From Conexibacter sp. (lineage in GTDB: Bacteria > Actinomycetota > Thermoleophilia > Solirubrobacterales > Solirubrobacteraceae), in the NCBI GenBank assembly GCA_045805465.1, contig JBJMLB010000114.1:2375-66374 (forward strand): a stretch of DNA of 64,000 nucleotides. Direction: 5' to 3'. This document shows positions 1 through 64,000 of the stretch, in pieces. Position numbers and translations under genes: made by a program. Position 1 is the first letter of the stretch. Each line of letters opens with the position of its first letter. The notes below the pieces were generated by a model. That model was not told where the DNA came from, did no database searches, and saw only the letters and a program-made list of their open reading frames with translations.

Positions 1-255
1 GAGACGTTCCCGACGGCGCTCGGCGGCAACGGCGCCGCGCTGGCGCTGCTCGTCGCGTGGGCGATCCCCGACGTGCGCGATGCGCGCCGCGGACGGGAGG
101 TCGACGGCGACCTGCTCGGGGCCGCCGTGTTTGCCGTCGTGCTGCTGCTGCTTCCACTCGCGGTCGACTGGGCCGATCCGCTGGCGGGGATCACCGGGCT
201 CGTGGCAGGTGCGGCGCTTGGCTACCCGCTCGCGCGGGTGGCCGCTGGCCGCTGA
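1..255 (+). CDS. 3' end of a hydrophobic membrane protein (5' end outside window)
   Basis: Frame 1 is open from nt 1 to TGA 253-255. The translation ETFPTALGGNGAALALLVAWAIPDV...GLVAGAALGYPLARVAAGR is TM-helix-like. No family can be assigned. Confidence 0.4.
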   Translation, partial: ETFPTALGGNGAALALLVAWAIPDVRDARRGREVDGDLLGAAVFAVVLLLLPLAVDWADPLAGITGLVAGAALGYPLARVAAGR

Positions 256-280
256 TCCCGCACGGCGCAGGGTGCGCCGT

Positions 281-625
281 ATGATCCGCCGGGTGGAGCG
301 TGCCTACACCGACGCGGAGCTGGATGCGGCGCTGGCCGCGCTGAGCGAGGAGGGCCGGCTGCGCGAGGCGCAGCGGCTCGTCGCGCGTGCGGCGCCGCAG
401 CTGCACCGGGTGCTCGACGAGGCGCTTGCGGCGGGCGGCTGGTTCGGCGAGACGCACGAGCAGGCGGTCGGCGCGGCTGCCGACGTCGAGGACCCGGATG
501 GGCGCCGGCAGGCGATCGGAACGCTCGTCGAGGAGGAGACGCGCCTGGGCATGCTCGTCGGCGTTGCCGTCGGCTTCGAGCTGGCGCGCACGCTGGAGAT
601 CACGACTTCGACGGAAGGGGACTGA
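281..625 (+). CDS. hypothetical protein (114 aa)
   Basis: ATG at 281 (MIRRVERAYTDAELDAALAALSEEG...) with GC3-rich codon usage. The stop TGA 623-625 abuts the next gene's ATG at 627. The upstream part of track ORF 80..625 is Arg/Cys-rich junk. Confidence 0.5.
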   Translation: MIRRVERAYTDAELDAALAALSEEGRLREAQRLVARAAPQLHRVLDEALAAGGWFGETHEQAVGAAADVEDPDGRRQAIGTLVEEETRLGMLVGVAVGFELARTLEITTSTEGD

Positions 626-626
626 G

Positions 627-1301
627 ATGAACCTGCGCTACCTCGGCCATTCGGCCTTCGCGCTGAGCGACGGCGGGACGACCGTGCTCGTCGACCCGTT
701 CCTGACGGGCAACCCGAGAGCCGTGGCGAGCGCCGACGAGCTCGACGCCACGGCGATCCTGCTGACGCACGGCCACGCCGACCACCTCGGCGATACGGTC
801 GCGATCGCCAAGCGCACCGGCGCGACGGTCGTCGCGATCGTCGAGCTGGCCAACGAGATCGGCGGCGCGGGCGTCGACGTGCGCGACCCGAACCTCGGCG
901 GCACCGAGACGTTCGACTGGGGCAGCGTGAAGCTCGTGCCGGCCTGGCACACGGCGGTCTCGCCGAGCGGCACGGCGCACACGCCGGCCGGCCTGCTGAT
1001 CGAGTTCGCGGGCACGACGATCTACCACGTCGGCGACACCTGCCTCTTCTCCGACCTGCAGCTCGTCGGCCGCGGCCGCGAGATCGACGTCGCGCTCGTG
1101 CCGATCGGCGGCCACTACACGATGGATCGCCACGACGCCGTCGACGCGGTGCGGCTGATCGGCGCGAAGACGGTCGTGCCGATCCACTACGACACGTTCT
1201 CGCCGATCGAGACGGACGCGCACGCGTTCAAGGCCGACGTCGAGGCGCAGACCTCGAGCTCCGTCGTCGTGCTGGCGCCCGGGGAGAGCTGGTCGCGATG
1301 A
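627..1301 (+). CDS. UPF0173-type metal-dependent hydrolase (metallo-beta-lactamase fold)
   Basis: MNLRYLGHSAFALSDGGTTVLVDPFLTGNP...LLTHGHADHLGD carries the HxHxDH motif. Its length of about 224 aa is typical of the family. Confidence 0.85.
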   Translation: MNLRYLGHSAFALSDGGTTVLVDPFLTGNPRAVASADELDATAILLTHGHADHLGDTVAIAKRTGATVVAIVELANEIGGAGVDVRDPNLGGTETFDWGSVKLVPAWHTAVSPSGTAHTPAGLLIEFAGTTIYHVGDTCLFSDLQLVGRGREIDVALVPIGGHYTMDRHDAVDAVRLIGAKTVVPIHYDTFSPIETDAHAFKADVEAQTSSSVVVLAPGESWSR

Positions 1302-1573
1302 CGCACGCGATCATCCTGATCCAGGCCGAGCGGACCGCGCTGCCCGACCTCGGCGGCCAGCTGGCCGATGTGCCGGGCGTGGCGGAGGCCTACTCGATCA
1401 CCGGCGAGTGGGACTTCGCGGCGATCCTGCGGCTGCGCGAGCAGGACGACCTCGCGCACGTCATCACCGAGCAGCTCGCGCAGCTGCCGGGCATCGTCAA
1501 GACGCAGACGCTGCTTGCGTTCGAGGTCTACTCCAGACACGACCTCGAGTCGCTCTTCTCCGTCGGCGAGTGA
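1298..1573 (+). CDS. Lrp/AsnC ligand-binding (RAM) domain protein
   Basis: The 91-aa product MTHAIILIQAERTALPDLGGQLADVPGVAEAYSITGEWDFAAILR... matches the stand-alone AsnC-type domain pattern. Its ATGA start overlaps the upstream stop. Confidence 0.75.
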   Translation: MTHAIILIQAERTALPDLGGQLADVPGVAEAYSITGEWDFAAILRLREQDDLAHVITEQLAQLPGIVKTQTLLAFEVYSRHDLESLFSVGE

Positions 1574-1589
1574 GACCCGCCCCGCCCGC

Positions 1590-2687
1590 TCAACGCAGCG
1601 CGCCGGCGCGCGCGAGCGCGACGCCGAACGCGTCCGCCATCGCCGCGTAGGTGTGGCCGGCGAGCGCCTCGCGGCCGGCTGCGCCGAGGCGCTCGCGCAG
1701 CGCGGGGTCCTCGAGCAGGCGCCCGATCGCGTGTGCGAGCGCGGCCGGGTCGCCGGGCGCGACGACGAGGCCGGTCCGGCCGTCGCGCACGAGCCCGCCG
1801 GCGACCGCGCCGACGGCCGTGGTGGCGAGCACCGGCGTGCCCTGGTGCAGCGCCTCGTTGCAGACGAGCCCCCACGGCTCGCGGAAGCGTGGGGTGGGGA
1901 TCGACGGCAGGACGAGGGCGTCCGCGGCGGCGTAGGCGACCGGCAGCCGCTCGCGGGGGAGCGGGCCGAGCAGGCGCACCTTCGGGGTGGTGCGGACGTG
2001 CTCCGCGAGCGGGCCGTCGCCGATCACCGCGAGGGTGGCGTCTGCGTCGAGCATCCGCCATGCCGCGAGCAGCTCCTCGATGCCCTTCTCCTCGACCAGC
2101 CGGCCGACGTAGAGGACGAGCGGACCGTCCGGCAGCCCTGCCTCGGCGCGCCACGCGGCGATCTCCTCTGCGGCGACCGCGCGCCCGAACAGCTCCGCCT
2201 CGACGGACTGCGGCGCGATCACGACGTCGTCGTCCGACTGGCCGCGGTACCGGGTCACGTAGCGGCGCACATGCTCGCCGTACGTGACGACGGCGTCCGC
2301 GTGGCGGTAGACGTGGCGCACGAGCGGGAAGCCGAGCGCGGCCTTCGCGCCGCCGCGCGGATGCGCCCACACCGAGCCCCAAAGCACGAAGGGGCGGCCG
2401 CGCCGGCGCATGCCGAGATACGTCGCAGGGAGCATCGCGCCGCCCGCGACGGGCGCGATCGCGGCGTCGTAGCGCTTGCCGAGCCCGAGCGCCGCGCGCG
2501 GGCCGGCGATGCGCTCGGCGGGGAACGGCGCCGCCGCGAGTTGGCCGTCGAGATCCCCGAACCACTCGGGCACGTAGCTCGCGCCTGCGCCGAAGCACAG
2601 CACCTCGACGCCGTACCGCTCGGCGAGCAGCGTGTAGAGCGGGACGCGGTAGGGCGCCAGCACGTTCGTCACGAGCGCGATCGCCAC
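1590..2687 (-). CDS. glycosyltransferase family 4 (GT1 clan)
   Basis: The C-terminal part reads VLYVGRLVEEKGIEELL...LVLPSI..EPWGLVCNEALHQGTPVLAT..GGLVRDGRTGLVV, an E-x7-E type motif. Start chosen at GTG 2687 (VAIALVTNVLAPYRVPLY). The in-frame ATG at 2762 would overlap the divergent gene, so the start is uncertain. Confidence 0.75.
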   Translation of the reverse strand: MAIALVTNVLAPYRVPLYTLLAERYGVEVLCFGAGASYVPEWFGDLDGQLAAAPFPAERIAGPRAALGLGKRYDAAIAPVAGGAMLPATYLGMRRRGRPFVLWGSVWAHPRGGAKAALGFPLVRHVYRHADAVVTYGEHVRRYVTRYRGQSDDDVVIAPQSVEAELFGRAVAAEEIAAWRAEAGLPDGPLVLYVGRLVEEKGIEELLAAWRMLDADATLAVIGDGPLAEHVRTTPKVRLLGPLPRERLPVAYAAADALVLPSIPTPRFREPWGLVCNEALHQGTPVLATTAVGAVAGGLVRDGRTGLVVAPGDPAALAHAIGRLLEDPALRERLGAAGREALAGHTYAAMADAFGVALARAGALR

Positions 2688-2717
2688 GGCCCCGCAGCGT
2701 GCCAGAATCGGCGGCTG

Positions 2718-3881
2718 ATGACTCCGCCGGCCCTGTTTCCGCCGCGAGGCGCTGATGCGCATGCGCGTGTGCTGCTGCTCCACAACGGCTATCGCGCCGC
2801 CGGTGGGGAGGAACGCGTCGTCGACGAGCTGGAGGCGCTGCTGCGCGCACGCGGCCATGCGGTGGCGCGGCTCGAACGCGGCAGCGAGGAGGCCGGGCGC
2901 GCGCAGGCCGCCGCCGGGCTCCTGCGCGGGGGGCTGCGGCCCGACGACGTCGCGAAGGCGGTCCGCCTGCATCGCGCCGACGTGGTGCACGCCCACAACC
3001 TCCATCCGCTGCTCGGCTGGCGCGCGCTCGCCGCGGCGCGGGCGGCCGGCGCTCGGACGGTGCTGCACCTACACAACTACCGCCTCGTCTGCGCGATCGG
3101 GGTGGCCTACCGCGACGGCGGCCCCTGTTACGAGTGCCACGGCCGCGACACGCTGCCCGGCGTGCGGCACCGCTGCCGCGGCTCGCTTTCGGAGGCCGCC
3201 GTCTACGCGGCCGGCCTCGCGCGCCAGCAGCCGCGTCTGCTCGAGCACGCCGACGCGCTCGTGTCCGTCAGCGAGGCGCTCGCGGCGCGGCTGGGGGCGC
3301 TCGGGATCCCGCGCGAGGCGATGACGGTGCTGCCGAACGCCGTGCGCTCGATCGCGACCGATTCGCGGGCGGCGCAGGGGACGTACGCGCTCGCGGCCGG
3401 CCGGCTCGTGGAGGAGAAGGGCTTCGACCTGGCGATCCGGGCCGCGCGGGACGCCGGCGTGCCGCTGCGGATCGCGGGCGAGGGTCCCGACGAGGCGCGC
3501 CTGCGCGGGTTGGCTGCGGGCGCCGAGGTGGTGTTCCTCGGACGCCTGTCGGACGAGGCGCTGGCGCACGAGCGCCGCGGAGCCGCCGTGCTGCTTGCGC
3601 CGGCGCGCAGCGACGATCCCTGCCCGATGACGGTGATCGAGGCGCTCGCCGACGGGTTGCCGGTGCTGGGAAGCGACCGCGGCGGCCTGCCGGAGCTGGT
3701 CGGCGAGGATGCCGGGCTCCCGGTCGACGACCCGGCCGCTTGGAGCGCCGCGCTGACCGCCCTCTGGTCCGACCCCGCCGCCCGCGCCGCCGCCGGCGCC
3801 GCCGCGCTGGAGCGCGCCCGCGCGAGGCACTCCCCCGACGCCTGGTACGCCGGGCTGATGGAGCTCTACCGCGGCGGCTGA
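2718..3881 (+). CDS. glycosyltransferase family 4 with a Cys/His-rich insertion
   Basis: RVLLLHNGYRAAGGEERVV...GRLVEEKGFDLAI...CPMTVIEALADGLPVLGSDRGGLPELV supports the GT4 call. The upstream part of track ORF 1368..3881 is antisense to the neighbouring GT4 gene. Confidence 0.8.
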   Translation: MTPPALFPPRGADAHARVLLLHNGYRAAGGEERVVDELEALLRARGHAVARLERGSEEAGRAQAAAGLLRGGLRPDDVAKAVRLHRADVVHAHNLHPLLGWRALAAARAAGARTVLHLHNYRLVCAIGVAYRDGGPCYECHGRDTLPGVRHRCRGSLSEAAVYAAGLARQQPRLLEHADALVSVSEALAARLGALGIPREAMTVLPNAVRSIATDSRAAQGTYALAAGRLVEEKGFDLAIRAARDAGVPLRIAGEGPDEARLRGLAAGAEVVFLGRLSDEALAHERRGAAVLLAPARSDDPCPMTVIEALADGLPVLGSDRGGLPELVGEDAGLPVDDPAAWSAALTALWSDPAARAAAGAAALERARARHSPDAWYAGLMELYRGG

Positions 3882-3928
3882 GCCGGCGGCGCACGAGTGA
3901 GTCACGTGCGCCGCCAGCGCAATCGGCC

Positions 3929-5200
3929 TCAGGTTTCGGCGGTCACGCTGTCTTCCACCTGCCTGATGCTGTTGCCTATTAGCACCACGTCTTCGACTGC
4001 TCTGCCTGCTTCTTCAGGCGCTTCGACTATTACATTGAAGCTGCAGGTCCCCGCCGGAGCGAGTCTCGCCCCGATGCACCTGTGGGGATCGATTATCGCG
4101 AAGTTCGTGCCGGTTCTCATCGCGATGCTATTGATCGTGACTTCGTCTCTGGCGGTAAGCGTGACAGCTCTTCTGGCCAGGCCACCCGCCGCGACTCTTC
4201 CGAACACGATCGGCGACGGTGTCGTGACCGGGGGTATCGCATCTCGTGTCCTTCCCCTAAGGACGTCGTTCGCCGTGCCGAGGTTCGTTGCGACCGTGAC
4301 CGTGTCTTCGTAGGTTCTGCCCAAGGTGTTGGGCGCGTCGAAGATTGCCGTAAACGAGCATCTGCCGTTAGCGATAATTCTCGACCCTCTGCATCCATTC
4401 GGATCGGTTATCGAGAAATTGGTACCCCTGACGATGCTGATTGAGCTCACGGTTGTTTCGGCTGAGACGGCTTCGATCGTGATAGTTCTTCTGACGGTCG
4501 TTTCGGGTTCTGTCGAGCCAAATTCAACTGGCGATGGCGAAAGCCTCGCCGCCGGTATTAGAGTTACCGCAACCTGTGACGCCGAGGCTAGCTTCGTCAT
4601 CACGCCGGCGCCGGAGAAGGCCCCTTCTGTCATATATTCGAATGGGTCTCTGCAGGTTATCCTGGCACTTTCGTCGCTTCTCAACTGTTCGAAATGCGAC
4701 GTGCTACCGACTTCTTCCGCTACCGTTGCGCTGTTCCTCCACGGATGGACGAGTTCGGCCTGTATCTTGCACTTCGGAATAAGAAACTGTGAACTGTCTA
4801 TTTCGAACGCCGCCCTGCTCATTGACAAGCCGACGCTCGTTATGTTTGGTAGTGTTCCGCCGAAAGAATCATAAGTCAGATCCCAAGGAAGCGTTTCGCT
4901 GTTGACTCTCGCTGTGCCTCCCGTGCATTCGCCGGCTCCGCTCCCTCCCCTGATGACGGCTCTGGTCACCCTGCCGACTGTGCTCCCGGCTCTCTTTGCT
5001 ATGGTGGCTCCGCTGAGGCTGCCTTCAAGCGTGAGCGGGCAGCTCACCGCTGATACTTCTGCGCTGCCATACGCGAGCGCCGACCAGGTGACTCTGAAGC
5101 CCTGTTCGTCGACGCTGAGCCTGCTGGCGGAGGCCTTGCTGATCGTCGTGGCGAGCATGATGGCCACGAGGCCGGCGAGGATGAGCTTGTGTCGTCGCAT
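3929..5200 (-). CDS. secreted protein with an unknown N-terminal domain and two tandem Ig-like (choice-of-anchor-D/ASH-like) repeats
   Basis: Signal peptide MRRHKLILAGLVAIMLATTISKASA, with SD AAGGAGGAG upstream. Two repeats of about 95 aa share PSP[VI]xFG...GTNF[SA]I[TI]DP..C.G......G.CSF..I..AP. Composition is markedly AT-richer than the flanks. Confidence 0.8.
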   Translation of the reverse strand: MRRHKLILAGLVAIMLATTISKASASRLSVDEQGFRVTWSALAYGSAEVSAVSCPLTLEGSLSGATIAKRAGSTVGRVTRAVIRGGSGAGECTGGTARVNSETLPWDLTYDSFGGTLPNITSVGLSMSRAAFEIDSSQFLIPKCKIQAELVHPWRNSATVAEEVGSTSHFEQLRSDESARITCRDPFEYMTEGAFSGAGVMTKLASASQVAVTLIPAARLSPSPVEFGSTEPETTVRRTITIEAVSAETTVSSISIVRGTNFSITDPNGCRGSRIIANGRCSFTAIFDAPNTLGRTYEDTVTVATNLGTANDVLRGRTRDAIPPVTTPSPIVFGRVAAGGLARRAVTLTARDEVTINSIAMRTGTNFAIIDPHRCIGARLAPAGTCSFNVIVEAPEEAGRAVEDVVLIGNSIRQVEDSVTAET

Positions 5201-5447
5201 TGCTGGAACTCCTCCTTGTTCTGGTGGAACAGGAGCTCGAGTCCGGCGTCAGCGGGGCGCGGCCGCGGGTGCGGCTGGCAGCCGCGTTGCGTGAGCCTGC
5301 CTCGGCATCCCCCTCCCTTGACTTGGCTGGTGGTGCGGCGCGCTTCGTACGCGCCAGCCCCCATGGCAAGATACCGCAAACTAGTAGAAAGGCGCATAAT
5401 ACGGAGGCGTCCTGCACGAGCCGCGGCAGGGCGTTAGGGTCCGGCAG

Positions 5448-5966
5448 GTGTGCGTCTCTCGCTGGCTGGCGGTAGTGGCGTTGGTGATCCTGGCCGGCTG
5501 CGGCGGCGGCAACACCGGCCCGGGCGCATCAACTAACCCCACCGCGAGCGCTCCGGACGCGACGGCGCCGCCGACGGACGCGACGCAGCCGGGCACCGCA
5601 CCGGTGACGACGCCGCCGGCCACGACGCCGACGACGACGCAGCCGTCGGACGACGGCGGGTCGAGCGGAGGCGGCGGCGAGCAGGCGGTGCGCGTGCCCG
5701 CGTCGTTCGTGGTCGCGCAGAGCGGTCGGCTGACGCCGCCCACCATCACCGTGCCGCCGTTCCTGGCGGTCGAGATCTCGATCCGCTCGGACGACGGGAG
5801 AGCGCATAGGCTCGTGCTCCAGACCCCGGCGCCGCATACGCTGCGGGTCGCTGCTGGCAGACGTGCCGCCGCGCGGATCGCCGGCCTCAGAGCCGGTCGC
5901 TATCCGGTGACGCTCGACGGCCGCCGCGCCGGCGCGCTCGTGGCCGGCGGCGAGGTCGGTCCTTAG
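5448..5966 (+). CDS. lipoprotein with a Pro/Thr-rich linker and cupredoxin-like C-terminal domain
   Basis: GTG start and lipobox LAGC. A low-complexity TTPPATTPTTTQP linker is followed by a beta-rich domain of about 90 aa (ITVPPFLAVEISIRSDDGRAHRLVLQ...YPVTLDG). No obvious Cu ligands are present. Confidence 0.65.
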   Translation: MCVSRWLAVVALVILAGCGGGNTGPGASTNPTASAPDATAPPTDATQPGTAPVTTPPATTPTTTQPSDDGGSSGGGGEQAVRVPASFVVAQSGRLTPPTITVPPFLAVEISIRSDDGRAHRLVLQTPAPHTLRVAAGRRAAARIAGLRAGRYPVTLDGRRAGALVAGGEVGP

Positions 5967-6054
5967 CCTTCTCGGGCACGGCTGGCTGGCCAGCCAGGGC
6001 TCCGCTAGGCTGGGACGGTCGCACCGCACCGTTCCGCGAGGAGAGAGGCCCGTC

Positions 6055-6978
6055 GTGTCCGACACCGCCGCAGGCTCACGCACCGACCGCGTCGACTTCC
6101 GTGCCACGACTGACCCGGCGCTGCTCGAGAGCGCTGACCGCGGCCAGGCCAACCTGCTCACCTACCCCGAGCTGTACTCGCTGTGGGAGCGCCAGCACTG
6201 GGCCGTCCAGGACATTGACTTCACGCAGGACCGCGTCGACTGGCACGAGCGGATCGACGCCGAGGAGCGCTTCCAGCGCATGTACGGCCTGTCGTCGTTC
6301 TTCATCGGAGAGCAGCGCGTCACTGCCGAGCTGGGGCCGATGATGCGCGCCGCGCCGAGCGAGGACATGCGGATCTTCCTCTCCACGCAGATCGCCGACG
6401 AGGCACGCCACGTCGCCTTCTTCGACCGCTTCTACAGCGAGGTCGGCGTGCTGCAGGCGGAGGGGCTCGATGAGCGCCTGGCCGAGACGAGCGAGCACCT
6501 GAACCCCGAGTTCGGCGTGCTGTTCGACGAGCTGTTGAAGGGGCGCGTCGACCGTCTCGCCGCCGAGCCGGAGGACCTCGAGACGCTCGTCGAGGCGGTC
6601 ACGATCTACCACATGGTGATCGAGGGGATGCTCGCGCTCACCGGCCAGCACTTCATCATCGACTACAACGAGAGAGAGGGCACGCTGCCCGGCTTCGTTG
6701 AGGGCTTCATCAACGTCGCGCGCGACGAGCACCGCCACGTCGCCTTCGGAGCCCGCTTTCTGCGCGACATGGCGCGCGAGGACCCGCGCTACACGACCGC
6801 GATCCAGCGCACGCTCGGCGAGGTCGCGCCGATCGCGGAGGGCGTGCTGAGACCGAGCTGGGCTCCCGACGACGAGAGCGTCGAGCTGTTCGGCGTCTCG
6901 ATCGCCGACACGCGCGCGTTCGCGCTGAGAGCGCTCGAGCGCCGCATGAAGGTGATCGGGCTCGTCGCGGCCGCCTGA
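6055..6978 (+). CDS. ferritin-like di-metal protein, ribonucleotide reductase R2 / R2-like ligand-binding oxidase family
   Basis: Metal-ligand-type motifs GEQRV..E, ADEARHV, VIEGMLALTG and RDEHRHVAFG are present. SD GAGGAGAGAGG precedes GTG 6055. Confidence 0.75.
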   Translation: MSDTAAGSRTDRVDFRATTDPALLESADRGQANLLTYPELYSLWERQHWAVQDIDFTQDRVDWHERIDAEERFQRMYGLSSFFIGEQRVTAELGPMMRAAPSEDMRIFLSTQIADEARHVAFFDRFYSEVGVLQAEGLDERLAETSEHLNPEFGVLFDELLKGRVDRLAAEPEDLETLVEAVTIYHMVIEGMLALTGQHFIIDYNEREGTLPGFVEGFINVARDEHRHVAFGARFLRDMAREDPRYTTAIQRTLGEVAPIAEGVLRPSWAPDDESVELFGVSIADTRAFALRALERRMKVIGLVAAA

Positions 6979-6994
6979 GCGGGCGCGGGCGGCG

Positions 6995-8557
6995 CTATTC
7001 GGCGCCGGAGTCGTCGTCCGACGCGGAGACGGGCGTCGGGGCCGGTGTCGTATTCGTGCCGGGGTCGTCTCCGGCGGCCGGAGGCAGCGTGCCCGGCGGC
7101 GGCGTCGGCGCGGTCTCCGACGGCGGGGCCGGGGTCGTGCTCGCCGGGGGCGGTGCGGGAGCGGTGGTCGTCGGCGGCGGGGCGGGCGTGGTCGCCGCGG
7201 GCGTGCCGGCGGCTGCGGAGGGAACCGGCACGAGCGTCGGCGGCGGCGTCTCGGCCGGCATCGTTGTCGGAAGCGTCGTCGCGCCGGTCTCGACGTGCGT
7301 GTGCCCTTGGTCGGCGGCGGTCGGGTCGACGGCGGGTGCCGCCGGCGCGGCGGTCGTGACAGTCGTGGTCGCCGGCGGGTCGATCGCGGGCTGCTCGACA
7401 GGCTTCGCGTGCTTTGCCGGCGCGTCGAGCGCGCGCTGCACGCGGGCGGGCGCCGGCCGGATGACGGCGGCGGCGACGGCCGGCTGGTGCGGCACCTGCT
7501 GGGCGATGACCTGCGCCTGGGAGGTCGTGCGCTCGGCCGGCGTCTGCTCGATCTCGACGGCGCCGGCGGTCACCAGCGCTGCGGCGGCGAGCCCGGCCGC
7601 CGCCTTCGCGCCGAGCGCGCCCAGCCCGGCCGACACGAGCCCGCCGCCGCTCGCGGTGCCTGCCGTGCCGGCGACCGCTCCGACGGCGGCCGTGCCTGAC
7701 GCGGCGCTGCCGGCACCGCCGGCGCCACCGCCTCCGGCAAGCGAGGTGAGCCCGAGGTGCGCAAGGAAGAGTCTCTTGGCGAGCAGCATCGGCCCGACCG
7801 GGAGCATCAGCGCAAGCGCCTTGCTCGTCGCGCGCAGCTCCGTGCGGAAGGTGGCGCAGCGCTCGCACGAGCGCAGGTGGCGGCGCACCGGCGGCGTCGT
7901 GCGGCGGCGCAGGCCCTCGGCGATCTCACCGAGCTCGATGCGCACGTCCTCACAGTTGAGCTGCCGTGCCTCGGCGGCCTCGGCGAGCGACACGCGGGCG
8001 CGCACGAGCAGTGACTTGACGCTCGGGATCGTCGTCTCCATCGCCTCGGCGATCTGCTCGTAGGAGAGCGCGTCGATCTCGCGCAGCAGGAGAGCGGTGC
8101 GCTGCGTCTCGGGCAGCTCCCGCACGTCGGCGATCAGCTCGCGGAACTGCTCGCGCTTGTCGACCTTGTCGGCCGTCGTCGTGCCGTGCTCGGACAGGTG
8201 GATGTCCATCGAGTCGACGCCGATCGGCTGGATGCGGCGCAGGTGGTTGAGGCTGCGGTTGCGCGCGATGCGGTAGAGCCAGGGGCGCGCGTTGATCGGA
8301 CGGTCGTCGGCGAGGATCGCGTTGAAGGCCGCTGCGAAGACCTCTTGGAGCACGTCCTCGGCGTCCTCGCGCGAGCCGAGCATGTGGCGGCAGAAGGCGA
8401 GCAGGCGCGACTGGTAGCGGCCGACGAGCGCCTCGAAGGCGCCGTGGTTGCCGCGCCGCACGAGCGCGATCAGGCGCTCGTCGGACTGCAGCCGCAGCAG
8501 CGGCGAGCGAGCTGGGGTGCCGACGGGGCCGGCGTGGGTGAGTGCTGAGGCCTCCAC
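6995..8557 (-). CDS. ECF sigma-70 factor fused to a zf-HC2 anti-sigma domain, TM segment and Pro/Thr/Ala-rich tail
   Basis: Region 2 (DAEDVLQEVFAAAF..PWLYRIARNRSLNHLRR) and region 4 (LPETQRTALLLREIDALSYEQIAEAMETTIPSVKSLLVRARVSL) are followed by C-x..HL-x2-C-x2-C (CEDVRIEL...RRHLRSCERCATF). A Gly/Ala-rich hydrophobic stretch and a long PT-rich tail complete the protein. Confidence 0.85.
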   Translation of the reverse strand: MEASALTHAGPVGTPARSPLLRLQSDERLIALVRRGNHGAFEALVGRYQSRLLAFCRHMLGSREDAEDVLQEVFAAAFNAILADDRPINARPWLYRIARNRSLNHLRRIQPIGVDSMDIHLSEHGTTTADKVDKREQFRELIADVRELPETQRTALLLREIDALSYEQIAEAMETTIPSVKSLLVRARVSLAEAAEARQLNCEDVRIELGEIAEGLRRRTTPPVRRHLRSCERCATFRTELRATSKALALMLPVGPMLLAKRLFLAHLGLTSLAGGGGAGGAGSAASGTAAVGAVAGTAGTASGGGLVSAGLGALGAKAAAGLAAAALVTAGAVEIEQTPAERTTSQAQVIAQQVPHQPAVAAAVIRPAPARVQRALDAPAKHAKPVEQPAIDPPATTTVTTAAPAAPAVDPTAADQGHTHVETGATTLPTTMPAETPPPTLVPVPSAAAGTPAATTPAPPPTTTAPAPPPASTTPAPPSETAPTPPPGTLPPAAGDDPGTNTTPAPTPVSASDDDSGAE

Positions 8558-8617
8558 TCGTACGCAAGGACACCGTAGCAGCGGCGATGTTGCGCTCTTT
8601 CAACGCTTATTCGGTGC

Positions 8618-9445
8618 TTATTCGCGTCTCGGCACGCGCCGGCGCCGCCCCTCGCGCAGCAGCACGGCGACTGCCACCGGCACGGTCGCCGGCAGCACGT
8701 CCACGACGATGAACAGCAGGTCGAACGCGGCCGACAGCGCGAGCACCACGAGCGCCCAGCGCCAGGGAGCGGTATCGGCGCCCGCCCGGGTTGCGGCGGC
8801 GCTCCGCTGCTCCGCCGCCACGATCGCGCCGAACACGCCGGCGACGAACAGATCGCCGTAGCCGATCAGCGCGTCGCCGAACAGCGCGCGCTGCAGCTGG
8901 GGCAGGTGCGCGGGCGGGGCGGCGGCGTTCAGCACGTCGTTGGCCGGCTGCAGCAGCGACGAGCCGACGAGGTAGGCGTCGACCGCCGCCATCGCGACGA
9001 TTCCCGCCTTCAGCCAGCCATGCGGCGCGACCGCCGTCAGCAGCACGCCGAGCGTCACGCAGCTGAGTGCGGACAGCAACACCGCCGCGCCCTCGCCGAG
9101 CAGCGTTTCGCGGTGCCACCAGGCGAGTCCGAACAGCGGGATCGCCAGCAGCCCCAGCGGCGGGCGCCCGCCGCGCATCGTCCCGCCGAGCGCCGCGGCG
9201 GCGAGCGGCGGGACGGCGATCAGCGCGAGCCACGTGAGCCCGTCGGCCGTCTCCCCGGCGGCACCGATCGCCACGACGACGAACACGATCGAGGCGAGCG
9301 GGACGAGTGCCCAGGCCGGTCCGGAGAGCCGACGGGCGAGCGCCTCCACGCGCGCGGGCGCGCGGCCGCGCGGAAGCGCGACGAGCGCGCTCTGCACGCT
9401 CACGAGGCAGGCGTCGGAGAGCCAGAAGCCGAGCGACACGCGCAC
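8618..9445 (-). CDS. polytopic membrane protein, possible presenilin/signal-peptide-peptidase-like aspartyl protease
   Basis: About 8 hydrophobic segments. Motifs AAVDAYLV and, 42 residues later, IGYGDLFVAG (GxGD-like), then LPATVP (PAL-like) near the C-terminus. Confidence 0.6.
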   Translation of the reverse strand: MRVSLGFWLSDACLVSVQSALVALPRGRAPARVEALARRLSGPAWALVPLASIVFVVVAIGAAGETADGLTWLALIAVPPLAAAALGGTMRGGRPPLGLLAIPLFGLAWWHRETLLGEGAAVLLSALSCVTLGVLLTAVAPHGWLKAGIVAMAAVDAYLVGSSLLQPANDVLNAAAPPAHLPQLQRALFGDALIGYGDLFVAGVFGAIVAAEQRSAAATRAGADTAPWRWALVVLALSAAFDLLFIVVDVLPATVPVAVAVLLREGRRRRVPRRE

Positions 9446-9480
9446 AGCCTCGCACGAGGCCTCGCGTGCCGCCGATCAGA

Positions 9481-9564
9481 TGCCCGGGGTGGGAGTCGAA
9501 CCCACATGCCCCTGGGGGACCGCCGATTTTAAGTCGGCTGCGTTTGCCGTTCCGCCACCCGGGC
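9481..9564 (-). tRNA. tRNA-Leu (anticodon UAA)
   Basis: The reverse complement reads GCCCGGGTGGCGGAACGGCAAACGCAGCCGACTTAAAATCGGCGGTCCCCCAGGGGCATGTGGGTTCGACTCCCACCCCGGGCA. The 7-bp acceptor stem closes, the anticodon loop is CTTAAAA, there is a long variable arm, and the T-loop is GGTTCGACTCC. CCA is not encoded. Confidence 0.9.
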
Positions 9565-9785
9565 AGGCCGCGCGGCGGGAGTCTACGAACTCACGAGGAT
9601 GCCGTCGGAACCTCTTTCCGCCCTTTGCGATTGCGACCGACGACGTAAACGTCCGCGTTCGAACGATGCTTGACGCGGGGGCGTAGCGTAGGAATGTGAC
9701 GTGCGGCGAGACCTTTGACACCACAGCAGGAGACCGCGCAGCCCTTGGGCCACGCGGTCACCTCCTCGTGCAAGGTAGCTCCGTC

Positions 9786-10475
9786 TCACGCGACGGCCGT
9801 CGCCCGCGACGAAGCGGGCGTCATGCCTTCGAGCACTGCAGTCGCAAGACGCGCGTCGCCGCGAATGTCCAGACCGCTCGTGACGCCCTCCGGTACGAGA
9901 GCGTCGATCCAGGTGCGTTCCGTTCCGGTTACCTGTGCGTCGGCCTCCGGCTCGGCGCGCTCCTCGAGCGTGGCGGCGCCGCGCTTGATGATGAGCGTGT
10001 ACTTCTTGGTCTCACCGTCCTTCGAACGCTCGGTGACCGTCAGCTCCACTGTGCCGCGCAGCGATCGCGGCAGCGTGAGGAGGCCCGGCGCGAGCCGGAA
10101 GATGGCACCGACGTCGATCGCCTCGTTGCGGCGAGGCTCGGTCCACGACCACTCGTAGCCCCAGCGCGCGAGCGCGCCGAGGACGGGGATGAGGTCACGG
10201 GCTCGATCCGTCAGCTCGTAGTCGACGCGCGGCGGGACCTCCCGGTACCGCTGGCGGGTCAACAGGCCGTCGGCGACCATGCGGTTCAGCCGCGAGCGCA
10301 GCTGCTCCGTCGAAATGCCGGGCAGCGTGCGCTGCAGCTCGACGAACCGGCGCGGCCCGCTGACGAGATCGCGAACGATCAGCAGCGTCCACTTGTCGCC
10401 GACGAGATCGAGTGCTCGCGCGTCCGGCGACCACTGGTCGTATGGATGGCGTTTGGGCGGGGGGGCGGGTGGGAT
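9786..10475 (-). CDS. HxlR-family winged-helix regulator with C-terminal SCP2-like domain (start codon unresolved)
   Basis: The only in-frame ATG is at 10280 (MVADGLL...). However, the HxlR signature ARALDLVGDKWTLLIVRDLVSGPRRFVELQRTLPGISTEQLRSRLNR lies in the same open frame upstream (10281-10440). That frame is open to TAG at 10506-10508 without any ATG/GTG/TTG. The 5' coordinate given is an ATC candidate only. Confidence 0.6.
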   Translation of the reverse strand: MPPAPPPKRHPYDQWSPDARALDLVGDKWTLLIVRDLVSGPRRFVELQRTLPGISTEQLRSRLNRMVADGLLTRQRYREVPPRVDYELTDRARDLIPVLGALARWGYEWSWTEPRRNEAIDVGAIFRLAPGLLTLPRSLRGTVELTVTERSKDGETKKYTLIIKRGAATLEERAEPEADAQVTGTERTWIDALVPEGVTSGLDIRGDARLATAVLEGMTPASSRATAVA

Positions 10476-10713
10476 GGCGACCTCCGTTTTACGTGTGCGT
10501 TGGACCTACCTACCGTGATACAGATTAACCGACTGACGGGTTGGAGAGGGATTCCTTTGACACAAGTCCGCGGCCGTACAGCGCATCGCGGCTGCCGTAC
10601 AGCGCATCGGAGGACGCACAGAAGGCACGTTTCGCACGTTTTTGCGCTTCCAATCGCCTGTCTCGCGGGTGATCGGGGGCGCACGTCGATGCACCCCAGG
10701 GAGGTGGAGGCAG

Positions 10714-11337
10714 ATGGCTGAGGTGATCCAACTCACGCAGCGCCGCCCCGAGAGAGGAGCGCCCGACGCGTCCAACAGCATGGCGCCGACGCTCTACTTC
10801 GATCTCGCGTCGCCCTACACGTACCTCGTCGCGGAGCGCCTCGAGCGCCGTGTCGGCGCTGCCGTATGGCGACCGGCCATGCTGTCGTCGCCCTCGCCGC
10901 GCGGTGAGGAGATGGTCGCTGAGGCGGAGAGTCGGGCGCATGCACTGCGCATGCCGCTCGTGTGGCCCGAGCGCTTTCCGTCAAGAGCGCCGACGGCGAT
11001 GCGCGTTGCGACGTACGCGAACGAGCAGGGCTGCGGCCCGGCGTTCGCGATCGCGGCCGGGCGGCTCGCCTTCTGCGGCGGGTACGACATCGAGGATCCG
11101 GACATTCTCGCGGAGGCGGCAGCAGCCGCCGGCCTCGAGGTGAGCGGAGCGCTCGTGGCGGCGCGAGATCCCAAGCGCGACCATCAGATCGGGATGGCGG
11201 GCCGTGCGGTCGAGCATGCGGGCGGGACCGTGCTGCCCGCGCTCGAGCATGAGCGGCACCTGTACTGCGGAGAGGAGCAGATCGCTGCGTGGCTGTCGCA
11301 GCTGATGGGCGTCGTGGCGCGGTCGAGCGCTTCCTGA
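10714..11337 (+). CDS. DsbA-like thioredoxin-fold protein, 2-hydroxychromene-2-carboxylate isomerase family
   Basis: APTLYFDLASPYTYLVAERLERRV is typical of the N-terminus. ATG 10714 is preceded by GGGAGGTGGAGG. An alternative ATG lies at 10780. Confidence 0.7.
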   Translation: MAEVIQLTQRRPERGAPDASNSMAPTLYFDLASPYTYLVAERLERRVGAAVWRPAMLSSPSPRGEEMVAEAESRAHALRMPLVWPERFPSRAPTAMRVATYANEQGCGPAFAIAAGRLAFCGGYDIEDPDILAEAAAAAGLEVSGALVAARDPKRDHQIGMAGRAVEHAGGTVLPALEHERHLYCGEEQIAAWLSQLMGVVARSSAS

Positions 11338-11392
11338 GCGTTTCCTCATCGGGGCTGGCATCGCGCCGCCCCGCTGTCACAATTCCATTGGG

Positions 11393-12997
11393 ATGGACCG
11401 AGCACTGCGATTCCTGTATCGCCGGCTCGGCCGGCGATACCCGCTGACGGTCGTCGTCCTCCAGTTCCAGCTCGCGCACTTCGTGGTGCTCGGCGGCCTC
11501 GTGCTCTTGCGGCTCTACCAGCCGATGAGCAACCGGAGCTTCGTCGTGCTGCTCGTCGTGGCGGAGCTGCTGGTGGCGCTCGACAACGCGAGCTCGACGC
11601 TGCTCGCACGGCGGCTGCTCGCGCCGGTCGACGCATGGCTGAACGGCGCGCGTGACCGCGCGAGCACGACGGACGCGTGGCGCGCGCTCGCGTTCATGCC
11701 GAGCACCTACGCGCGTCGCGTGCGCACCGTCCCGATCCTGTTGGTGATCGTCCCGTTCGGCACGTTCGCGACCGTCGAGCTCGGGCTCCCGATCTGGGCG
11801 GCCTTCGCGATCTTCGCGGGGATGCTGATGACGTTGCTGTACGGCGCGCTGTTCCGCTTCTTCGCGATGGAGTCGCTGCTGCGACCGGTGCTCGCCGACG
11901 TGGCGCTGCACCTCTCCGATGACTTCGAGCCGGGCCGGGGCGGCGTGCCGCTGCGCCGCCGGCTGCTCGTCGGCCTGCCGGCGATCAATGTGCTGACCGG
12001 CGCGATCGTGGCCGGCATCGAGCTCAACCGCAACGGCGCGCAGCTGGCCGACCTCGGGCCCGCGGTCGTGATCGCGGTGATCGTCGCGTTCACGATCTCA
12101 CTCGAGCTGACGATCCTGCTGTCGCGCTCGATCTTCGGGCCGCTCGACGCGCTGCGGGAGGCGACCGAGCGCGTGCGCCACGGCGACTTGCGCACGCGCG
12201 TGCCAGTCGTCTCGGCTGACGAGACGGGCCGTCTCGCGCGCTCCTTCAACGACATGGTCGCCGGCCTGCAGGAGCGCGAGCGGCTGCACGAGGCGTTCGG
12301 CGCCTACGTCGGGCCGAACGTCGCCGAAATGGTGCTGCGCGACGGCCCGCACCTCGACGGCGAGGAACTCCAGGTCTCGGTGCTGTTCCTCGACATCCGC
12401 GACTTCACGCGCTTCGCCGAGCGCGCGAGCGCACGCGAGGTGGTCGACCGCCTCAACGAGTTTTACGACCTCGTCGTGCCGCTGCTGGTGCGCCACGGCG
12501 GCTACCCGGACAAGTACGTCGGCGACGGCCTGCTCGGCGTGTTCGGCGCCCCCGAGCCGATCGTCGCGCACGCCGACCGCGCGGTCGCGGCCGCGATCGA
12601 GATCGCGCGCGCGGTGCAGGAGCACTACGGCGACGACCTGCGCGTCGGGATCGGCGTCAACTCCGGGCTCGTGGTCGCGGGCACGGTCGGCGGCGGCGGC
12701 CACGTCGAGTTCACGGTCATCGGCGATCCGGTCAACACGGCGGCGCGCGTGGAGCAGGTGACGCGCCAGACGGGCGACGCAGTCCTGGTGACGGACGCGA
12801 CACAGCGGCTGCTGTGCCTCGACCACGGCGGCTTCGATGCGCGCCCCGCCGCGCCGCTCAAGGGCAAGCGCGAGCGCGTGCAGCTGTGGGCCCCGCGGGT
12901 GCTGACGCCGACGGCGCCAACGCAGGAAGGGAAGGACGCGGCACGCCCGGCCCGGCCCGAGCATGCGTGGGGTCGTGGCGCAGCGGGCGGCGGGTGA
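11393..12997 (+). CDS. membrane-bound class III adenylate/guanylate cyclase with HAMP domain
   Basis: N-terminal TM helices are followed by a HAMP domain (FGPLDALREATERVRHGDLRTRVPVVSADETGRLARSFNDMVAGLQ). The cyclase core reads VSVLFLDIRDFTRFAE...KYVGDGLLGVFGAP...GVNSGLVVAGTVGG...FTVIGDPVNTAARV. Confidence 0.9.
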   Translation: MDRALRFLYRRLGRRYPLTVVVLQFQLAHFVVLGGLVLLRLYQPMSNRSFVVLLVVAELLVALDNASSTLLARRLLAPVDAWLNGARDRASTTDAWRALAFMPSTYARRVRTVPILLVIVPFGTFATVELGLPIWAAFAIFAGMLMTLLYGALFRFFAMESLLRPVLADVALHLSDDFEPGRGGVPLRRRLLVGLPAINVLTGAIVAGIELNRNGAQLADLGPAVVIAVIVAFTISLELTILLSRSIFGPLDALREATERVRHGDLRTRVPVVSADETGRLARSFNDMVAGLQERERLHEAFGAYVGPNVAEMVLRDGPHLDGEELQVSVLFLDIRDFTRFAERASAREVVDRLNEFYDLVVPLLVRHGGYPDKYVGDGLLGVFGAPEPIVAHADRAVAAAIEIARAVQEHYGDDLRVGIGVNSGLVVAGTVGGGGHVEFTVIGDPVNTAARVEQVTRQTGDAVLVTDATQRLLCLDHGGFDARPAAPLKGKRERVQLWAPRVLTPTAPTQEGKDAARPARPEHAWGRGAAGGG

Positions 12998-13015
12998 GCG
13001 GGCCTTGAAGTGAAT

Positions 13016-13041
13016 GGGGCCCGGCATCGGTGCCGAGCCCC
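13016..13041 (+). terminator. GC-rich hairpin downstream of the cyclase gene
   Basis: GGGGCCCGGCA-TCGG-TGCCGAGCCCC lies 19 nt after the stop. There is no clear U-tract. Confidence 0.35.
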
Positions 13042-13353
13042 ACTCGTGGTCGCAGCTCCATGAAGAGCGAGCCGGGTCGGGGGTCCCCGCTCGCGGGAGC
13101 TGTGCGTCGCCGACCGAACGCTTTGGGAGGCGCCGGCGTCTTCCGCCGGCCGCGTCCGGCCTATGTCGGGAACCGAGGAGCTCGTGCCATGAACGCTCCT
13201 GGTCCGGGGCCATGATGGGGAAGGGATGCGGCTGATGCAAGGTGCGGGTCGCCCGTCATACGTGCCTCATACGCCACGTGCGCCGGGCCGTCGAGCTGAC
13301 CAGTCAGAGGTCGTCCGGCGCGGCCAGATCGCGAGGCATCTAGCATCGCCCGC

Positions 13354-15015
13354 ATGTCCACAGACACCACGGAGCAGACGCGTCTGCACGGCGGCCGGCT
13401 GATCGCGCGCCGCCTCAAGGCTCACGGCGTGAGCAAGCTGTTCACGCTCTCGGGCGGTCACATCTTCCCGATCTACGACGGCTGCCGCGAGGAGGGCGTC
13501 GACATCGTCGACGTGCGCCACGAGCAGGCCGCCGCCTTCGCCGCGGAGGGCTGGGCGAAGGTCACCCGCACCCCCGGCGTCGCGGCCGTGACGGCCGGTC
13601 CGGGCGTGACGAACGCGCTCAGCGCCATGGGGTCCGCGCAGTCGAACAACTCGCCGGTGCTGGTGCTCGGCGGCCGGGCGCCGGCGCTGCGCTGGGGCCG
13701 CGGCTCGCTGCAGGAGATCGACCACGTGCCGTTCGTGAGGCCGTTGACGAAGCTGGCGGCGACGCCCGACTCAACGGCGGAGATCCCCGGGATGGTGGAC
13801 GAGGCGCTGCGCGCGGCGATGACGCCGCACTCCGGGCCGACGTTCCTCGACTTCCCGATGGACCATGTGTTCAGCGAGGCCGAGGAGCCGGCGAGCGGCG
13901 CCGCGTTGCTGGAGCCGCACCTCGGCGCCGGCGCGGACGGCGACGCGATCGAGCGCGCCGGGCGGCTGCTGGGGGAGGCCGAGCGGCCGGTCGTGATGGC
14001 GGGCACCAACCTCTACTGGGGACATGGCGAGGTGGCGCTGCGGGCGCTGGCGGAGGAGCTCGGGGTGCCGGTCTTCCTCAACGGGCTGGCGCGCGGCTGC
14101 GTGCCGGCCGACCACGACCTGTTCTTCTCGCGTGCGCGCGGTGCTGCGTTGACGAACGCCGACGTCGCGCTCGTGATCGGCGTGCCGATGGACTTCCGAC
14201 TCGGCTTCGGCGAGTCGTTCGGGCCGGAGACGGAGATCGTGGTGCTGGACGTCGCGGAGCCGGTGCGGGAGCACCCGCGAGCGGTCGCAGCCGAGCTGTA
14301 CGGCGCGCTGCCGGCGACGCTCGACGCGCTGCGCTCGGCGGCTGCGTCGGCCGGCGGGGGCGCGTCGCGGACACGGGCATGGGTCGAGCAGCTGCGCAAC
14401 GTCGAGTCCGAGAAGCACGCTGCCGAGGCGGCTGAGCTGAACGACGAGCGCGCGCCGCTGCACCCGATGCGCGTCTACCGCGGGCTGGCCGAGGTGATCG
14501 ACCGCAACGCGATCGTCGTCTGCGACGGCGGCGACTTCGTCTCCTACGCGGGACGCGTCGTCGACTCCTACGAGCCGGGCTGTTGGCTGGACCCGGGGCC
14601 GTTCGGCTGCCTGGGCAGCGGGCCGGGCTACGCGCTTGCGGCGAAGCTCGCGAGACCCGAGCGCCAGGTCGTGCTGCTGCTGGGCGACGGCGCCTTCGGC
14701 TTCTCGGGGCTGGAGTACGACACGCTCGCGCGCCACGGCGTGCACGTCGTCGGCGTGATGGGCAACAACGGCATCTGGGCGCTTGAGAAGCATCCGATGG
14801 AGTTCCTGTACGGCTACTCGGTCGCGGCCGAGCTGCGGCCGGCGACGCGCTACGACGAGGTCGTGAGAGCGCTCGGCGGGCACGGAGAGCTGGTCGAGCG
14901 GCCGGACGACCTGCGGGGTGCGCTCGAGCGCGCGTTCGCGGCGAACGTGCCGGCGCTGGTGAACGTGCTGACGGACCCGAGCGTGGTGTACCCGCGCAAG
15001 TCGAATCTGGCCTGA
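13354..15015 (+). CDS. thiamine-pyrophosphate-dependent enzyme (acetolactate synthase large subunit / oxalyl-CoA decarboxylase-like)
   Basis: N-terminal TPP-pyrimidine domain ([30 protein letters not shown]...[32 protein letters not shown]). The C-terminal part has a [15 protein letters not shown]-binding motif. Confidence 0.85.
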
Positions 15016-15039
15016 ACCCGGCGGGTCCGGCGACGTCAC

Positions 15040-15377
15040 CCCGAAAATGAGGAAGCCGCCCACATCATGTGGACGGCTTCCTCGAAGTGGCCCCATCAGG
15101 ACGGGCAGGGGTACGTGCCGTGAAAGGGCCTATCAGTGGCTCGGACGGCGGGAGGCGCCGTATTCGGCTATCGCCCGAGCCTATGGGCCGAGCAACGGGA
15201 ACGCTTGCACGTCACCCACTGCCCGACCCAGCCATATTCCTAGGGTGTCATGGACCGGACAATCGAACATACGTCCAGCTCATTAGTCAGGGTGATCCGG
15301 TCATGCCTTGCGTGCGAATGGGGTCAGCTCGCCGAGAATCGGTGCGTCATCGACGGCGCTGCGAGGCGCCCGCTCGG
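15040..15377 (-). ncRNA. candidate structured RNA or long structured 3' UTR of the ppx-like gene
   Basis: About 330 nt with no credible ORF and lower GC than the flanking CDSs. At least three complementary segment pairs are present (15103-15111/15215-15224, 15138-15144/15175-15181, 15249-15259/15296-15305). It ends in the 15049-15083 terminator. The family is not identified. Confidence 0.3.
15049..15083 (-). terminator. long perfect hairpin; U-tract only on the minus strand
   Basis: The plus strand reads GAGGAAGCCG-C-CCACAT-C-ATGTGG-A-CGGCTTCCTC. On the minus strand the hairpin is followed by ATTTTC (plus-strand 15043-15048). Confidence 0.6.
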
Positions 15378-16319
15378 TCAGCGTGCGAGCGGGCGGACAT
15401 GCGCCAACGCGACGCCATGCAGGAGGTCGTGCTCGGAGACCTCGGCACGGTCGAGCTCGAACGCACGCAGCACCTCCAGCAAGATCGCCGCGCCGGCGAC
15501 AATCGTAGGCGCGCGGTCGGGGTGCAGGCCGCGCACTCCGCGCCGCTGTGCGAGCGGCATCTGCGCGAGGCGTGCGAGCAGCAGCTCGACCTCACCCAGC
15601 TCGAGCATGTAGCCGTGCACGCGCCGCGGGTCGTACGGATCCAGCTCCTGGTCGATCGCGGCGAGCGACGTGGCGGTGCCGGCGACGCCGACGGCGGCGC
15701 GGGCGCTTGCGCGGACCGCCTGCGGGACGCCCGCCTCGATCGCCGCGCGGATGTCGTCGGCAAGCTGCTGCAACTCGTGCGGAGGCGGTGGGTCGTGGTG
15801 CAGGTGACGCTCCGTCTGGCGCACGACCCCGGCCTGCAGCGAGACGTGGAAGCGCGGCGCGTCGCTGCCTGCGGCGCCGACGATCAGCTCGGTCGAGCCG
15901 CCGCCGACGTCGATCACGAGCAGCGGCGTCGCGTCCTGTAGATCGCGCCCGTGCGTCGCGCCGCGGAAGGTCAGCTGCGCCTCCTCCTCGCCCGCGATCG
16001 CGCGGGCGGCAAGCCCGTAGTCCTGGCACACGCGACGCGTGAAGTCGGCGCCGTTGGCCGCGTCGCGCGTGGCGCTCGTCAGGACGGCGACCCGGTCGGC
16101 GGCGGCGACCTCGGCGGCGTCGAGCGCGTCGCGATACGCGGCGAGCGTCGCGAAGACACGCTCCATCGCCTCGGCTGCGAGGCGGCCGGAGGTGTCGACG
16201 CCCTGGCCCAGGCGTGTGACCTCGGAGCGGCGGTCGAGCTCCTTGATCGCGCCGTCCACGACGTCGGCGATCAGCAGACGTGTGGAGTTGGTCCCGATGT
16301 CGACGACGCCGACGCGCAT
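15378..16319 (-). CDS. ppx: Ppx/GppA-family exopolyphosphatase / guanosine pentaphosphate phosphohydrolase
   Basis: MRVGVVDIGTNSTRLLIADV...VIDVGGGSTEL...VGVAGTATSLAAI are ASKHA-fold phosphate motifs. Confidence 0.85.
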   Translation of the reverse strand: MRVGVVDIGTNSTRLLIADVVDGAIKELDRRSEVTRLGQGVDTSGRLAAEAMERVFATLAAYRDALDAAEVAAADRVAVLTSATRDAANGADFTRRVCQDYGLAARAIAGEEEAQLTFRGATHGRDLQDATPLLVIDVGGGSTELIVGAAGSDAPRFHVSLQAGVVRQTERHLHHDPPPPHELQQLADDIRAAIEAGVPQAVRASARAAVGVAGTATSLAAIDQELDPYDPRRVHGYMLELGEVELLLARLAQMPLAQRRGVRGLHPDRAPTIVAGAAILLEVLRAFELDRAEVSEHDLLHGVALAHVRPLAR

Positions 16320-16331
16320 GCGGCTCCGATG

Positions 16332-17282
16332 CTACGCGGCGGGCGGCTGTGCCGGCGGCGGGGCGGCGTGCGGCAGCGGCTCGCCCGCGAGGCCCGCGAG
16401 CACGTTGTCGACGGCGAGGTCCGTCATCGCGGCGCGCGTGCGCGGGGTGGCGGAGCCGACGTGGGGGATGACGAGCACGTTCGGCGCCTGCAGCAGCGGA
16501 TGGTCGGGGGGCAGCGGCTCGGGATCCGTGACGTCGAGCGCAGCGCCGGCGATCGTGCCAGCGTGGAGCGCGTGCGTGAGGGCGTCGGTGTCGACGACGC
16601 CGCCGCGCGCCGTGTTGACGAGGATCGCGGTCGGCTTCATGCGCTCGAGCGCCTGCGCGTCGATCAGGTGACGGGTCCGCGGCGTGAGCGGAACGTGGAG
16701 TGAGACGAAGTCGGACTGCTCGAGCAGCTCGCCCAGCGGCGTGCCGTCGTGGCTCGTGGCCTTGAGGATCCGCATGTCGAAGCCGCTCGCACGGCGCGCG
16801 ACCGCCTCGCCGATGCGACCGGCGCCGACGATCCCGAGGGTGGTCCCGACGAGGTCGGCGCCGAGAAAGCCGTCCGGCTGCCACATGCCCCAGCGCCCGT
16901 CCTTGACCGCCTGTGCGGACTGCGGGAGGCGGCGGGCGGCGGCGAGCATCAGCGCGAACGCGAGGTCGGCCGTCGCGTCGGTGAGGACGTCGGGCGTGTT
17001 GCCGACCGCGATGCCGTGGGCGCGGGCGGCGACGAGATCGATGTTGTCGAGCCCGACCGCGTAGTTCGCGATCACCTTCAGGTGGCGGTTCGCGTCCAGG
17101 AAGGACTCGTCGACGGGGTCGCTGAGCATGCAGAGCAGGGCGTCGGCCGCTTGCGTGCGCTCATGCAGGGCCGTTGCCGGCGGCGGCCCTGCGCCGGCCC
17201 AGACGTCGACCTCGTGGCCGGCGGCCGTGAGGCGATCCAAACCGTCGCCGACTGGCTGACGGGTGACGAAGACGCGTGCCAT
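16332..17282 (-). CDS. D-isomer-specific 2-hydroxyacid dehydrogenase (glyoxylate/hydroxypyruvate reductase-like)
   Basis: [15 protein letters not shown] (NAD-binding motif), plus [11 protein letters not shown] and IPHVGSAT (catalytic R/E/H pattern). Confidence 0.85.
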
Positions 17283-17352
17283 GCGGCGGATCGTAAGGGC
17301 GTCTCGCGCCTGCGGGATTCAGAGCCGATTCGCTATACTGCTTCGTCCACGC

Positions 17353-17468
<116 letters not shown>

Positions 17469-17646
17469 ACGGCTTTGAGAGCCGGCGCGTGGGTGGGGAG
17501 TACCAGCCGGGAGTACCAAACTCAGAGTAGCCCGAGCAGCTCGTATGCGGCGCGGACGGTCGGTGCCGGAGGGCGGAGGCCCGGAATGGCCGAGCAGGTC
17601 CTTGTCGCCGGGGACGATGGCGCGCCGGACATCCTGTTCACGTCTT

Positions 17647-17677
17647 GTGTACACCCAGCGTATACATAGTGTGTATA
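17647..17677 (+). promoter_or_regulatory. AT-rich palindromes upstream of padR (candidate PadR operator/promoter)
   Basis: GTGTACAC (17648-17655) is a perfect 8-nt palindrome. TATACA-N5-TGTATA (17661-17677) ends 10 nt before the padR ATG at 17688. Confidence 0.45.
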
Positions 17678-17687
17678 GTGCTCGTCC

Positions 17688-18212
17688 ATGTCCATCGGCA
17701 AAACATTCCTCGGGCTGCTCCAGGCGGGTCCGAGCCACGGCTATGACCTCAAGCGGGCCTACGACGAGCGGTTCGGCCAGGAGCGGCCGCTCGCCTACGG
17801 CCAGGTGTACGCGACCCTCTCGCGGCTGCTGAGAAACGGACTGGTCGAGTTCGACGGCGTCGAGCCGGGCGGAGGGCCCGAGCGCAAGCGCTATGCCATC
17901 ACGGAGGCGGGTGTGGCCGACGTCGACATCTGGCTCGGCCAGCCCGAGCAGCCCGCAGGGCACCTGCAGAGCACGTTGTACGCCAAGGTCGTGCTCGCGC
18001 TGCTGACGGGCCGGCCCGCCGCCGCCGTCCTCGACACGCAGCGCGCCGAGCACCTGCAGGCGATGCGTGCCCTCACGCGCCGTAAGCAGGACGGCGACCT
18101 CGCCGACCAGCTCATCTGCGACCACGCGCTCTTCCATCTCGAGGCGGACCTGCGCTGGCTGGAGCTCACGGCCTCGCGGCTCGACGCGCTCGCCGAGGCG
18201 GTTGCGGCATGA
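17688..18212 (+). CDS. PadR-family transcriptional regulator
   Basis: FLGLLQAGPSHGYDLKRAYDERFG...YGQVYATLSRLLRNGLVE...KRYAITEAG is the canonical PadR wHTH. Confidence 0.9.
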   Translation: MSIGKTFLGLLQAGPSHGYDLKRAYDERFGQERPLAYGQVYATLSRLLRNGLVEFDGVEPGGGPERKRYAITEAGVADVDIWLGQPEQPAGHLQSTLYAKVVLALLTGRPAAAVLDTQRAEHLQAMRALTRRKQDGDLADQLICDHALFHLEADLRWLELTASRLDALAEAVAA

Positions 18213-18883
18213 CCGCCCTCCTCACCGCCTCGGCGTTGCGCAAGCGCTTCGGCGTCACCCCCGCGCTCGAGGACGCCGAGTTCACCATCGCCGCAGGCGA
18301 GGTGGTCGCCGTCATCGGGCCGTCGGGCTCGGGCAAGTCCACGTTGCTGCACTGCCTGGCCGGGATCGTCGTCCCCGACTCCGGCCGCGTGACGTTCGAC
18401 GGCGACGACGTCACCGCGATGTCGGACGCCCGCCGCAGCGCGTTGCGGCGCCACGCGTTCGGGTTCGTGTTTCAGTTCGGCCAACTCGTCCCCGAGCTCA
18501 GCTGCTTGGAGAACGTCGCGCTGCCGTTGCGCCTCGACGGCCTCGCCCGCGGCAAGGCAGAAGCGCAGGCGCGCGACTGGCTCGAGCGCCTCGAGGTCGG
18601 CGACGTCGCCGAGCACACGCCGGCGCACGTCTCTGGCGGTGAGGGCCAGCGTGTCGCCGTGGCCCGCGCGCTCGCGGTGCAGCCGCGCGTGGTGTTCGCC
18701 GACGAGCCGACCGGGGCGCTGGACTCGCTTAACGGCGAGCGCGTCATGCACCTCCTCAGCGACGCTGCCCGCGAGGTCGGCGCCGCCGTCATCCTCGTGA
18801 CCCACGAGGCGCGCGTCGCGGCGTACTCCGACCGCGAGGTCGTCGTGCGGGACGGGCGCACCCGCAGCCTCACGGCGTCATGA
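18209..18883 (+). CDS. ABC transporter ATP-binding protein (MacB/LolD-like)
   Basis: Walker A GPSGSGKST, signature VSGGEGQRVAVARAL and Walker B VVFADEPTGALD. The start overlaps padR's stop. Confidence 0.9.
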   Translation: MTALLTASALRKRFGVTPALEDAEFTIAAGEVVAVIGPSGSGKSTLLHCLAGIVVPDSGRVTFDGDDVTAMSDARRSALRRHAFGFVFQFGQLVPELSCLENVALPLRLDGLARGKAEAQARDWLERLEVGDVAEHTPAHVSGGEGQRVAVARALAVQPRVVFADEPTGALDSLNGERVMHLLSDAAREVGAAVILVTHEARVAAYSDREVVVRDGRTRSLTAS

Positions 18884-21162
18884 CGGGGCGCTGGCTGCAC
18901 GACGCGAGCCTCGGCGTCCGGCTCGCCCTCGCGGGCGGGCGGGGCGCGTGGATTCGCACGGTCTTGACGGCACTCGGCGTCGGGCTCGGAGTGGCGCTCC
19001 TGCTGCTGGCCGCGTCGTTCCCCAACGCACTCCACAGCCGCGACGCGCGCAGCGCCGCGTGGACGGACTCCCTCTCCGATTCGCTGAAGCCGAGCGACAC
19101 CACGCTCCTCGTCGGGAGGGCCGACACGACGTTCCGCCAGACCGGCATCCGCGGACGGCTCCTGCAGGCCGACGGCGACCACCCCGTCCTGCCGCCCGGG
19201 GTCGCGCGCCTGCCGCGGCCCGGCGAGGTCGTGATCTCGCCGAAGCTGCACGAGCTCCTCGGCGGCCCCGGCGGCGAGCTGCTGCGCGCCCGGCTGCCGC
19301 GGCGCGTGATCGGGACGATCGGCGACGCGGGGCTCGCCGGCCCGGGGGAGGCCGCGTTCTACGCCGGCTCCGACCGCCTGAGGGCGGATCGCAACGCAGG
19401 CCGCACCGACCGCTTCGGCGCCCTCTACGAGCGTGGCCCCTTCGACCCGATCCTCGCGCTGCTGGTCAACATCACGCTCGTGGTGCTCCTGCTGCCGGTG
19501 GCCGTCTTCGTCGCTGCGGCGGCACGCTTCGGCAGCGAGGAGCGCGACCGGCGGTTGGCGGCGCTGCGTCTCGTCGGCGCCGACGGGCACATGGTGCGCC
19601 GGATCGCTGCTGGCGAGTCGCTGGTCGGCGCCGCCGCCGGCCTCGGCGTCGGCACCGGCTTCTTCCTGCTCGCGCGGCAGCTCGTCCCGCACTTGTCAGT
19701 CGGATCGCTCAGCCTGTTCGCCGCCGACGTTCGCCCGTCGGCGCCGCTGGCCGCGCTCATCGCGATCTCCGTGCCGCTTCTGGCAGTCGTTGTGACGCAG
19801 GCCGCGCTGAGCCGGATCGCGATCGATCCGCTCGGCGTCGTGCGCCGCGGGCGCGAGCGGCGGCGGCGCGTCCTGTGGCGCGTGCTCGTCCCGCTGGCCG
19901 GCGTGCTGCTCCTGCTGCCGCTGCTCACGGTCCACACCGACGCCGGCGAGCGCTTCGATCCCTTCCAGACAGCCGCGGGGGTCGTCCTGGTGCTGGTCGG
20001 GATCACCGCGCTGCTGCCGTGGGCCGTCGAGGCCGCCGTACGGCGAATGGACGGGCGGCGCAGCGTCGCATGGCAGCTCGCGGTGCGGCGGCTGCAGCTC
20101 GACACCGGGACGTCGGCGCGGATCGTCAGCGGCATCGCGGTGGCCGTCGCGGGCGCGATCGCGCTGCAGACGCTCTTCGGCACCGTGACCCGGGACCGCA
20201 CCTACGAGACCGGCGTCGACATGCATGCCGTGCAGGTGCAGGCGAGCTTCCCGGCGGGCATCGGGCGCGCCGACGTCGGCCGTCGCCTGGCGGCGACTCC
20301 CGGCGTGCGCTCGGTGGTGACGTGGGCCATGACGAGCGCGATCGACCGTGCTGGCAACGAGGTGGCCCTTGCGATCGCCGACTGCGCGACGCTGCGGCGG
20401 ATGGCCGTGATCGGCGCGTGCGGCGAGGGCGACGCCTTCCACGCCGGCAACACGGACGGGCCGCCGACCGGCAGAGCCGGCAACACGCTGACTGTCGACC
20501 GTGACCGTGCGGCGACGCTGACGCTCCCGGCCTCGACCCACGGCGTCGCGCTGCGGCCTGTGGTCGGCGGGATGCTGGTCGGCGGCGTGCTGCTGACGCC
20601 CGGCGCCGCCGCCCACGGGATCGACCCGGCGGCGGCGACGGCATATGCGAGCATCGCGCTGGAGCGGGTCGGCCGGGACGACGCGCTCGAGCGCGTGCGC
20701 AACACGGCCGTGGCGCTCGCACCGACCGCCACAGTGGTCGAGCTGGGCCAGACGACCGACGACCGCGACTTGAACGCCATCCGCACGGCGATCACGGCGG
20801 GCGCGATCTGCGTGCTTGTCCTGATCGCGGCGAGCATGGTCGTCAGCGCGCTGGAGCAGCTCAACGCGCGCCGCCGGCTGCTGGCCGCGCTGGTCGCGCT
20901 GGGAACGCCCCAGGGGACGCTGCACCGCTCGGTGCTCCTGCAGACGGCGGTGCCGGTCGTGCTCGGGCTCGCACTTGCGCTCGTTACCGGCGTCGGGCTC
21001 GGTGCGTTCCTGCTGCGATTGATCGGCGAGCCCGTCCGGTTCTCCGCAGGCCCGCTGCTCGGCATCCTCGCGGCCGGCCTGGCCGTCGTCCCGGTCGTGA
21101 CGCTGCTGACCGCGCCGGCCCTGCGGCGGCTGACTCGGCCCGACGGACTGCGGATGGAGTGA
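18880..21162 (+). CDS. FtsX-like ABC transporter permease (two FtsX domains, 760 aa)
   Basis: ATGA overlap with the ATPase gene. It has multiple TM clusters separated by large extracytoplasmic domains, an architecture typical of actinobacterial PadR-associated ABC exporters. Confidence 0.8.
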   Translation: MTGRWLHDASLGVRLALAGGRGAWIRTVLTALGVGLGVALLLLAASFPNALHSRDARSAAWTDSLSDSLKPSDTTLLVGRADTTFRQTGIRGRLLQADGDHPVLPPGVARLPRPGEVVISPKLHELLGGPGGELLRARLPRRVIGTIGDAGLAGPGEAAFYAGSDRLRADRNAGRTDRFGALYERGPFDPILALLVNITLVVLLLPVAVFVAAAARFGSEERDRRLAALRLVGADGHMVRRIAAGESLVGAAAGLGVGTGFFLLARQLVPHLSVGSLSLFAADVRPSAPLAALIAISVPLLAVVVTQAALSRIAIDPLGVVRRGRERRRRVLWRVLVPLAGVLLLLPLLTVHTDAGERFDPFQTAAGVVLVLVGITALLPWAVEAAVRRMDGRRSVAWQLAVRRLQLDTGTSARIVSGIAVAVAGAIALQTLFGTVTRDRTYETGVDMHAVQVQASFPAGIGRADVGRRLAATPGVRSVVTWAMTSAIDRAGNEVALAIADCATLRRMAVIGACGEGDAFHAGNTDGPPTGRAGNTLTVDRDRAATLTLPASTHGVALRPVVGGMLVGGVLLTPGAAAHGIDPAAATAYASIALERVGRDDALERVRNTAVALAPTATVVELGQTTDDRDLNAIRTAITAGAICVLVLIAASMVVSALEQLNARRRLLAALVALGTPQGTLHRSVLLQTAVPVVLGLALALVTGVGLGAFLLRLIGEPVRFSAGPLLGILAAGLAVVPVVTLLTAPALRRLTRPDGLRME

Positions 21163-21274
21163 GCGAGCTTCGGGATCGAGCGGGCTCGTCTGCTGCACCA
21201 CGCTTGCCTTGCCGCAAATCCTGGCCGGAGGTCAGACAAGCTCGCGCTGCTCCTGGTGATGACCGACTGCTTCG

Positions 21275-21345
21275 GGTCGCGGGTTCGAATCCCGCCCCCG
21301 CTATAGATGAGGGCCCCGTGAGAGCGGGGCTTTTGTCGTTCTGGG
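21275..21345 (+). repeat. direct repeat copy 2 (orphan tRNA-fMet 3' fragment plus terminator)
   Basis: GGTCGCGGGTTCGAATCCCGCCCCCGCTA followed by GGCCCCG-TGAGA-GCGGGGCTTTTGTCGTTCTGGG. There is no tRNA 5' half upstream. Confidence 0.85.
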
Positions 21346-21643
21346 GGTCGGTGCGGGCGGCTGTGGGGCAACGGATGGGGCAACGTGCGGGCGTGAAACC
21401 TCAGGTGAGGATCGCGCAAATGGTTCTGCAGGTGATGGCGGCTTGTGCGGTCGTCGCCCTGGTCCATGTGCGCTGCTGTAAGTGACGTCCCGCGGATGCG
21501 GCTGTCGAGAGCATCGGGCCGGCGATGTCTTGGAGGCGTTTGAGGCCGACGCGGAAGCCGTGGCCCCGTGAGACGGCGGCGGACGCCGGGGTCCGGCGGC
21601 TGCACGTCTGCTCGGACGAGCGTGTGGCGGTAGCCTCGCCGCT

Positions 21644-22246
21644 ATGGGAGCAGCCGGCGAGCGACGTGTCACCGGCCTGGTCCTGGCTGCCGGCGCGGGG
21701 CGCCGCTTCGGCGCGATCAAGCAGTTGGCTCCGCTGCACGGCCGTCCGCTGATCGAGCACGCGCTGCGGACGATGGCGGCGGTGCCGGAGCTCGACGAGG
21801 TCGTCGTCGCGCTCGGCGCGCATGCGCAGGAGATCGTCGCGCGCGCCGACCAGCACGGTGCGCGGCCGTTGTTCGTGGAGGCGTGGGAGGAGGGGCAGGC
21901 GGCGTCGCTGCGTGCCGCAGTCGCGGCGTTGTCGCCGCAGGTCGGCGCGCTGCTGGTGACGCTCGGCGATCAACCGGCCGTCGGCCAGCGGGAGATCGCA
22001 CGCGTGCTCGCGGCGGGCGGCGCGAGCGAGCTGGTCGCTGCTCGCGCGGTGCATGCGGGCGTGCCCGGCCATCCGGTGCTGCTGAAGCGGCCGCTGTTCG
22101 CTGCGCTGTCGCTGCTGCATGGCGACCGCGGTGCGCGCACCGTCCTCGACGGGGTGGAGGTGTTGGAGGTCGAGTGCGGCCCGGGGGCGGTGCTCGACGT
22201 CGACACGCCGACGCAACTCTCCGAGTTGGAGCGGCCGCGCGGCTGA
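21644..22246 (+). CDS. mocA: molybdenum cofactor cytidylyltransferase (MocA-like nucleotidyltransferase)
   Basis: VTGLVLAAGAGRRFGAIKQLAPLHGRPLIEHAL...LVTLGDQP supports the call. The gene is adjacent to xdhC and the Mo-hydroxylase genes. Confidence 0.8.
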   Translation: MGAAGERRVTGLVLAAGAGRRFGAIKQLAPLHGRPLIEHALRTMAAVPELDEVVVALGAHAQEIVARADQHGARPLFVEAWEEGQAASLRAAVAALSPQVGALLVTLGDQPAVGQREIARVLAAGGASELVAARAVHAGVPGHPVLLKRPLFAALSLLHGDRGARTVLDGVEVLEVECGPGAVLDVDTPTQLSELERPRG

Positions 22247-22250
22247 CCGT

Positions 22251-23366
22251 TCAGTCGCGCTGGCGCCGGATCGGCTCGGCGTTGTCGCGCAGCGGGCCGC
22301 CGCGGCGGTCGGCGCGGTCGGCGACGATCTCGGCGAGGACGGAGAGCGCCGTCTCCTCCGGCGTCGCGCTGCCGATGTCGAGCCCGCAAGGGGCGTGGAG
22401 GCGTTCGAGCTGCGCGCCGGTCACACCGGCTGCGCGCAGCCGGCGCTCGCGATCGGCGGTCGTACGCCGGCTGCCGAGCGCGCCGACGTAGCCGGCGTCG
22501 GTGGCGAGCGCGGCGACCACGGCCGGCACGTCGAGCTTCGGGTCGTGGCTGAAGACGAGGACCGCGTCGCGTGGGCCGAGCTGCCGGCCGGCGAGTGTCT
22601 CCGCGGGCCAGCCGATCCGCACCTCGGCGACCTGCGAGAAGCGCGGCGAGCGCGCGAACGCGGCGCGCGGGTCGGAGATCGTGACGCGATAGCCGAGCCC
22701 CTGCGCGAGGCGCGCCAACGCGGCGGAGAAGTCGATCGCGCCGAACACGATCAGCTGCGGGGGGAGCGCGTGCGTGTGCAGGTGGACGCGCTGCTCCGCG
22801 CCGAGCTTGGAGCCGTCCAGGCCGTAGCGCAGCAGCGCGCCGCCACCCTGGGTCAGCAGGCCCAGCAGGTCCTGCGCGACGTTGCGGTCCAGCAGCTCGC
22901 CGCCGCCGAGCGAGCCGACCGGCTCGCCGTCCACGACGGCGAGCTTCGCGCCCGCCCGCTCGCCGTCGAGCAACGTCGCCAGTCCCGCCGCGCGGCCGTC
23001 GCGCATCGCCGCAAGGAAGGCTGCGACGGGAGCGGCACAGGCGGCGTCGAGCGTCTGGACGAAGACGTGCACCGTCCCGCCGCACGTCAGCCCGGCGGTG
23101 CCGGCCAGCTCGTCGGAGATCCCGTAGGTGGCCAGCACGGGTGGCAGGTGCTCGCGCAGAATCGCCTGCGCCTCGTGGACCACGGCGCTCTCCACGCACC
23201 CGCCGGTGATCGAGCCCTCGATCGCCCCGTCGGCGCCGACGAGCATCGTCGCCCCGGGCGACAGCGGCGCCGAGCCCTCGACGTCCACGAGCACGGCGAT
23301 CGCGAAGCGCCGGCCGTCGCGCAGCCACTCCAGCGCCGTCGCGGCGGTTAGGCTCGTCGCGCGCAT
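22251..23366 (-). CDS. XdhC/CoxI-family Mo-hydroxylase maturation protein
   Basis: N-terminal XdhC_CoxI domain (FAIAVLVDVEGSAPLSPGATMLV..DGAIEGSITGGCVE) plus a C-terminal Rossmann-like domain (LIVFGAIDFSAALARLA..LGYRVTISDPR). Confidence 0.85.
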   Translation of the reverse strand: MRATSLTAATALEWLRDGRRFAIAVLVDVEGSAPLSPGATMLVGADGAIEGSITGGCVESAVVHEAQAILREHLPPVLATYGISDELAGTAGLTCGGTVHVFVQTLDAACAAPVAAFLAAMRDGRAAGLATLLDGERAGAKLAVVDGEPVGSLGGGELLDRNVAQDLLGLLTQGGGALLRYGLDGSKLGAEQRVHLHTHALPPQLIVFGAIDFSAALARLAQGLGYRVTISDPRAAFARSPRFSQVAEVRIGWPAETLAGRQLGPRDAVLVFSHDPKLDVPAVVAALATDAGYVGALGSRRTTADRERRLRAAGVTGAQLERLHAPCGLDIGSATPEETALSVLAEIVADRADRRGGPLRDNAEPIRRQRD

Positions 23367-23433
23367 GCTCCAGCCCTCATCCGGAGTGTCGAGACGCTGG
23401 CAGGGATTGGTTCGATGATGGACAGCATCCTAT

Positions 23434-23450
23434 CTTTGTATTACATTGGA
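23434..23450 (-). promoter_or_regulatory. candidate GntR/HutC operator, copy 1 (upstream of gntR)
   Basis: CTTTGTATTACATTGGA is the exact reverse complement of 26682-26698. The core TGTA-T-TACA fits the GntR-family GT-Nx-AC half-site rule. Confidence 0.55.
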
Positions 23451-23474
23451 CGAAATGTGGGAGGCTAGGGGACG

Positions 23475-24236
23475 ATGGACACGATCTTGAAGCCGATCGA
23501 CGGGAAGCCGCCGTTGGGGAGGCTCGACAGCCGCCTGCTCGCCGGTCGTGCTCGCGCCGAGATCCTCCAAGCGATCTTCGACGGCCGCTTCGAGTCCAAG
23601 CTGCCCAACGAGGACCGGCTCGCCGAGATGCTCGACGTGAGCCGCACGACGGTGCGCACGGCGCTGCAGGGTCTCGAGCGCGACGGCATCATCACGCGTC
23701 GTCGCTCGATCGGCACGATCATCAACAAGCACGTACGACCGTCCTCCCTCGCGTTGCAGCGGCTCGTCGGCTTCGACACCCTGCTGTCCGAGCGAGGCTA
23801 TGACGTCAAGACCGAGGTGTCTTCCCATTGGGGTCCCGCGGGTGCCGAGCTGGCCGCGATCTTCGGCATCGACGCTGACGAGGAGTGCCTGCTGGTGGAG
23901 AAGGCGTATCGCGCCGACGAGACGCTCCCGCTGGTGATCACCGATGCGATCCCGGCCGCGCAGATCCTCGACCGCGAGACCTCAGATCGCGACATGGACG
24001 CCTCGCTGTTCACGTTCAGCGAGCGGCGCTGTCGTGCGGCGATCCATCACGCCGTCGTCAAGCTGATCCCCAGAGTCAAGACGCGCAAGCCGAGCACCAA
24101 GCTGGAGATCCCGGTGGGGACCGCGTTCCTGCGACTGCACGAGGTGCACTACTCCAGCGCGGGCGAGCAGGTCGCATTCTCCGTCATCGACTTCGACGAC
24201 AGCTACATCCAGCTGGAAGTCGCGCGCACCGCATGA
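23475..24236 (+). CDS. GntR-family (HutC/UTRA subfamily) transcriptional regulator
   Basis: LPNEDRLAEMLDVSRTTVRTALQGLERDGIITRRRSIGTII is the wHTH. A UTRA-like effector domain follows. Confidence 0.85.
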   Translation: MDTILKPIDGKPPLGRLDSRLLAGRARAEILQAIFDGRFESKLPNEDRLAEMLDVSRTTVRTALQGLERDGIITRRRSIGTIINKHVRPSSLALQRLVGFDTLLSERGYDVKTEVSSHWGPAGAELAAIFGIDADEECLLVEKAYRADETLPLVITDAIPAAQILDRETSDRDMDASLFTFSERRCRAAIHHAVVKLIPRVKTRKPSTKLEIPVGTAFLRLHEVHYSSAGEQVAFSVIDFDDSYIQLEVARTA

Positions 24237-26563
24237 GCGCAGCGACCACACGCGGGAGGACGGCTGCGGTCGGGCGGGCGCTGCCTCGCCGCGAGGATCG
24301 CCCGCTGCTGACGGGGAGCGGGCGTTTCATCGGCGACATGGCGCTGCCGGGGATGGTCCACGCGGCCTTCCTCCGCAGCCCGATGGCGCATGCGCGGATC
24401 ACGGCCGTGGACGTCGGGCAGGCCGCCGCGGCTCCTGGCGTGCACGCCGCCGTCGCCGCCGCGCAGCTGCCGCTCGCGCCGCTGCACACGCCGATCGCCA
24501 ACCCCGACGCGTGGAGCCCGCCCCGGCCGCTGCTGGCCGACGATCGGGTGCGCTTCGTTGGCGAGCCGGTCGCCGTCGTCGTCGCAGACGACGCATACCT
24601 GGCCGAGGACGCCGCCGAGCTCGTCGAGGTCGACTACGAGGGGCTGCCGGTCGTCGGCGACCCGGTCGCCGCCTGCGAGCCGGACGCCCCGCGCCTGCAC
24701 GACGCGCACCCCAACGCGATCTACGATCACCGCTTCGAGCATGGCGAGCCCGACGCCGCCTTCGCGCGCGCCGCGATCGTCGTCGAGCGCGAGTTCCGCA
24801 ACCCGCGCTTGTCCGCGACACCGATGGAGGGCCGCGGAGTGCTGGCCGCGCCGGAAGGCGACGGGGTCGTCGTGTGGTCCTCGTCGCAGGGGCCGCACCG
24901 GCTCGCGACGCTGCTCGCGGAGCTGCTCGAGCTCGACCAGGCGCAGGTGCGAGTCGTCTGCCCCGACATCGGCGGCGGCTTCGGGCAGAAGGCGCACGTC
25001 TACCCCGAGGAGGTCGTGGTCGCCTGGCTCGCGCTGAAGTTGCAGCGGCCGGTGCGCTGGCTCGAGGATCGCGTGGAGAACCTGCTCGCCTCCAGCCACG
25101 CGCGCGACCAGCGAGTGCGCGTGCGGGTCGGGGCCGACGCTGAGGGCCGGCTGCTCGCGATCGAGGCGGACGTCGTCTGTGACCAGGGCGCGTATGGCAT
25201 GTTCCCGCACGGGCACCTCCTCGAGGCGCTCGGGACGCCGGCGATGATCCCCGGCCCCTACCGGCTGGAGCACTATCGCTTCCGCTCGCGCGCGGTGGCG
25301 ACGAACAAGGCGCCCGAGGGCGCCTACCGCGGCGTCGGGCTGCCGGTGTCGGCGTTCGTGCACGAGCGCGTGATGGACATCCTTGCCGGCGAGCTCGGGA
25401 TCGACCGCGCGGAGATTCGCCGCCGCAACCTCCTGACGCGCGACGAGCTGCCGCGCGTCACCCCGACGAGCCAGCGCTACGACTCCGGCGACTACCCGGC
25501 GGCGCTCGAACGGGCACTCGAGCTCGCCGACTACTCCGGGCACCTCGAGCGTCGCGACGCCGCCCGCGCCGAGGGCCGGCTGAGCGGGCTCGGGATCTCC
25601 TGCTATGTCGAGTACACGGGCGTCAACTCGAACGTCTTCCAGGGCCGGGGGATGGTCGGGATCGCCGGATACGACGGTGCGCACGTCGCGCTCGAGGAGA
25701 GCGGGACGGTGCGCGTCTGGACGACGCTGCCGGCGATCGGCCAGGGCAACGAGACCACCTTCGCCCAGGTCGTCGCCGACGCGGTGGGCACCGACGTCGA
25801 GCGCGTCGCGATCGCGCTGCCGGACACGTCGGTCGGCGGACTGCACGGCACCGGGACGTTCGCGAGCCGCAGCGCGATCTCGGGCTCGGGCGCCATCATC
25901 GAGGCGGGCGGCGAGCTCCGGCGCCGGCTGCTGGAGGACGCGGCGGAGCGCCTGGACACCAGCCCCGGCGAGCTCGAGCTGCGCGGCGACGAGGTCGGCG
26001 TCGTGGGCTCCCCGGAGCGCGCGATCGCACTGCGCGACCTGCTCGCCGACGCGCCGCCGGAGCGCTACCGCGTCTCGGCCACGTTCGACCCGCCGGCGCT
26101 CGCCTACCCGTACGCGACCCACGTGGTCGAGGTCGAGGTCGACCCCGACGTCGGATCGGTGGAGATCGTGCGCTACGTGATCGTCGAGGACTGCGGGACG
26201 GTGATCAACCCGCTCGTCGTGGAGGGCCAGATCCACGGCGCCACCGCCCAGGGAATCGGCGGCGCGCTCCTGGAGGAGCTCGTGTACGGCGAGGACGGGC
26301 AGCTGATCACGGCGTCGCTGATGGACTACCTCGTGCCGACCGCCTCCGAGATGCCGGCCTTCGAGGTCGACCACCTCGCGATCCCGGCGCCCGACAACCC
26401 GACCGGCGTCAAGGGCGTCGGGGAGGGTGGGACGCTCGCGCCGCCGGGCGCGCTGGCGAACGCCGTCGGCGACGCGGTGGGCCATGAGATGAACGAGCTC
26501 CCGCTGCGCCCGGAGACCGTGCGCGCCGCTGCGCAGCGACAGCTGTCGCCGCTCGTCGCGTGA
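24233..26563 (+). CDS. xanthine dehydrogenase/CoxL-family molybdopterin-binding large subunit (orphan: no adjacent FAD or 2Fe-2S subunits)
   Basis: VGRALPRREDRPLLTGSGRFIGD..., APEGAYRGVGLP and GVKGVGEGGT support the family. ATG 24233 overlaps the gntR stop (ATGA). Confidence 0.85.
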   Translation: MSAATTRGRTAAVGRALPRREDRPLLTGSGRFIGDMALPGMVHAAFLRSPMAHARITAVDVGQAAAAPGVHAAVAAAQLPLAPLHTPIANPDAWSPPRPLLADDRVRFVGEPVAVVVADDAYLAEDAAELVEVDYEGLPVVGDPVAACEPDAPRLHDAHPNAIYDHRFEHGEPDAAFARAAIVVEREFRNPRLSATPMEGRGVLAAPEGDGVVVWSSSQGPHRLATLLAELLELDQAQVRVVCPDIGGGFGQKAHVYPEEVVVAWLALKLQRPVRWLEDRVENLLASSHARDQRVRVRVGADAEGRLLAIEADVVCDQGAYGMFPHGHLLEALGTPAMIPGPYRLEHYRFRSRAVATNKAPEGAYRGVGLPVSAFVHERVMDILAGELGIDRAEIRRRNLLTRDELPRVTPTSQRYDSGDYPAALERALELADYSGHLERRDAARAEGRLSGLGISCYVEYTGVNSNVFQGRGMVGIAGYDGAHVALEESGTVRVWTTLPAIGQGNETTFAQVVADAVGTDVERVAIALPDTSVGGLHGTGTFASRSAISGSGAIIEAGGELRRRLLEDAAERLDTSPGELELRGDEVGVVGSPERAIALRDLLADAPPERYRVSATFDPPALAYPYATHVVEVEVDPDVGSVEIVRYVIVEDCGTVINPLVVEGQIHGATAQGIGGALLEELVYGEDGQLITASLMDYLVPTASEMPAFEVDHLAIPAPDNPTGVKGVGEGGTLAPPGALANAVGDAVGHEMNELPLRPETVRAAAQRQLSPLVA

Positions 26564-26656
26564 GCTGAGCAGACGCAGCGACGGGGTGTCCGCCGGGCAG
26601 GCGGCCGCCGCGATGCCGTGCGCTCACGCGCCAACTCTCGCGTCCCGCGAAAAAGC

Positions 26657-26698
26657 GAGTCAAAGGTATTGACTCGTAAAGTCCAATGTAATACAAAG
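26657..26698 (+). promoter_or_regulatory. promoter/operator region of the BMP-ABC operon (19-nt palindrome plus GntR operator copy 2)
   Basis: GAGTCAA-AGGTA-TTGACTC (26657-26675) contains the -35-like TTGACT. TCCAATGTAATACAAAG (26682-26698) follows. The patch is AT-rich within a GC-rich intergenic region. Confidence 0.55.
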
Positions 26699-26752
26699 CA
26701 CAGCACGGTCCCAGATGGGCCCGCTTTGTTTCGACCGAGGAGAGATTGGGCG

Positions 26753-27892
26753 ATGAAGCGTTTCGGGAAGGTGCGGTCGCTGTGCGCGATCGCTGGCGTG
26801 GGCGCACTGCTGCTCACCGGCTGCGGTGACAGCGGCAAGAGCGACACGAGCGGATCTGCCGGCACGTCCGGCGACAAGGCAGGCCTCAAGGTCGGGTTCG
26901 TCTACGTCTCGCCGCTTCCGGGCTCAGCCTGGTCGAAGTCCTGGGACGACACGCGCGTCGTCCTGGAGAAGAAGCTCGGCGCCCAGACCACCGTGGTGCA
27001 GCCGATCGCCGAGAACCCGGACGTCGTCTCCACCTTGCAGGACCTCATCCGCAAGGGCAACAAGCTGATCTTCGCGACCGCCTTCGGCTACCAGCCGTTC
27101 GTCCTGCAGGTCGCCAAGGAGAACCCCGACGTCAACTTCGTCGTCATCGGCCCGTGGGTGCAGGAGGCCGAGCGGCCCGCGAACGTCGCGAGCGTCAGCG
27201 GCGACCTGTGGGACGCGCGCTACCTCACGGGCATCGTCGCGGCCTCGATGAGCAGAACGAAGACGCTCGGCTTCGTGTCGGCGTTCTCGATCCCGGCCGT
27301 GGTCTCGGGCATCGACGGCTTCCAGCTCGGCGCTCAGTCGGTCGATCCGACGATCAAGACGAAGGTCATCTTCACCAGCAGCTGGTACAACCCGCCGAAG
27401 GCGACCCAGGCCGCCGAGACGCTCGCCAAGAGCGGCGCGGACGTGATCGCCAAGCACGAGGACTCGATCGGCCCGCTGCTCGGCGCGCAGTCCGCCGGAG
27501 TGTTCGGCATCGGCTCGGAGTCCGACACGAGCGCGCAGACGCCCGACACGTACCTCACCGGGTCGATCTGGGACTGGACGAAGTACGCCACCGAGAAGTA
27601 CGAGCAGACGCAGGACGGCACCTTCGCCAACGACGAGTTCGACGGCAACCTCAAGGACGGACTCGTCACGCTGGCCCCGATCAGCGACAAGGTCCCGGCC
27701 GACGTCCGCGCCAAGGTCGAGCAGGCCCGCAAGGACATCATCTCGGGCAAGCTCGTGATCTTCAAGGGCCCGCTCAAGTCCAACACCGGCGAGGTCATGG
27801 TGCCCGCCGGGCAGGAGCTCAAGACCTCCGCCGCCATCAACAAGGGCGTCACCGCCCTCGTCGACGGGGTCATCGGGCAGGTCCAGAAGTAG
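26753..27892 (+). CDS. BMP-family (Med/PnrA-like) ABC substrate-binding lipoprotein
   Basis: Lipobox LLTGC with SD GAGGAGAG upstream. LKVGFVYVSPLPGSAWSKSWDD...KLIFATAFGYQP...LGFVSAFSIPAVV is characteristic of basic-membrane-protein/nucleoside-binding SBPs. Confidence 0.85.
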   Translation: MKRFGKVRSLCAIAGVGALLLTGCGDSGKSDTSGSAGTSGDKAGLKVGFVYVSPLPGSAWSKSWDDTRVVLEKKLGAQTTVVQPIAENPDVVSTLQDLIRKGNKLIFATAFGYQPFVLQVAKENPDVNFVVIGPWVQEAERPANVASVSGDLWDARYLTGIVAASMSRTKTLGFVSAFSIPAVVSGIDGFQLGAQSVDPTIKTKVIFTSSWYNPPKATQAAETLAKSGADVIAKHEDSIGPLLGAQSAGVFGIGSESDTSAQTPDTYLTGSIWDWTKYATEKYEQTQDGTFANDEFDGNLKDGLVTLAPISDKVPADVRAKVEQARKDIISGKLVIFKGPLKSNTGEVMVPAGQELKTSAAINKGVTALVDGVIGQVQK

Positions 27893-27904
27893 TCGGGAGG
27901 AGAC

Positions 27905-29422
27905 GTGACGACCATGGTTCAGGACCGGGCGACGCCAGGCGGCGACGCGGAGATGACGCGGCCGGTCGCCTTGTCCGCGAGCGGCGTCACGAAGCTGTTC
28001 GACGGCAAGGCGGCCAATGAGAACGTGGATTTCGTCGCGCGGTGCGGCGAGATCCACGCCCTCCTGGGCGAGAACGGCGCCGGCAAGACGACGCTGATCT
28101 CGATCCTGTGCGGCCAGTACCGACCCGATGCCGGGTCGGTGCTGGTCGACGGGGTCGCCCACCAGTTCGGCGCGCCGCGCGATGCGCTGCGCGCCGGTAT
28201 CGGCGTCGTCCATCAGGACCTGCGCCAGGTCGAGCGGTTCTCGGTCGTCGAGAACGTCGTGCTCGGCTCGCGGGTGCGGGTGGGGCGGGCGGCCGAGCAG
28301 CGCATCGCGGAGATCTGCGAGAGCCTCGGCTTCCACCTCGACCCGCGGGCGATCGTCGCGACGCTGAGCGTCGGCGAGCGTCAGCAGTTGGAGATCGTGA
28401 AGCTGCTGTTCCGCGAGATGTCCGTGCTCATCCTCGATGAGCCGACCGCGGTCCTCGCCCCGCAGCAGAGCGAGCAGCTGTTCGGCGCGCTGCGGGCGCT
28501 CGCCGACGACGGCAAGGCGATCGTCTTCATCTCGCATCGCCTCAACGAGGTCATCAGCGCAGCCGACGTCGTCACCGTGCTGCGCCACGGTCGCGTCGTC
28601 GCGCACCGCCCTGTGGGCGGCGCCGACGCGGCCGAGCTGGCAGGGCTGATGGTTGGCGAGGACGCCGGCGCGCCGCTCGTCGCCACGCCGGGCACCCCGG
28701 CGGAGCCCGTCCTCGAGCTGGAGGACGTGGCCTGCGGCTCCGGCCGCCGCGCGCTCCGCGGGGTCGACCTGACCGTGCGCCGGGGCGAGATCGTCGGCGT
28801 CGCCGGCGTGAGCGGCAACGGCCAGGTGGAGCTGGCGGAGCTGGTCGCCGGCATGAGCGCGCCGTCACGCGGCGCGCGCCGTGTCGACGGCGACGTGGTC
28901 GCCTTCATCCCCGAGGACCGGCTCTCCACGGGCCTCGTCGGATCGATGTCGATCGGCGAGAACCTCGCCTTCCGGCGCTATCGCAAGCCGCCCATGAGCG
29001 GGTTCGGATGGCTGCGGCGCCGCAGCATCCGCGCCTACGCCGAGGGCCTCATCGAGCGCTTTCGCATCCCCACGAGAGACGACCGCCTGCAAGTGGCCAA
29101 GCTGTCCGGCGGCGGCCTGCAGCGCGTGATCATCGCGCGCGAGATGAGCGAGTCGCCCGATCTGCTGATCGCGGCTCAGCCGACGCGCGGGCTGGACATC
29201 GTCTCGGCGCGCGCCGTGCGTTCGCAGATCGTCGCCGCGCGCGACGGCGGCGCCGGGGTGCTGATGGTCAGCGAGGACCTCGACGAGCTGCTCGAGCTGT
29301 CGGACCGCGTCGTCGTCATGCTGGGCGGGCGGATCGTCGCCGACCTGGCTCGCGGTCGAGCCAACCGCACGGAGCTCGGCCGCTACATGACGGGCGCCGC
29401 ACTGGCCGAGGGCCAGAGCTGA
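27905..29422 (+). CDS. ABC transporter ATP-binding protein, duplicated ATPase domains
   Basis: Walker A GENGAGKTT and signature LSVGERQQLEI are followed by a second domain with LSGGGLQRVIIAR. An alternative ATG lies at 27914. Confidence 0.85.
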   Translation: MTTMVQDRATPGGDAEMTRPVALSASGVTKLFDGKAANENVDFVARCGEIHALLGENGAGKTTLISILCGQYRPDAGSVLVDGVAHQFGAPRDALRAGIGVVHQDLRQVERFSVVENVVLGSRVRVGRAAEQRIAEICESLGFHLDPRAIVATLSVGERQQLEIVKLLFREMSVLILDEPTAVLAPQQSEQLFGALRALADDGKAIVFISHRLNEVISAADVVTVLRHGRVVAHRPVGGADAAELAGLMVGEDAGAPLVATPGTPAEPVLELEDVACGSGRRALRGVDLTVRRGEIVGVAGVSGNGQVELAELVAGMSAPSRGARRVDGDVVAFIPEDRLSTGLVGSMSIGENLAFRRYRKPPMSGFGWLRRRSIRAYAEGLIERFRIPTRDDRLQVAKLSGGGLQRVIIAREMSESPDLLIAAQPTRGLDIVSARAVRSQIVAARDGGAGVLMVSEDLDELLELSDRVVVMLGGRIVADLARGRANRTELGRYMTGAALAEGQS

Positions 29423-30537
29423 TGCGCCTGCGGTTCGAGAAGCGCGTCGAAGTGCCGCTCGCCGTCCAGGTGGCCGTTCCGATCGTGGCGATCGCCGGTG
29501 GGCTGCTGTTCGGCGCCCTCGTCCTGCTGCTCGGCGGTCACAGCGTCGGCGACGCGTACAGCGCGATGTGGGAGGCCTCGTTCGGCACGTCGAGCGGCTT
29601 CGAGCAGACGCTCGTGCGCGCGACGCCGCTGATCATCACAGGCCTGGCGGTGACGATCACGCTGCGCATGAACGTGTGGAACGTCGGCGTCGAGGGGCAG
29701 ATGGCGCTCGGGGCGATCGGCGCGACCTTCGTCGCGTTCCATCTCGGCGGCCTGTCGTCGTTGTGGCTGCTGTCGGCGATGTTCATCGGCGGGGGCATCG
29801 CGGCCGCCGGCTGGGCGCTGATCGCCGCGGTGCCGCGGGCGGCCGTCGGCCTCAACGAGACGATCACGACCCTGTTCCTCAACTACATCGGGCTGCTGCT
29901 GCTCAGCGCGCTCATCACCGGGCCGTGGAAGGACCCGACGGTCGTCGGCTTCGCCTATTCGCGGCCGCTGCCCACCCAGGCGGTGCTGCCGTCGATCGGC
30001 TCGACCGGGGTCACGGTCGGCTTCCTGATCGCGCTCGGCGTCGTGACTGTGGTCTGGTGGCTGCTCGACCGGACGCGGACCGGCTTCTCGCTGAGCATCG
30101 CCGGCGGCAACATCCGTGCCGCCCGCTACCTCGGCATCGGCGTCGGCCGGCGGATCGTCGGCGTGTTCCTGCTCTCAGGCTTCGTGGGAGGCCTCGCGGG
30201 CGTCATCCAGCTCACGGCCGCGAGCGGTCGGCTGCAGGATGGGCTGACCGGCGGCTACGGCTACACCGGCATCCTCGTCACGTTCCTGGCGCGCCGGCGC
30301 GTCGCCCCGACCGTCCTCGTGGCGATCCTGTTCGCCGGTCTGCTCGTCGGAGCGGCTGCGCTCCAGTCGACCGGGATCCCGAGCTCGATCGCTCAGATCG
30401 TGCAGGCCATGATCATCATCTTCGTGCTCGCCGGCGAGGTCCTGGGCAGGTACCGGCTGCGCTCCGGCGCCACGGCGGCGCGGGTCGCCGCACCCCCGAG
30501 TCAGCCCGCTCCGTCGTCCGTCTTGGGGAGGGTCTGA
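29422..30537 (+). CDS. ABC transporter permease (BPD_transp_2 type)
   Basis: The ATG shares 1 nt with the upstream TGA. The product is polytopic (NVWNVGVEGQMALGAIG...). Confidence 0.85.
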   Translation: MRLRFEKRVEVPLAVQVAVPIVAIAGGLLFGALVLLLGGHSVGDAYSAMWEASFGTSSGFEQTLVRATPLIITGLAVTITLRMNVWNVGVEGQMALGAIGATFVAFHLGGLSSLWLLSAMFIGGGIAAAGWALIAAVPRAAVGLNETITTLFLNYIGLLLLSALITGPWKDPTVVGFAYSRPLPTQAVLPSIGSTGVTVGFLIALGVVTVVWWLLDRTRTGFSLSIAGGNIRAARYLGIGVGRRIVGVFLLSGFVGGLAGVIQLTAASGRLQDGLTGGYGYTGILVTFLARRRVAPTVLVAILFAGLLVGAAALQSTGIPSSIAQIVQAMIIIFVLAGEVLGRYRLRSGATAARVAAPPSQPAPSSVLGRV

Positions 30538-31466
30538 TGAACTTCTGGATCGACGCGCTCAGCACTGGCGTGGTGCTCGGGACGCCGCTCGCCTTCGCAG
30601 CGCTTGGCGAGCTGATCGCCGAGCGCTCCGGGGTCATGAACATCGGCATCGAGGGGATGATGCTGGTTGGAGCCGTCGTCGGCTTCGTCATCGGCGTCAA
30701 CACCGGCAGCATCTCGCTGGCGTTCGGCGCGGCGGCAATGGCCGGTGGCGCGCTCGCGCTCGCGTACGCCGCCATGACGGTCACGCGGGGGGTCAACCAG
30801 ATCGTGATGGGCCTCACGCTGACCGTGCTCGGCACCGGGCTCTCGTCCTACATCGGCGCAAGCTACGGCGACCGGCCGCTCCATCACCACCTCGGCACCG
30901 TCGACATCCCGCTGCTCTCCGACATTCCCGGCATCGGGGAGGTCCTGTTCAGCCACGACGTGGTCGTATACCTGGCGTTCGCCTCGGTCGCCCTCGCGGC
31001 CGTGGTGATCGCCCGCACGCGCATCGGCCTGTGGCTGCGGGCGGCCGGCGACGCGCCGGCCGCGGCGCACGCCGCCGGCGTGCCCGTCTTCCTCGTGCGC
31101 TACGTCGCGGTCTGGCTCGGCGGCGTGCTGGCCGGGGTCGGCGGGGCGTACCTGTCGGTGGTGTACGTCGGGTCGTGGTCGAACGACATGACCGCCGGTC
31201 GCGGGTGGATCGCGCTGGCGCTCGTGATCTTCGCCTCCTGGCGGCCGCTGCTCCTGCTGCCGGGAGCGCTGCTGTTCGGGTTCATCGACGCGCTCAACTT
31301 CCAGCTCCAGGCGAAGGGCGTTTCGATCCCCAGCCCCTACCTGTCGATGATGCCGTACGTCTTCACCCTTGTCGTGCTGACCGTGGTGTGGACGCGGCAG
31401 CGAAATCGCAACTGGGGGATGCCGACGATGCTCGGCGTCCCGTACGAGAGAGAGGCACGCTCATGA
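30537..31466 (+). CDS. ABC transporter permease (BPD_transp_2 type)
   Basis: The ATG shares 1 nt with the upstream TGA. GELIAERSGVMNIGIEGMMLVGA supports the call. Confidence 0.85.
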   Translation: MNFWIDALSTGVVLGTPLAFAALGELIAERSGVMNIGIEGMMLVGAVVGFVIGVNTGSISLAFGAAAMAGGALALAYAAMTVTRGVNQIVMGLTLTVLGTGLSSYIGASYGDRPLHHHLGTVDIPLLSDIPGIGEVLFSHDVVVYLAFASVALAAVVIARTRIGLWLRAAGDAPAAAHAAGVPVFLVRYVAVWLGGVLAGVGGAYLSVVYVGSWSNDMTAGRGWIALALVIFASWRPLLLLPGALLFGFIDALNFQLQAKGVSIPSPYLSMMPYVFTLVVLTVVWTRQRNRNWGMPTMLGVPYEREARS

Positions 31467-32368
31467 GCTCGCACGTCCGGCTCGGCCTCGTCCAGCCGCA
31501 GAGCTTCTGGGGGCAGGACGAGCCACGCAACCTGGAGGAGGCGGTGCGCTACGTGGCGCAGGGCGCCGCCGTCGGTGCCGACCTGCTCCTGTACCCGGAG
31601 CACTACCCGGGGCCGTCGCGCTTGGCCTGTCGCTACGAGGTGATCGAGCCGCTGCGCGCCGCGGCGCGCGAGCACGGCGTCGCGCTCGCTATCGGGACCT
31701 CGCTGGAGACGGCCGACGGATCGGGGAGATACTCGATCGCCACGGTGGTGATCGACCGCACGGGCGAGATCGCCGGCATCGTCCGGCGTACCCATCCGGA
31801 TGCGCCGTACATCTACCACGACATCCCGTACGAGCCGGACGACGAGTACCCGGTGATCGACCTCGGCTGGGGCAAGGTCGCCGTCTCGACGTGCAGCGAG
31901 GCGTTCGTGCCCGAGGTGGCGCGCGTGCTGGCGCTGCGCGGGGCCGAGCTGTGCCTGTTCCCCACCGGCATCCTGATCGACGAGCTCGGCTACACCGACA
32001 ACTGGCGCACGCTGATCCGGGCGCGCGCGATCGAGAACCTCATGTACACGGCCGCGACGGTCAACCTGTACGACCCGTCGTACGCCGACCCCTACCGGCA
32101 GGCGAGACTGGAGAGCGCGCCGAGCGCCTCCGGCATCACGCGCGGGATCGCGATGGTCGCCTCGCCGGAGCGGCTGCTCGCGACCAGCGAGGCGCCGGGG
32201 ATCCTCACCGCCGACCTCGACTTCGAGCGCATCCGCAAGCTGCGCGCGACGGAGGAGGAGCTGATCGTCCCGGCGCCGTACGAGACGATCCCGGGGATCC
32301 TCGGCTGGCCGCGCCCCTCGGTCTACGAGGCGCTGACCGAGGCCGCGTCGGCGAGAGCGTGGGCATGA
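31463..32368 (+). CDS. carbon-nitrogen hydrolase (nitrilase superfamily) amidase
   Basis: The E-K-C triad context is present: LLLYPEH, ...RTHP..., VAVSTCSEAF. ATGA overlap with the upstream gene. Confidence 0.75.
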   Translation: MSSHVRLGLVQPQSFWGQDEPRNLEEAVRYVAQGAAVGADLLLYPEHYPGPSRLACRYEVIEPLRAAAREHGVALAIGTSLETADGSGRYSIATVVIDRTGEIAGIVRRTHPDAPYIYHDIPYEPDDEYPVIDLGWGKVAVSTCSEAFVPEVARVLALRGAELCLFPTGILIDELGYTDNWRTLIRARAIENLMYTAATVNLYDPSYADPYRQARLESAPSASGITRGIAMVASPERLLATSEAPGILTADLDFERIRKLRATEEELIVPAPYETIPGILGWPRPSVYEALTEAASARAWA

Positions 32369-33003
32369 GACTCCACAACGAGTTCACGGTCGCCGCGCCG
32401 CTGCAGCGCACCTGGGAGACACTGCTCGACGTCGAGCGCGTGGCCGGCTGCCTGCCCGGCGCGTCGGTCGAGCCGACCGGCGAGGACAACACCTACCGGG
32501 GCGCGATGAAGATGAAGGTCGGGCCGGTGAACATGGCCTACAGCGGGACGGTGCGCCTGGCCGACGTCGACGCCGACGCGCACGTTGCGAGCTTCGACGC
32601 GCGCGCCAAGGAGACCCGCGGCACCGGCACCGCGGCGGCGGTGATCCGCAACAGCCTCGAGGAAGTCGAGGGTGGGACGCGCGTCGTCGTGGAGACGGAG
32701 CTGAACGTGACGGGGCGGCCCGCGCAGTTCGGGCGCGGGCTGATGGAGGACGTCGCGTCGAAGATGCTCGGCGACTTCGCCGGGCGCCTCGAGCAGCTGG
32801 TGCTCGCCGGGCCGTCGCCCGCCGCAGAGAGCGACGGGGCGTCGGCGCCCACGCAGCCGCCGCCGGCCGAGGAGGCCGCGAGCCTCGACATCGGCTCGGT
32901 GCTGCTGCACGGCTACCGGCGCGAGCTGACGATCGGCGGCGGGCTGCTGGCGCTCGTGCTCGCGTTCCTGCTCGGCCGCCTGAGCAAGCGTTCGAGCGGG
33001 TGA
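32365..33003 (+). CDS. CoxG-like SRPBCC protein with C-terminal TM anchor (module A)
   Basis: FTVAAPLQRTWETLLDVERVAGCLPGA...GPVNMAYSGTV..., then an acidic linker and the TM helix LTIGGGLLALVLAFLLGRL. Confidence 0.8.
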   Translation: MRLHNEFTVAAPLQRTWETLLDVERVAGCLPGASVEPTGEDNTYRGAMKMKVGPVNMAYSGTVRLADVDADAHVASFDARAKETRGTGTAAAVIRNSLEEVEGGTRVVVETELNVTGRPAQFGRGLMEDVASKMLGDFAGRLEQLVLAGPSPAAESDGASAPTQPPPAEEAASLDIGSVLLHGYRRELTIGGGLLALVLAFLLGRLSKRSSG

Positions 33004-35381
33004 TGACCGCAGCGCGGAGCAAGGCTCGTCCGGCGGCGGCGGCGCGGCGCAAGGCACGCGTCGCGGCGCCGACGCCGATCGTCGGCCGCTCGGTTCTGCG
33101 CAAGGAGGACCCGGCGCTGCTGCGCGGGGCCGCACGGTTCGTCGACGACCTGCGAGGCGGCGCGCTGGAGATCGCGATCCTGCGCTCGCCGTTCCCGCAC
33201 GCGCGGATCGCCGCGATCGACGTGGCCGAGGCGCGGCGCCAGCCGGGCGTCGTCGACGTGCTCGTCGCCGCCGACCTGCCCGACGGCGGACCGGTCATCC
33301 CGATGCGGATGTTCAGACAGCCCGGGGCCGAGCGCTTCCTGCAGCGGCCGCTGGCCACCGATCGCGTGCGCTACGTGGGCGAGCCGGTCGCCGTCGTCGT
33401 CGCGACGTCGCGCTACCTGGCCGAGGACGCGGCCGAGCGGATCGCGGTCGACTACGAGCCGCTCGACCCGGTCACCGACATGGAGGCGGCGCTCGCGCCG
33501 GACGCGCCGGTCCTGCACGCCGAGGCGGGCACGAACCTGGCCGCGGCGTTCGACCTCGGCCGCGGCGACGTCGACGCGGCGTTCGCCGCCGCCGACGCGG
33601 TCGTCGAGGTCGAGATCCGCTGCGGCCGGCACGCGGCGGTGCCGATGGAGACGCGCGGGCTGCTCGCGCGGCTCGAGCCCGGCGGCGGGCGGCTCGTCGT
33701 CCACGGCGCGGCGAAGGTCGTCCACGTCAACCGGCGGATCCTCGCCGGCCTGCTCGGCTGGCCGGAAGACCGCATCCGCTTCGTCGAGGAGAGCGTCGGC
33801 GGCGGCTTCGGGGCGCGCGGCGAGTTCTACCCGGAGGACTATCTCGTCCCGTTCTGCGCGCTGCGGCTGGGCCAGGCGGTCGCCTGGACCGAGGATCGCG
33901 AGGAGCACCTGCGCGCGACCAACCACTCGCGCGACCAGCTCGACCGGCTGGCCGCCGCCTTGACCGCCGACGGGCGCTTCCTCGCCCTGCGCGCGGAGCT
34001 GACGATCAACACGGGCGCGTACGTGCGCACCCACGGCAGCGTCGTCCCCGGCATGAGCGGTGGGCTGCTGCCCGGCCCGTACGTGTGGCCCGCGCTGGCC
34101 TGCCACGTGCGTCAGGTCGTCACCAACAAGACGCCCGCCGGGACGTACCGCGCGCCCGGCCGCTACGAGACGACGCTCGCCCGCGAGCGCCTCATCGACG
34201 TGGCGGCGCGGCGGCTGGGGATCGATCCGGTGGAGCTGCGCCGCCGCAACCTCGTCGCGCCCGAGCAGATGCCGTACGACAACGGCAGCGCCACCGACGG
34301 TCACCCCGTCGTCTACGACAGCGGCGACTACCCGCGGCTGCTGGAGCGCGGCCTGGAGCACGTCGTCTGGGAGGAGCTGCGCGCGTGGCGCGCCACGCCC
34401 CCGCAGCGGCCGGAGCTGCGTCGCGGCGTCGCGATCGCGCTGTTCGTGGAGAAGAGCGGCATCGCCCAGTGGGAGTACGCGCGCATGGAGCTCGACAGCC
34501 TCGGGCGGCCCGTCCTGTGCAGCGGCTCGGCGTCCGTCGGCCAGGGCGTGGACACCGTGCTCGCGCAGATCGCAGCGGAGGCGCTCGGCGTGCCGTACGA
34601 GGCGGTGCGCGTCCGCCACGGGGACACCGACGACGTGCCCGACGGCATGGGCGCGTTCGGGAGCCGTGCGACGAGCCTCGGCGGCGCGGCTGCCCACCAG
34701 GCCGCCAGCGCGCTGCGCGAGCGAGTGCTGGAGCTTGCGGCCGCCAAGCTGGACGTCGCCGTCGAAAAGCTCGAGCTGACCGCGACCGGCGTCTCCGTCC
34801 GCGGGGCCCGGGCTGCGGGCGTGACCTTCGCGGAGCTCGTCGCCGCGTCCGGGACGGCCGCGGCGATCGCCGATGGCCGCCGGCCCGGCCTGTCGGAGGA
34901 GGCGTACTTCCGCACCGAGGAGATGAGCTTCCCCTACGGCCTGCACTGCGCCGCCGTCGAGCTGGACGCCGAGACCGGCGCCGTGCGGATCGAGCGCTAC
35001 GGCGTCGCCTACGACGTCGGGCGCGCGATCAACCCGCAGCTCGTCGAGGGCCAGATCGTCGGCGGCCTCGCGCAGGGGCTCGGCGGCGCGCTCTTCGAGG
35101 ACCTCGTCTACGACGACGCGGCCCAGCTCGTCTCGGGCTCGTTCATGGACTACCTGATCCCGACCGCCGTGGAGGTACCAGCAGTGCGTGTGCTGATCAC
35201 CGAGGACTGCCCGACCCAGCGCAGCCCGATCGGCGCGAAGGGCGCCGGCGAGGGCGGGACGACGGCCGCCGGAGCGGCGCTCGCCGGCGCGGTCTCCGAC
35301 GCGCTCGGCGTCGAGGTCACGCGCCTGCCGATGACCCCGGAGTGGATCGTCCGCGCGGCCCGTGGGGAGGCCTGCGCATGA
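33000..35381 (+). CDS. CoxL/xanthine dehydrogenase-family molybdopterin large subunit (module A)
   Basis: LRKEDPALLRGAARFVDD, KTPAGTYRAPGRYE and IGAKGAGEGGT support the family. It lacks the form-I CODH AYxCSFR loop. The start could be GTG 33000 or ATG 33003. Confidence 0.85.
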   Translation: MMTAARSKARPAAAARRKARVAAPTPIVGRSVLRKEDPALLRGAARFVDDLRGGALEIAILRSPFPHARIAAIDVAEARRQPGVVDVLVAADLPDGGPVIPMRMFRQPGAERFLQRPLATDRVRYVGEPVAVVVATSRYLAEDAAERIAVDYEPLDPVTDMEAALAPDAPVLHAEAGTNLAAAFDLGRGDVDAAFAAADAVVEVEIRCGRHAAVPMETRGLLARLEPGGGRLVVHGAAKVVHVNRRILAGLLGWPEDRIRFVEESVGGGFGARGEFYPEDYLVPFCALRLGQAVAWTEDREEHLRATNHSRDQLDRLAAALTADGRFLALRAELTINTGAYVRTHGSVVPGMSGGLLPGPYVWPALACHVRQVVTNKTPAGTYRAPGRYETTLARERLIDVAARRLGIDPVELRRRNLVAPEQMPYDNGSATDGHPVVYDSGDYPRLLERGLEHVVWEELRAWRATPPQRPELRRGVAIALFVEKSGIAQWEYARMELDSLGRPVLCSGSASVGQGVDTVLAQIAAEALGVPYEAVRVRHGDTDDVPDGMGAFGSRATSLGGAAAHQAASALRERVLELAAAKLDVAVEKLELTATGVSVRGARAAGVTFAELVAASGTAAAIADGRRPGLSEEAYFRTEEMSFPYGLHCAAVELDAETGAVRIERYGVAYDVGRAINPQLVEGQIVGGLAQGLGGALFEDLVYDDAAQLVSGSFMDYLIPTAVEVPAVRVLITEDCPTQRSPIGAKGAGEGGTTAAGAALAGAVSDALGVEVTRLPMTPEWIVRAARGEACA

Positions 35382-36256
35382 AGCCGCCGCCCTTCGACTA
35401 CGAGGCGCCGCGCGAGCTCGACGAGGCGCTCGCCCTGCTCGCCGAGCGCGGGGAGGACGGCAAGGTGCTCGCCGGCGGACAGAGCCTGGTCCCCCTGCTC
35501 AACTTCCGGCTCGCCCGTCCCGAGGTCCTGATCGACATCAACGGCGTGCAGGCGCTCGCGACGCTGGGCCGCGAGGGAACGCACCTGCACATCGGCGCGC
35601 TGACGCGCCACGCGCAGGCCGAGCACTCGTCGGTCGTGCGCGAGCAGTGGCCGCTGCTGGCCGACGCGCTGCGCTGGGTCGCGCACCCGCAGATCCGCAA
35701 CCGCGGGACCGTCGGCGGCTCGGTCGCCCACTCCGACCCGTCGGCCGAGCTTCCGGTCGTGCTGTCGGCGCTGGACGCTCGCTACCACGTGCGCTCCGCA
35801 CGCGGGGCGCGGACGCTGGAGCGCGAGGAGATGTTCCTCGGCCAGCTGGAGACCGGCGTGCGCCCCGACGAGCTGCTGTGCGCGATCGAGGTGCCGGCGA
35901 TGGCGCCCGGAGCGGGCTGGGCGTTCGTCGAGTACGCGCGCCGGCACGGCGACTTCGCGCTCGGCGGCACGGCGGTCGTGCTCGACGTGGAGCCCGACGG
36001 CACGGTCGGGCGCGCAGCGATCGCGCTGCTGGGCGCCGGGCCGACGCCGCTGCGCGCCGCCGCCGCCGAGCACGCGCTCGTCGGGCAGGCGGTCGACGAC
36101 GCGGTCGCGCGCGAGGCGGCGGCGCTCGCGGTCGCGGAGATCGCGCCGACCGGGGACATCCACGGCAGCACCGAGTACCGCCGCGATCTCATCGAGACGC
36201 TCGTCGGGCGCGCGTTGGGCGTCGCCGCGGGCCGTGCGAACGGAGGGACGACATGA
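35378..36256 (+). CDS. CoxM-like FAD-binding medium subunit (module A)
   Basis: KVLAGGQSLVPLLNFRLARPEVLIDI...IRNRGTVGGSVAH supports the call. ATGA overlap with the upstream gene. Confidence 0.85.
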   Translation: MKPPPFDYEAPRELDEALALLAERGEDGKVLAGGQSLVPLLNFRLARPEVLIDINGVQALATLGREGTHLHIGALTRHAQAEHSSVVREQWPLLADALRWVAHPQIRNRGTVGGSVAHSDPSAELPVVLSALDARYHVRSARGARTLEREEMFLGQLETGVRPDELLCAIEVPAMAPGAGWAFVEYARRHGDFALGGTAVVLDVEPDGTVGRAAIALLGAGPTPLRAAAAEHALVGQAVDDAVAREAAALAVAEIAPTGDIHGSTEYRRDLIETLVGRALGVAAGRANGGTT

Positions 36257-36765
36257 CACCTCGCAGCATCCGCATCCGGATCAACGGGGAGGAGCATGCC
36301 GCCGAGGTCGAGCCGCGGCTGCTGCTCAGTGACTTCATCCGCCACGAGGCGGGCCTGACCGGCACCCACGTCGGCTGCGAGCACGGCGTCTGCGGCGCCT
36401 GCACCGTACAGCTCGAAGGCCAGCCGATCCGCGCGTGCCTGATGCTCGCCGTGCAGGCCGACGGCCGCTCGATCCGCACGGTCGAGGACCTCGCCGTCTC
36501 GGACGAGGAGCTGCATCCGCTGCAGCAGGCGTTCCACGAGTGCCACGGGCTGCAGTGCGGCTTCTGCACACCCGGCTTCCTGATGAGCCTCGAGCCCGTC
36601 CTCGCGGACGTGCCGCAGCTCAGCGACGCCGAGATCCGCGAGCTGATCGGCGGCAACCTCTGCCGCTGCACCGGATATCAGGGCATCGTCGACGCGGTGC
36701 GCCTCGCGGCGCAGCGCGTCACGACAGGCCCTGACCCGTCAACGCACGAACCCGAAGGAACTTGA
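36253..36765 (+). CDS. CoxS-like [2Fe-2S] small subunit (module A)
   Basis: The Cys clusters GCEHGVCGACTV and CGFCTPG...CRCTGY are present. Confidence 0.9.
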   Translation: MTPRSIRIRINGEEHAAEVEPRLLLSDFIRHEAGLTGTHVGCEHGVCGACTVQLEGQPIRACLMLAVQADGRSIRTVEDLAVSDEELHPLQQAFHECHGLQCGFCTPGFLMSLEPVLADVPQLSDAEIRELIGGNLCRCTGYQGIVDAVRLAAQRVTTGPDPSTHEPEGT

Positions 36766-37517
36766 TGAAGCTGGTCGACCTCACCCACACGTTCACGATC
36801 CACACCCCCGGCTGGGTCGGCTACCCGTCGCCGAAGCTGTCCTACTTCCAGCGCCATGCGACGCACGGGATCGTCTCGCAGTCGCTCGAGCTTCCGCTGC
36901 ACTCCGGGACCCACTTCGACGCCGAGATGCACATCGTCTCCGGTGGCAAGGATCTCGCCTCCGTGCCGATCGACACGCTCTGCCGCGAAGGCGTCATCGT
37001 CGACATCAGCGACGAGATGGACGACTGGGCCGTCATCACCCCGGAGATGATCACGAGTCGCATCGAGGTCAAGAAGGGCGACATCCTCATCTACAACACC
37101 GGCTGGCACCGCTACTTCAACGGGTCCGAGGCCGAGGACGAGGAGCGCTACTACCTGCGCCACCCGGGCGGGGACCGGCGGATGGCCGAGTGGATCGCCG
37201 AGATGGAGCTCGCGTGGACCGGCTTCGACTGCGGTTCCGGCGACCACCCGATGAACACGTCGATCCGCGACAAGCGCCCCGACGCCGCGCGCGCCTTCGA
37301 GCGCCACGCCGGCAAGGCGATCCCCGAGGTGTTCCCCGAGGAGGACCTGTTCGTGATGCACCGCGTGCCGTTCCGGGCGGGCATCACCCACGTCGAGAAC
37401 ATGGGCGGGGACATCGGCTCGATCGGCACCCGCCGCTGCCTGATCGGCGCGTTCCCGATCCCGATCGAGGGCGGCGAGGCGTCGCCGTGCCGCGTGGTGG
37501 CGTTCCTCGATGACTGA
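36765..37517 (+). CDS. cyclase-family protein (kynurenine formamidase / isatin hydrolase fold)
   Basis: The HSGTHFDAEMH motif (HxGTHxDxPxH-like) is present. ATG 36765 shares 1 nt with the coxS stop. Track ORF start 36762 is a TTG. Confidence 0.8.
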   Translation: MKLVDLTHTFTIHTPGWVGYPSPKLSYFQRHATHGIVSQSLELPLHSGTHFDAEMHIVSGGKDLASVPIDTLCREGVIVDISDEMDDWAVITPEMITSRIEVKKGDILIYNTGWHRYFNGSEAEDEERYYLRHPGGDRRMAEWIAEMELAWTGFDCGSGDHPMNTSIRDKRPDAARAFERHAGKAIPEVFPEEDLFVMHRVPFRAGITHVENMGGDIGSIGTRRCLIGAFPIPIEGGEASPCRVVAFLDD

Positions 37518-37863
37518 CGTGCTCTGGGGCACCTTCGCAGCCGTCGACGCGGACGAGCCCTACCCGGGCGTCGTGCGGCGCAGCGTCGACGCGCAGGGCG
37601 CGACCGCGACCCGCTACGAGTTCCGGCCGGGCGCCGCGTTCCCGCTGCACCGCCATCCGCAGGAGCAGATCACGCTGATCGAGCAGGGCGACATCCGCAT
37701 GCGGCTCGGAGCGGAGGAGCACGAGTTCGGCCCGGGCGGCTACACCGTCGTGCCGGGTGGGGTCGAGCACGGGATCACCGCCGGCGCCGACGGCGCCGTC
37801 ATCACAGCGATCGTCGTGCCCCGCCGCGCGGCGGCGGACGCCTACGAGGAGGTGGCCGTATGA
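37510..37863 (+). CDS. cupin-domain protein (117 aa)
   Basis: FPLHRHPQEQITLIEQG...VPGGVEHGI matches cupin motifs 1 and 2. Confidence 0.75.
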   Translation: MTDVLWGTFAAVDADEPYPGVVRRSVDAQGATATRYEFRPGAAFPLHRHPQEQITLIEQGDIRMRLGAEEHEFGPGGYTVVPGGVEHGITAGADGAVITAIVVPRRAAADAYEEVAV

Positions 37864-38618
37864 CGGTTCTCGTCCTGCCGAGCGACGGCGGCGAGCCGCT
37901 CGAGGTCCTCGACGGCGCGGGCATCGCGCGCGCCGTCGTCGGCCCGGCGACCGGTGCGCAGCACCGCACGATGGCGGTCCTCGAGCTGCCGCCCGGCGCC
38001 GGGACGCGCCTGCTGCGCCACCCCGGTGAGGCGGTCTGGTACGTCGATTCGGGGCGGGGGGAGGCGCTCGTCGCGGAGGGCGGCGACTTCGACCTCGACC
38101 CCGGCACGATGATCCACGTCGCGCCCGGCGCCGCCTACTCGCTGCGCGCCGGCGACGAGGCACTGCGGGTGCTCGGCGGCCCCGCGCCGCCGGATCCGGC
38201 GCTGCACGGCGGCGACGCCGGCGAGCTGCCGGCGGACGGCGGAGCGGTCCGCCGCTTCCACCGCGACGAGCCGTCGCGGCTGGCGCCGATGATCTCCAAG
38301 GACGCGCGCCTGGTCGTATGGCTGGGCGTCGGCGCGGAGACGGCGAACATGAACCACGTGCGGCTGGAGCCGGGCGAGGAGAACATGCCGCACCGCCACT
38401 CCGAGTCGGAGGACACGATCGCGATCCTCGAAGGCCGCGGCACGGTCGACGACCTCACGAACGGCCTCTCGCTGCCGTTCGAGGCCGGCGACGTCATCCA
38501 CATCCCGGTCGGCCTCGAGCACCGTGTCAAGGCGGACCGGGGGGCTGCCGTCGTGAGCGTCGGCGGCCCGTGCCCGGCGGACCGGGCGGTGGCGGCGGCG
38601 CCGGCCGAGCGCGCGTGA
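37860..38618 (+). CDS. bicupin protein
   Basis: Two cupin-like halves are present (LLRHPGEAVWYVDSGRG...VAPGAAYSL and MPHRHSESEDTIAILEGRG...IPVGLEHRV). Confidence 0.7.
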   Translation: MTVLVLPSDGGEPLEVLDGAGIARAVVGPATGAQHRTMAVLELPPGAGTRLLRHPGEAVWYVDSGRGEALVAEGGDFDLDPGTMIHVAPGAAYSLRAGDEALRVLGGPAPPDPALHGGDAGELPADGGAVRRFHRDEPSRLAPMISKDARLVVWLGVGAETANMNHVRLEPGEENMPHRHSESEDTIAILEGRGTVDDLTNGLSLPFEAGDVIHIPVGLEHRVKADRGAAVVSVGGPCPADRAVAAAPAERA

Positions 38619-39460
38619 CCCGGATCGCGGTCGCGCAGCTCACCGGCGTCGTCGGGGACTGCGCGGGCAACCGGGCCCGCACCGTCGCGGCGGCCGAGGA
38701 GGCGTTCGCGCGCGGCGCCGAGGTCGTCGTGCTGCCCGAGCTGATCGTCCCCGGCTACGGCTGGGACGCGGCGGACCTGGCGCGCGACGCCGAGCAGCTC
38801 GACGGCGAGACGGTCGCGGCGTGGACGGCGGTCGCGCGCGAGGCCGGCGGCCTCGTCGCGGGCGGCTTCGCGGAGCGGGCGGGCGAGGACCTCTTCAACA
38901 CGGCGGTCCTCGTCGGCCCCGACGGAGTGCTGCTCCACTACCGCAAGCTGCACCTGTTCGCCGGCGAGAAGGAGACGTTCACGCCCGGCGACCGCGGCCT
39001 GCCCGTCGTCGAGACCGCGGTCGGGACCGTGGGGCTGTGCGTCTGCTATGACCTGCGCTTCGTCGAGACCCTGCGCGTGCTCGCGCTGCGCGGCGCCGAC
39101 CTCGTCTGCGTCCCGACCGCATGGGTGCCCGGCTTCGACGACGCCCTGTGGGACGCCGAGGGCTTCTGCCCGCAGGCGCGCACGGCGCTCGTGCAGGCGA
39201 ACCTCGACCAGGTCGCGATCGCGTGCGCATCGCAGGCGGGCGCCTCCGGCGGGTTCCGCTTCCTCGGCTCGTCGGTGATCGGCGACGCCCGCGGAACGTG
39301 CGTCGCCGGGCCGCTGCCAGGCGACGGCGAGGCGACCGCGATCGCGGAGATCGACCTCGACGACGTCCGTGCCGCCCGCGACCGCGGCACCGGCATCCGG
39401 CCCCGCGCCGACCGACGCACCGACGTCTACGCGATCGCAGTCGGCAACGAGCGGATGTAG
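38615..39460 (+). CDS. carbon-nitrogen hydrolase (nitrilase superfamily) amidase
   Basis: GTG 38615 overlaps the upstream stop. IAVAQL...VVVLPEL...YRKLHLF...VGLCVCYDLRFVE shows the E, K, C triad. Confidence 0.8.
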   Translation: MTRIAVAQLTGVVGDCAGNRARTVAAAEEAFARGAEVVVLPELIVPGYGWDAADLARDAEQLDGETVAAWTAVAREAGGLVAGGFAERAGEDLFNTAVLVGPDGVLLHYRKLHLFAGEKETFTPGDRGLPVVETAVGTVGLCVCYDLRFVETLRVLALRGADLVCVPTAWVPGFDDALWDAEGFCPQARTALVQANLDQVAIACASQAGASGGFRFLGSSVIGDARGTCVAGPLPGDGEATAIAEIDLDDVRAARDRGTGIRPRADRRTDVYAIAVGNERM

Positions 39461-39484
39461 CGTCCGCGCTGGCGCCGCCGCCGC

Positions 39485-40138
39485 TCAGGCGAACGGCGCG
39501 AGCGTGCGGCGGCGGACCTCGTCGGCGGTGACGCCGGGCTGGGTCTCGACCAGGGTCAGCTCGCGGGTGCCGTCGAGGCGGCGGGGGAAGTCGAAGACGG
39601 CGAGGTCGGTGATGAGGCGGTCGACGACGCCGCGGCCGGTGAGGGGGAGGGAGCAAGCCGGCACGATCTTCGACTCGCCGGCCTTGTTGCAGTGCTCCAT
39701 GATCACGACGGTGCGCTTGGCGCCCTGCACGAGGTCCATCGCACCGCCCATGCCCTTCACCATCTTGCCCGGGATCATCCAGTTGGCGAGGTCGCCGGTG
39801 GCCGAGACCTCCATCCCGCCGAGGATCGCGAGGTCGACGTGGCCGCCGCGGATCATCGCGAACGACTCCGCGCTGTCGAAGTAGGAGTGGCCGAGCACCG
39901 CGGTGACGGTCTCCTTGCCGGCGTTGATCAGGTCGGCGTCGACCTCGTCGTCGGTCGGGTAGGGGCCGATCCCGAGCAGCCCGTTCTCGGACTGGAGCAG
40001 CACGCCCGGTCTGCCGAGGCCGGCGTTGGCGAGCAGCGTCGGCATGCCGATGCCGAGGTTGACGACCATCCCGTCGGCGATCTCGAGCGCGGCGCGGCGG
40101 ACGATCGCGTCGCGCGCGCTGATGGCGTCGGCGCTCAT
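39485..40138 (-). CDS. 3-oxoacid CoA-transferase subunit B
   Basis: [14 protein letters not shown]...LQSENGLLG...[14 protein letters not shown] supports the call. Track ORF 39485..40927 fuses it artefactually with antisense sequence. Confidence 0.85.
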
Positions 40139-40845
40139 CGGCTCGCCACGATCCGGCGCTCGATCGGCTTCTCGGCCGGCGGCGCCGGGAAGACGTGCTG
40201 GACGAAGACGCCGGGCGTGTGGATCGCGTCGCCGTCCAGCTCGCCGATCTCGACGAGCTGCTCGATCTCGGCGATCGTCACGCGGCCGGCGGCGGCGACG
40301 AGCGGGTTGAAGTTGCGCGCGGTGCGGCGGTAGACGAGGTTGCCGAGCGCGTCCCCCTTCCACGCCCGCACGAGCGAGACGTCGGCGACGATCGCGCGCT
40401 CCAGCAGGTACTCGCGGCCGTCGAAGGTGCGCGTCTCCCGGCCCTCCGCGATGGGCGTTCCGACTCCGGCCGGGGTGTAGAAGGCCGGCACCCCCGCGCC
40501 GCCCGCCCGCAGCCGCTCGGCCAGCGTGCCCTGGGGCACGAGCTCGACCTGCAGCTCGCCGGACAGGAACAGGCGCTCGAACGTCTTGTTCTCGCCCACG
40601 TAGGAGGAGACCATCGCCGCGATCTGGCCGTTGGCGAGCAGCAGCCCGAGGCCGGCGTCGTCGACGCCGCAGTTGTTGCTGACCACCGTCAGCTCGCGCA
40701 CACCGCGCTCGCGCAGCGCCTCGATCGCCGCGTGCGGGACCCCGCACAGCCCGAACCCGCCGACGGCGAGCGTCGCGCCGTCGCTGACGGCGCCCACCGC
40801 GTCGGCCGCGCTCGCGACCACCTTCCCGACCGTCGCCATGCTCAT
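40135..40845 (-). CDS. 3-oxoacid CoA-transferase subunit A
   Basis: [23 protein letters not shown]...VSNNCG...[30 protein letters not shown] supports the call. Confidence 0.85.
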
Positions 40846-40938
40846 CGCTCCTCGTCCATTGGCTGCACGAGGCCACGATCGAGGAGCGCAACTCAGAAGT
40901 CCAAGACCATTTCGATCGGAGTATCATAGGGTTTGCTT

Positions 40939-41826
40939 ATGGAATTGCGGCAGCTGCGGTACCTCGTCGCGCTCGCCGACGAGCAGCACTTCACGCGCGC
41001 GGCCGCCCGCTCCCGCGTCGCGCAGCCGGCCCTCTCGCAGCAGATCCGCAAGCTGGAGGAGGAGCTCGGCCTGTCGCTCGTGGACCGCACGACCCGTCGC
41101 GTCGCGCTGACGGAGGCGGGCACGCTGCTCGTCGCGCGCGCCCGTCGCGTGCTCGCCGAGCTGGACGCCGCCGACGCGGAGCTGCAGCAGCTCACCGGCC
41201 TGCTCGCCGGGCGGGTGACGATCGGCCTGACGCAGACGCCCGGCCCGTTCGACCTGCTGCCGCTGCTGGCGGAGTTTCACGCCCGCTTCCCCGCGGTCGA
41301 GCTCGTGGTGCGGGAGGATCTCAGCACCACGCTCGCCGCGGAGCTGCGCGCCGACGCGCTCGACGTGGCGATGGTCTCGAACGTCGGCGCGGCCGACCGC
41401 GAGGGGCTCGTGCTGGAGCCGCTGGCGCGCGAGCCGCTCGTCGCGGCGCTGCCGCCCGAGCATCGGCTCGCCGGGCGGCGCCGGATCGGGCTGGTGGAGC
41501 TGCAAGACGAGGACTTCGTCGCCTTCCGCGAGGGCGCGACGATCCGCGAGGCGGTCGCGCGCGCCGCGCTAGCGGCCGGCTTCGCGCCGCGGATCTCCTT
41601 CGAGGCCCACGAGCTGGCCCGCACCCGCGCGATCGTCGCCGCCGGCCTCGGCGTCGCGATCTTGCCGCGCTCGGATGCGCGCGGTCCCGGCCCCGCCGTG
41701 GCCGCCGTCGAGCTCGTGCGTCCGACACTGACGCACGCGATCTCGCTCGCGACACGGGCGGGCCGCCGACCCTCGCCGGCGGCGCGAGCGCTGATCGAGC
41801 TGGCCCGCGCGACGTACGGCCCCTGA
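40939..41826 (+). CDS. LysR-family transcriptional regulator
   Basis: MELRQLRYLVALADEQHFTRAAARSRVAQPALSQQIRKLEEELG. The gene is divergent from the CoA-transferase genes. Confidence 0.9.
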   Translation: MELRQLRYLVALADEQHFTRAAARSRVAQPALSQQIRKLEEELGLSLVDRTTRRVALTEAGTLLVARARRVLAELDAADAELQQLTGLLAGRVTIGLTQTPGPFDLLPLLAEFHARFPAVELVVREDLSTTLAAELRADALDVAMVSNVGAADREGLVLEPLAREPLVAALPPEHRLAGRRRIGLVELQDEDFVAFREGATIREAVARAALAAGFAPRISFEAHELARTRAIVAAGLGVAILPRSDARGPGPAVAAVELVRPTLTHAISLATRAGRRPSPAARALIELARATYGP

Positions 41827-41955
41827 GGTGCCGGCATTCGGCAACGCGGTCGGCGTGGAAGCCTAATATCGTGGGGCTGATGAGCGCGAACGCGTGCGGC
41901 ACGGGGAGAGGGCTCGTCGGCGTGCGCCCGGCCCGCGGGAGCGCGGGCGCAGTGC

Positions 41956-43353
41956 GTGCGGTGCCTCATGCGTAGCGGCTCGCCCGTCGCCTGGCCCGTG
42001 TCCGAGCTCGTCGCGGCCTACCGCCGCCGCGACCTCTCGCCCGTCGAGGTGACCGAGGAGGCGCTCACGCGGATCGCCGAGCTCGATCGCGAGCTGCATG
42101 CCTTCCAGACCGTGACGGCCGGCCTCGCCCGCGAGCAGGCGCTGCAGGCGGAGGCGGCATACGGACGGGGGGAGACGGCGCCGCTGCTCGGCGTTCCCGT
42201 CTCCGTCAAGGACGTCTTCGACGTGCGCGGCGTCGTCACGACGCTCGGCTCGCTCGTGCACCGCGGCGACGTCGCCGAGTCTGACTCCGGCGTCGTACGG
42301 CGGCTGCGCGCCGCCGGCGCGGTCATCACCGGCAAGACCAACACGGCCGAGTTCGGGCAGTCGGCGACGACCGAGAACCTGCTCGGAGCCGACACGCGCA
42401 ACCCCTGGGACTCGGCGCGCACGCCCGGCGGCTCCAGCGGCGGCGCGGCGGCGTCGGTCGCGGCCGGGCTCTCGACGCTCGCGATCGGCTCCGACGGCGG
42501 CGGCTCGATCCGCATCCCGGCCGCGTTCACCGGGCTGTTCGGGCTCAAGCCCACGCACGGTCTGTGCCTCGACGAGGGCCACTTCCGCGCGATGACCGAC
42601 TTCTCCAGCCCCGGCCCGCTCGCGTGGCGGACCGCCGACGCGCGCGTGCTGCTCGGCGTGCTCGCCGACCGCTCCTACCCCGCGCGCCCGGTGGCGCGCG
42701 CGCTGCGCATCGCCTGGTGCCCGCAGCCCGAGGGTCGTCCGGTCGACCGTGGGGTGGCCGACCTCGCGGCCGAGGCGGTCGTCGCGCTGGAGGGGCTCGG
42801 GCACGAGGTCGTCGCCACCGAGCTGCCCCTGGCCGGGTGGGCCGACATCTTCGGACCGCTCGTGCTCGCCGACGAGCACCGCGAACGCGGCCATCTGCTC
42901 GACGCCGACCCCGCGCAGCTGACCGACTACGCGCGCCGCGCGCTGGAGGCGGGGCGGGCGCTCGACCCCGCCGAGGTCGAGCGGGCCCGTCGCGACCTGC
43001 CGCGCTTTCGCGGGCGCATCGCGGGGCTGTTCGCCCACTTCGACGTGCTCGTCACGCCGACCACCGCCGTGCCCGCCTTCCCGCTCGGCGAGCGCCCGCG
43101 CGTGATCGACGGGACCCGTGTCGACGGGTTGTGGGGCGCGGTGCCGTTCGCGGTGCCGTTCAGCGTCGCCGGCATCCCCGCCGCGACGGTTCCGTGCAGG
43201 CTCTCGGACGGGCTGCCGGTCGGCGTGCAGCTGGCGGCGCCGCCGCTCGCGGAGCAGCTCCTGCTCGACGTCTCGGCACAGCTCGAGGAAGCGCTCGCGT
43301 TCGACGCGACGCCGGTCGTGGAGCGCTGGGCGCTGCCGCACGTCTCCTCATGA
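41956..43353 (+). CDS. amidase-signature (AS) family amidase
   Basis: GVPVSVKDVFDV...GGSSGGAAASVAAG...GSDGGGSIRIPAAF supports the call. An alternative ATG lies at 41968. Confidence 0.85.
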   Translation: MRCLMRSGSPVAWPVSELVAAYRRRDLSPVEVTEEALTRIAELDRELHAFQTVTAGLAREQALQAEAAYGRGETAPLLGVPVSVKDVFDVRGVVTTLGSLVHRGDVAESDSGVVRRLRAAGAVITGKTNTAEFGQSATTENLLGADTRNPWDSARTPGGSSGGAAASVAAGLSTLAIGSDGGGSIRIPAAFTGLFGLKPTHGLCLDEGHFRAMTDFSSPGPLAWRTADARVLLGVLADRSYPARPVARALRIAWCPQPEGRPVDRGVADLAAEAVVALEGLGHEVVATELPLAGWADIFGPLVLADEHRERGHLLDADPAQLTDYARRALEAGRALDPAEVERARRDLPRFRGRIAGLFAHFDVLVTPTTAVPAFPLGERPRVIDGTRVDGLWGAVPFAVPFSVAGIPAATVPCRLSDGLPVGVQLAAPPLAEQLLLDVSAQLEEALAFDATPVVERWALPHVSS

Positions 43354-44090
43354 GCGCGCCGGTCGAGGTCGAGCGCAGCGCGGGCGTCACGACGCTTCGG
43401 CTCGCGCAGCCGCGGCGCCGCAACGCGCTCTCGGAGGCTGTCCTGACCATCCTGCGCGATGAGCTGGCGCCCGCGCGGCTGGCCGCGACGACCGCGGTCG
43501 TGCTCACGGCCGCCGGGGCCTCGTTCAGCGCCGGGGCCGACCTCGACGAGCTGACCGGCACCTCCGCCGATCTCGCCTTCGACGACCTGCTGGCCGACGT
43601 CACGACGGCGATTCGGCAGGCGCCGGTGCCTGCGATCGCCGCGATCGAGGGCGCCTGCGTCGGCGCCGCCGTCGACCTCGCGATGGCGTGCGACGTGCGG
43701 ATCGCCTCCGAGACCGCGTTCTTTGGCGTGCCGGCCGTGCGGCTCGGCCTGCTCTACAACCCCGACTCGCTCGTGCGCCTGCGCGAAGCGCTGCCGTCCC
43801 AGACCTCCGCGCGGCTGCTGCTGCTCGGCGAGCGGATCGGCGGGCACGACGCAGTCGCGGCGGGCCTGGCGTGCTGCTGCGTGCCGGCGGGCACGGCGTT
43901 GGAGCGGGCGCACGCGCTCGCGGCCGACGCGCCGACCACCAGCCGCGAGGCGATGTCCGCGACCAAGGCCCTCCTGACCGGCGCGGCGGACGCGACGAGC
44001 AGCCGTGAGGTGCGACTGCGCCTGCTCGACTCGCCGGAGCGACTCCGTGCCGTGACCGCGGCGAAGCAACGACTCCACTCGAAGGGATGA
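43350..44090 (+). CDS. enoyl-CoA hydratase/isomerase (crotonase) family protein
   Basis: LRLAQPRRRNALS...SFSAGADLDEL...AAIEGACVGAAVDLAMACD supports the call. ATGA overlap with the amidase gene. Confidence 0.8.
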   Translation: MSAPVEVERSAGVTTLRLAQPRRRNALSEAVLTILRDELAPARLAATTAVVLTAAGASFSAGADLDELTGTSADLAFDDLLADVTTAIRQAPVPAIAAIEGACVGAAVDLAMACDVRIASETAFFGVPAVRLGLLYNPDSLVRLREALPSQTSARLLLLGERIGGHDAVAAGLACCCVPAGTALERAHALAADAPTTSREAMSATKALLTGAADATSSREVRLRLLDSPERLRAVTAAKQRLHSKG

Positions 44091-44121
44091 CTCCCGACGA
44101 CGACGCCGGGCGCCGTCACGC

Positions 44122-44616
44122 CTACTCCTGCTCCTCCTGCTGCACAGCCTCCACGCGCGCGGCCGCGAGGCGCACGGCGTCGACGATGCCCTGATAGCCG
44201 GTGCAGCGGCAGAGGTTGCCGCCGATCAGGCCGCGGATCTCGTCGTCGCTGAGCTGCGGGACGGACGCGAGCACAGGCTCCAGCGACATCAGGAAGCCGG
44301 GCGTGCAGAAGCCGCACTGCAGCCCGTGCGTCTCGTGGAAGGCCTGCTGGAGCGGGTGCAGCTCGTCGCCGTCGGCGAGCGCCTCGACCGTGCGCACCTG
44401 GCGCTCGTGCGCCTGCACCGCGAGGATCAGGCAGGAGCGCACCGGGTCGCCCTCCAGCTGGACCGTGCAGGCGCCGCAGACGCCGTGCTCGCAGCCGACG
44501 TGCGTCCCCGTCAGGCCGGCCTCGTGGCGGATGAAGTCCGACAGCAGCAGCCGCGGCTCGACCTCGCGCTGGTAGCGCACGCCGTTGATCTCGATGCTGA
44601 CGCGGACGCTGCTCAT
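44122..44616 (-). CDS. CoxS-like [2Fe-2S] small subunit (module B)
   Basis: 39 consecutive residues (EVEPRLLLSDFIRHEAGLTGTHVGCEHGVCGACTVQLEG) are identical to the module A small subunit. Confidence 0.9.
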   Translation of the reverse strand: MSSVRVSIEINGVRYQREVEPRLLLSDFIRHEAGLTGTHVGCEHGVCGACTVQLEGDPVRSCLILAVQAHERQVRTVEALADGDELHPLQQAFHETHGLQCGFCTPGFLMSLEPVLASVPQLSDDEIRGLIGGNLCRCTGYQGIVDAVRLAAARVEAVQQEEQE

Positions 44617-45497
44617 GCGGGCTCCTCCTGCCGTGTGGCGCGCTCGGCGGCGGTGACGAGCGCCCGCCGCACGAGCGTTCCGATCAGATCGCGGCGGTAC
44701 GCGCTGCTGCCGTGGATGCTGCCGGCCGGCTCGATGTCGCGCACGGCGTCCGCGGCGGCCTGCGTGAACGCCGGCAGCTCCGGGGCCGCGCCGCGCAACC
44801 CGAGCTCGGCGGCGCTCGCGCGCAGCGGCACGCGGCCGGCGCCGAGCAGCGCGATCGCGGCGCTCGCGATCCGGCCGGCGCCGTCGAGGCTCAGCACGGC
44901 GCCGGCGCCGCCGAGCGCGTAGTCGCCGTGGCGGCGGGCGAACTCGAGCCAGGCCGAGCCGGCCGCCTGAGGCATCGGCGGCAGCTCGATCTCGGTCAAC
45001 AGCTCGTCCAGCGCGATCCCGCTCTGCAGCTGGTCGACGAACATCTCGCCGCAGTCGAGCACGCGGCGCCCACGCGTTGAGGCGACGTGGAAGCGGGCGT
45101 CGAGCGCGGTCAGCACGACGGGAATCTCCGCGGCGGGGTCGGCGTGCGCGACGGAGCCGCCGATCGTCCCGCGGTTGCGGATCTGCGCGTGCGCCACGCA
45201 GCCGATCGCCTCCGACAGCAGCGGCCAGTGCCGTGTCACGAGCAGCGAGCGCTCGACCGCGGCGTGCCGCGTGAGCGCGCCGATCCGCAGCGTTCCGGCG
45301 ACGCGGCGCACGCCGGCGAGGCCGGTCACGCGGTTGACGTCGATCAGCAGCTCTGGCCGCGCGAGGCGGAAGTTCAGCAGCGGCACGAGGCTCTGGCCGC
45401 CGGCGAGGACCTTTGCGTCCTCGCCGTGGCGGGCCAGCAGCGCGAGCGTCTCGTCGAGCGTCTTGGGCGCCGCGTAGGCGAAGGCCGGCGGCTTCAC
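44613..45497 (-). CDS. CoxM-like FAD-binding medium subunit (module B)
   Basis: GTG 45497 overlaps the coxL stop (GTGA). KVLAGGQSLVPLLNFRLARPELLIDV...IRNRGTIGGSVAH supports the call. Confidence 0.85.
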   Translation of the reverse strand: MKPPAFAYAAPKTLDETLALLARHGEDAKVLAGGQSLVPLLNFRLARPELLIDVNRVTGLAGVRRVAGTLRIGALTRHAAVERSLLVTRHWPLLSEAIGCVAHAQIRNRGTIGGSVAHADPAAEIPVVLTALDARFHVASTRGRRVLDCGEMFVDQLQSGIALDELLTEIELPPMPQAAGSAWLEFARRHGDYALGGAGAVLSLDGAGRIASAAIALLGAGRVPLRASAAELGLRGAAPELPAFTQAAADAVRDIEPAGSIHGSSAYRRDLIGTLVRRALVTAAERATRQEEPA

Positions 45498-47824
45498 GCG
45501 GCCGCTCCGGAGCCGGCGGCGACGATCCACTCCGGCAGGATCGGCAACGACGTGACCTCGACACCGACCGCGTCCGAGACGGCGTTGGCGATCGCCGCGC
45601 CCGCCGCCGTCGTGCCGCCCTCGCCGGCGCCCTTGGCGCCGAGCGGCACGCGCGGGGTTGGGGCATGCTCGGTGATCAGCAGCGCCAGCTCTGGCACCTC
45701 GGTCGCCGTCGGCAGCAGGTAGTCCATGAGCGATCCGGCGACCAGCTGGCCGTCCTCGTCGTAGGCGAGGTGCTCGTAGAGCGCGCCGCCGAGCCCCTGC
45801 GCGAAGCCGCCCAGAAGCTGGCCCTCGACGAGCTTCGGGTTGATCGCGCGGCCGACGTCGTACGCGATCGAGTAGCGCTCGATCCTGACGCTCCCCAGCT
45901 CGACGTCGAGCTCGACGGCGGCGCAGTGCAGGCCGTACGGGAAGCTCATCTGCTCGCTCGTGAAGGTCGCCTCGTCGCTGAGCGCATCCGTCGCCGCGGC
46001 GGCCAGCGCGGCCAGCGACAGCGTCGCGCGCGGGCTGCCGCGCACCTTGAAGCGACCCTGCGCCAGCTCGAGCTCGCCGGGGGCGCACTCGAGCTGCTCG
46101 GCAGCCGTCTCCAGGAGCCGCGCGCGCAGCGCGACGGAGGCCTCCGCGACGGCCGCGCCGCCGAGGCTCGTCCCGCGGCTGCCGAACGAGCCCATGCCCT
46201 TCGGCACCTCGTCGGTGTCGCCGTGCCGCACGCCGATCGCCTCGTAGGGCACGTCGAGCGTCTCGGCGCAGATCTGCGCGAGCACCGTCTCCAGGCCCTG
46301 GCCGAGCGAGGCGGCGCCGGTGTAGACGACGACCGCGCCGTTGTCCTCGACCTCGACGCGCGCGTACTCCCACACGCCGATCCCGCTCTTCTCGACGAAC
46401 AGCGCGACGCCCAGCCCACGCCGCAGGTGGGGCGCGACCTCGGCGTCGCGCCAGGCGCGCATGCGCTCGTAGCCGAAGTGCTCGAGCCCCTCATCGAGCA
46501 GGCGCGGGTAGTCGCCGCTGTCGTAGACGACGGGGTGGCCGTCGGTGCTGCTGCCGTTCGCGTAGGGCATCTGCTCGGGCAGCACGAGGTTCTGCCGGCG
46601 CAGCTCGCAGGGGTCGCGGCCCAGCTTGCGGGCGGCGACGTCGATCACGCGCTCGCGCGCGAGCGTCGCCTCGTAGCGCCCGGGCGCGCGGTAGGTGCCG
46701 GCAGGCGTCTTGTTGGTCACGACCTGACGCACGTCGAGCGCCAGCGCCGGGAAGCGATAGGGGCCCGGCAGCAGACCGGCGCTCATGCCGGGCACGACGC
46801 CCCCGTGCGTACGCACGTACGCGCCCGTGTTCATGACGATCTCGGCCCGCAGCCCCAGGAAGGTGCCGTCGGCGGCCAGCGCGATCGCGATCCGCTCGGT
46901 CTGCTCGCGCGAGTGGTTGGTGGCGCGCAGGTGCTCCTCGCGGTCCTCGGTCCAGCGCACGGGGCGGCCGAGCCGGATCGCGCAGAAGGGGATCAGGTAG
47001 TCCTCGGGATACAGCTCGCCGCGCGCGCCGAAGCCGCCGCCGACGTGCGGCTCGACGAAGCGGATGCGCTCCAGCGGCCAGTCGAGCATGCCCGCGAGCA
47101 GCTTGCGGTTCGTGTGGGCGACCTTGGTGGGGCCCCAGACAGTGAGCTGGGCGCCATCGTCGCTGGTCGCGGCGAGCAGGCCGCGCGTCTCCATCGGCAC
47201 GGCTGCGTGGCGCCCGCAGCCGATCAGCTCCTCGACGACGAGGTCGGCCGCGGCGAACGCGGCGGCGGCGTCGCCGTCGGCGATCTCGTACGCCGAGACG
47301 AGGTTGGAGCCGGCCTCGGGGTGCAGCAGCGGCGCCTCGTCCGCCATCGCCGCGGTGGCGTCGAGCGCGACGGGCAGCGGCTCCCAGTCGACCTCGATCA
47401 GCTCCAGCGCGTCTTCGGCGACGTAGCGCGAGTCGGCCACGACGACCGCGACGGGCTCGCCGACGTAGCGCACGCGCCCGCGCGCGAGCGGGCGCTGCAG
47501 GAAGCGCTCCATCCCCGGGCGGGGGAACATCCGGATCGGGATCGGAGGACCGCCGCCCGGCAGGTCGGCCGAGCTGATGACGTCCACGACGCCGTCGTGC
47601 CCGCGCGCGGCGCTCGTGTCGATCGCGCGCACGCGGCCGTGCGGCAGTGGGGAGCGCAGGATCGCCGCGTGCAGCGCGTCGGGCGACGGCAGGTCGTCGA
47701 CGAAGCGTCCCGCGCCGCGCAGCAGGACGTCGTCCTCCTTGCGCAGCGGCGAGCTGCCGATCGGCCACGTCGGCGCGTCCTCGGTGGGAACGGCGGGCGC
47801 TGGCAGGACCGTCGACTGCGTCAT
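45494..47824 (-). CDS. CoxL/xanthine dehydrogenase-family molybdopterin large subunit (module B)
   Basis: LRKEDDVLLRGAGRFVDD, KTPAGTYRAPGRYE and LGAKGAGEGGT support the family. The protein aligns collinearly with the module A large subunit. Confidence 0.85.
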   Translation of the reverse strand: MTQSTVLPAPAVPTEDAPTWPIGSSPLRKEDDVLLRGAGRFVDDLPSPDALHAAILRSPLPHGRVRAIDTSAARGHDGVVDVISSADLPGGGPPIPIRMFPRPGMERFLQRPLARGRVRYVGEPVAVVVADSRYVAEDALELIEVDWEPLPVALDATAAMADEAPLLHPEAGSNLVSAYEIADGDAAAAFAAADLVVEELIGCGRHAAVPMETRGLLAATSDDGAQLTVWGPTKVAHTNRKLLAGMLDWPLERIRFVEPHVGGGFGARGELYPEDYLIPFCAIRLGRPVRWTEDREEHLRATNHSREQTERIAIALAADGTFLGLRAEIVMNTGAYVRTHGGVVPGMSAGLLPGPYRFPALALDVRQVVTNKTPAGTYRAPGRYEATLARERVIDVAARKLGRDPCELRRQNLVLPEQMPYANGSSTDGHPVVYDSGDYPRLLDEGLEHFGYERMRAWRDAEVAPHLRRGLGVALFVEKSGIGVWEYARVEVEDNGAVVVYTGAASLGQGLETVLAQICAETLDVPYEAIGVRHGDTDEVPKGMGSFGSRGTSLGGAAVAEASVALRARLLETAAEQLECAPGELELAQGRFKVRGSPRATLSLAALAAAATDALSDEATFTSEQMSFPYGLHCAAVELDVELGSVRIERYSIAYDVGRAINPKLVEGQLLGGFAQGLGGALYEHLAYDEDGQLVAGSLMDYLLPTATEVPELALLITEHAPTPRVPLGAKGAGEGGTTAAGAAIANAVSDAVGVEVTSLPILPEWIVAAGSGAAA

Positions 47825-48498
47825 GCGCGCGCGCGGACCTTGAGCTCGATCGAGGGGCCGCGGCGCCCGCGCGCGCGCAGCAGGCCGAGCGCCACCAGCA
47901 CGGCGACGAGCACGCCGGCGACGCCGAGCTCGCGGCGGTAGTTGCGCCAGACCATGCCGCCGAGGTCGAGCGTCGCCGCCTCGTCCTCGGGCAGTGCGGC
48001 GGGACTGCCGGCGTCGTCTGTCTCGGCGCGCGTCACGCCCGCGGCGGTGTCGAGCACGAGCTGCTGCAGGCGGGCGGCGAAGTCGTCGAGCATGCGCCCG
48101 GCGACGTCCTGCATCATGCCGCGGCCGAACTGGGCAGGCCGACCGGTGATGTCGAGCGTGGTCGCGACGACGACGCGGGTCTCGCCATCCTGCTCGCTCA
48201 GCTCGTTGCGGATCGTCGCGGTCGCGGTGCCGGTGCCCTTCGTCTCCTTCGCCTGTGCGCGGAAGACGGTCACGTGGCTATCCTCGTCGACCTCGGCCAG
48301 GCGGACGGTGCCGCCGTACTGCACGCTGACCGGGCCGATCCGCATCTTCATCTGACCGCGGTAGGCGCCGTCCTCGCCGACCGGCTCGATCGTCGCGCCC
48401 GGCAGGCACGACGCCACGCGCTCGACGTCGAGCAGCGCCGCCCAGGTCTGCTGCAGAGGCGCCGCCACGAGAAATTCATTGTTCAAGGTGACAGACAA
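47821..48498 (-). CDS. CoxG-like SRPBCC protein with C-terminal TM anchor (module B)
   Basis: FLVAAPLQQTWAALLDVERVASCLPGA...GPVSVQYGGTV..., followed by the TM helix LGVAGVLVAVLVALGLL. Confidence 0.8.
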   Translation of the reverse strand: MSVTLNNEFLVAAPLQQTWAALLDVERVASCLPGATIEPVGEDGAYRGQMKMRIGPVSVQYGGTVRLAEVDEDSHVTVFRAQAKETKGTGTATATIRNELSEQDGETRVVVATTLDITGRPAQFGRGMMQDVAGRMLDDFAARLQQLVLDTAAGVTRAETDDAGSPAALPEDEAATLDLGGMVWRNYRRELGVAGVLVAVLVALGLLRARGRRGPSIELKVRARA

Positions 48499-48581
48499 GT
48501 TCGACTCCCTGGGCGGATGGATCAGGCGTGCGACACCGCAAAGTTATCACCGGTCGTTAGGCGCGTAAACTGCGGTGGCGG

Positions 48582-49496
48582 TCATTCGTGCGTGAGCACG
48601 AGCGCTCCACGCGGGACGCGGCGCTGCCACTGCCCATCCGCCAAGACCATGAGAAACGCTGATGCGAGCCCGCTGAAGGCGCTCGCCGCCGTGTACGCCG
48701 CGATCTCCCAGACGACCGGCGGGTCGAGCCGGTGGGCGGCCTGGCGCAGCTCGCTCGGCACGTTCGCGAGCGGCAGCGCGGCCGGGCCCAGGCCGGCCGC
48801 GCCCATGCGCGCCGCGCTCTCGAGCTGCGTCGTGGTGAGCGCGGCCTTCGGCGTGAAGCCGGAGCGCTCGCAGGCCTGCTGCACGATGTCGCGGAGCCCG
48901 TGCTCGGGCTCGTAGAGGACCCACTCGTCGTGCGCCAGCGCAGCCAGCGGGACCGGCGCCCCGGCGTGGCTGAGCGGCTGGTCCGGGCTCAGGACGACGA
49001 CCAGCTCGTCCCATCCGAGCGGGCGCACGGCACCGCGCCACTGCGTCGGCCGTGGCGCGATGCCGAGGTCCGCTTCGCCTGCTGCAACGAGGTTTTCGAC
49101 GTCATGGCGGTTCGCGAACTCGTGCACGCGCAGCGTCGTGAAGCGGCTGGTCAGCCGCCAGCGGCGGATGCAGTCGGGCAGCACGGACGCGGCCAGCGAC
49201 TGCACGGTGGCGATGTCGAGCCGCGAGGCTTGGCCCTTCGCGGCCTCGCGCCCGGCCGCGAGCGCGCGCGAGGCCGACGTCACGGAGATGCGCGCCTCGG
49301 CCGCGAGCGCCTGACCCGCGGAGGTCAGCCGCACCGGCCGCGGCGGACGCTCCAGCAGCGTCGCCCCGACCTCAGCCTCGAGCGCGCGGACCTGCTGGGA
49401 GAGGGCGGGCTGGGAGACGCCGAGCCGGCGACTGGCGACGGTGAAGGAGCCGCACTCGGCGACCGCGAGCAGGTACTCGAGCTGCTTCAGGGTCAT
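48582..49496 (-). CDS. LysR-family transcriptional regulator
   Basis: MTLKQLEYLLAVAECGSFTVASRRLGVSQPALSQQVRALEAEVG supports the call. Confidence 0.9.
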   Translation of the reverse strand: MTLKQLEYLLAVAECGSFTVASRRLGVSQPALSQQVRALEAEVGATLLERPPRPVRLTSAGQALAAEARISVTSASRALAAGREAAKGQASRLDIATVQSLAASVLPDCIRRWRLTSRFTTLRVHEFANRHDVENLVAAGEADLGIAPRPTQWRGAVRPLGWDELVVVLSPDQPLSHAGAPVPLAALAHDEWVLYEPEHGLRDIVQQACERSGFTPKAALTTTQLESAARMGAAGLGPAALPLANVPSELRQAAHRLDPPVVWEIAAYTAASAFSGLASAFLMVLADGQWQRRVPRGALVLTHE

Positions 49497-49502
49497 AGGA
49501 AT

Positions 49503-49517
49503 ATCTTATGCGAAGAT
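49503..49517. promoter_or_regulatory. LysR-type T-N11-A palindrome next to the lysR start
   Basis: ATCTT-ATGCG-AAGAT lies 7 nt upstream of the minus-strand lysR ATG, in the divergent intergenic region. Confidence 0.4.
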
Positions 49518-49702
49518 TCGCGACCCGTCTTTGCGCCCGTGTGCAGGACGACTTATCCTCCTCCGGCGACCGACGGACGGAACATCCGCTCGGCGTCATG
49601 AATCGTGCGACGTCGCTCATGAGCGTTACGTGATGCTGCCGCGCTGAATTCAGCTGGGTGCGAGTCGTACTTCGTCGCCTCACCCCGCACGCAAGGAGAG
49701 CT

Positions 49703-50383
49703 GTGAGCATTGCATCGCAACACACGACGCTCGTCGACCTGACTATGCCGCTGTCGTCGAAGACGATCCCGGTGCCCGGACATCCGGCTCCGATGCTCAC
49801 CCCGCTGCACCTGCTCGAACGCGACGGCGTGCGCAACACGCTCATGTGCATGAGCCTGCACACAGGCACGCACGTCGACGCGCCCTCGCACTTCATCGAG
49901 GACGGCAGCGCGATCGACGAGATCCCGCTGGAGCGCTTCCACCGCCCGGGTCTGCGGCTCGACCTGACGGGGATCGCGCCGGGCGCCGCGATCTCGCTCG
50001 AGAACCTGCGCCGCGCCGGCTTCGACCCGGGCAGCACGCGCGACACGATCCTGCTGCTCGCCAGCGGCTGGAGCGACGCTGCCTGGCAGGAGCCGCGCCT
50101 CTACGGCGGCAACCCCTACCTCGCGACCGACGCGGCCGAGGCGATCGCCGAGGCCGGGCCGTCCGCGATCGGGCTCGACTTCGCCGTCGACCACGCCAAG
50201 CCGTGGCCCAACCACAGCATCCTGCTCAGCGCCGACGTGCTGCTGATCGAGAACCTGATGGGCCTGCCGGCGCTGCCCGAGCGCGACTTCGACGTGCTCA
50301 GCTTCCCGCTGCGGATCGAGGGCGAGAACGGCGCGCCTGCGCGCGTCGTCGCCTCCGTGCCGTCCGGGACGGCGGCGGCGTGA
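49703..50383 (+). CDS. cyclase-family protein (formamidase / isatin hydrolase fold)
   Basis: The HTGTHVDAPSH motif is present. GTG 49703 is preceded by AAGGAGAG. Track ORF start 49658 is less likely. Confidence 0.8.
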   Translation: MSIASQHTTLVDLTMPLSSKTIPVPGHPAPMLTPLHLLERDGVRNTLMCMSLHTGTHVDAPSHFIEDGSAIDEIPLERFHRPGLRLDLTGIAPGAAISLENLRRAGFDPGSTRDTILLLASGWSDAAWQEPRLYGGNPYLATDAAEAIAEAGPSAIGLDFAVDHAKPWPNHSILLSADVLLIENLMGLPALPERDFDVLSFPLRIEGENGAPARVVASVPSGTAAA

Positions 50384-50790
50384 AGCTCACGCGCGTCAAC
50401 CACCTCGGCGTCGTCATCGACGACCTCGAGACGGCGATCCACGGCTTCGAGACGCTGCTCGGCCTGCCGATCACCTCGACCGAGCGCTACGGCGACGAGC
50501 TCGACATCATCTTCCTGCCCTGCGGCGACACGCAGGTCGAGCTGATCCGCCCGCTGAAGGACGGCGACACCGCCTCCTGGCTCGGCACCAACGGCCCCGG
50601 GATCCAGCACGTCGCGTTCGAGGTCGAGGATCTCGCCGCGTCGCTGGCGGAGCTGGCCGAGCGCGGCGTCGGCACGGTCGGCGCCGCCCCACGGCCTGGC
50701 GCGGGCAACACGATCATCGCCTTCCTCGAGCCGCAGCACTTCGGCGGGATCGTGGTCGAGCTGTGCCAGCCGCTTCCGGCCGGCACCTGA
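50380..50790 (+). CDS. VOC-superfamily protein, methylmalonyl-CoA epimerase-like
   Basis: GTGA overlap with the upstream gene. LTRVNHLGVVIDDLETAI..F...LG...VELIRP...GPGIQHVAFEVEDL supports the call. Confidence 0.75.
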   Translation: MKLTRVNHLGVVIDDLETAIHGFETLLGLPITSTERYGDELDIIFLPCGDTQVELIRPLKDGDTASWLGTNGPGIQHVAFEVEDLAASLAELAERGVGTVGAAPRPGAGNTIIAFLEPQHFGGIVVELCQPLPAGT

Positions 50791-50829
50791 CCGCGATGCC
50801 CGACCCCCTCGCTCGCCGGGCGGGCCGGC

Positions 50830-52422
50830 GTGCCCATGCCTGAGCAGCCGGCGCCCGCCGCGGCGGCGCTCGCAGCCTGGAGGCGCCATGGGGCGGACGG
50901 GGATCCGCAGCAGCTGCGCGCCGCGCTGGCCGCCGGCACCCTGTCGGAGGCGTTCGCCGCGACCGCCGCCCGGGTGCCCGAGCGGCCGGCGCTGACGGTC
51001 GACGACCGCACGGCGACCCACGGGGAGCTGGACGCAGCCGCCGCATGCGTTGCCGGATGGCTGGTCGAGCGCGGCCTGCAGGCGGGCGACAGGATCCTGC
51101 TCGCCGGGCCCAGCTCGCTCGAGCTGATCCACGCCTACCTCGGCGCCCTGCGCGCCGGCGCGATCGTCGTCTTCGCCGACCCGCGCGCGACGGTGCCCGA
51201 GCTCGCGCACCTAATCGCCGACGCGCAGCCCCGTCTTGCGTTCGCCTGCGGCGAGCAGCTCCAGACGCTGCGCGGGGACGCGATCGCCGGGACCCCGCTC
51301 GGGCTCGGTGCGATCGCGCTGGAGCGCGGTGGAGCCGAGCCCACGCTGACGCAGGCGCTGGAAGGTTCGCCGATCGCGCCTATCGCGCCTGTCGCCGCCC
51401 TGCTCGCCTACACATCGGGGACGACCGGCGAGCCGAAGGGCGCGCTGCTGTCGCACGGCAACGTGCTCGCCTCGATTCGCGGCGCGCTGACGGCATGGCG
51501 CTGGAGTGAGGACGACGTGCTGGTCCACGCGCTCCCGCTGTCCCACCAGCACGGGCTCAGCGGCGTCCACGCCGCGCTGCTGACCGGCTCGCACACGGTC
51601 GTGCTTTCGAAGTTCGACCCGCGGGCGCTGGACAGCGCAGTCGAGCGCCACGGCGCGACGGTCCTCTTCGCCGTCCCCTCGATCTACGAGCGGCTCGTCG
51701 CGCACGGCCCGCTGCGGGCGCTGCGCGGCCTGCGGCTGGCCACCTGCGGCTCGGCGCCGTTGACCGTCGAGCTGGGCGAGCGCGTGGGCGAGCTGCTCGG
51801 CCAGCTCCCGCTCGAGCGCTACGGCTCCACGGAGGCCGGCCTCGACGTCTCGAACCCCTACGACGGCCCACGCGTGCTCGGTCGCGTCGGGCTCCCGCTC
51901 CCGGGCGTGGAGGTCGACGTCGACGGCGCGGGCGAGGACGGCGTCGGCGAGCTGCTCGTGCGCGGGCCACAGGTCTTCGACGGCTACTGGCGCCGCGAGA
52001 AGGCGACGGCCGAGGCGTTCGCCGACGGCTGGTTCCGCACCGGCGACCTCGCGCGGATCGACCCTGAGACGGGCTACGTCGCGATCGTCGGGCGCAGCAA
52101 GGAGATGATCATCTCCGGCGGGCTCAACGTCTATCCGGCGGAGGTCGAGCGCGTCATCGTCGAGCACCCCTCGGTCGTCGCCGTCGCCGTCGCCGGCGTC
52201 CCGTCGCAGGCGTGGGGGGAGGAGGTCGTCGCGTTCGTCGTCCCGGCCGCGGTCGCGGTCGCGCAGGACGAGCTCGTGGCCTTCTGCCGCGAGCGGATGT
52301 CCGCCTACAAGTGCCCCAAGCGCGTGGTGACCGTCGCCGAGCTGCCGCGCAACCGGATGGGCAAGGTCCGCCGGGACGTGCTCGTCGCAGACGTCGAGTC
52401 CGCGCCCGGTGCGGCCGGCTGA
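50830..52422 (+). CDS. AMP-dependent acyl-CoA synthetase/ligase
   Basis: The AMP-binding motif LAYTSGTTGEPKGALLSHGN is present, plus YGSTE, GWFRTGDLA and a C-terminal ...GKVRR. Confidence 0.85.
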   Translation: MPMPEQPAPAAAALAAWRRHGADGDPQQLRAALAAGTLSEAFAATAARVPERPALTVDDRTATHGELDAAAACVAGWLVERGLQAGDRILLAGPSSLELIHAYLGALRAGAIVVFADPRATVPELAHLIADAQPRLAFACGEQLQTLRGDAIAGTPLGLGAIALERGGAEPTLTQALEGSPIAPIAPVAALLAYTSGTTGEPKGALLSHGNVLASIRGALTAWRWSEDDVLVHALPLSHQHGLSGVHAALLTGSHTVVLSKFDPRALDSAVERHGATVLFAVPSIYERLVAHGPLRALRGLRLATCGSAPLTVELGERVGELLGQLPLERYGSTEAGLDVSNPYDGPRVLGRVGLPLPGVEVDVDGAGEDGVGELLVRGPQVFDGYWRREKATAEAFADGWFRTGDLARIDPETGYVAIVGRSKEMIISGGLNVYPAEVERVIVEHPSVVAVAVAGVPSQAWGEEVVAFVVPAAVAVAQDELVAFCRERMSAYKCPKRVVTVAELPRNRMGKVRRDVLVADVESAPGAAG

Positions 52423-52460
52423 ACCAGCTTCACGTACACGAACACGAGAGAGGACATCGC

Positions 52461-53258
52461 ATGGATCTCGGACTGAAGGGACAGACCGTCCTGATCACCG
52501 GCGGAAGTCGTGGCATCGGCTTCTCGACCGCGCGGCTGCTGGTCGAGGAAGGCTGCAAGGTGGCGATCGCCGCCCGCGACCAGGGCCGCCTCGACGAGGC
52601 GGTCGAGGAGCTGTCGGCAGCCGGGTCCGGCGAGGTCGCCGCGTTCTGCGGCGACATGACGGACTCCAAGGAGGTCGAGCGCGTCGTCGACGAGGTGATC
52701 GCGCGCTTCTCCGCCATCGACGTGCTCGTCACCTGCGCGGGATCTTCTCCGGGCGGTCTGCTCGAGGAGCTGACCGAGGAGCAGTGGGCCTCTTCCCTTG
52801 GACTCAAGTTCATGGGTTACGTGCGCTCCTGCCGCGCGGTCATCCCGCGCATGCGCGAGAACGGCGGCGGCTCGATCGTCCTCGTCGTCGGCAACGACGG
52901 CCTCAAGCCGAGCTACTGGGAGATGACGGCGGGCGCCGCAAACGCCGCCGACATTAACTTCGCCTCTTCGCTGGCGGAGCAGTACGGCCCAGCCGGCATT
53001 CGCGTCAACACGGTCAACCCCGGCCCCGTCGACACCGGCCGCTGGGACCTGCTCGAGGCCGCCTTCTCGCGCGACAAGAAGGTCGACCGCGAGCGGGCGC
53101 ACGAGCTCGTGCTCAAGTCGCTGCCGCTCAACCGCATCTGCACCCCGGACGAGGTCGCCAATCTCGTCGCGTTCGTCGCCTCGCCGCGCGCGAGCTACAT
53201 CAACGGCGCGCACATCCCGATCGACGGCGGTCAGCGCAAGTCGCTGATGGACCTGTAG
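52461..53258 (+). CDS. SDR-family oxidoreductase
   Basis: TGGSRGIG (NAD(P)-binding motif) and the catalytic-region pattern ...SYWEMTAGAANAA... and IRVNTVNPGPV support the call. Confidence 0.85.
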   Translation: MDLGLKGQTVLITGGSRGIGFSTARLLVEEGCKVAIAARDQGRLDEAVEELSAAGSGEVAAFCGDMTDSKEVERVVDEVIARFSAIDVLVTCAGSSPGGLLEELTEEQWASSLGLKFMGYVRSCRAVIPRMRENGGGSIVLVVGNDGLKPSYWEMTAGAANAADINFASSLAEQYGPAGIRVNTVNPGPVDTGRWDLLEAAFSRDKKVDRERAHELVLKSLPLNRICTPDEVANLVAFVASPRASYINGAHIPIDGGQRKSLMDL

Positions 53259-53292
53259 GGACGTTTCCCGCCGGGCCCCCCGGCCCCCGCCT

Positions 53293-53318
53293 GGCGAGCG
53301 CAGTCCCCAGCGCTCGCC
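53293..53318 (+). terminator. hairpin downstream of the SDR gene
   Basis: GGCGAGCGC-AGTCCCCA-GCGCTCGCC. There is no U-tract. Confidence 0.35.
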
Positions 53319-53855
53319 GGGCTTCGGCCGTGGAAGGGCCCGTCCTTCAGGCGCGGACGCCCGCCTGGCGTGGGCGGATTCGCCGGCGTGATGGCGACGA
53401 TGAGCGTTGTAAATGACGTCTACGTGGCTGAGCTGGCCGGGGTGCCACGCACGGTTTCATGGGTAGACGGTGGCGGGGCACGGCATGTGGACCTTCCGGT
53501 TGCGGGCGCGACGCTGCGCATGCCGACGGCGAGGCGTGAGCATCAGGCGACGGTTCAGGTGCTCTCGCCGGACTGGCCGACGACCCCTTGGCCGGATGCG
53601 CAGGTGCCTGCGATCGACGACCTGCCGCAGGTGTGGCAGGGGGCGGTGATCAAGCTCGCCGATCTCGTCGTTGTTCTTAGACGAGCGCGCCGGCGGCGTA
53701 GAGCCATCCGGCATAGGCGAACTTCCATTCGATCAAGCAGCGGTAGGTCTTGCGTGCCGGGCAGCTGGGTCACGTCACCGTGCTCGGGCGACCAAGGTGG
53801 ACGTGACGATGACCCTAAGCTGCGTCCGAATCGCGGAGGCAGCCCCGGGACCCGA

Positions 53856-54233
53856 TCAGGCCGAAGCCGTGCCGTCCTGCGGCACCAGCACGAAGGACTC
53901 GACTGCGACGTCCGGGTCGACGTGGTTGTCGCTGAGGAAGGCATGGACGGTCCGGCCTGTGATCTCTTCGATCGCGGCGATCAGGTCGGCGCGCATCGTG
54001 TTCTGGTAGGCCTTGCGGGTGCTCAGCACGAGATCGGTCTTGCCGTCGCGGACGAGGCTCTGCTCGCCCTTGGTGAGCGTGTCCTGGAGCACGACGGCGA
54101 TGAGGTCGTCGTTGACGTAGGTGCGCGCCTTGGTCGGCCCGCGACCGGTGTACTCGGCGAGCAGCCGCACGACCGTGTTGGAGATCGCGGCGCTGAGGCT
54201 GATTGCCGGGGGACGTTCCTGGGTGCCGGTCAT
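53856..54233 (-). CDS. DUF2294 / MpsC-family protein
   Basis: ISNTVVRLLAEYTGRGPTKARTYVNDDLIAVVLQDTLTKGEQSL....VLSTRKAYQNTMRADLIAAIEEITGR is the canonical DUF2294 pattern. Confidence 0.8.
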   Translation of the reverse strand: MTGTQERPPAISLSAAISNTVVRLLAEYTGRGPTKARTYVNDDLIAVVLQDTLTKGEQSLVRDGKTDLVLSTRKAYQNTMRADLIAAIEEITGRTVHAFLSDNHVDPDVAVESFVLVPQDGTASA

Positions 54234-54557
54234 TCGGCCCCTCTCTCGCCTCCCTCCTCGTGTCGGGCTCCGCGAAGGCAGGAAGGAGACGGATCGAATC
54301 CGTCCGCGTAGCCCGCGTTCGGCGTCGTGCCCGCACAGCGGTCCGACGACGACTCACGTCCCGTCAGCGTATCGCGACGCGGTCCCAAAAGGTCTATTCC
54401 CTGATCGGCGCCGTGACGTTAGACTCCGGAAGCGGGACCGATCGTGTGCGATGACCGCGCGATCGAGGACCGGCTTGAACGCAACGGATAGCTCGCTGCC
54501 GGATGGGGCGGGCGCGCACGGAGCGAAGCTGACATCTTCGGAACGTGGAGATCGCCG

Positions 54558-54884
54558 ATGCCTTCATCGCCGTTGTTTCGGGTCGACGTTCAGCCTGAGC
54601 GCGAGCGTGTGCGCGTCATCCCGCACGGTGAGCTCGATCTCGCCACGGTCCAGCAGCTGGAGGCCCAGATCGACGAGCTGCGGTCCGGCGGGTCCCCGAG
54701 GATCGTCCTCGACCTGCGTCAGCTCACCTTCATGGACTCCACCGGCCTGCGGCTGCTGCTCGAGCTCGACGCCCAGTCGCGAGCGGACGGCTTCGGCTTC
54801 GCAATCGTCGATGGCGAGGGGCCGGTCCGGCGTCTCTTGGAGCTGACCGGGGTCGATGGTCGGTTCGAGCACGCCGACGGCTGA
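54558..54884 (+). CDS. STAS-domain anti-sigma-factor antagonist
   Basis: GELDLATVQQLEAQIDEL......IVLDLRQLTFMDSTGLRLLLEL supports the call. The conserved phosphorylatable Ser lies in the DST context. Confidence 0.8.
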   Translation: MPSSPLFRVDVQPERERVRVIPHGELDLATVQQLEAQIDELRSGGSPRIVLDLRQLTFMDSTGLRLLLELDAQSRADGFGFAIVDGEGPVRRLLELTGVDGRFEHADG

Positions 54885-54895
54885 GTGCGCTCCCG

Positions 54896-55246
54896 CTACC
54901 CGGTGGAACGTCGCGGAGACGGTCGCTCGTGGGCATCCGCGAGGCGCGTGAGGGCGCGGCGCAGGAGGCGCGAGACCTGCATCTGCGAGCAGCCGATCCG
55001 GGCTGCGATCTCGCTTTGCATCATGTCGTGCGCGAAGCGCATGTAGAGCGCTTCTCGCTCGCGTCGTGGAAGCGTCCGGAGGAAGGGACCGATCGTGGCG
55101 GCGCGATCGATCAGTTCGTAGCGGTCGTCCTCGGAGCCGAGAACGTCGGCGAGCGTGTGGGTGGTCTCGTCGTCGTGTTGGAGGGGAGCGTCGAGCGATG
55201 GGACGTGCAGCGCGACGTGGTGGCGCCGCCGCTCGTTTGAGCGCAC
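54896..55246 (-). pseudogene. 5'-truncated SigB/SigF-type sigma factor (regions 3.2-4 only)
   Basis: SLDAPLQHDDETTHTLADVLGSEDDRYELIDRAATIGPFLRTLPREREALYMRFAHDMMQSEIAARIGCSQMQVSRLLRRAL covers the linker and region 4 only. Sequence upstream in this frame is non-sigma-like and overlaps a convincing plus-strand cytochrome c gene. The only possible start is GTG 55246. Confidence 0.6.
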
Positions 55247-55270
55247 CGCGGCGCGGACAGGCTGCCGGAC

Positions 55271-55633
55271 ATGCGCAGGGCCATCGCGATCGCGCTGCTG
55301 GCGGTGTGTCCGGCGTCGCTGTCGTCGGGGTGCGGCGAGAGCGCGACGGCGGAGCGGGCGCGGCTCGGTCACGAGACGTACGTCCGCGACTGCGCGCGCT
55401 GTCACATGACGGACGGCCGCGGCGTGCGCGGCGTGTTCCCGAACCTGGCGGGCAATCCGATCGTCACGCTCGAGAGCCCCGAGGCGGCGATCGAGACGGT
55501 GGTCGACGGCCGCGATGCGATGCCGGCGTTCGGCGGCGTGATGCCGGCGCAGAGAATCGCGGCGGTCATCACATACGTGCGGCACGCGTGGGGCAACGAC
55601 GCCTCGCCCGTGACGGCGGCGCAGGTGAAGTGA
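55271..55633 (+). CDS. class I c-type cytochrome lipoprotein
   Basis: Lipobox LSSGC, heme motif CARCH, and a distal Met context AMPAFGG. Confidence 0.85.
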   Translation: MRRAIAIALLAVCPASLSSGCGESATAERARLGHETYVRDCARCHMTDGRGVRGVFPNLAGNPIVTLESPEAAIETVVDGRDAMPAFGGVMPAQRIAAVITYVRHAWGNDASPVTAAQVK

Positions 55634-57336
55634 TGCGGCGGCGCCCGGCACTGCTCGCGATGGCGGTGGTCGCGCTCGGGGCCGTCGTGCTGCTGCTGGC
55701 GCTCGGCACCGAGGACGAGCGCTTCGCGCGCGCGCCGGCGGCCGAGCAGCTCACGCCGGTCGCGGTGCGCACGGGCGCTCCCGCGCCGGCCGGCGTCGCG
55801 GGGGTGCCGCCCGAGGTGGCAGCCGCCGCGAGCGAGTGGCCGCTGCCCAACCGCGACTACGCCAACACGCGCGCGACTCGCGACGCGAAGATCGACGCGG
55901 GGAACGTGCGCGACCTCGGCATCGCGTGGCGGCGCAAGCTCCACGGCGCGACGCACTGGGGCGCCGCCGCGAGCGGTCCGCTGATCGCCGGCGGCGCCGT
56001 CTACTTCCAGGACCTGCGCTCCGACGTGTGGGCGCTCGACGTGCGCGACGGCGCCACCCGTTGGAAGGCGAGAGTCGACGCGCCGGCGTTCGGTCCGAAC
56101 GGGCCGGCGATCGGCTGGGGCAAGCTCTACGCGCAGGACGGCGGCGACAGACTGCTGGCGTTCGACCTCGACACCGGCGCGCCGGCGTGGTCGCGCGTGC
56201 TGGCCGGGCCGACCGGCGCGCAGCAGCCGACCGTCTACGGCGGCCTCGTCCAGACGGGGCTGGTCGCCGGTCGCGACAGACGTCTCCCGGACCACGTCTA
56301 CCGGATGGAGCTGCTGGCGGACGGGTCGAGCGGCTGGGTCTACGGCGTGCGTGCCGACGACGGGCGCGTCGTGTGGGACTTCCGCACCGTCACGCCCGGC
56401 AACTGGGGGAACGCGCGGCTCAACAGCGGCGGCGGCGTGTGGTTCCCGCCGGCGGTCGACACGGCGAGCGGCCGGGTCTTCTGGTCGACCGGGAATCCGG
56501 CGCCCGGACCCGGCACGATCGACTACCCGAACGCGTCGAGCCGGCCCGGTCCGAACCGCTGGACGAACTCGGTGCTCGCGTTCGACGCGCGCAGTGGCGA
56601 GCGTGCCTGGTCACGCCAGCTGCAGCCGCACGACCTGCTCCACCACGACCTGCAGAACTCGCCGATGCTGGTGGAGGCGGGCGGTCGCCGGCTGCTGGTC
56701 GCCTCCGGTAAGGGCGGCGTCGTGTTCGGGCTCGACCGCGACGACGGGAGCCTGCGGTGGAGGACGCCGATCGGCGTCCATCGCAACGACGGACTGGAGC
56801 GCCTGCCCGCCGACGACAGCCCCGTCTGGATCACCCCCGGCTTCTGGGGCGGGATCGAGACGCCCGGCGCCGCCGCCGATGGGAGCCTCTACTTCCTCAG
56901 CGAGAACCTCGCGACCCCGTACACGGCGACGGCGTGGAGATCGGAGACGGCGTCGCAGACGGTGCAGAACCACGAGGGCCGCACTCCCCTCGACAAGGGG
57001 ACGTCGGAGCTGGTCGCGCTCGACGCGGCGAGCGGACGCATCCGCTGGAGACACGCCTTCCCGATGGTCGGCTTCGGCGGCGCGACGGTCGTCAACGACC
57101 TCGTCTTCACCGCGACATACGACGGGACGGTCTACGCGTTGCGGCGCAGCGACGGCAGCGTCGCGTGGCACGGAAGCCTGGGCGCCGGCGTCAACGCGTG
57201 GCCGGCCGTTGCCGGCGACACGATCGTCTGGCCGGCCGGGCTGGGACGCGATCCGGCGCTGGTCGCGCTGCGGCTCGGCGCGCGGCCGCGCAGTGAGACG
57301 GTGCCGCGCACCCGTGTCGCGCGGGTGGAGCGATGA
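55633..57336 (+). CDS. membrane-anchored PQQ-type beta-propeller protein (quinoprotein dehydrogenase-like)
   Basis: N-terminal TM helix ALLAMAVVALGAVVLLLAL. WPLPNRDYANTRATRDAKIDAGNVRDLGIAWRRKL resembles quinoprotein N-termini, and repeated ...G.VY..D....V.ALD...G...W propeller blades follow. The ATG shares 1 nt with the cytochrome c stop. Confidence 0.75.
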   Translation: MRRRPALLAMAVVALGAVVLLLALGTEDERFARAPAAEQLTPVAVRTGAPAPAGVAGVPPEVAAAASEWPLPNRDYANTRATRDAKIDAGNVRDLGIAWRRKLHGATHWGAAASGPLIAGGAVYFQDLRSDVWALDVRDGATRWKARVDAPAFGPNGPAIGWGKLYAQDGGDRLLAFDLDTGAPAWSRVLAGPTGAQQPTVYGGLVQTGLVAGRDRRLPDHVYRMELLADGSSGWVYGVRADDGRVVWDFRTVTPGNWGNARLNSGGGVWFPPAVDTASGRVFWSTGNPAPGPGTIDYPNASSRPGPNRWTNSVLAFDARSGERAWSRQLQPHDLLHHDLQNSPMLVEAGGRRLLVASGKGGVVFGLDRDDGSLRWRTPIGVHRNDGLERLPADDSPVWITPGFWGGIETPGAAADGSLYFLSENLATPYTATAWRSETASQTVQNHEGRTPLDKGTSELVALDAASGRIRWRHAFPMVGFGGATVVNDLVFTATYDGTVYALRRSDGSVAWHGSLGAGVNAWPAVAGDTIVWPAGLGRDPALVALRLGARPRSETVPRTRVARVER

Positions 57337-58304
57337 ACGTGCCACTCGCCGTCGAGCGTCCGTACGTGCTCGAGCCGCGCGGCGAGGACGCGCACGTGCT
57401 CGGGCAGGAGATCACCTTCCAGCTCGTCGTCGGCGGGCTCGTGCTGCTGCTCGTGCTCGGGCTGCTCGTCGCGATCGTGATCCGCCAGCTCCGCCACCGC
57501 ACGCCGGAGGAGGCGCCGCCCGACCTCGACGAGGAGCGCGGCCAGCGCTGGATCGTGCTCGGCGGCCTCGTCCTGCCGCTCGTCGTGCTGACCGCGGTCG
57601 TCGTCATGTCGGCGCGCAGCTTCCTGGCGGTTGACGACGCCGGTGGCGCGCGCGCCGGCGTGGAGCGCACGGTCGAGGTCGTCGCGCACCGCTGGTGGTG
57701 GGAGGTCCGCTATCCGGACGCGCATGCCTCGACCGCCAACGAGGTGGTGCTGCCGGTCGGCCAGCCGGTGCGACTGCGGTTGCGCACGAAGGACGTGATC
57801 CACTCGCTGTGGATTCCGCAGCTGGACCGCAAGGCGGACATGATTCCCGGTCGCGTGACCTACCTCCGCCTGACCGCGGAGCGGCCGGGCGAGTATCGCG
57901 GCCTGTGCGCGGAGTTCTGCGGGTTGCAGCACGCGAAGATGGCGTTCCGCGTGCGCGTGCTGGCGCCGGGCGCGTTCGCCGACTGGCTGGCGGCGGCGCG
58001 GCTGCCGGCGGCGCGGCCGGCGACCACCTCAGCGCGCGCCGGCGCGCGCGTCTTTCAGGACGCCGGCTGCGCCGTCTGCCACACGATCGCGGGCACGGCC
58101 GCGAGCGGCGAGGTCGGCCCTGAGCTGACGCACCTCGCCTCGCGCAGGTCGATCGCGGCCGAGACGTTGCCGAACACCCGCGGGAACCTCGCCGGCTGGA
58201 TCAGCGACCCGCAGCACGTCAAGCGCGGCGTCCTGATGCCGCGCACCGAGCTGGGCGGCCGCGAGTTGCAGCAGCTGCTCGACTACCTCGAAGGGCTCAG
58301 ATGA
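57333..58304 (+). CDS. ctaC: cytochrome c oxidase subunit II with fused C-terminal cytochrome c domain (caa3-type)
   Basis: CuA site HSLWIPQL...CAEFCGLQHAKM and a C-terminal CAVCH heme c motif. Confidence 0.9.
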   Translation: MNVPLAVERPYVLEPRGEDAHVLGQEITFQLVVGGLVLLLVLGLLVAIVIRQLRHRTPEEAPPDLDEERGQRWIVLGGLVLPLVVLTAVVVMSARSFLAVDDAGGARAGVERTVEVVAHRWWWEVRYPDAHASTANEVVLPVGQPVRLRLRTKDVIHSLWIPQLDRKADMIPGRVTYLRLTAERPGEYRGLCAEFCGLQHAKMAFRVRVLAPGAFADWLAAARLPAARPATTSARAGARVFQDAGCAVCHTIAGTAASGEVGPELTHLASRRSIAAETLPNTRGNLAGWISDPQHVKRGVLMPRTELGGRELQQLLDYLEGLR

Positions 58305-60625
58305 GCGCGGCCGCGACGAGCGAGCGCCCCGCGGAGATCCCGCGCGACAGCGGACTGAGCGCATGGCTGTGCGACACGCGCGGCGAGGCGACCGGCACGC
58401 GCTTCCTCGTGACGGCGTTCGGCTTCTTCCTGCTGGCGGGAGTCGCGGCGCTGCTGCTGCGGATCCAGCTGGCGGTACCGGACAACGGCTTCCTCACGCC
58501 GGAGGCGTTCGACCAGCTGTTCTCGCTGCACGGGGGCACGATGCTGCTGATCTTCGCGGTGCCGGCGATGGCGGGGATCGCGCTGCGCTTCGTGCCCGCC
58601 GCGATCGGCGCGCGCGAGATCGCGCTGCCGCGGCTCGCGGCGTTCGCCTACTGGACGTTCGCGCTCGGCGCGCTCGGGCTGTGGGTCGGCCTGCTGTTCG
58701 GCCAGGCGCCGGACAGCGGCTGGTTCAGCTACGTGCCGCTCGCCTCGCCGCGCTACCAGCCCGGCCAGCACACCGACGTCTACGCCGCGACCGTGATCCT
58801 CGTCGAGGTCGCGACCGTGTGCGCGGCGATCTCGATCGTCACGACGATCCTCACGCGCCGCGCGCGCGGGATGGGCCTGTTCCTGATGCCGCTGATCGCG
58901 TGGGCGGTGCTGACCGCGGGGCTGATGGTGCTGCTCGCGATGCCGCCGGTGATCGTCGCCGCGACGTTGCTGACGTTCGACTCGAAGCTCGGCACGCACT
59001 TCTTCTCGACGGCGACCGGCGGGGACCCGCTGCTGTGGCAGCACCTGTTCTGGTTCTTCGGGCATCCGCTCGTGTACGTGATGCTGCTGCCGGGGCTCGG
59101 AATCGTCTCCTCGATCACGCCGTCGTTCTCGCGCCACGCGATGGTCGGCTACCCGTTCGTCGCCGCCTCGTACGTCTCGATCGGCGTGATCTCGTTCATG
59201 GTCTGGGGGCATCACATGTTCGCGACGCAGACCGCGGACGCCGGCCTGGCCGCCTTCTCGATCGCGTCGATGGCGGTCGCGGTCCCGAGCGGCATCCACG
59301 TCTTCGCGGTGCTCGCGACGCTGTGGCGCGGGCGCGTCAGATTCGACGTGCCGCTGCTGTTCGTGCTTGGCTTCGTCGCGATCTTCGTGATGGGCGGGAT
59401 CACCGGCGTGATGGTCGGCTCGATCTCCGCCGACTGGCAGTACACCGACACCTACTTCGTCGTCGCGCACTTCCACTACGTGCTGTTCGGCGGCGTCGTG
59501 CTGACCCTGTTCGGCGGCCTGCACTACTGGTATCCGCGGGCGACCGGCTGGATGCCCGGCCGAGCGCTCGGCACGGCGGCGTTCGCGCTGATCTTCACCG
59601 GGATCAACCTCGCGTTCCTGCCGATGCACGTGGCCGGCCTGCGCGGGATGCGGCGGCGCGTGTGGACCTACCCGCAGGACCTCGGCTGGGACTGGCTCAA
59701 CATGGTCGAGACGATCGGCGCGTTCGTGCTCGCGCTCGGGGTCCTGCTGTTCGTCGCGAATCTCGTGTGGAGCTGGGGGCGCGTGCCGGCGCCCAAGAGC
59801 CCGTGGAGATCGGGCACGCTCGAGTGGGCCGACGAGCCGCCGCCGGTCGTGCGCTCGCGCTATCCGGAGTGGGAGCAGGCCGAGGAGGTCGAGCGGGGGA
59901 CGCGCGTGGGAGCGTCGTCGTCGCCGTCGCCCTTCCCGCTGCTCGCCGCAGGCGGCCTGGCGACGGCGATCCTCGGCACGATCTTTGATCCGCTGTTCCT
60001 CGGCGTCGGCCTGCTGCTGTGCTTCCTCGCGGCGGTCGAGTGGACACGCGCGCCGGCCGAGCCGGACGCGGCCGCCGGCTCCGAGCGGGCCCTGCCCGTC
60101 GCCCACTCGCCGCTCCTGTGGGGGACGGCGTGCGGCCTGTTCGCACTGTTCGTGGGCCTGAGCGCGCTGCTGTCGAGCTGGTGGTACCTGGCCGCGCACA
60201 ACGACCAGTGGCCGCTGCCGCCCGTCTACGCGCCGTCGTGGTGGTGGGGCGCGGCGGCGACCTTGCTGCTCGCGGCCGCCGCGCTGCTCGCGACGCGCTC
60301 GTCGGCTCGCAGCGTCGCGCTCGCGGCAGGCGCCGCGTTCGCGTTCGCCGCCGTGACCGCGGTCGGCCTGCTCGACTTCGACTGGACGCAGGCGCAGAAC
60401 GCGAGCGCCTCGGCGATCTGGACGATCCTCGGCAGCTTCGGCCTGTGCGTGCTCGTGCTCGCAGGGATCGCCGCGGTCGCCGCGTTGCGGCTGCGCTCGG
60501 CGGGGCGAGCGGGCGCGGCGATCGTCGGACGCGACGGCCTGCGCGCGCTCGCGCTCTACGCCGTGTTCCTGGCAGCGAGCTGGCCGCTCGTCCTCCTCAC
60601 CGTCTGGATCGGGCCGAGGCTCTGA
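58301..60625 (+). CDS. ctaD: cytochrome c oxidase subunit I fused to a subunit III-like C-terminal domain (774 aa)
   Basis: WFFGHPLVYVMLLPG, WGHHMF and VVAHFHYVLFGG are heme-copper ligand motifs. An extra polytopic C-terminal extension of about 230 aa follows. Confidence 0.9.
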   Translation: MSAAATSERPAEIPRDSGLSAWLCDTRGEATGTRFLVTAFGFFLLAGVAALLLRIQLAVPDNGFLTPEAFDQLFSLHGGTMLLIFAVPAMAGIALRFVPAAIGAREIALPRLAAFAYWTFALGALGLWVGLLFGQAPDSGWFSYVPLASPRYQPGQHTDVYAATVILVEVATVCAAISIVTTILTRRARGMGLFLMPLIAWAVLTAGLMVLLAMPPVIVAATLLTFDSKLGTHFFSTATGGDPLLWQHLFWFFGHPLVYVMLLPGLGIVSSITPSFSRHAMVGYPFVAASYVSIGVISFMVWGHHMFATQTADAGLAAFSIASMAVAVPSGIHVFAVLATLWRGRVRFDVPLLFVLGFVAIFVMGGITGVMVGSISADWQYTDTYFVVAHFHYVLFGGVVLTLFGGLHYWYPRATGWMPGRALGTAAFALIFTGINLAFLPMHVAGLRGMRRRVWTYPQDLGWDWLNMVETIGAFVLALGVLLFVANLVWSWGRVPAPKSPWRSGTLEWADEPPPVVRSRYPEWEQAEEVERGTRVGASSSPSPFPLLAAGGLATAILGTIFDPLFLGVGLLLCFLAAVEWTRAPAEPDAAAGSERALPVAHSPLLWGTACGLFALFVGLSALLSSWWYLAAHNDQWPLPPVYAPSWWWGAAATLLLAAAALLATRSSARSVALAAGAAFAFAAVTAVGLLDFDWTQAQNASASAIWTILGSFGLCVLVLAGIAAVAALRLRSAGRAGAAIVGRDGLRALALYAVFLAASWPLVLLTVWIGPRL

Positions 60626-60972
60626 TGCGCGACGGCCGCATCGCACCCGCCTGGCGCTGGGTCGCGCTCGTGCCGGCGCTCTGGCTCGCGCACGTCGGTG
60701 CGATGTACGCGATCGCGTCGCTGCGCTGCCTCGACCTCGCCTTCACCGGGGAGCTCGCCGGCGTCGTGACGGTGCGCGCGCTGCGCGTGCTCGTGACGGT
60801 GCTCGTCGCCGGCGGGTTGGCCGTCGTCGCGGCGGCGCTGTGGCGGCGGCGCCGCGAAGGCGACGACGAGGAGCAGCTCGCGACGTTCGCCGGCGCGGTG
60901 CTCGGCGGCATCTTCGCGCTGTACCTCCTGTGGTCGCTGTGGCCGGCCTTGGGGACGACGTCCTGCTCATGA
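60625..60972 (+). CDS. small membrane protein coupled to the oxidase operon
   Basis: The ATG shares 1 nt with the ctaD stop. The product has 3 hydrophobic helices (WRWVALVPALWLAHVGAMYAIA..., VLVTVLVAGGLAVVAAALW, GAVLGGIFALYLLWSLWPAL). Confidence 0.6.
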   Translation: MRDGRIAPAWRWVALVPALWLAHVGAMYAIASLRCLDLAFTGELAGVVTVRALRVLVTVLVAGGLAVVAAALWRRRREGDDEEQLATFAGAVLGGIFALYLLWSLWPALGTTSCS

Positions 60973-61002
60973 TCGGCAGCCGCGGCAGCCGCGGCACGAC
61001 GC

Positions 61003-62398
61003 ATGACCACCTTCGCGCAGGTCGTCGTCACGGTCAGACCGCGGCGTGTCATCGTGCCCGTGGCGGGTATGGACGGGCGCATGCAACGGCTTCCGCCTGG
61101 CCCTGAGCTTGGCCGCGTGACGCAGGGCGTGCTCTTCCATCGCGACCCGCTCGGGTTCCTGCGTCGGATGCGGGCCGAGCACGGTGACGTGTTCACGCTG
61201 CGGCTGGCGGTCGCCGGGCCGCTGGTGATCGTGGCCCAGCCCGAAGCGGCCAGGCAGATCGTCGATGCGGACCCGGTGCGAGGTCACGGCGGCGAGGCCC
61301 GCCGGCGCATCGTCCAGATGATCTCGCCTCGCTCCGTGCTGGGCGGGGACGAGCGCCTTCACACCGCCGCCCGCGCCCGTCTCGCGCCCGCGTTCACGCC
61401 GGAGGCGCTCGACCGCCGCCGCGACGCGATGGCGCAGATCGCCGAGACGCAGGTCGCGCGCTGGCCCCGGGGGCGCCCATTCCGCTTGCTGCCGCACATT
61501 CGCACGCTCGCCGACGAGGTGTTCGTCCGGCTCGTGCTCGGCGTGCGAGACGACGCTCGCGCGACCGCGCTCGCAGCGGCCGTCCGCCGCATGCTGTGGA
61601 CGCCGGGCAACCCTCCGCTGCCGCCGCCGGGCAGAGGCTCAGGGCTGACCGGAGCGCTCGGCACGCGCCTGTTCGCGCGGCGTGCCGCGCCGGTCGAGCG
61701 GCTGCTCGCGGCGGAGCTCCGCGCGTGCCGTCGTGCCGGCGACCGGGGTCGAGACGACGTCATCAGCTGCATGCTGCGCGACGAGCCGCCGCTGACCGAC
61801 GACGAGATCGTCGAGCAGCTCGTGCCGCTGCTGATGGCAGGCCAGGAGCCGCCCGCTGCCGCGCTGACGTGGCTGCTCGACCGGCTCGCGCGCGAGCCGG
61901 AGATCGCCGAGCGCTTCGCCGCCGCGCCGGACGAGGACGGAGCGTGGCGAGGCGGTCGTGCGGGAGACGCTGCGCGTCCGCCCGGCCGTCCACAGCGTCG
62001 CGCGGCGGCTCACCACGCCACTCGTCCTGGACGGACATCGGTTGCCGGCCGGCGCGGTCGCCGTGGCGCCGATCGTGCTGCTGCATCGAGATCCGCAGGC
62101 GTTCCCGGATCCGGACGCGTTCCAGCCCGAGCGCTTCGTGAACGGCACGCTCGACGACGCGCCGTTCCTGCCCTTCGGCGGCGGCGCCCGCCGCTGCCTC
62201 GGCGAGCCGCTCGCGCACGCACTGATCGCCGGCGTCGTGCCGGCGATCCTGAAGCAGGTCCACCTGCGACCCGTCTGGCCGCAGCCCGAGCGGATGGTCG
62301 TTCGCGGCACCGTCCTCGTCCCGCATCGCAGCGGCGTGGCCCTCGCGCGCGCTGACACCGAGCCGCCGCGAATGTTGCGGCGGCGACGCGGTGGGTAG
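61003..62398 (+). pseudogene. cytochrome P450, interrupted by a frameshift near 61930-61957
   Basis: Frame 1 carries the LPPGP N-terminus, I-helix region LLMAGQEPPAAAL and ...EIAERFAAAPDEDG. Frame 2 (track ORF 61958..62398) carries VRETLRVRP (ExxR) and FLPFGGGARRCLGEPLA (the heme Cys loop). Confidence 0.75.
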
Positions 62399-62421
62399 CG
62401 AGGCTTCTCCGACACGTACGA

Positions 62422-62847
62422 ATGGAGGAGCTCATGCCCCGAGGAGGACCCATATCCGTCCGGCTTCACGCATTGATGGAGCCATTGGTGGCGATCGTGT
62501 TGATCGTCGCGCCGTGGCTGTTCGGCTTCAGCGACGTGAAGTCGGCGACGATCGTCTCGGTCGCCGTAGGCGTCGCGATGCTCGTCGGCGGCCTGATGAC
62601 GCGCTGGCGCTTCTCGCTGGTGAAGGTGATCCCGCTGAAGGTGCACTTCTACTGGGATCTGCTGCTCGGAGTGATCCTGATCGCCGCGCCATTCGTGCTG
62701 GGCGACAGCGACCGCGGGGACGCGACGCGGTTCCTCGTCATCTTCGGCGTGCTCGAGCTGCTGACCGCCCTTGGCACCGACTGGGACGAGCGCGAGGAAG
62801 TGCTCCCGGCCGACCACCGCGGCCACCGCGCCACGCCGGCGCACTGA
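62422..62847 (+). CDS. SPW-repeat membrane protein
   Basis: Two repeats of a hydrophobic helix pair end in APWLFGFSD and AAPFVLGDSD. An alternative ATG at 62434 lies behind GGAGG. Confidence 0.65.
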   Translation: MEELMPRGGPISVRLHALMEPLVAIVLIVAPWLFGFSDVKSATIVSVAVGVAMLVGGLMTRWRFSLVKVIPLKVHFYWDLLLGVILIAAPFVLGDSDRGDATRFLVIFGVLELLTALGTDWDEREEVLPADHRGHRATPAH

Positions 62848-62932
62848 GCCCCAAGGGTCAAGGACGCCGTCGAGAAGGTCACGTGACCGCTACCGCGATC
62901 GATCCGGACACGACGATCGAAGAGGAGGCCGG

Positions 62933-63367
62933 ATGAGCACGCAAGACGATGGAGGCAGGTCCGGCCTGTGCGGGACGGACGTCGATCCCGACGAGCGCTG
63001 CTCGCCGGTGCCGATGACCGCCGACGTCGTGCGGCTGCTGGCGGCGGCCGGAGGCATCGCGCGGCGACGGGGCCGCGACGTGGCGGACGTCGCGGACGTC
63101 GCCGCCGCGCTCGGTGAGCCGCCGCCGGCTGCTGCGCCGCCGCCGGCGCGCATCACGCCGTACCGCGACGGTCCCTACCTGCTGCGCGGCCCGTTCGAGC
63201 TGGTCGACCAGGACGGCGCCGCGATCGCGACACGGCGCTCGACGATCGCCTTGTGCCGCTGCGGGCGCTCGCAGATGCGGCCGTTCTGCGACGGCACGCA
63301 CAAGCTGACGGGCTTTCAGGCCGACAGCGGGGCGGCGAGGCGCGACGTCGCCGCGGAGGAGGACTGA
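62933..63367 (+). CDS. CDGSH-type iron-sulfur domain protein
   Basis: CRCGRSQMRPFCDGTHK matches C-x-C-x2-S-x3-P-x-C-D-G-[ST]-H. SD GAGGAGG precedes ATG 62933. Confidence 0.8.
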   Translation: MSTQDDGGRSGLCGTDVDPDERCSPVPMTADVVRLLAAAGGIARRRGRDVADVADVAAALGEPPPAAAPPPARITPYRDGPYLLRGPFELVDQDGAAIATRRSTIALCRCGRSQMRPFCDGTHKLTGFQADSGAARRDVAAEED

Positions 63368-64000
63368 GCGGCCTCCCCGTCGGGCTCGCTCGCGCGCTCG
63401 CGCGCCCGTCGTCGCAGCGCGCGCAGCGAGTGCGCGGCGGTCGGGATCGTCGTCTCGCCGTATCGCACCCCGCCGTACCGCGCGCGCTGCAGCAGCGCCA
63501 GCCAGATGCAGACGCCGCGCTCGAGTACCCACACCGGCGCGAGCAGGGAGCAGCCGGCCGGGAACGCGCGGGCGCCGTCGCCGCGGCGTCGACCCCGTTC
63601 GGCGAGCGCGATCAGCGCGACCGAGCCGTAGCCGATCCAGCGCGCACGCCGGCGGGCGAGCGCGGCGGCCGCGAGCGGCAGCACGGCCACCCAGCAGACG
63701 AGCCGCAGCGGCAGCGCGAGGTCGTCGTACGCCTGCCGCACGCGCTGGCCGCGGAAGTGCGCGGCCGACGGCGGGATGCGACGCACGTAGAGGTCGAGCG
63801 GCGCCGCGACGCGACCGCCGTGCGCGCGCACGGTCCGGATCAGCTCGAGGTTCTCGAACATGACGTCGCCGTCGTAGCCGCCCATCGCCGCGAAGCGCGA
63901 GCGGCGCACCGCCAGCGTCCCCGGATAGTCCGCTCCAAGCGAGCGGTTCAGCAGCGTGCGCGCGATGTCCCAACGCGCGTGCCAGGGGAGTGGCTCGAAG
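63316..64000 (-). CDS. glycosyltransferase family 2, C-terminal part (5' end outside window)
   Basis: The frame is open to the window edge. ...LAVRRSRFAAMGGYDGDVMFENLELIRTVRAHGGRV... is typical of the GT2 C-terminal region, and TM helices follow. Confidence 0.65.
   Translation of the reverse strand, partial: FEPLPWHARWDIARTLLNRSLGADYPGTLAVRRSRFAAMGGYDGDVMFENLELIRTVRAHGGRVAAPLDLYVRRIPPSAAHFRGQRVRQAYDDLALPLRLVCWVAVLPLAAAALARRRARWIGYGSVALIALAERGRRRGDGARAFPAGCSLLAPVWVLERGVCIWLALLQRARYGGVRYGETTIPTAAHSLRALRRRARERASEPDGEAAQSSSAATSRLAAPLSA

Follow-up and report, generated by a model that had tools for sequence, protein, structure and literature searches.

In this study, we analyzed a 64,000-nucleotide stretch of a Conexibacter sp. 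contig (the window; GC, 0.69 to 0.76) and found that its 31-kb molybdenum hydroxylase region consists of two neighboring, separately conserved modules and is not one indivisible supercluster (Table 1). Module A covers positions 21644 to 39460, probably extending to 40845, and module B covers positions 40933 to 53258. On balance, we lean slightly toward reading them as two adjacent modules for nucleobase-like N-heterocycles, each arranged around an MCD-dependent CoxG/L/M/S Mo hydroxylase; soil actinobacteria would probably use both for the import, hydroxylation, ring opening, and nitrogen removal of nucleobase-like ring compounds. All 31 genes of the initial annotation were found in place by a GC3-based gene call, as a contiguous run whose exact ends are the limits given there (21644 to 53258), and Pfam bore out each item of its gene inventory: two CN_hydrolases, one AS amidase, two PF04199 cyclases, one GntR/UTRA and two LysR regulators, three full-length large subunits that each carry Ald_Xan_dh_C, MoCoBD_1, and MoCoBD_2 (E values of 1e-69 to 1e-83), and two complete CoxG-L-M-S sets (32359 to 36765, plus strand, and 44122 to 48498, minus strand). 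Starts were corrected for the lone L (24233), Bmp (26753), CN-hydrolase 1 (31463), CoxM (35378), CN-hydrolase 2 (38615), and cyclase 2 (49703). Across 27905 to 39460, neighboring genes overlap or abut by 1 to 8 bp and thus appear translationally coupled. The flanks are unrelated, with PadR/ABC/FtsX genes upstream and MpsC/STAS/PQQ/cytochrome oxidase genes downstream.

Table 1. Genes of the two modules, with positions in the window and supporting family matches
Gene(s)	Module	Position	Strand	Product	Family match
g16	A	21644..22246	+	MocA-like Mo-cofactor cytidylyltransferase, accessory	Pfam NTP_transf_3 7.5e-31
g17	A	22251..23366	-	XdhC maturation factor	Pfam XdhC_C + XdhC_CoxI; XdhC 1e-39
g18	A	23475..24236	+	GntR/UTRA (HutC-type) regulator	Pfam GntR, UTRA
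g19	A	24233..26563	+	Lone large Mo subunit L0, NdhL-like clade, 776 aa	Pfam MoCoBD_1/2
g20	A	26753..27892	+	BMP-family lipoprotein substrate-binding protein; lipobox LTGC	Pfam Bmp 7.9e-42
g21-g23	A	27905..31466	+	ABC ATPase (two ABC domains) and two BPD_transp_2 permeases	Pfam
g24	A	31463..32368	+	CN-hydrolase 1, divergent nitrilase superfamily	Pfam CN_hydrolase 2.9e-28
g25-g28	A	32359..36765	+	CoxG (SRPBCC), L1 (KdhL-like), FAD subunit M, 2x[2Fe-2S] subunit S	Pfam
g29	A	36762..37517	+	Cyclase-fold metal hydrolase (cyc1)	Pfam Cyclase 5.3e-32
g30	A	37510..37863	+	Small cupin, 117 aa	Pfam Cupin_2
g31	A	37860..38618	+	Bicupin, 252 aa	Pfam Cupin_2 twice
g32	A	38615..39460	+	CN-hydrolase 2, canonical Glu-Lys-Cys amidase or carbamoylase type	Pfam 4e-46
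g33-g34	A (probable)	39485..40845	-	3-Oxoacid CoA-transferase subunits B and A	NCBIfam TIGR02428, TIGR02429 above cut-offs
g35	B	40933..41826	+	LysR regulator 1	Pfam HTH_1, LysR_substrate
g36, g37	B	41956..44090	+	AS amidase and crotonase, relocated parts of the module	Pfam Amidase 1.7e-95, ECH_1 4.3e-33
g38-g41	B	44122..48498	-	Second CoxS, CoxM, CoxL (L2), CoxG	Pfam
g42	B	48582..49496	-	LysR regulator 2, divergent from g43	Pfam
g43-g46	B	49703..53258	+	Module core: cyclase 2 (cyc2), VOC protein, MatB-like acyl-CoA ligase, SDR	Pfam

Module A occurs without module B in at least 50 loci, and its carriers include many Actinomycetota as well as Bradyrhizobium. It forms a colinear block of 13 to 17 genes in Thermoleophilia, among them a Baekduia MAG, and is rearranged in Mycolicibacterium and Streptomyces. 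Among 55 fully flanked loci, with the bicupin as anchor, CN-hydrolase 2 is present in 49 and adjoins the bicupin there, at least one L is found in 48, at least two in 37, and cyc1 in 36, the most frequent order being bicupin, CN-hydrolase 2, M, L0-type, S, L1-type, cyc1, CoxG. Module B is found without module A in Rubrobacter and in many soil contigs; in Rubrobacter xylanophilus and at least 18 metagenomic loci, it has its own M-L-S-L set. Synteny thus yields two self-contained modules, which contradicts the single pathway with a CoA-dependent lower branch proposed in the initial annotation. The grouping itself survives in part: the modules do not form one unit, since each occurs alone, but they are neighbors in at least six further Solirubrobacterales-like contigs and in two other loci, and this recurrence indicates that their grouping is not accidental. 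The A-B pairing occurs in a Solirubrobacterales-like lineage to which this window belongs.

The typical architecture of both modules comprises two different full-length Mo subunits that have one FAD and one FeS subunit in common. L0, which groups in the NdhL-like clade (37% identity to NdhL; 40 to 42% to the other two large subunits, g26 and g40), retains GGGFG and, within GVGEGG, the catalytic Glu and has an AYRGVG motif, and the form-I CODH motif was not found in its sequence. L1 likewise keeps GGGFG and the catalytic Glu, and it groups in the KdhL-like clade. The second set, g38 to g41, is paralogous to g25 to g28 (identities of 68% for L, 62% for M, 81% for S, and 62% for G), with L2 nesting inside the Thermoleophilia module A L1 clade, apart from the Rubrobacter module B subunits; in the same clade analysis, the module B of the window lacks its own L0-type subunit. 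Gene content and motifs support a Mo hydroxylase-centered catabolic region for N-heterocycles, although the top NCBIfam matches of the L subunits, glyceraldehyde dehydrogenase and group-5 CODH, both under cut-off, weigh against this reading.

In module A, a GntR-controlled operon, the BMP-type ABC system would import a small planar base, and L0 and L1, sharing CoxG and a single FAD and a single FeS subunit, may hydroxylate C-H positions adjacent to the ring nitrogen. The regulator gene overlaps the L0 gene by 4 bp and is co-conserved with the module in eight loci, and a g16 homologue (g16 reaches 107 bits against NCBIfam MocA/YgfJ, under cut-off) adjoins the module in the Baekduia locus and three others, while XdhC lies within it in the Baekduia locus and two others. 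Every Thermoleophilia, Mycolicibacterium, and Streptomyces version of the module keeps g21 to g23 colinear with the genes for Bmp and CN-hydrolase 1. CN-hydrolase 1 (313 homologues at E ≤ 1e-10) always adjoins an importer and carries an invariant Arg in place of the catalytic Lys, which counts against the reading proposed here. The oxidized ring would then be opened and its nitrogen removed by a conserved trio: a metal amidohydrolase of the cyclase fold, a bicupin that binds metal (accompanied in this window by a small cupin), and a canonical amidase of the nitrilase superfamily. The cyclase, which has only remote PDB relatives, carries the motif HSGTHFDAEMH. The small cupin is limited to Thermoleophilia-type copies of the module, and its HxHxxE...H motif is conserved across 17 orthologues. 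The bicupin belongs to a narrow family (21 representatives at E ≤ 1e-30 among 1.84 billion) with invariant H178, H180, E184, and H221, as well as H54, E57, and H86; its AF2 model (pLDDT, 94.5) has oxalate decarboxylase, quercetinase YxaG, and ureidoglycine aminohydrolase as fold neighbors (TM 0.73/0.72), and the modeled fold fits decarboxylases, dioxygenases, and aminohydrolases equally well. CN-hydrolase 2 best matches archaeal nitrilase/beta-ureidopropionase-like proteins and Nit2 in the PDB. The order cleave, deformylate, deamidate suggested earlier is plausible. The acid product may be activated by the CoA-transferase, a probable accessory of module A: its orthologues (56 to 62% identity) adjoin the module in Pedococcus and Nocardioides (three loci), and the Streptomyces copy is followed by a CoA_trans gene.

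Module B, under LysR control, would form a parallel route. Its Mo hydroxylase would be joined by a second ring hydrolase of the cyclase fold and by the AS amidase; the MatB-like ligase and the methylmalonyl-CoA epimerase-like VOC protein, together with the crotonase and the SDR, may then channel a product of the (methyl)malonate type into CoA metabolism. Its core is colinear in R. xylanophilus and more than 30 loci. The second cyclase carries HTGTHVDAPSH (1584 homologues at about 65 to 74% identity); the AMP-ligase best matches the Rhodopseudomonas palustris malonyl-CoA synthetase 4FUQ in the PDB (300 bits versus 243 for the next class), and the VOC protein (Pfam Glyoxalase_4) best matches methylmalonyl-CoA epimerases. 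The amidase and crotonase genes overlap by 4 bp, and their counterparts lie in the module B interior in seven loci. LysR regulator 1 is divergent from the CoA-transferase genes and upstream of this pair, and orthologues of regulator 2 (48 to 56% identity) occupy the same divergent position in 10 loci.

As judged from the importers and from neighboring genes, the evidence favors a nucleobase-like substrate rather than a simple pyridine. The best solved relatives of the binding protein are purine-base binders, namely, the guanine binder AtzT (6PI5, 6.4e-64) and the adenine binder 3S99 (2.9e-59), but its specificity residues differ from those of both, at five positions in the case of AtzT. In other taxa, a xanthine permease-like NCS2 carrier beside CN-hydrolase 1 serves the same enzymes; xanthine permease is its best-scoring class, yet it carries a Glu-Asn signature that we take to be associated with uracil carriers. 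The transporter hints are mixed. Cytosine deaminase-like and guanine/8-oxoguanine deaminase-like genes flank module A in two loci. Our best guess for module A is an oxidized purine- or pyrimidine-type base, and for module B, a putative pyrimidine-like oxidative route with (methyl)malonyl-CoA as its end product. Uracil requires a single hydroxylation, which leaves the two L subunits unexplained under the pyrimidine reading. Elsewhere, an NMT1-type ABC system also occurs with module A enzymes, and the xanthine/urate riboswitch regulon includes NMT1-type and Rieske/PDR genes (PMC7373994); near the clusters, neither a xanthine riboswitch nor any other Rfam element was found.

The view that the region matches no described pathway holds: its proteins reached no NCBIfam equivalog threshold, the generic 3-oxoacid CoA-transferase subfamily being the sole NCBIfam model whose cut-off was reached, and we found no matching pathway in the literature. 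Since no protein reached an equivalog threshold, every enzymatic role is assigned at the family level. Neither Pfam families typical of the nic/pic/3hpd maleamate-pathway enzymes nor a barbiturase family were found in the region. The nearest characterized enzyme is KdhL, 39% identical to L1 (best plasmid-borne large subunit, 43%). Against pAO1 proteins, identities are 44% for the module A CoxG (SRPBCC protein), 40% for XdhC, 35% for g16 (NBOR), and 30% for CN-hydrolase 2 (omega-amidase), and cyc1 has no BLAST match to the pAO1 cyclase. A Rhodococcus ruber plasmid carries the bicupin/CN-hydrolase/cyclase trio (51% identity for CN-hydrolase 2 and 53% for cyc1) with two VanA-type Rieske/reductase pairs in place of the Mo subunits, a replacement that resembles that of xanthine dehydrogenase by HpxDE and also speaks for a nucleobase-like substrate. 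The logic of module B resembles oxidative uracil/thymine degradation, a pathway that yields malonate and urea via barbiturate and ureidomalonate (PMC3758960), but the enzymes are nonhomologous.

The catabolic region of the Conexibacter window is made up of two gene modules, A and B, each of which is found alone elsewhere, with A and B fused in one lineage; we regard them as separable because stand-alone A loci, stand-alone B loci, and fused loci are all seen. Because the window has a G+C content of ∼73%, raw ORF lists were swamped, and the 160 ORFs of at least 90 amino acids were superseded by a gene model built on a codon-position GC (GC3) score, with start codons adjusted using overlaps, Shine-Dalgarno sequences, and homologue lengths. 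This model yields a contiguous run of 31 genes, flanked on both sides by genes unrelated to it. Pfam assigns to the run a MocA-like NTP transferase, XdhC, a GntR/UTRA regulator, and two LysR regulators; three full-length Mo hydroxylase large (L) subunits and two complete CoxG-L-M-S sets (CoxG is an SRPBCC protein, and M and S are the FAD and FeS subunits); a Bmp-type ABC importer, two CN_hydrolases, one AS amidase, and two PF04199 cyclases; and a cupin, a bicupin, a two-subunit CoA-transferase, a crotonase, a Glyoxalase_4 VOC protein, an AMP-ligase, and an SDR. Both the 31-gene region and every protein family named in the initial annotation are thereby borne out. The promoter and terminator scan returned one promoter-like and no terminator-like site and was uninformative, and Rfam scans of the window and of proteobacterial loci returned tRNAs only, with no xanthine riboswitch.

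Elsewhere in the window, the plus-strand tRNA gene lies ∼260 bp upstream of a PadR/ABC/FtsX operon and ∼4.2 kb upstream of the studied region, and a stretch of low G+C (0.64, against ∼0.73 elsewhere) with a strongly negative AT skew falls in an interval where the GC3 caller places no gene and Rfam no RNA family. Directly downstream of the catabolic region, an operon encodes a PQQ-type beta-propeller protein, then a COX2-cytochrome c fusion, and then a 774-amino-acid COX1, and may be an electron sink. JGI metagenome contigs (L098 [Ga0136846_1180950], P0001, and P0121) encode versions of cyclase 2, the bicupin, and CN-hydrolase 1 that are 94 to 96% identical to those of the window, indicating that sampling at other sites has captured a close relative of the source organism.

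Coordinates of the modules, genes, and intervals discussed in the text
Feature	Sequence	Position	Strand
Catabolic region, 31 genes	Window	21644-53258	
Module A	Window	21644-39460	
CoA-transferase genes, probably part of module A	Window	39485-40845	
Module B	Window	40933-53258	
Large subunit L0 (g19)	Window	24233-26563	+
Neighbouring genes overlapping or abutting by 1-8 bp	Window	27905-39460	
CN-hydrolase 1 (g24)	Window	31463-32368	+
Interval scanned for promoters and terminators	Window	38500-54500	
tRNA gene	Window	9481-9564	-
tRNA gene	Window	17353-17426	+
Low-G+C stretch	Window	4001-6000	
Interval with no GC3 gene or Rfam family	Window	3068-6055	
Beta-propeller and oxidase operon	Window	55588-60972	+
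Rhodococcus ruber trio (L009)	NZ_CP145321.1	104097-110579	
Triple-RidA fusion gene, example	L038	5182-6549	-

Homologues of the module A bicupin and of CN-hydrolase 1 come chiefly from soil metagenomes and Thermoleophilia. A Baekduia MAG carries a colinear block in which MocA, GntR, a lone L, Bmp, an ATPase, two permeases, and CN-hydrolase 1 are followed by CoxG, L, M, S, cyclase, cupin, bicupin, CN-hydrolase 2, and XdhC; the block is bounded at each end by unrelated genes and sets the limits that we assign to module A in the window, and two further long contigs have the module A core in common and diverge beyond it. Scanning one genome per GTDB species with the bicupin gave 174 relatives, and when the window proteins were mapped onto 80 loci, the commonest operon order was bicupin, CN-hydrolase 2, CoxM, an L0-type L, CoxS, an L1-type L, cyclase 1, and CoxG (L0 and L1 being g19 and g26 of the window), carried by Nocardioides, Aeromicrobium, Acrocarpospora, Nonomuraea, Phytohabitans, Acidimicrobiia, and alphaproteobacterial MAGs. 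Bradyrhizobium has the bicupin with M-L-S-L and neither CN-hydrolase 2 nor cyclase 1 within 10 kb. Among the 55 bicupin loci flanked by 8 kb or more on each side, CN-hydrolase 2 is present in 49, at least one L in 48, at least two L in 37, cyclase 1 in 36, and any module B orthologue (at least 45% identity) in 2. CoA-transferase AB orthologues (56 to 62% identity) adjoin the module A operon in Pedococcus and Nocardioides, and a Streptomyces copy of module A is followed by a CoA_trans gene; because of these flanking orthologues, the CoA-transferase genes of the window probably belong to module A.

A minimal form, consisting only of bicupin, CN-hydrolase 2, and cyclase 1 (the trio), occurs in sponge-associated Acidimicrobiia and on a plasmid of Rhodococcus ruber, which has two VanA-type Rieske/reductase pairs in the position of the Mo subunits. 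When L1, cyclase 1, and CN-hydrolase 2 were compared by tblastn with 72,556 plasmids (PLSDB), the R. ruber trio was the sole match at 50% identity or more, and the other plasmid matches, at most 44% identical, included no close copy. Haloarchaeal homologues of cyclase 1 lie in genomic contexts unrelated to module A. The R. ruber trio is unannotated, and its proteins share 46 to 53% identity with those of the window. It follows a Rieske oxygenase of the VanA type and a PDR reductase, with another such pair and an additional CN-hydrolase upstream; CMD and Zn-ADH genes come after it, and a DUF1116 gene is nearby. The closest PDB relatives of these Rieske proteins are SxtT/SxtDIOX and the methylxanthine demethylase NdmA. 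In four loci (L001, L023, L065, and L075), an OYE-type flavin reductase (Oxidored_FMN, ∼405 amino acids), missing from the window, is encoded within or just after a Thermoleophilia-type module A. Acidimicrobial loci (L025 to L048, including sponge-associated Candidatus Poriferisocius) encode a 455-amino-acid triple RidA/L-PSP fusion between a lone Mo large subunit and a Bmp importer, adjoining module A, which is reminiscent of the proposed origin of the AtzD/barbiturase "Toblerone" fold.

The three large subunits of the window (L0, L1, and L2, the last encoded by g40) all retain the hammerhead and MoCoBD_1/2 domains, the GGGFG motif, and the C-terminal catalytic Glu, and they are accompanied by the full complement of an MCD-type L-M-S system, that is, two M (FAD_binding_5 plus CO_deh_flav_C), two S (Fer2 plus Fer2_2), a MocA-like protein, and XdhC. 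They score 460 to 512 bits against the form I CoxL model TIGR02416 (cut-off, 991) and 411 to 433 bits against the best XDH equivalog models (XdhA/PucD/XdhB; cut-offs of at least 780). L0 also carries the motif AYRGVG, similar to the form-II CoxL signature AYRGAGR and absent from L1 and L2. A tree of 56 L sequences splits into two clades, one holding NdhL of pAO1 (the nicotine plasmid of Paenarthrobacter nicotinovorans), L0 of the window, and the first L of the M-L-S-L operons from both modules, and the other holding KdhL, L1, L2, and the second L of these operons. Given the two clades and the intact motifs, the combination of a single FAD and a single FeS subunit with two different catalytic subunits, both intact, is a conserved design; to our knowledge, such an M-L-S-L arrangement, in which one electron-transfer module is common to two catalytic subunits, has not been described so far. 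By analogy with Ndh followed by Kdh, we infer that the two L subunits perform two successive hydroxylations; alternatively, they may be isoenzymes for two substrates. The window has one L0-type gene only. Since L2 falls within the module A L1 group of Thermoleophilia and the set to which it belongs is 62 to 81% identical to g25 to g28, the second Cox set is a lineage-specific duplicate of that of module A, sited among module B genes.

Module B is likewise conserved. Its cyclase 2 (g43) belongs to a large, highly conserved family of 1,584 proteins that are ∼65 to 74% identical. It is the first gene of a block, continued by VOC, crotonase, ligase (and amidase), SDR, and CoxG, that runs divergently from CoxM-L-CoxS-L on three long contigs and in Rubrobacter xylanophilus DSM 9941. 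A metagenome scan with mapping covered 36 loci of at least 5.5 kb. Half of them (18) show the R. xylanophilus-type architecture, and in six, CoxG, M, S, cyclase 1, cupin, bicupin, and CN-hydrolase 2 lie directly upstream of LysR and of cyclase 2, VOC, ligase, and SDR. A Solirubrobacterales MAG has the same A-then-B layout as these six, and L065 and L075 join module A with B-like genes. The window is a fused form with an insertion that comprises the CoA-transferase, the first LysR gene, an amidase and crotonase pair, and the second Cox set.

The initial annotation had read the whole region as one catabolic pathway with a CoA-dependent lower branch, a model that the recurrent adjacency of A and B upholds in part and the separate conservation of each module does not. 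In such an integrated, single-substrate pathway, module A would provide uptake, hydroxylation, ring cleavage, and deamidation, and module B would process the acid produced by A. A adjoins B in the window and in L097, L099, L101, L103, L106, L109, L065, and L075; the six AB loci have no Mo hydroxylase of their own in the visible B part; the second Cox set of the window is a recent duplicate of module A's, next to a single L0-type gene; and a dicarboxylate released by the trio could feed the MatB-like ligase of module B. However, 53 of the 55 fully flanked module A loci have no module B orthologue, the window contains three regulators and at least five transcription directions, and the adjacency may come from common descent inside one order. 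Moreover, in Rubrobacter and at least 18 contigs, module B has its own M-L-S-L, ring hydrolase, and amidase and is therefore a complete route by itself. We consider a single pathway unlikely.

Among the downstream enzymes of module A, cyclase 1 (g29) retains the metal motif HxGTHxDxxxH and is distant from kynurenine formamidase and isatin hydrolase, and the small cupin (g30) has a metal motif as well. The bicupin (g31) carries an invariant HxH...E...H site in its C-terminal barrel and belongs to a narrow family (21 representatives at E ≤ 1e-30 among 1.84 billion); an exact-sequence look-up with it gave no match. Its confidently predicted structure (pLDDT, 94.5) resembles oxalate decarboxylase, quercetinase, and ureidoglycine aminohydrolase about equally, and the fold search gave no separation among decarboxylase, dioxygenase, and aminohydrolase models. 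The Mn site of ureidoglycine aminohydrolase consists of Glu, His, His, and Gln in the C-terminal cupin. We rejected the bicupin as an (S)-ureidoglycine aminohydrolase (DUF861), to which it has no sequence match, its ligands being His-x-His...Glu...His and its fold reaching a TM of 0.73/0.72 to 4E2Q. CN-hydrolase 2 (g32) is canonical, with the catalytic Glu, Lys, and Cys of the nitrilase superfamily, and the relatives of known structure closest to it are Nit2 and archaeal beta-ureidopropionase/nitrilase-like proteins. CN-hydrolase 1 lacks this triad: the Lys is replaced by an Arg that is invariant in all 24 aligned homologues, down to 54% identity, and the gene always adjoins the importer. In this family (P0121 to P0240), Glu and Cys ("CSE") are kept, and the Lys of "YRKxH" has become the Arg of "R-T/S-H-P."

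The Bmp binding protein of module A (g20) is closest to 3S99, which was modelled with adenine, and to AtzT, which binds guanine at 110 nM (PMC6834077); the AtzT residues E165, N169, S97, N218, and N220 are all substituted in g20. In other taxa, the same enzymes are accompanied by an NCS2 carrier beside CN-hydrolase 1 (top NCBIfam model, xanthine permease, under its cut-off; signature, PENAG), and NMT1-type ABC systems and other Bmp types also occur with them. The xanthine/urate riboswitch regulon includes NMT1-type and Rieske/PDR genes, and Klebsiella uses HpxDE Rieske enzymes in place of xanthine dehydrogenase (PMC7373994). Two Thermoleophilaceae MAGs have cytosine-deaminase-like and guanine/8-oxoguanine-deaminase-like genes ahead of module A, and isochorismatase, triple-RidA, CMD, and OYE genes recur near it. 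Together, the importer types, the deaminase neighbours, and the riboswitch-regulon parallels favour a nucleobase-like substrate rather than a simple pyridine.

We lean towards the general mechanism of a two-module explanation. A bolder and distinctly less probable joint reading is that B and A are widespread aerobic pathways of nucleobase ring degradation that have so far escaped recognition. Both would use a "two-headed" Mo hydroxylase, in which a single FAD and a single FeS subunit serve two different catalytic subunits. Module A would degrade an oxidised purine-type base independently of uricase and allantoin and would use the nitrilase-superfamily protein in which the catalytic Lys is replaced by Arg.

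A different substrate for module A is suggested by pAO1 (reference sequence, NZ_CP089294), whose operon of kdhL, cyclase, dhpH, SRPBCC, omega-amidase, XdhC, and MocA-like NBOR has almost the same set of families and is the nearest characterised analogue in this respect. Like pAO1 (NdhLMS, KdhLMS, DHPH, PKC, and NIT) and Rhodococcus rhodochrous PY11 (HpoH and HpoI), module A combines, within one cluster, Mo hydroxylases of the same two clades (L0 with NdhL and L1 with KdhL), a separate SRPBCC/CoxG protein, a PF04199 cyclase of the kind proposed for ring opening, a nitrilase-superfamily amidase, XdhC, and a MocA-like gene, and published proposals exist for the roles of the cyclase PKC/HpoH and of the NIT omega-amidase (PMC6214936). 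Module A could then be a pyridine/pyridone pathway of this type leading to alpha-ketoglutaramate, in which two alpha-hydroxylations would give a 2,6-dihydroxypyridine-type ring that is oxygenated by the bicupin in place of the FAD enzyme DHPH, opened by the cyclase, and deamidated by the CN-hydrolase as omega-amidase. CoxG and XdhC are 44% and 40% identical to their pAO1 counterparts, and OYE ene-reductases recur beside module A. On the other hand, identities are low for L (37 to 39%) and for CN-hydrolase 2 with NIT (30%), and cyclase 1, which we rejected as an orthologue of the pAO1/HpoH cyclase, has no blastp match to the pAO1 cyclase at E < 1e-3 (cyclase 2 is 27% identical to it over 210 amino acids). 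Pfam finds no FAD monooxygenase or DHPH-like flavoprotein in the window; instead, module A adds the bicupin, the small cupin, the BMP importer, and the Lys-less CN-hydrolase, and in its commonest M-L-S-L form a single M and a single S serve two L, in contrast to the two complete enzymes of pAO1. With importers of nucleobase types (BMP/AtzT-like, NCS2, and NMT1) and nucleobase deaminases as neighbours, the pyridine reading is rather improbable.

For module B, the ligase (g45) has MatB as its best NCBIfam family (393 bits; cut-off, 558) and the malonyl-CoA synthetase 4FUQ as its best PDB match (300 bits), followed by the next class at 243 bits and by benzoate/chlorobenzoate ligases at 165 to 186 bits. 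The VOC protein (g44) scores 96 bits against the methylmalonyl-CoA epimerase model (cut-off, 115), and its best PDB matches are methylmalonyl-CoA epimerases; the crotonase is generic. The MatB-like ligase and the epimerase-like VOC protein point to a malonate- or methylmalonate-type product. In the joint reading above, module B would be a barbiturase-independent oxidative uracil/thymine pathway that starts with the Mo dehydrogenase, continues with the cyclase-fold ring hydrolase and an AS-type ureidomalonase, and ends with the MatB-like ligase, the epimerase, and the crotonase. This route is coherent but unproven; uracil requires one hydroxylation, whereas the canonical module B has two L subunits.

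The two L subunits of the canonical module B would fit two successive hydroxylations in a CoA-thioester pathway for a heteroaromatic carboxylate, either from isonicotinate to citrazyl-CoA, as in Mycobacterium sp. INA1, or furoyl-CoA/Hmf-like. The INA1 route is genetically orphan, and our literature searches found no isonicotinate-degradation genes. Module B has the ligase, SDR reductase, ring hydrolase, amidase, and crotonase for such a pathway, and in Rubrobacter it is flanked by MFS Sugar_tr-type carriers and a GntR/FCD regulator. It also has the logic of the furoyl-CoA pathway, in which an acyl-CoA ligase (HmfD) is combined with a CoxLMS-type hydroxylase (HmfABC) and a crotonase-family hydrolase (HmfE), but differs in the additional cyclase-fold hydrolase, AS amidase, VOC, and SDR. 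The ligase is nearest to malonyl-CoA synthetases and not to aryl-CoA ligases, the VOC protein is nearest to methylmalonyl-CoA epimerases, and the module in L094 is served by a BMP-type importer and an isochorismatase. We regard this alternative to a pyrimidine route as doubtful.

Very improbable is the proposal that the Mo enzymes are aldehyde or CO dehydrogenases (CutABC/glyceraldehyde dehydrogenase or form-II CoxL) with the adjoining hydrolases as unrelated passengers: the top NCBIfam models for all three L subunits are glyceraldehyde dehydrogenase alpha (579 to 635 bits) and group-5 aerobic CODH, and the L0 motif is near the form-II signature, but every score lies under the curated cut-offs of 790 and 950, the form-I CODH loop AYXCSFR is absent from all three, and across phyla the Cox genes are closely colinear with, and translationally coupled to, those for the hydrolases, the cupins, and importers of nucleobase type; the proposal was rejected on motif and gene context.

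Mo-hydroxylase clusters for N-heterocycles are well known; what stands out here is the two-headed hydroxylase (M-L-S-L), the conserved bicupin, CN-hydrolase, and cyclase trio, and, less firmly, the putative barbiturase-independent route of module B. Both modules are conserved in soil Actinomycetota, in Acidimicrobiia associated with sponges, and in Bradyrhizobium, and not one of the enzymes is covered by a curated family or matched by a characterised orthologue. Should nucleobases be the substrates, the two modules might close gaps of long standing by supplying genes for oxidative pyrimidine catabolism outside the rare barbiturase family and possibly an alternative to the uricase/allantoin route, with a bearing on nucleic-acid nitrogen recycling in soil and in sponge symbionts. 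Cultured carriers include Rubrobacter xylanophilus DSM 9941, Nocardioides, Aeromicrobium, Acrocarpospora, Mycolicibacterium, Streptomyces, and Bradyrhizobium.

The earlier statement that the cluster matches no described pathway holds: no NCBIfam equivalog (release of June 2026) fits any of the enzymes, the plasmid tblastn search gave no close copy, and literature searches found nothing on the gene combination or on uracil dehydrogenase genes. We considered the 3hpd cluster in view of its reported occurrence in Thermoleophilia and Rubrobacteria (bioRxiv 10.1101/2020.01.08.898148). What the window has in common with 3hpd (HpdA1-4), nic, and pic is a Mo hydroxylase whose SRPBCC subunit is a separate protein, together with an ABC importer and a GntR regulator, but the downstream enzymes are nonhomologous, and the likeness is limited to the idea of a four-component hydroxylase. 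Pfam finds no NicX-type dioxygenase, NicD deformylase, NicF isochorismatase amidase, NicE isomerase, or PEP-utilising/PPDK family in the window, and 3hpd was rejected for the absence of its downstream and PEP/PPDK genes. Purine oxidation associates with NMT1-type binding proteins, Rieske/PDR pairs, hutI-like/guanine-deaminase-like amidohydrolases, and nucleobase carriers (PMC7373994), and these accessory families of the Klebsiella hpx and xanthine-riboswitch systems also surround module A in other genomes, although module A lacks the riboswitch and its hydroxylase is a Mo enzyme; uricase, HIU hydrolase, OHCU decarboxylase, and allantoinase Pfam families are absent from the window. Module B resembles, in its pathway logic, the oxidative pyrimidine pathway of Rhodococcus and Mycobacterium, whose hosts belong to the same phylum as the window's and which likewise proceeds by Mo-type hydroxylation, hydrolytic ring opening, and an amidase. 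In that pathway, uracil and thymine are degraded via barbiturate and ureidomalonate to a malonate-type product, with a barbiturase of the AtzD/Bar ring-opening amidase family (PMC3758960). The window has no Pfam domain of that family, and in module B the cyclase-fold hydrolase would substitute for it, while the malonate-type product would meet the MatB-like ligase and the epimerase-like VOC protein.

Follow-up and report, generated by a model that had tools for sequence, protein, structure and literature searches.

Two hydroxylase modules and their gene neighbourhoods

The window, i.e., the whole 64-kb stretch of DNA analysed here, carries two modules of the xanthine dehydrogenase/CoxLMS family with the shared gene order CoxG-L-M-S, as a first-pass annotation had claimed and as ORF calls and Pfam matches on all subunits bear out. 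Module A (32365–36765, plus strand) consists of the SRPBCC subunit CoxG-A (32365–33003), the molybdopterin (MCD)-dependent, type 1 catalytic subunit L-A (33000–35381; 39% identity with KdhL, 7dqx as top PDB hit), the FAD subunit M-A (35378–36256) and the 2x[2Fe-2S] subunit S-A (36253–36765). Module B (44122–48492, minus strand) comprises the corresponding subunits S-B (44122–44616), M-B (44613–45497), L-B (45494–47824; likewise type 1) and CoxG-B (47821–48492, or to 48498 if an alternative TTG start is used). Pfam scores lie well over the gathering scores for every subunit of A and B: COXG in G; Ald_Xan_dh_C and MoCoBD_1/2 in L, corresponding to the hallmark a/b-hammerhead and two MoCo-binding domains; FAD_binding_5 and CO_deh_flav_C in M; and Fer2 and Fer2_2 in S. 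The modules are convergent, and their S ends face each other, as annotated, across 7356 bp encoding a cyclase, a cupin, a bicupin, a CN-hydrolase, CoA-transferase subunits B and A, a LysR regulator, an amidase and a crotonase.

Both CoxG proteins, to which a C-terminal transmembrane helix was attributed earlier, end in a hydrophobic helix followed by basic residues, with 19-residue Kyte-Doolittle maxima of 2.0 in CoxG-A (2.04 at residues 188–206) and 2.4 in CoxG-B (2.38 at residues 189–207). Orthologues in the related loci L001 and L002 share the hydrophobic helix. A stand-alone CoxG gene within the hydroxylase operon, overlapping L by 4 nt and encoding a hydrophobic C-terminus, matches the design of HpdA, an enzyme that cannot work without its separate SRPBCC subunit HpdA3, for which a transmembrane segment is predicted (bioRxiv 10.1101/2020.01.08.898148). 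Judged by hydropathy, CoxG-A and CoxG-B are probably tail-anchored; the membrane tethering proposed for both enzymes stands as regards a probable anchor, while localisation itself is a prediction.

Module A is embedded in a translationally coupled operon of 16 genes on the plus strand (locus 1, 23475–39460), in which 13 of the 15 junctions from the first gene to the last overlap by 1–8 nt. The operon opens with a GntR/UTRA regulator (23475–24236; Pfam GntR and UTRA), which shares 4 nt with the gene that follows and occupies the same position in L086. It is followed by L' (24233–26563; Pfam), a second, type 2 catalytic large subunit that had been termed an orphan L and whose best PDB match is Qor (1t3q), and by a Bmp/PnrA-type ABC importer composed of a binding protein, an ATPase and two permeases (26753–31466; Pfam Bmp, two ABC_tran and two BPD_transp_2 domains). 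CN-hydrolase 1 of the nitrilase superfamily (31463–32368; Pfam CN_hydrolase; orthologues at 65–70%) then leads into module A. Downstream lie cyclase-1 (36762–37517), a PF04199 metal-dependent amidohydrolase with the metal motif HSGTHFDAEMH that is better conserved than any other product of the operon (81% identity with orthologues); a small cupin (37510–37863; Pfam Cupin_2) with the full metal motif HRHPQEQ...PGGVEH; a bicupin (37860–38618; two Cupin_2 domains) whose metal site, HRHSESE...PVGLEH, is present in the C-terminal barrel only; and, closing the operon, CN-hydrolase 2 (38615–39460; Pfam), which is amidase/carbamoylase-like according to its PDB and NCBIfam neighbours and contains Cys144. 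Homologues of the bicupin carry the source name "quercetin dioxygenase-like cupin", and the protein is presumed to act as a ring-cleaving (di)oxygenase. Upstream of the operon are genes for a MocA-like molybdenum-cofactor cytidylyltransferase, a maturation factor (21644–22246, plus strand; Pfam NTP_transf_3; NCBIfam matur_MocA_YgfJ at 107 bits, under the cutoff of 186), and for an XdhC/CoxI-family Mo-cofactor insertion chaperone (22251–23366, minus strand; Pfam XdhC_CoxI and XdhC_C).

The gene order of locus 1 is kept, importer included, in L002, L005, L022 and L086, among them other Thermoleophilia genomes, and L001 represents a variant with an isochorismatase at the position of CN-hydrolase 1. 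No module B was found beside these five operons in the flanks examined (up to 10 kb).

The region between the modules had been regarded as one accessory core, yet it proved to be composite. Its first 2.7 kb, from the cyclase to the CN-hydrolase, show translational coupling to module A and accompany it in other genomes. The genes for 3-oxoacid CoA-transferase subunits B and A (39485–40845, minus strand; Pfam CoA_trans; NCBIfam pcaI/pcaJ-scoA/B subfamilies over cutoffs) are divergent from LysR1 (40933–41826, plus strand; Pfam). A close relative, L087, is 94.9% identical across positions 35391–41823 of the window, with the CoA-transferase genes alongside module A, and is unrelated past the LysR1 stop codon (~41824), which constitutes a strain-level synteny breakpoint. 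Since this homology ends at LysR1 and the first 2.7 kb are coupled to module A, the core splits into an A side and a B side, and the CoA-transferase/LysR1 pair travels with locus 1. Beyond the breakpoint, on the side of module B, the genes for an amidase-signature amidase and a crotonase (ECH) are translationally coupled, with an overlap of 4 nt (41956–44090, plus strand; Pfam). L089 retains the stretch from the amidase through the ECH to the start of S-B at 97.5%. Together with the breakpoint, a match of only 36% identity over 108 residues to the ECH of the L069 operon suggests that the amidase-ECH pair belongs to module B.

On its far side, module B is preceded by LysR2 (48582–49496, minus strand; Pfam), which is separated by 89 bp from the module and by 206 bp from a divergent operon (49703–53258, plus strand; Pfam and NCBIfam) encoding cyclase-2, a methylmalonyl-CoA-epimerase-like VOC protein, a malonyl-CoA-synthase-like ligase and an SDR. 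The stretch from cyclase-2 over LysR2 and CoxG to L is conserved at 96.5% in L090. LysR2 and the four operon products are recurrent partners of module B: in L069, cyclase-2 is 68%, the VOC protein 62%, the ligase 53% and the SDR 63% identical to its counterpart, and such partner sets adjoin CoxLMS modules in L069, L011, L015–19, L031, L039 and L043. We refer to module B, LysR2, the cyclase-2/epimerase-like/CoA-ligase/SDR operon and the amidase-ECH pair as locus 2.

Age and active sites of the catalytic subunits

Modules A and B are paralogous, as had been proposed, with protein identities far above chance (61% for G, 68% for L, 61% for M and 77% for S). At the DNA level they are 74.4% identical over 4326 aligned positions. 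The 39-residue identical stretch reported for S-A and S-B is present; the same residues are 100% identical in the S orthologues of L002, L005 and L022, and the identity is therefore a matter of the conserved [2Fe-2S] domain. Between the modules, identity in the 3' half of S amounts to 88%, and a small, old gene-conversion patch is conceivable there. At four-fold sites, A-B identity is 0.54–0.70 versus 0.49–0.65 for orthologues of different genomes, with a compositional floor of ~0.47. As A and B are thus no more alike than orthologues between genomes, the copies are old and their synonymous sites near saturation.

A neighbour-joining tree of L with 100 bootstrap replicates is at odds with the local duplication suggested previously: L-A and L-B are sisters in 0 of 100 replicates. 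L-B instead branches at or near the base of ~31 L-A orthologues from other contigs; 65 of the replicates put it inside the most recent common ancestor of the A-like proteins, so that the basal placement is approximate. Distances to five outgroups are equal, with no rate acceleration in L-B. Among 5.8e9 proteins, none is more than 70% identical to L-B, and L-A ranks about 17th. Judged from these sequence comparisons, L-B is an ancient paralogue of L-A, the split preceding the diversification of the sampled A orthologues.

The motifs GGGFGARGE, VRTHG, AGTYRAPGR, FGSR and AGEGG are common to L-A, L-B and the consensus of the A clade, and L-B departs at just 15 of 334 near-invariant clade columns. 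For KdhL, catalytic positions have been defined and pocket positions tested functionally (PMC8305194), and mapping onto this protein showed that the first-shell active-site residues of L-A and L-B are identical. Both contain the catalytic glutamate (KdhL E748) in AGEGG, the A/G-x-Y/F-R-x-x-G loop as AGTYRAPGR and the GGxFG MCD-stacking motif as GGGFGARGE. The loop KTPAGTYRAPGRYE, which had been singled out as unusual, is indeed common to both subunits but is the active-site loop, which in KdhL of pAO1 reads KTPVGAYRAPGRYE (PMC8305194). Because the first shells are identical, B looks like an isoenzyme of A, and the heterocycle hydroxylated by L-B is most likely that of L-A or one closely resembling it.

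L' is 42–43% identical to L-A and L-B and has a different pocket. Its orthologues (66–68%) occur in the operons of L001, L002 and L005, and L086 encodes a 768-aa L at the same position. No third M, S or G gene is present within the 64-kb window, where L' lacks an M or S of its own. Locus 1 and its counterparts in L001, L002, L005 and L086 all combine two L genes with one G-M-S set, a gene content from which we infer that L' and L-A would share these electron-transfer subunits.

Two proposed catabolic loci and alternative readings

We read the window as carrying two distinct loci for N-heterocycle catabolism, arranged tail to tail and each equipped with its own four-component molybdenum hydroxylase, in which B is an old, isoenzyme-like paralogue; we assign this reading a probability of roughly 0.7. 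In locus 1, the Bmp-type importer would take up the substrate, L' and L-A on a single G-M-S set would hydroxylate the ring twice, and the cupin enzymes would cleave it open. Family-level chemistry suggests that the formyl/amide nitrogen would then be stripped off by CN-hydrolase 2 together with cyclase-1, a metal amidohydrolase of the kynurenine-formamidase type. L-B may act under a different regulator and feed a CoA-dependent lower branch. The substrate is most likely a pyridine-type N-heterocycle. The earlier alternative of two related substrates, or of two regulons, remains plausible. The two-module arrangement is in itself fairly ordinary, consisting of ancient paralogues in neighbouring clusters and not of a recent duplication that can flip.

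A more speculative extension would make locus 1 and its relatives an uncharacterised pyridine-type pathway spread over several phyla. Two L subunits would operate on one tail-anchored CoxG-M-S set, and NicX, NicD and NicF of the classical maleamate pathway would be replaced by non-orthologous enzymes, namely the bicupin dioxygenase, the kynurenine-formamidase-type cyclase-family hydrolase and the nitrilase-superfamily amidase, while module B with the same pocket would lead into a CoA-dependent branch. If so, the malonyl-CoA-synthase-like ligase, the methylmalonyl-CoA-epimerase-like protein, the crotonase and the SDR would be fed with the same hydroxylated intermediate. In a less likely variant, these would be the still unassigned genes for the uracil/thymine dehydrogenase with which actinobacteria start oxidative pyrimidine degradation, a pathway that continues with a barbiturase and a ureidomalonase; no protein of the AtzD family, to which the barbiturase belongs, is encoded in the window or in the ~10 related loci examined.

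The strongest competitor concerns where B came from: an unsampled relative might have passed on the block from the amidase through the SDR horizontally, in place of an old duplication within the lineage, which would alter the origin of B and leave its function as proposed. The absence of database relatives above 70% identity to L-B, the position of the block in DNA that is non-syntenic with the 95% relative and the distribution of locus-2-type gene sets across several phyla are in line with such a transfer. In GC content and GC3, however, the block cannot be told apart from the rest of the window, its boundaries show no integrase, transposase, tRNA or flanking repeats, and L-B groups basally with the A-clade of the Solirubrobacterales and not beside a distant lineage. 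We regard transfer as the minority view, to be taken seriously nonetheless.

Less probable still, and in our view unlikely, is that A and B perform consecutive hydroxylations of one substrate, with both loci forming a single pathway, like Ndh and Kdh in nicotine degradation by Paenarthrobacter. The first-pass annotation had raised sequential ring hydroxylation by A and B, and there is a precedent: pAO1 carries two paralogous sets on opposite strands of one island that act at C6 and then C2, and the two window loci are adjacent and both contain cyclase-family and C-N hydrolase genes. Against it, the first shells of L-A and L-B are identical, whereas NdhL and KdhL, and likewise L' and L-A, differ strongly there. 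Orthologous locus-1 operons are complete with L' and L-A and show no B in the examined flanks of up to 10 kb. It is L', not module B, that is conserved alongside L-A as the candidate for a second hydroxylation, and the DNA past LysR1 is unrelated in the 95% relative.

The proposal that a local inverted duplication left A and B as arms for RecA-mediated inversion of a shared 7.4-kb core, swapping downstream genes between two promoters, is highly improbable. The geometry would permit it: a repeat search found 11 collinear inverted arms, 72–88% complementary and spanning ~4.3 kb, six identical tracts of 25–38 bp connect the modules, the 3' halves of S are especially similar, and a crossover would yield hybrid genes in frame. 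The minimal processing segment for RecA-dependent recombination in E. coli is close to the size of these tracts. Yet the six are the only tracts of at least 25 bp, none reaches 50 bp, and the breakpoint divides the core, the first 2.7 kb of which are module A operon. Identity, tract length, lack of sisterhood in the L tree and synonymous saturation all speak against a recent segmental inverted duplication. Contigs of close relatives show only the local arrangement of the window, although a crossover inside L would be invisible to them. No gene between 21.6 and 53.3 kb encodes a recombinase domain by Pfam, as a programmed switch would call for, and apart from the diverged coding arms there are no long inverted repeats. 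At 74%, DNA identity slightly exceeds the ~70% below which the first-pass annotation would have given up inversion, but the idea is still largely refuted; the inverted orientation is incidental, the repeats being too diverged for practical recombination.

Finally, aerobic carbon monoxide dehydrogenases (CODHs) are suggested by JGI annotation, which labels many homologues with names like "aerobic carbon-monoxide dehydrogenase large subunit", by the CoxG gene and by high though sub-threshold NCBIfam CODH scores, but this identity is virtually discounted by the AGTYRAPGR loop in place of the Cys-containing AYRCSF of Oligotropha carboxidovorans CODH (PMC8305194), by TIGR02416 scores of 460/463 bits against a cutoff of 991, by the lack of CoxD/E/F (MoxR or VWA) genes in the loci and by operons rich in C-N hydrolases with an importer.

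Comparison with related systems

Form I CODH of O. carboxidovorans (CoxMSL with CoxG) has the same three-subunit architecture, cofactors and CoxG as the window modules, in a different gene context. The pAO1 island of Paenarthrobacter nicotinovorans (NdhLMS and KdhLMS) likewise has two paralogous xanthine dehydrogenase-family sets on opposite strands. Its kdhL operon includes a PF04199 cyclase, an SRPBCC/CoxG protein and a CN-hydrolase, with a small cupin alongside, and KdhL is the nearest solved structure to L-A and L-B, with a nearly identical active-site loop. Identities to the window proteins are 39% (L), 45–48% (M), 54–57% (S) and 41–44% (CoxG). The window modules, however, share one pocket type, whereas the pAO1 pair differs, and the window lacks the dhpH flavin monooxygenase, the DHPON hydrolase and CoxD/E of the island. 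We rejected an assignment of L-A or L-B as Kdh (6-hydroxypseudooxynicotine dehydrogenase), since both have F and G where KdhL has the substrate-binding residues W551 and E345, shown by mutagenesis to be indispensable. The 2,3,6-trihydroxypyridine branch (HpoH/PKC cyclase and omega-amidase) was likewise set aside: cyclase-1 has no blastp match (E<=1e-3) to the pAO1 cyclase and no detectable similarity to the HpoH-type cyclase, and the cupin has no pairwise match either. Cyclase-2 is 27% identical to the pAO1 cyclase, and CN-hydrolase 2 is 30% identical to NIT, the pAO1 omega-amidase (2-ketoglutaramate amidase).

HpdA1A2A3A4, the 3-hydroxypyridine dehydrogenase of Ensifer adhaerens HP1, was compared by design and is, like the window modules, a four-component enzyme with a separate SRPBCC subunit; it differs in gene order, in its requirement for PEP-utilising accessory proteins and in its linkage to classical maleamate pathway genes. 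Uncharacterised loci of Brevibacillus sp. (L031) and a member of the Rubrobacteraceae (L069) have CoxG, M, S and two L in common with the window, along with cyclase-2, the VOC/epimerase-like protein, the SDR and either a CN-hydrolase or a ligase (39–68%). In L031, the final gene product has NicX, the 2,5-dihydroxypyridine dioxygenase, as its sole PDB match. In both loci a lone M-S set is accompanied by a pair of L genes; module B has only one.

The nicotinate cluster of Neobacillus (Bacillus) niacini, CoxG-M-S-L1-L2, differs from the window in its 149-aa CoxG without a tail-anchor extension and in its lower pathway, which employs an FAD monooxygenase, a maleate-isomerase-like protein and an isochorismatase-type amidase in place of a cyclase, cupins and a CN-hydrolase. 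Its L1 is 46–48% identical to L-A and L-B, and two sequential Mo-dependent hydroxylations are known biochemically for this organism (PMC4256190 and references therein). As in the window, a single G-M-S set accompanies two L subunits, followed by ring-processing and amide-hydrolysing enzymes.

Age and arrangement of the paralogous modules

GC3-guided gene calling gave a clean gene map of the window, which has a G+C content of ca. 73% except at 4001–6000, where it falls to 64%; at 3881–5688 there is no confident gene call by the GC3 criterion. Two molybdenum hydroxylase gene sets share the order coxG-L-M-S on opposite strands. Module A occupies the plus strand (CoxG 32365–33003, L 33000–35381, M 35378–36256, S 36253–36765) and module B the minus strand (CoxG 47821–48492, L 45494–47824, M 44613–45497, S 44122–44616). 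Pfam confirmed all eight genes, and the modules align with 74.4% DNA identity across 4326 positions, which bears out the two inverted paralogous modules described in the first-pass annotation. Protein identities between A and B are 61% for CoxG, 68% for L, 61% for M, and 77% for S, and a repeat search recovered 11 collinear inverted arms with 72–88% complementarity. Three features listed earlier are shared more widely. The 39 identical residues of the small subunits are real but not peculiar to A and B, as orthologues from other genomes are equally identical there. The supposedly unusual loop KTPAGTYRAPGRYE is the active-site loop of the family and nearly the same in KdhL from the pAO1 nicotine island (PMC8305194). 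Likewise, the C-terminal helix of CoxG is present, but this predicted tail anchor is found throughout the clade.

The nucleotide identity profile, the lengths of identical tracts, four-fold degenerate sites, and a comparison of each gene with its orthologues all contradict recent duplication and gene conversion. Identical DNA shared by A and B extends over at most 38 bp; six tracts are 25 bp or longer, and no tract of 50 bp occurs. At four-fold degenerate sites, the identity of A and B is 0.54 (CoxG), 0.64 (L), 0.56 (M), and 0.70 (S). Since orthologues from different genomes give 0.49–0.65 and base composition alone ca. 0.47, synonymous sites are close to saturation. The sole stretch with somewhat raised identity is the 3′ half of S: A and B, which differ at 21% of third positions, are 88% identical there, compared with 78–80% for three orthologues and 90% between A and the related locus L001. 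This region represents at most a small, old conversion patch.

Phylogeny gave a consistent picture. Among 5.8 billion proteins, ca. 31 from other contigs are nearer to L-A (69–77%) than L-B is, while L-B has no relative above 70% in the protein database search; its best matches are the same A-type proteins, with L-A only about 17th. In a neighbor-joining tree of L subunits (757 columns, 100 bootstraps) rooted with the lone L encoded at 24233–26563 (+), L-B branches basally to the A-type clade and is sister to L-A in none of the bootstraps. L-B is as far from five outgroups as the clade members are, so this basal position is not a long-branch artefact. For each of CoxG, L, and M, the B copy is also the outgroup to A and the A orthologues. 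The proposed phylogeny including the lone L thus upholds the paralogy of A and B, but not a recent duplication: the paralogy is real but old. Inversion of the central segment by homologous recombination, which had been suggested on the basis of the repeat, is unlikely at this DNA identity and tract length and has no supporting evidence.

A composite block between two catabolic loci

The S ends lie 7356 bp apart, with genes between them for a cyclase, a cupin, a bicupin, a CN-hydrolase, CoA-transferase subunits B and A, a LysR regulator, an amidase, and a crotonase. This stretch had been described as an accessory core, yet it does not hold together as a unit. From GntR (23475) to CN-hydrolase 2 (CN2, 38615–39460), 16 genes follow one another with overlaps of 1–8 nt at 13 of 15 junctions, in the order GntR, lone L, Bmp-type ABC importer, CN-hydrolase, CoxG-L-M-S, cyclase, cupin, bicupin, CN-hydrolase. 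The same order occurs in L002, L005 (a 2.6-Mb contig), L022, and L086, and a variant in L001, all of them Thermoleophilia or related metagenome-assembled genomes (MAGs). No second module was seen within the flanks of up to 10 kb examined beside these five operons. Given the overlaps and the conserved order, the first 2.7 kb of the block are the tail of the module A operon.

A second discontinuity was revealed by contig L087, reached via a bicupin homologue 94% identical to that of the window. It matches window positions 35391–41823 with 94.9% DNA identity, covering M-A, S-A, cyclase, cupin, bicupin, CN2, the CoA-transferase pair, and the first LysR gene. Homology stops sharply at the stop codon of this gene (window ca. 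41824, L087 ca. 6421) and is followed in L087 by 6.8 kb of genes without any match in the window. No repeat, tRNA, or integrase is visible at the breakpoint. The B-side junctions are preserved in short contigs from other samples, one carrying the amidase, the crotonase (ECH), and the start of S-B (L089, 97.5% identity), the other cyclase-2, the second LysR gene, CoxG-B, and L-B (L090, 96.5%). Together, the break and these junctions show that the block is composite; module B and its neighbors thus lie in strain-variable DNA. More generally, two flanking paralogues do not make the DNA between them a unit: here, a 95%-identical relative exposes a strain-level breakpoint inside it. Uninformative results came from consensus scans, with no terminators and one weak promoter-like site, and from an Rfam scan, with two tRNAs only.

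On its far side, module B is accompanied by cyclase-2, a methylmalonyl-CoA-epimerase-like VOC protein, a malonyl-CoA-synthase-like ligase, and an SDR. These partner genes recur next to CoxLMS-type modules in several lineages: in Rubrobacteraceae (L069) with 53–68% identity and with ECH and CoxG in the same operon, in Conexibacteraceae (L011; SDR 71%, ligase 52%) divergent from a G-L-M-S module, and also in Dormibacterota, Chloroflexota, and Brevibacillus. In L011, a locus from a MAG (locus positions 9276–17456), a G-L-M-S module directly abuts an unrelated M-S-L module in convergent orientation (40% identity), which indicates that abutting hydroxylase modules are commonplace. The inverted arrangement is an incidental juxtaposition of two catabolic loci.

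Catalytic subunits and candidate pathway

The nearest solved structure is KdhL (7dqx) for L-A and L-B and quinoline 2-oxidoreductase for the lone L. When KdhL positions probed by mutagenesis (PMC8305194) were mapped onto the window proteins, the first shell proved identical in L-A, L-B, and the A-clade consensus (GGGFGARGE, VRTHG, AGTYRAPGR, FGSR, AGEGG), and L-B deviates in only 15 of 334 near-invariant clade columns. Module B therefore appears, from these residues, to be an isoenzyme-like copy with a pocket that is not remodelled. The lone L has a pocket unlike that of L-A and L-B, and no other M, S, or CoxG is available to it within the window. Its orthologues (66–68% identity) stand in the conserved operons, and the gene, also present at L001 6983–9316 and L086 1304–3610, lies either right after GntR or immediately 5′ of coxG. 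Loci from Neobacillus niacini, Peribacillus, Paenibacillus, and Brevibacillus show the same design of two L per G-M-S set, arranged M-S-L-L. The lone L is best read as a putative second catalytic subunit using the electron-transfer set of module A. Directly upstream of the operon, 21644–23366 encode a MocA-like cytidylyltransferase and an XdhC chaperone, and a MobA-like gene follows the orthologous operon in L002; neither module is accompanied by MoxR or VWA (CoxD/E) genes. CN-hydrolase 1 (31463–32368) and its L002 and L086 orthologues keep the Glu and Cys of the nitrilase triad, with Arg apparently in the catalytic-Lys column (RRTHP versus YRKLH/YKKIH), a tentative assignment given an alignment at ca. 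27% identity.

We propose by analogy that the substrate is a pyridine-type ring degraded through a maleamate-like lower route. Support comes from the N. niacini locus (XdhC, CoxG-M-S-L1-L2, FAD monooxygenase, DUF3891, maleate-isomerase-like protein, DsrE, isochorismatase), which fits the published description of the nicotinate cluster in an organism known to carry out two successive Mo-dependent hydroxylations (PMC4256190), and from Brevibacillus. Genes for L, M, S, CoxG, cyclase-2, SDR, CN-hydrolase, and VOC proteins are common to the window and the Brevibacillus cluster, whose last protein has NicX as its sole PDB match. On this route, a metal-dependent oxygenase would open the ring, and the nitrogen would then be removed by a cyclase-family enzyme of the formamidase type and an amidase of the nitrilase superfamily. 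The motifs needed are all in place: both cyclases carry HxGTHxDxxxH, the cupin motifs are complete, and CN2 has the Cys. PDB searches with cyclase-1 and the bicupin gave weak, generic matches only, and the literature searched gave no gene-level assignment for isonicotinate or B. niacini. Elsewhere, locus L003 of a Rhodococcus ruber plasmid (NZ_CP145321.1; locus positions 10127–14825) carries a bicupin/CN-hydrolase/cyclase trio 46%, 52%, and 55% identical to that of the window, directly 3′ of a Rieske oxygenase and PDR reductase pair in place of a molybdenum hydroxylase, which suggests a portable lower-pathway cassette.

An oxidative pyrimidine pathway is a minor variant of this reading that would accommodate the Bmp transporter, the carbamoylase-like CN-hydrolases, the ligase, and the epimerase-like protein, but barbiturase is absent from the window and the related loci examined, and the NicX-like Brevibacillus gene points to pyridines. 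A trihydroxypyridine branch with cyclase-1 and CN2 as an HpoH/omega-amidase pair, prompted by PMC6214936 and the pAO1 layout, receives no support from direct sequence comparison: neither cyclase-1 nor the small cupin detectably resembles the corresponding pAO1 protein, and the match between CN2 and the omega-amidase of pAO1 reaches just 30% identity. This divergence also tempers the lower route proposed above. The modules are not CO dehydrogenases: none of the three L subunits reaches an NCBIfam equivalog cutoff, and the L-A/L-B clade has a TYRAPG active-site loop in place of that of CODH, in operons rich in C-N hydrolases. The source name "aerobic carbon-monoxide dehydrogenase large subunit" attached to many homologues (among P0002–P0120) is probably a systematic mis-annotation, and this family, despite being widely labelled so in metagenomes, should not be taken as evidence of CO-oxidation capacity in Thermoleophilia. 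At 55271–60972, the window also encodes a cytochrome c, a PQQ beta-propeller dehydrogenase, a COX2-cytochrome c fusion, and a COX1 of unusual length (774 aa), which may form a dedicated respiratory branch for the PQQ dehydrogenase.

Relation to known systems

The conserved 16-gene operon, with two catalytic subunits per electron-transfer set alongside cyclase, cupin, and CN-hydrolase genes, is a well-defined candidate for an N-heterocycle pathway in abundant soil Actinomycetota and a reasonable target for substrate discovery. The module pair itself is an ordinary finding, its inverted orientation being without demonstrable consequence, and paralogous XDH-family hydroxylase modules within one catabolic island are already well known from Ndh and Kdh of pAO1. 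For a separate SRPBCC subunit such as CoxG, HpdA3 of the Ensifer 3-hydroxypyridine dehydrogenase, which is membrane-targeted and essential, provides a precedent. The nearest analogue for two paralogous hydroxylase sets on opposite strands of one island is pAO1, with ndhMSL and kdhSM on opposite strands and a kdhL operon. In pAO1, the two enzymes differ in their pockets and act sequentially.
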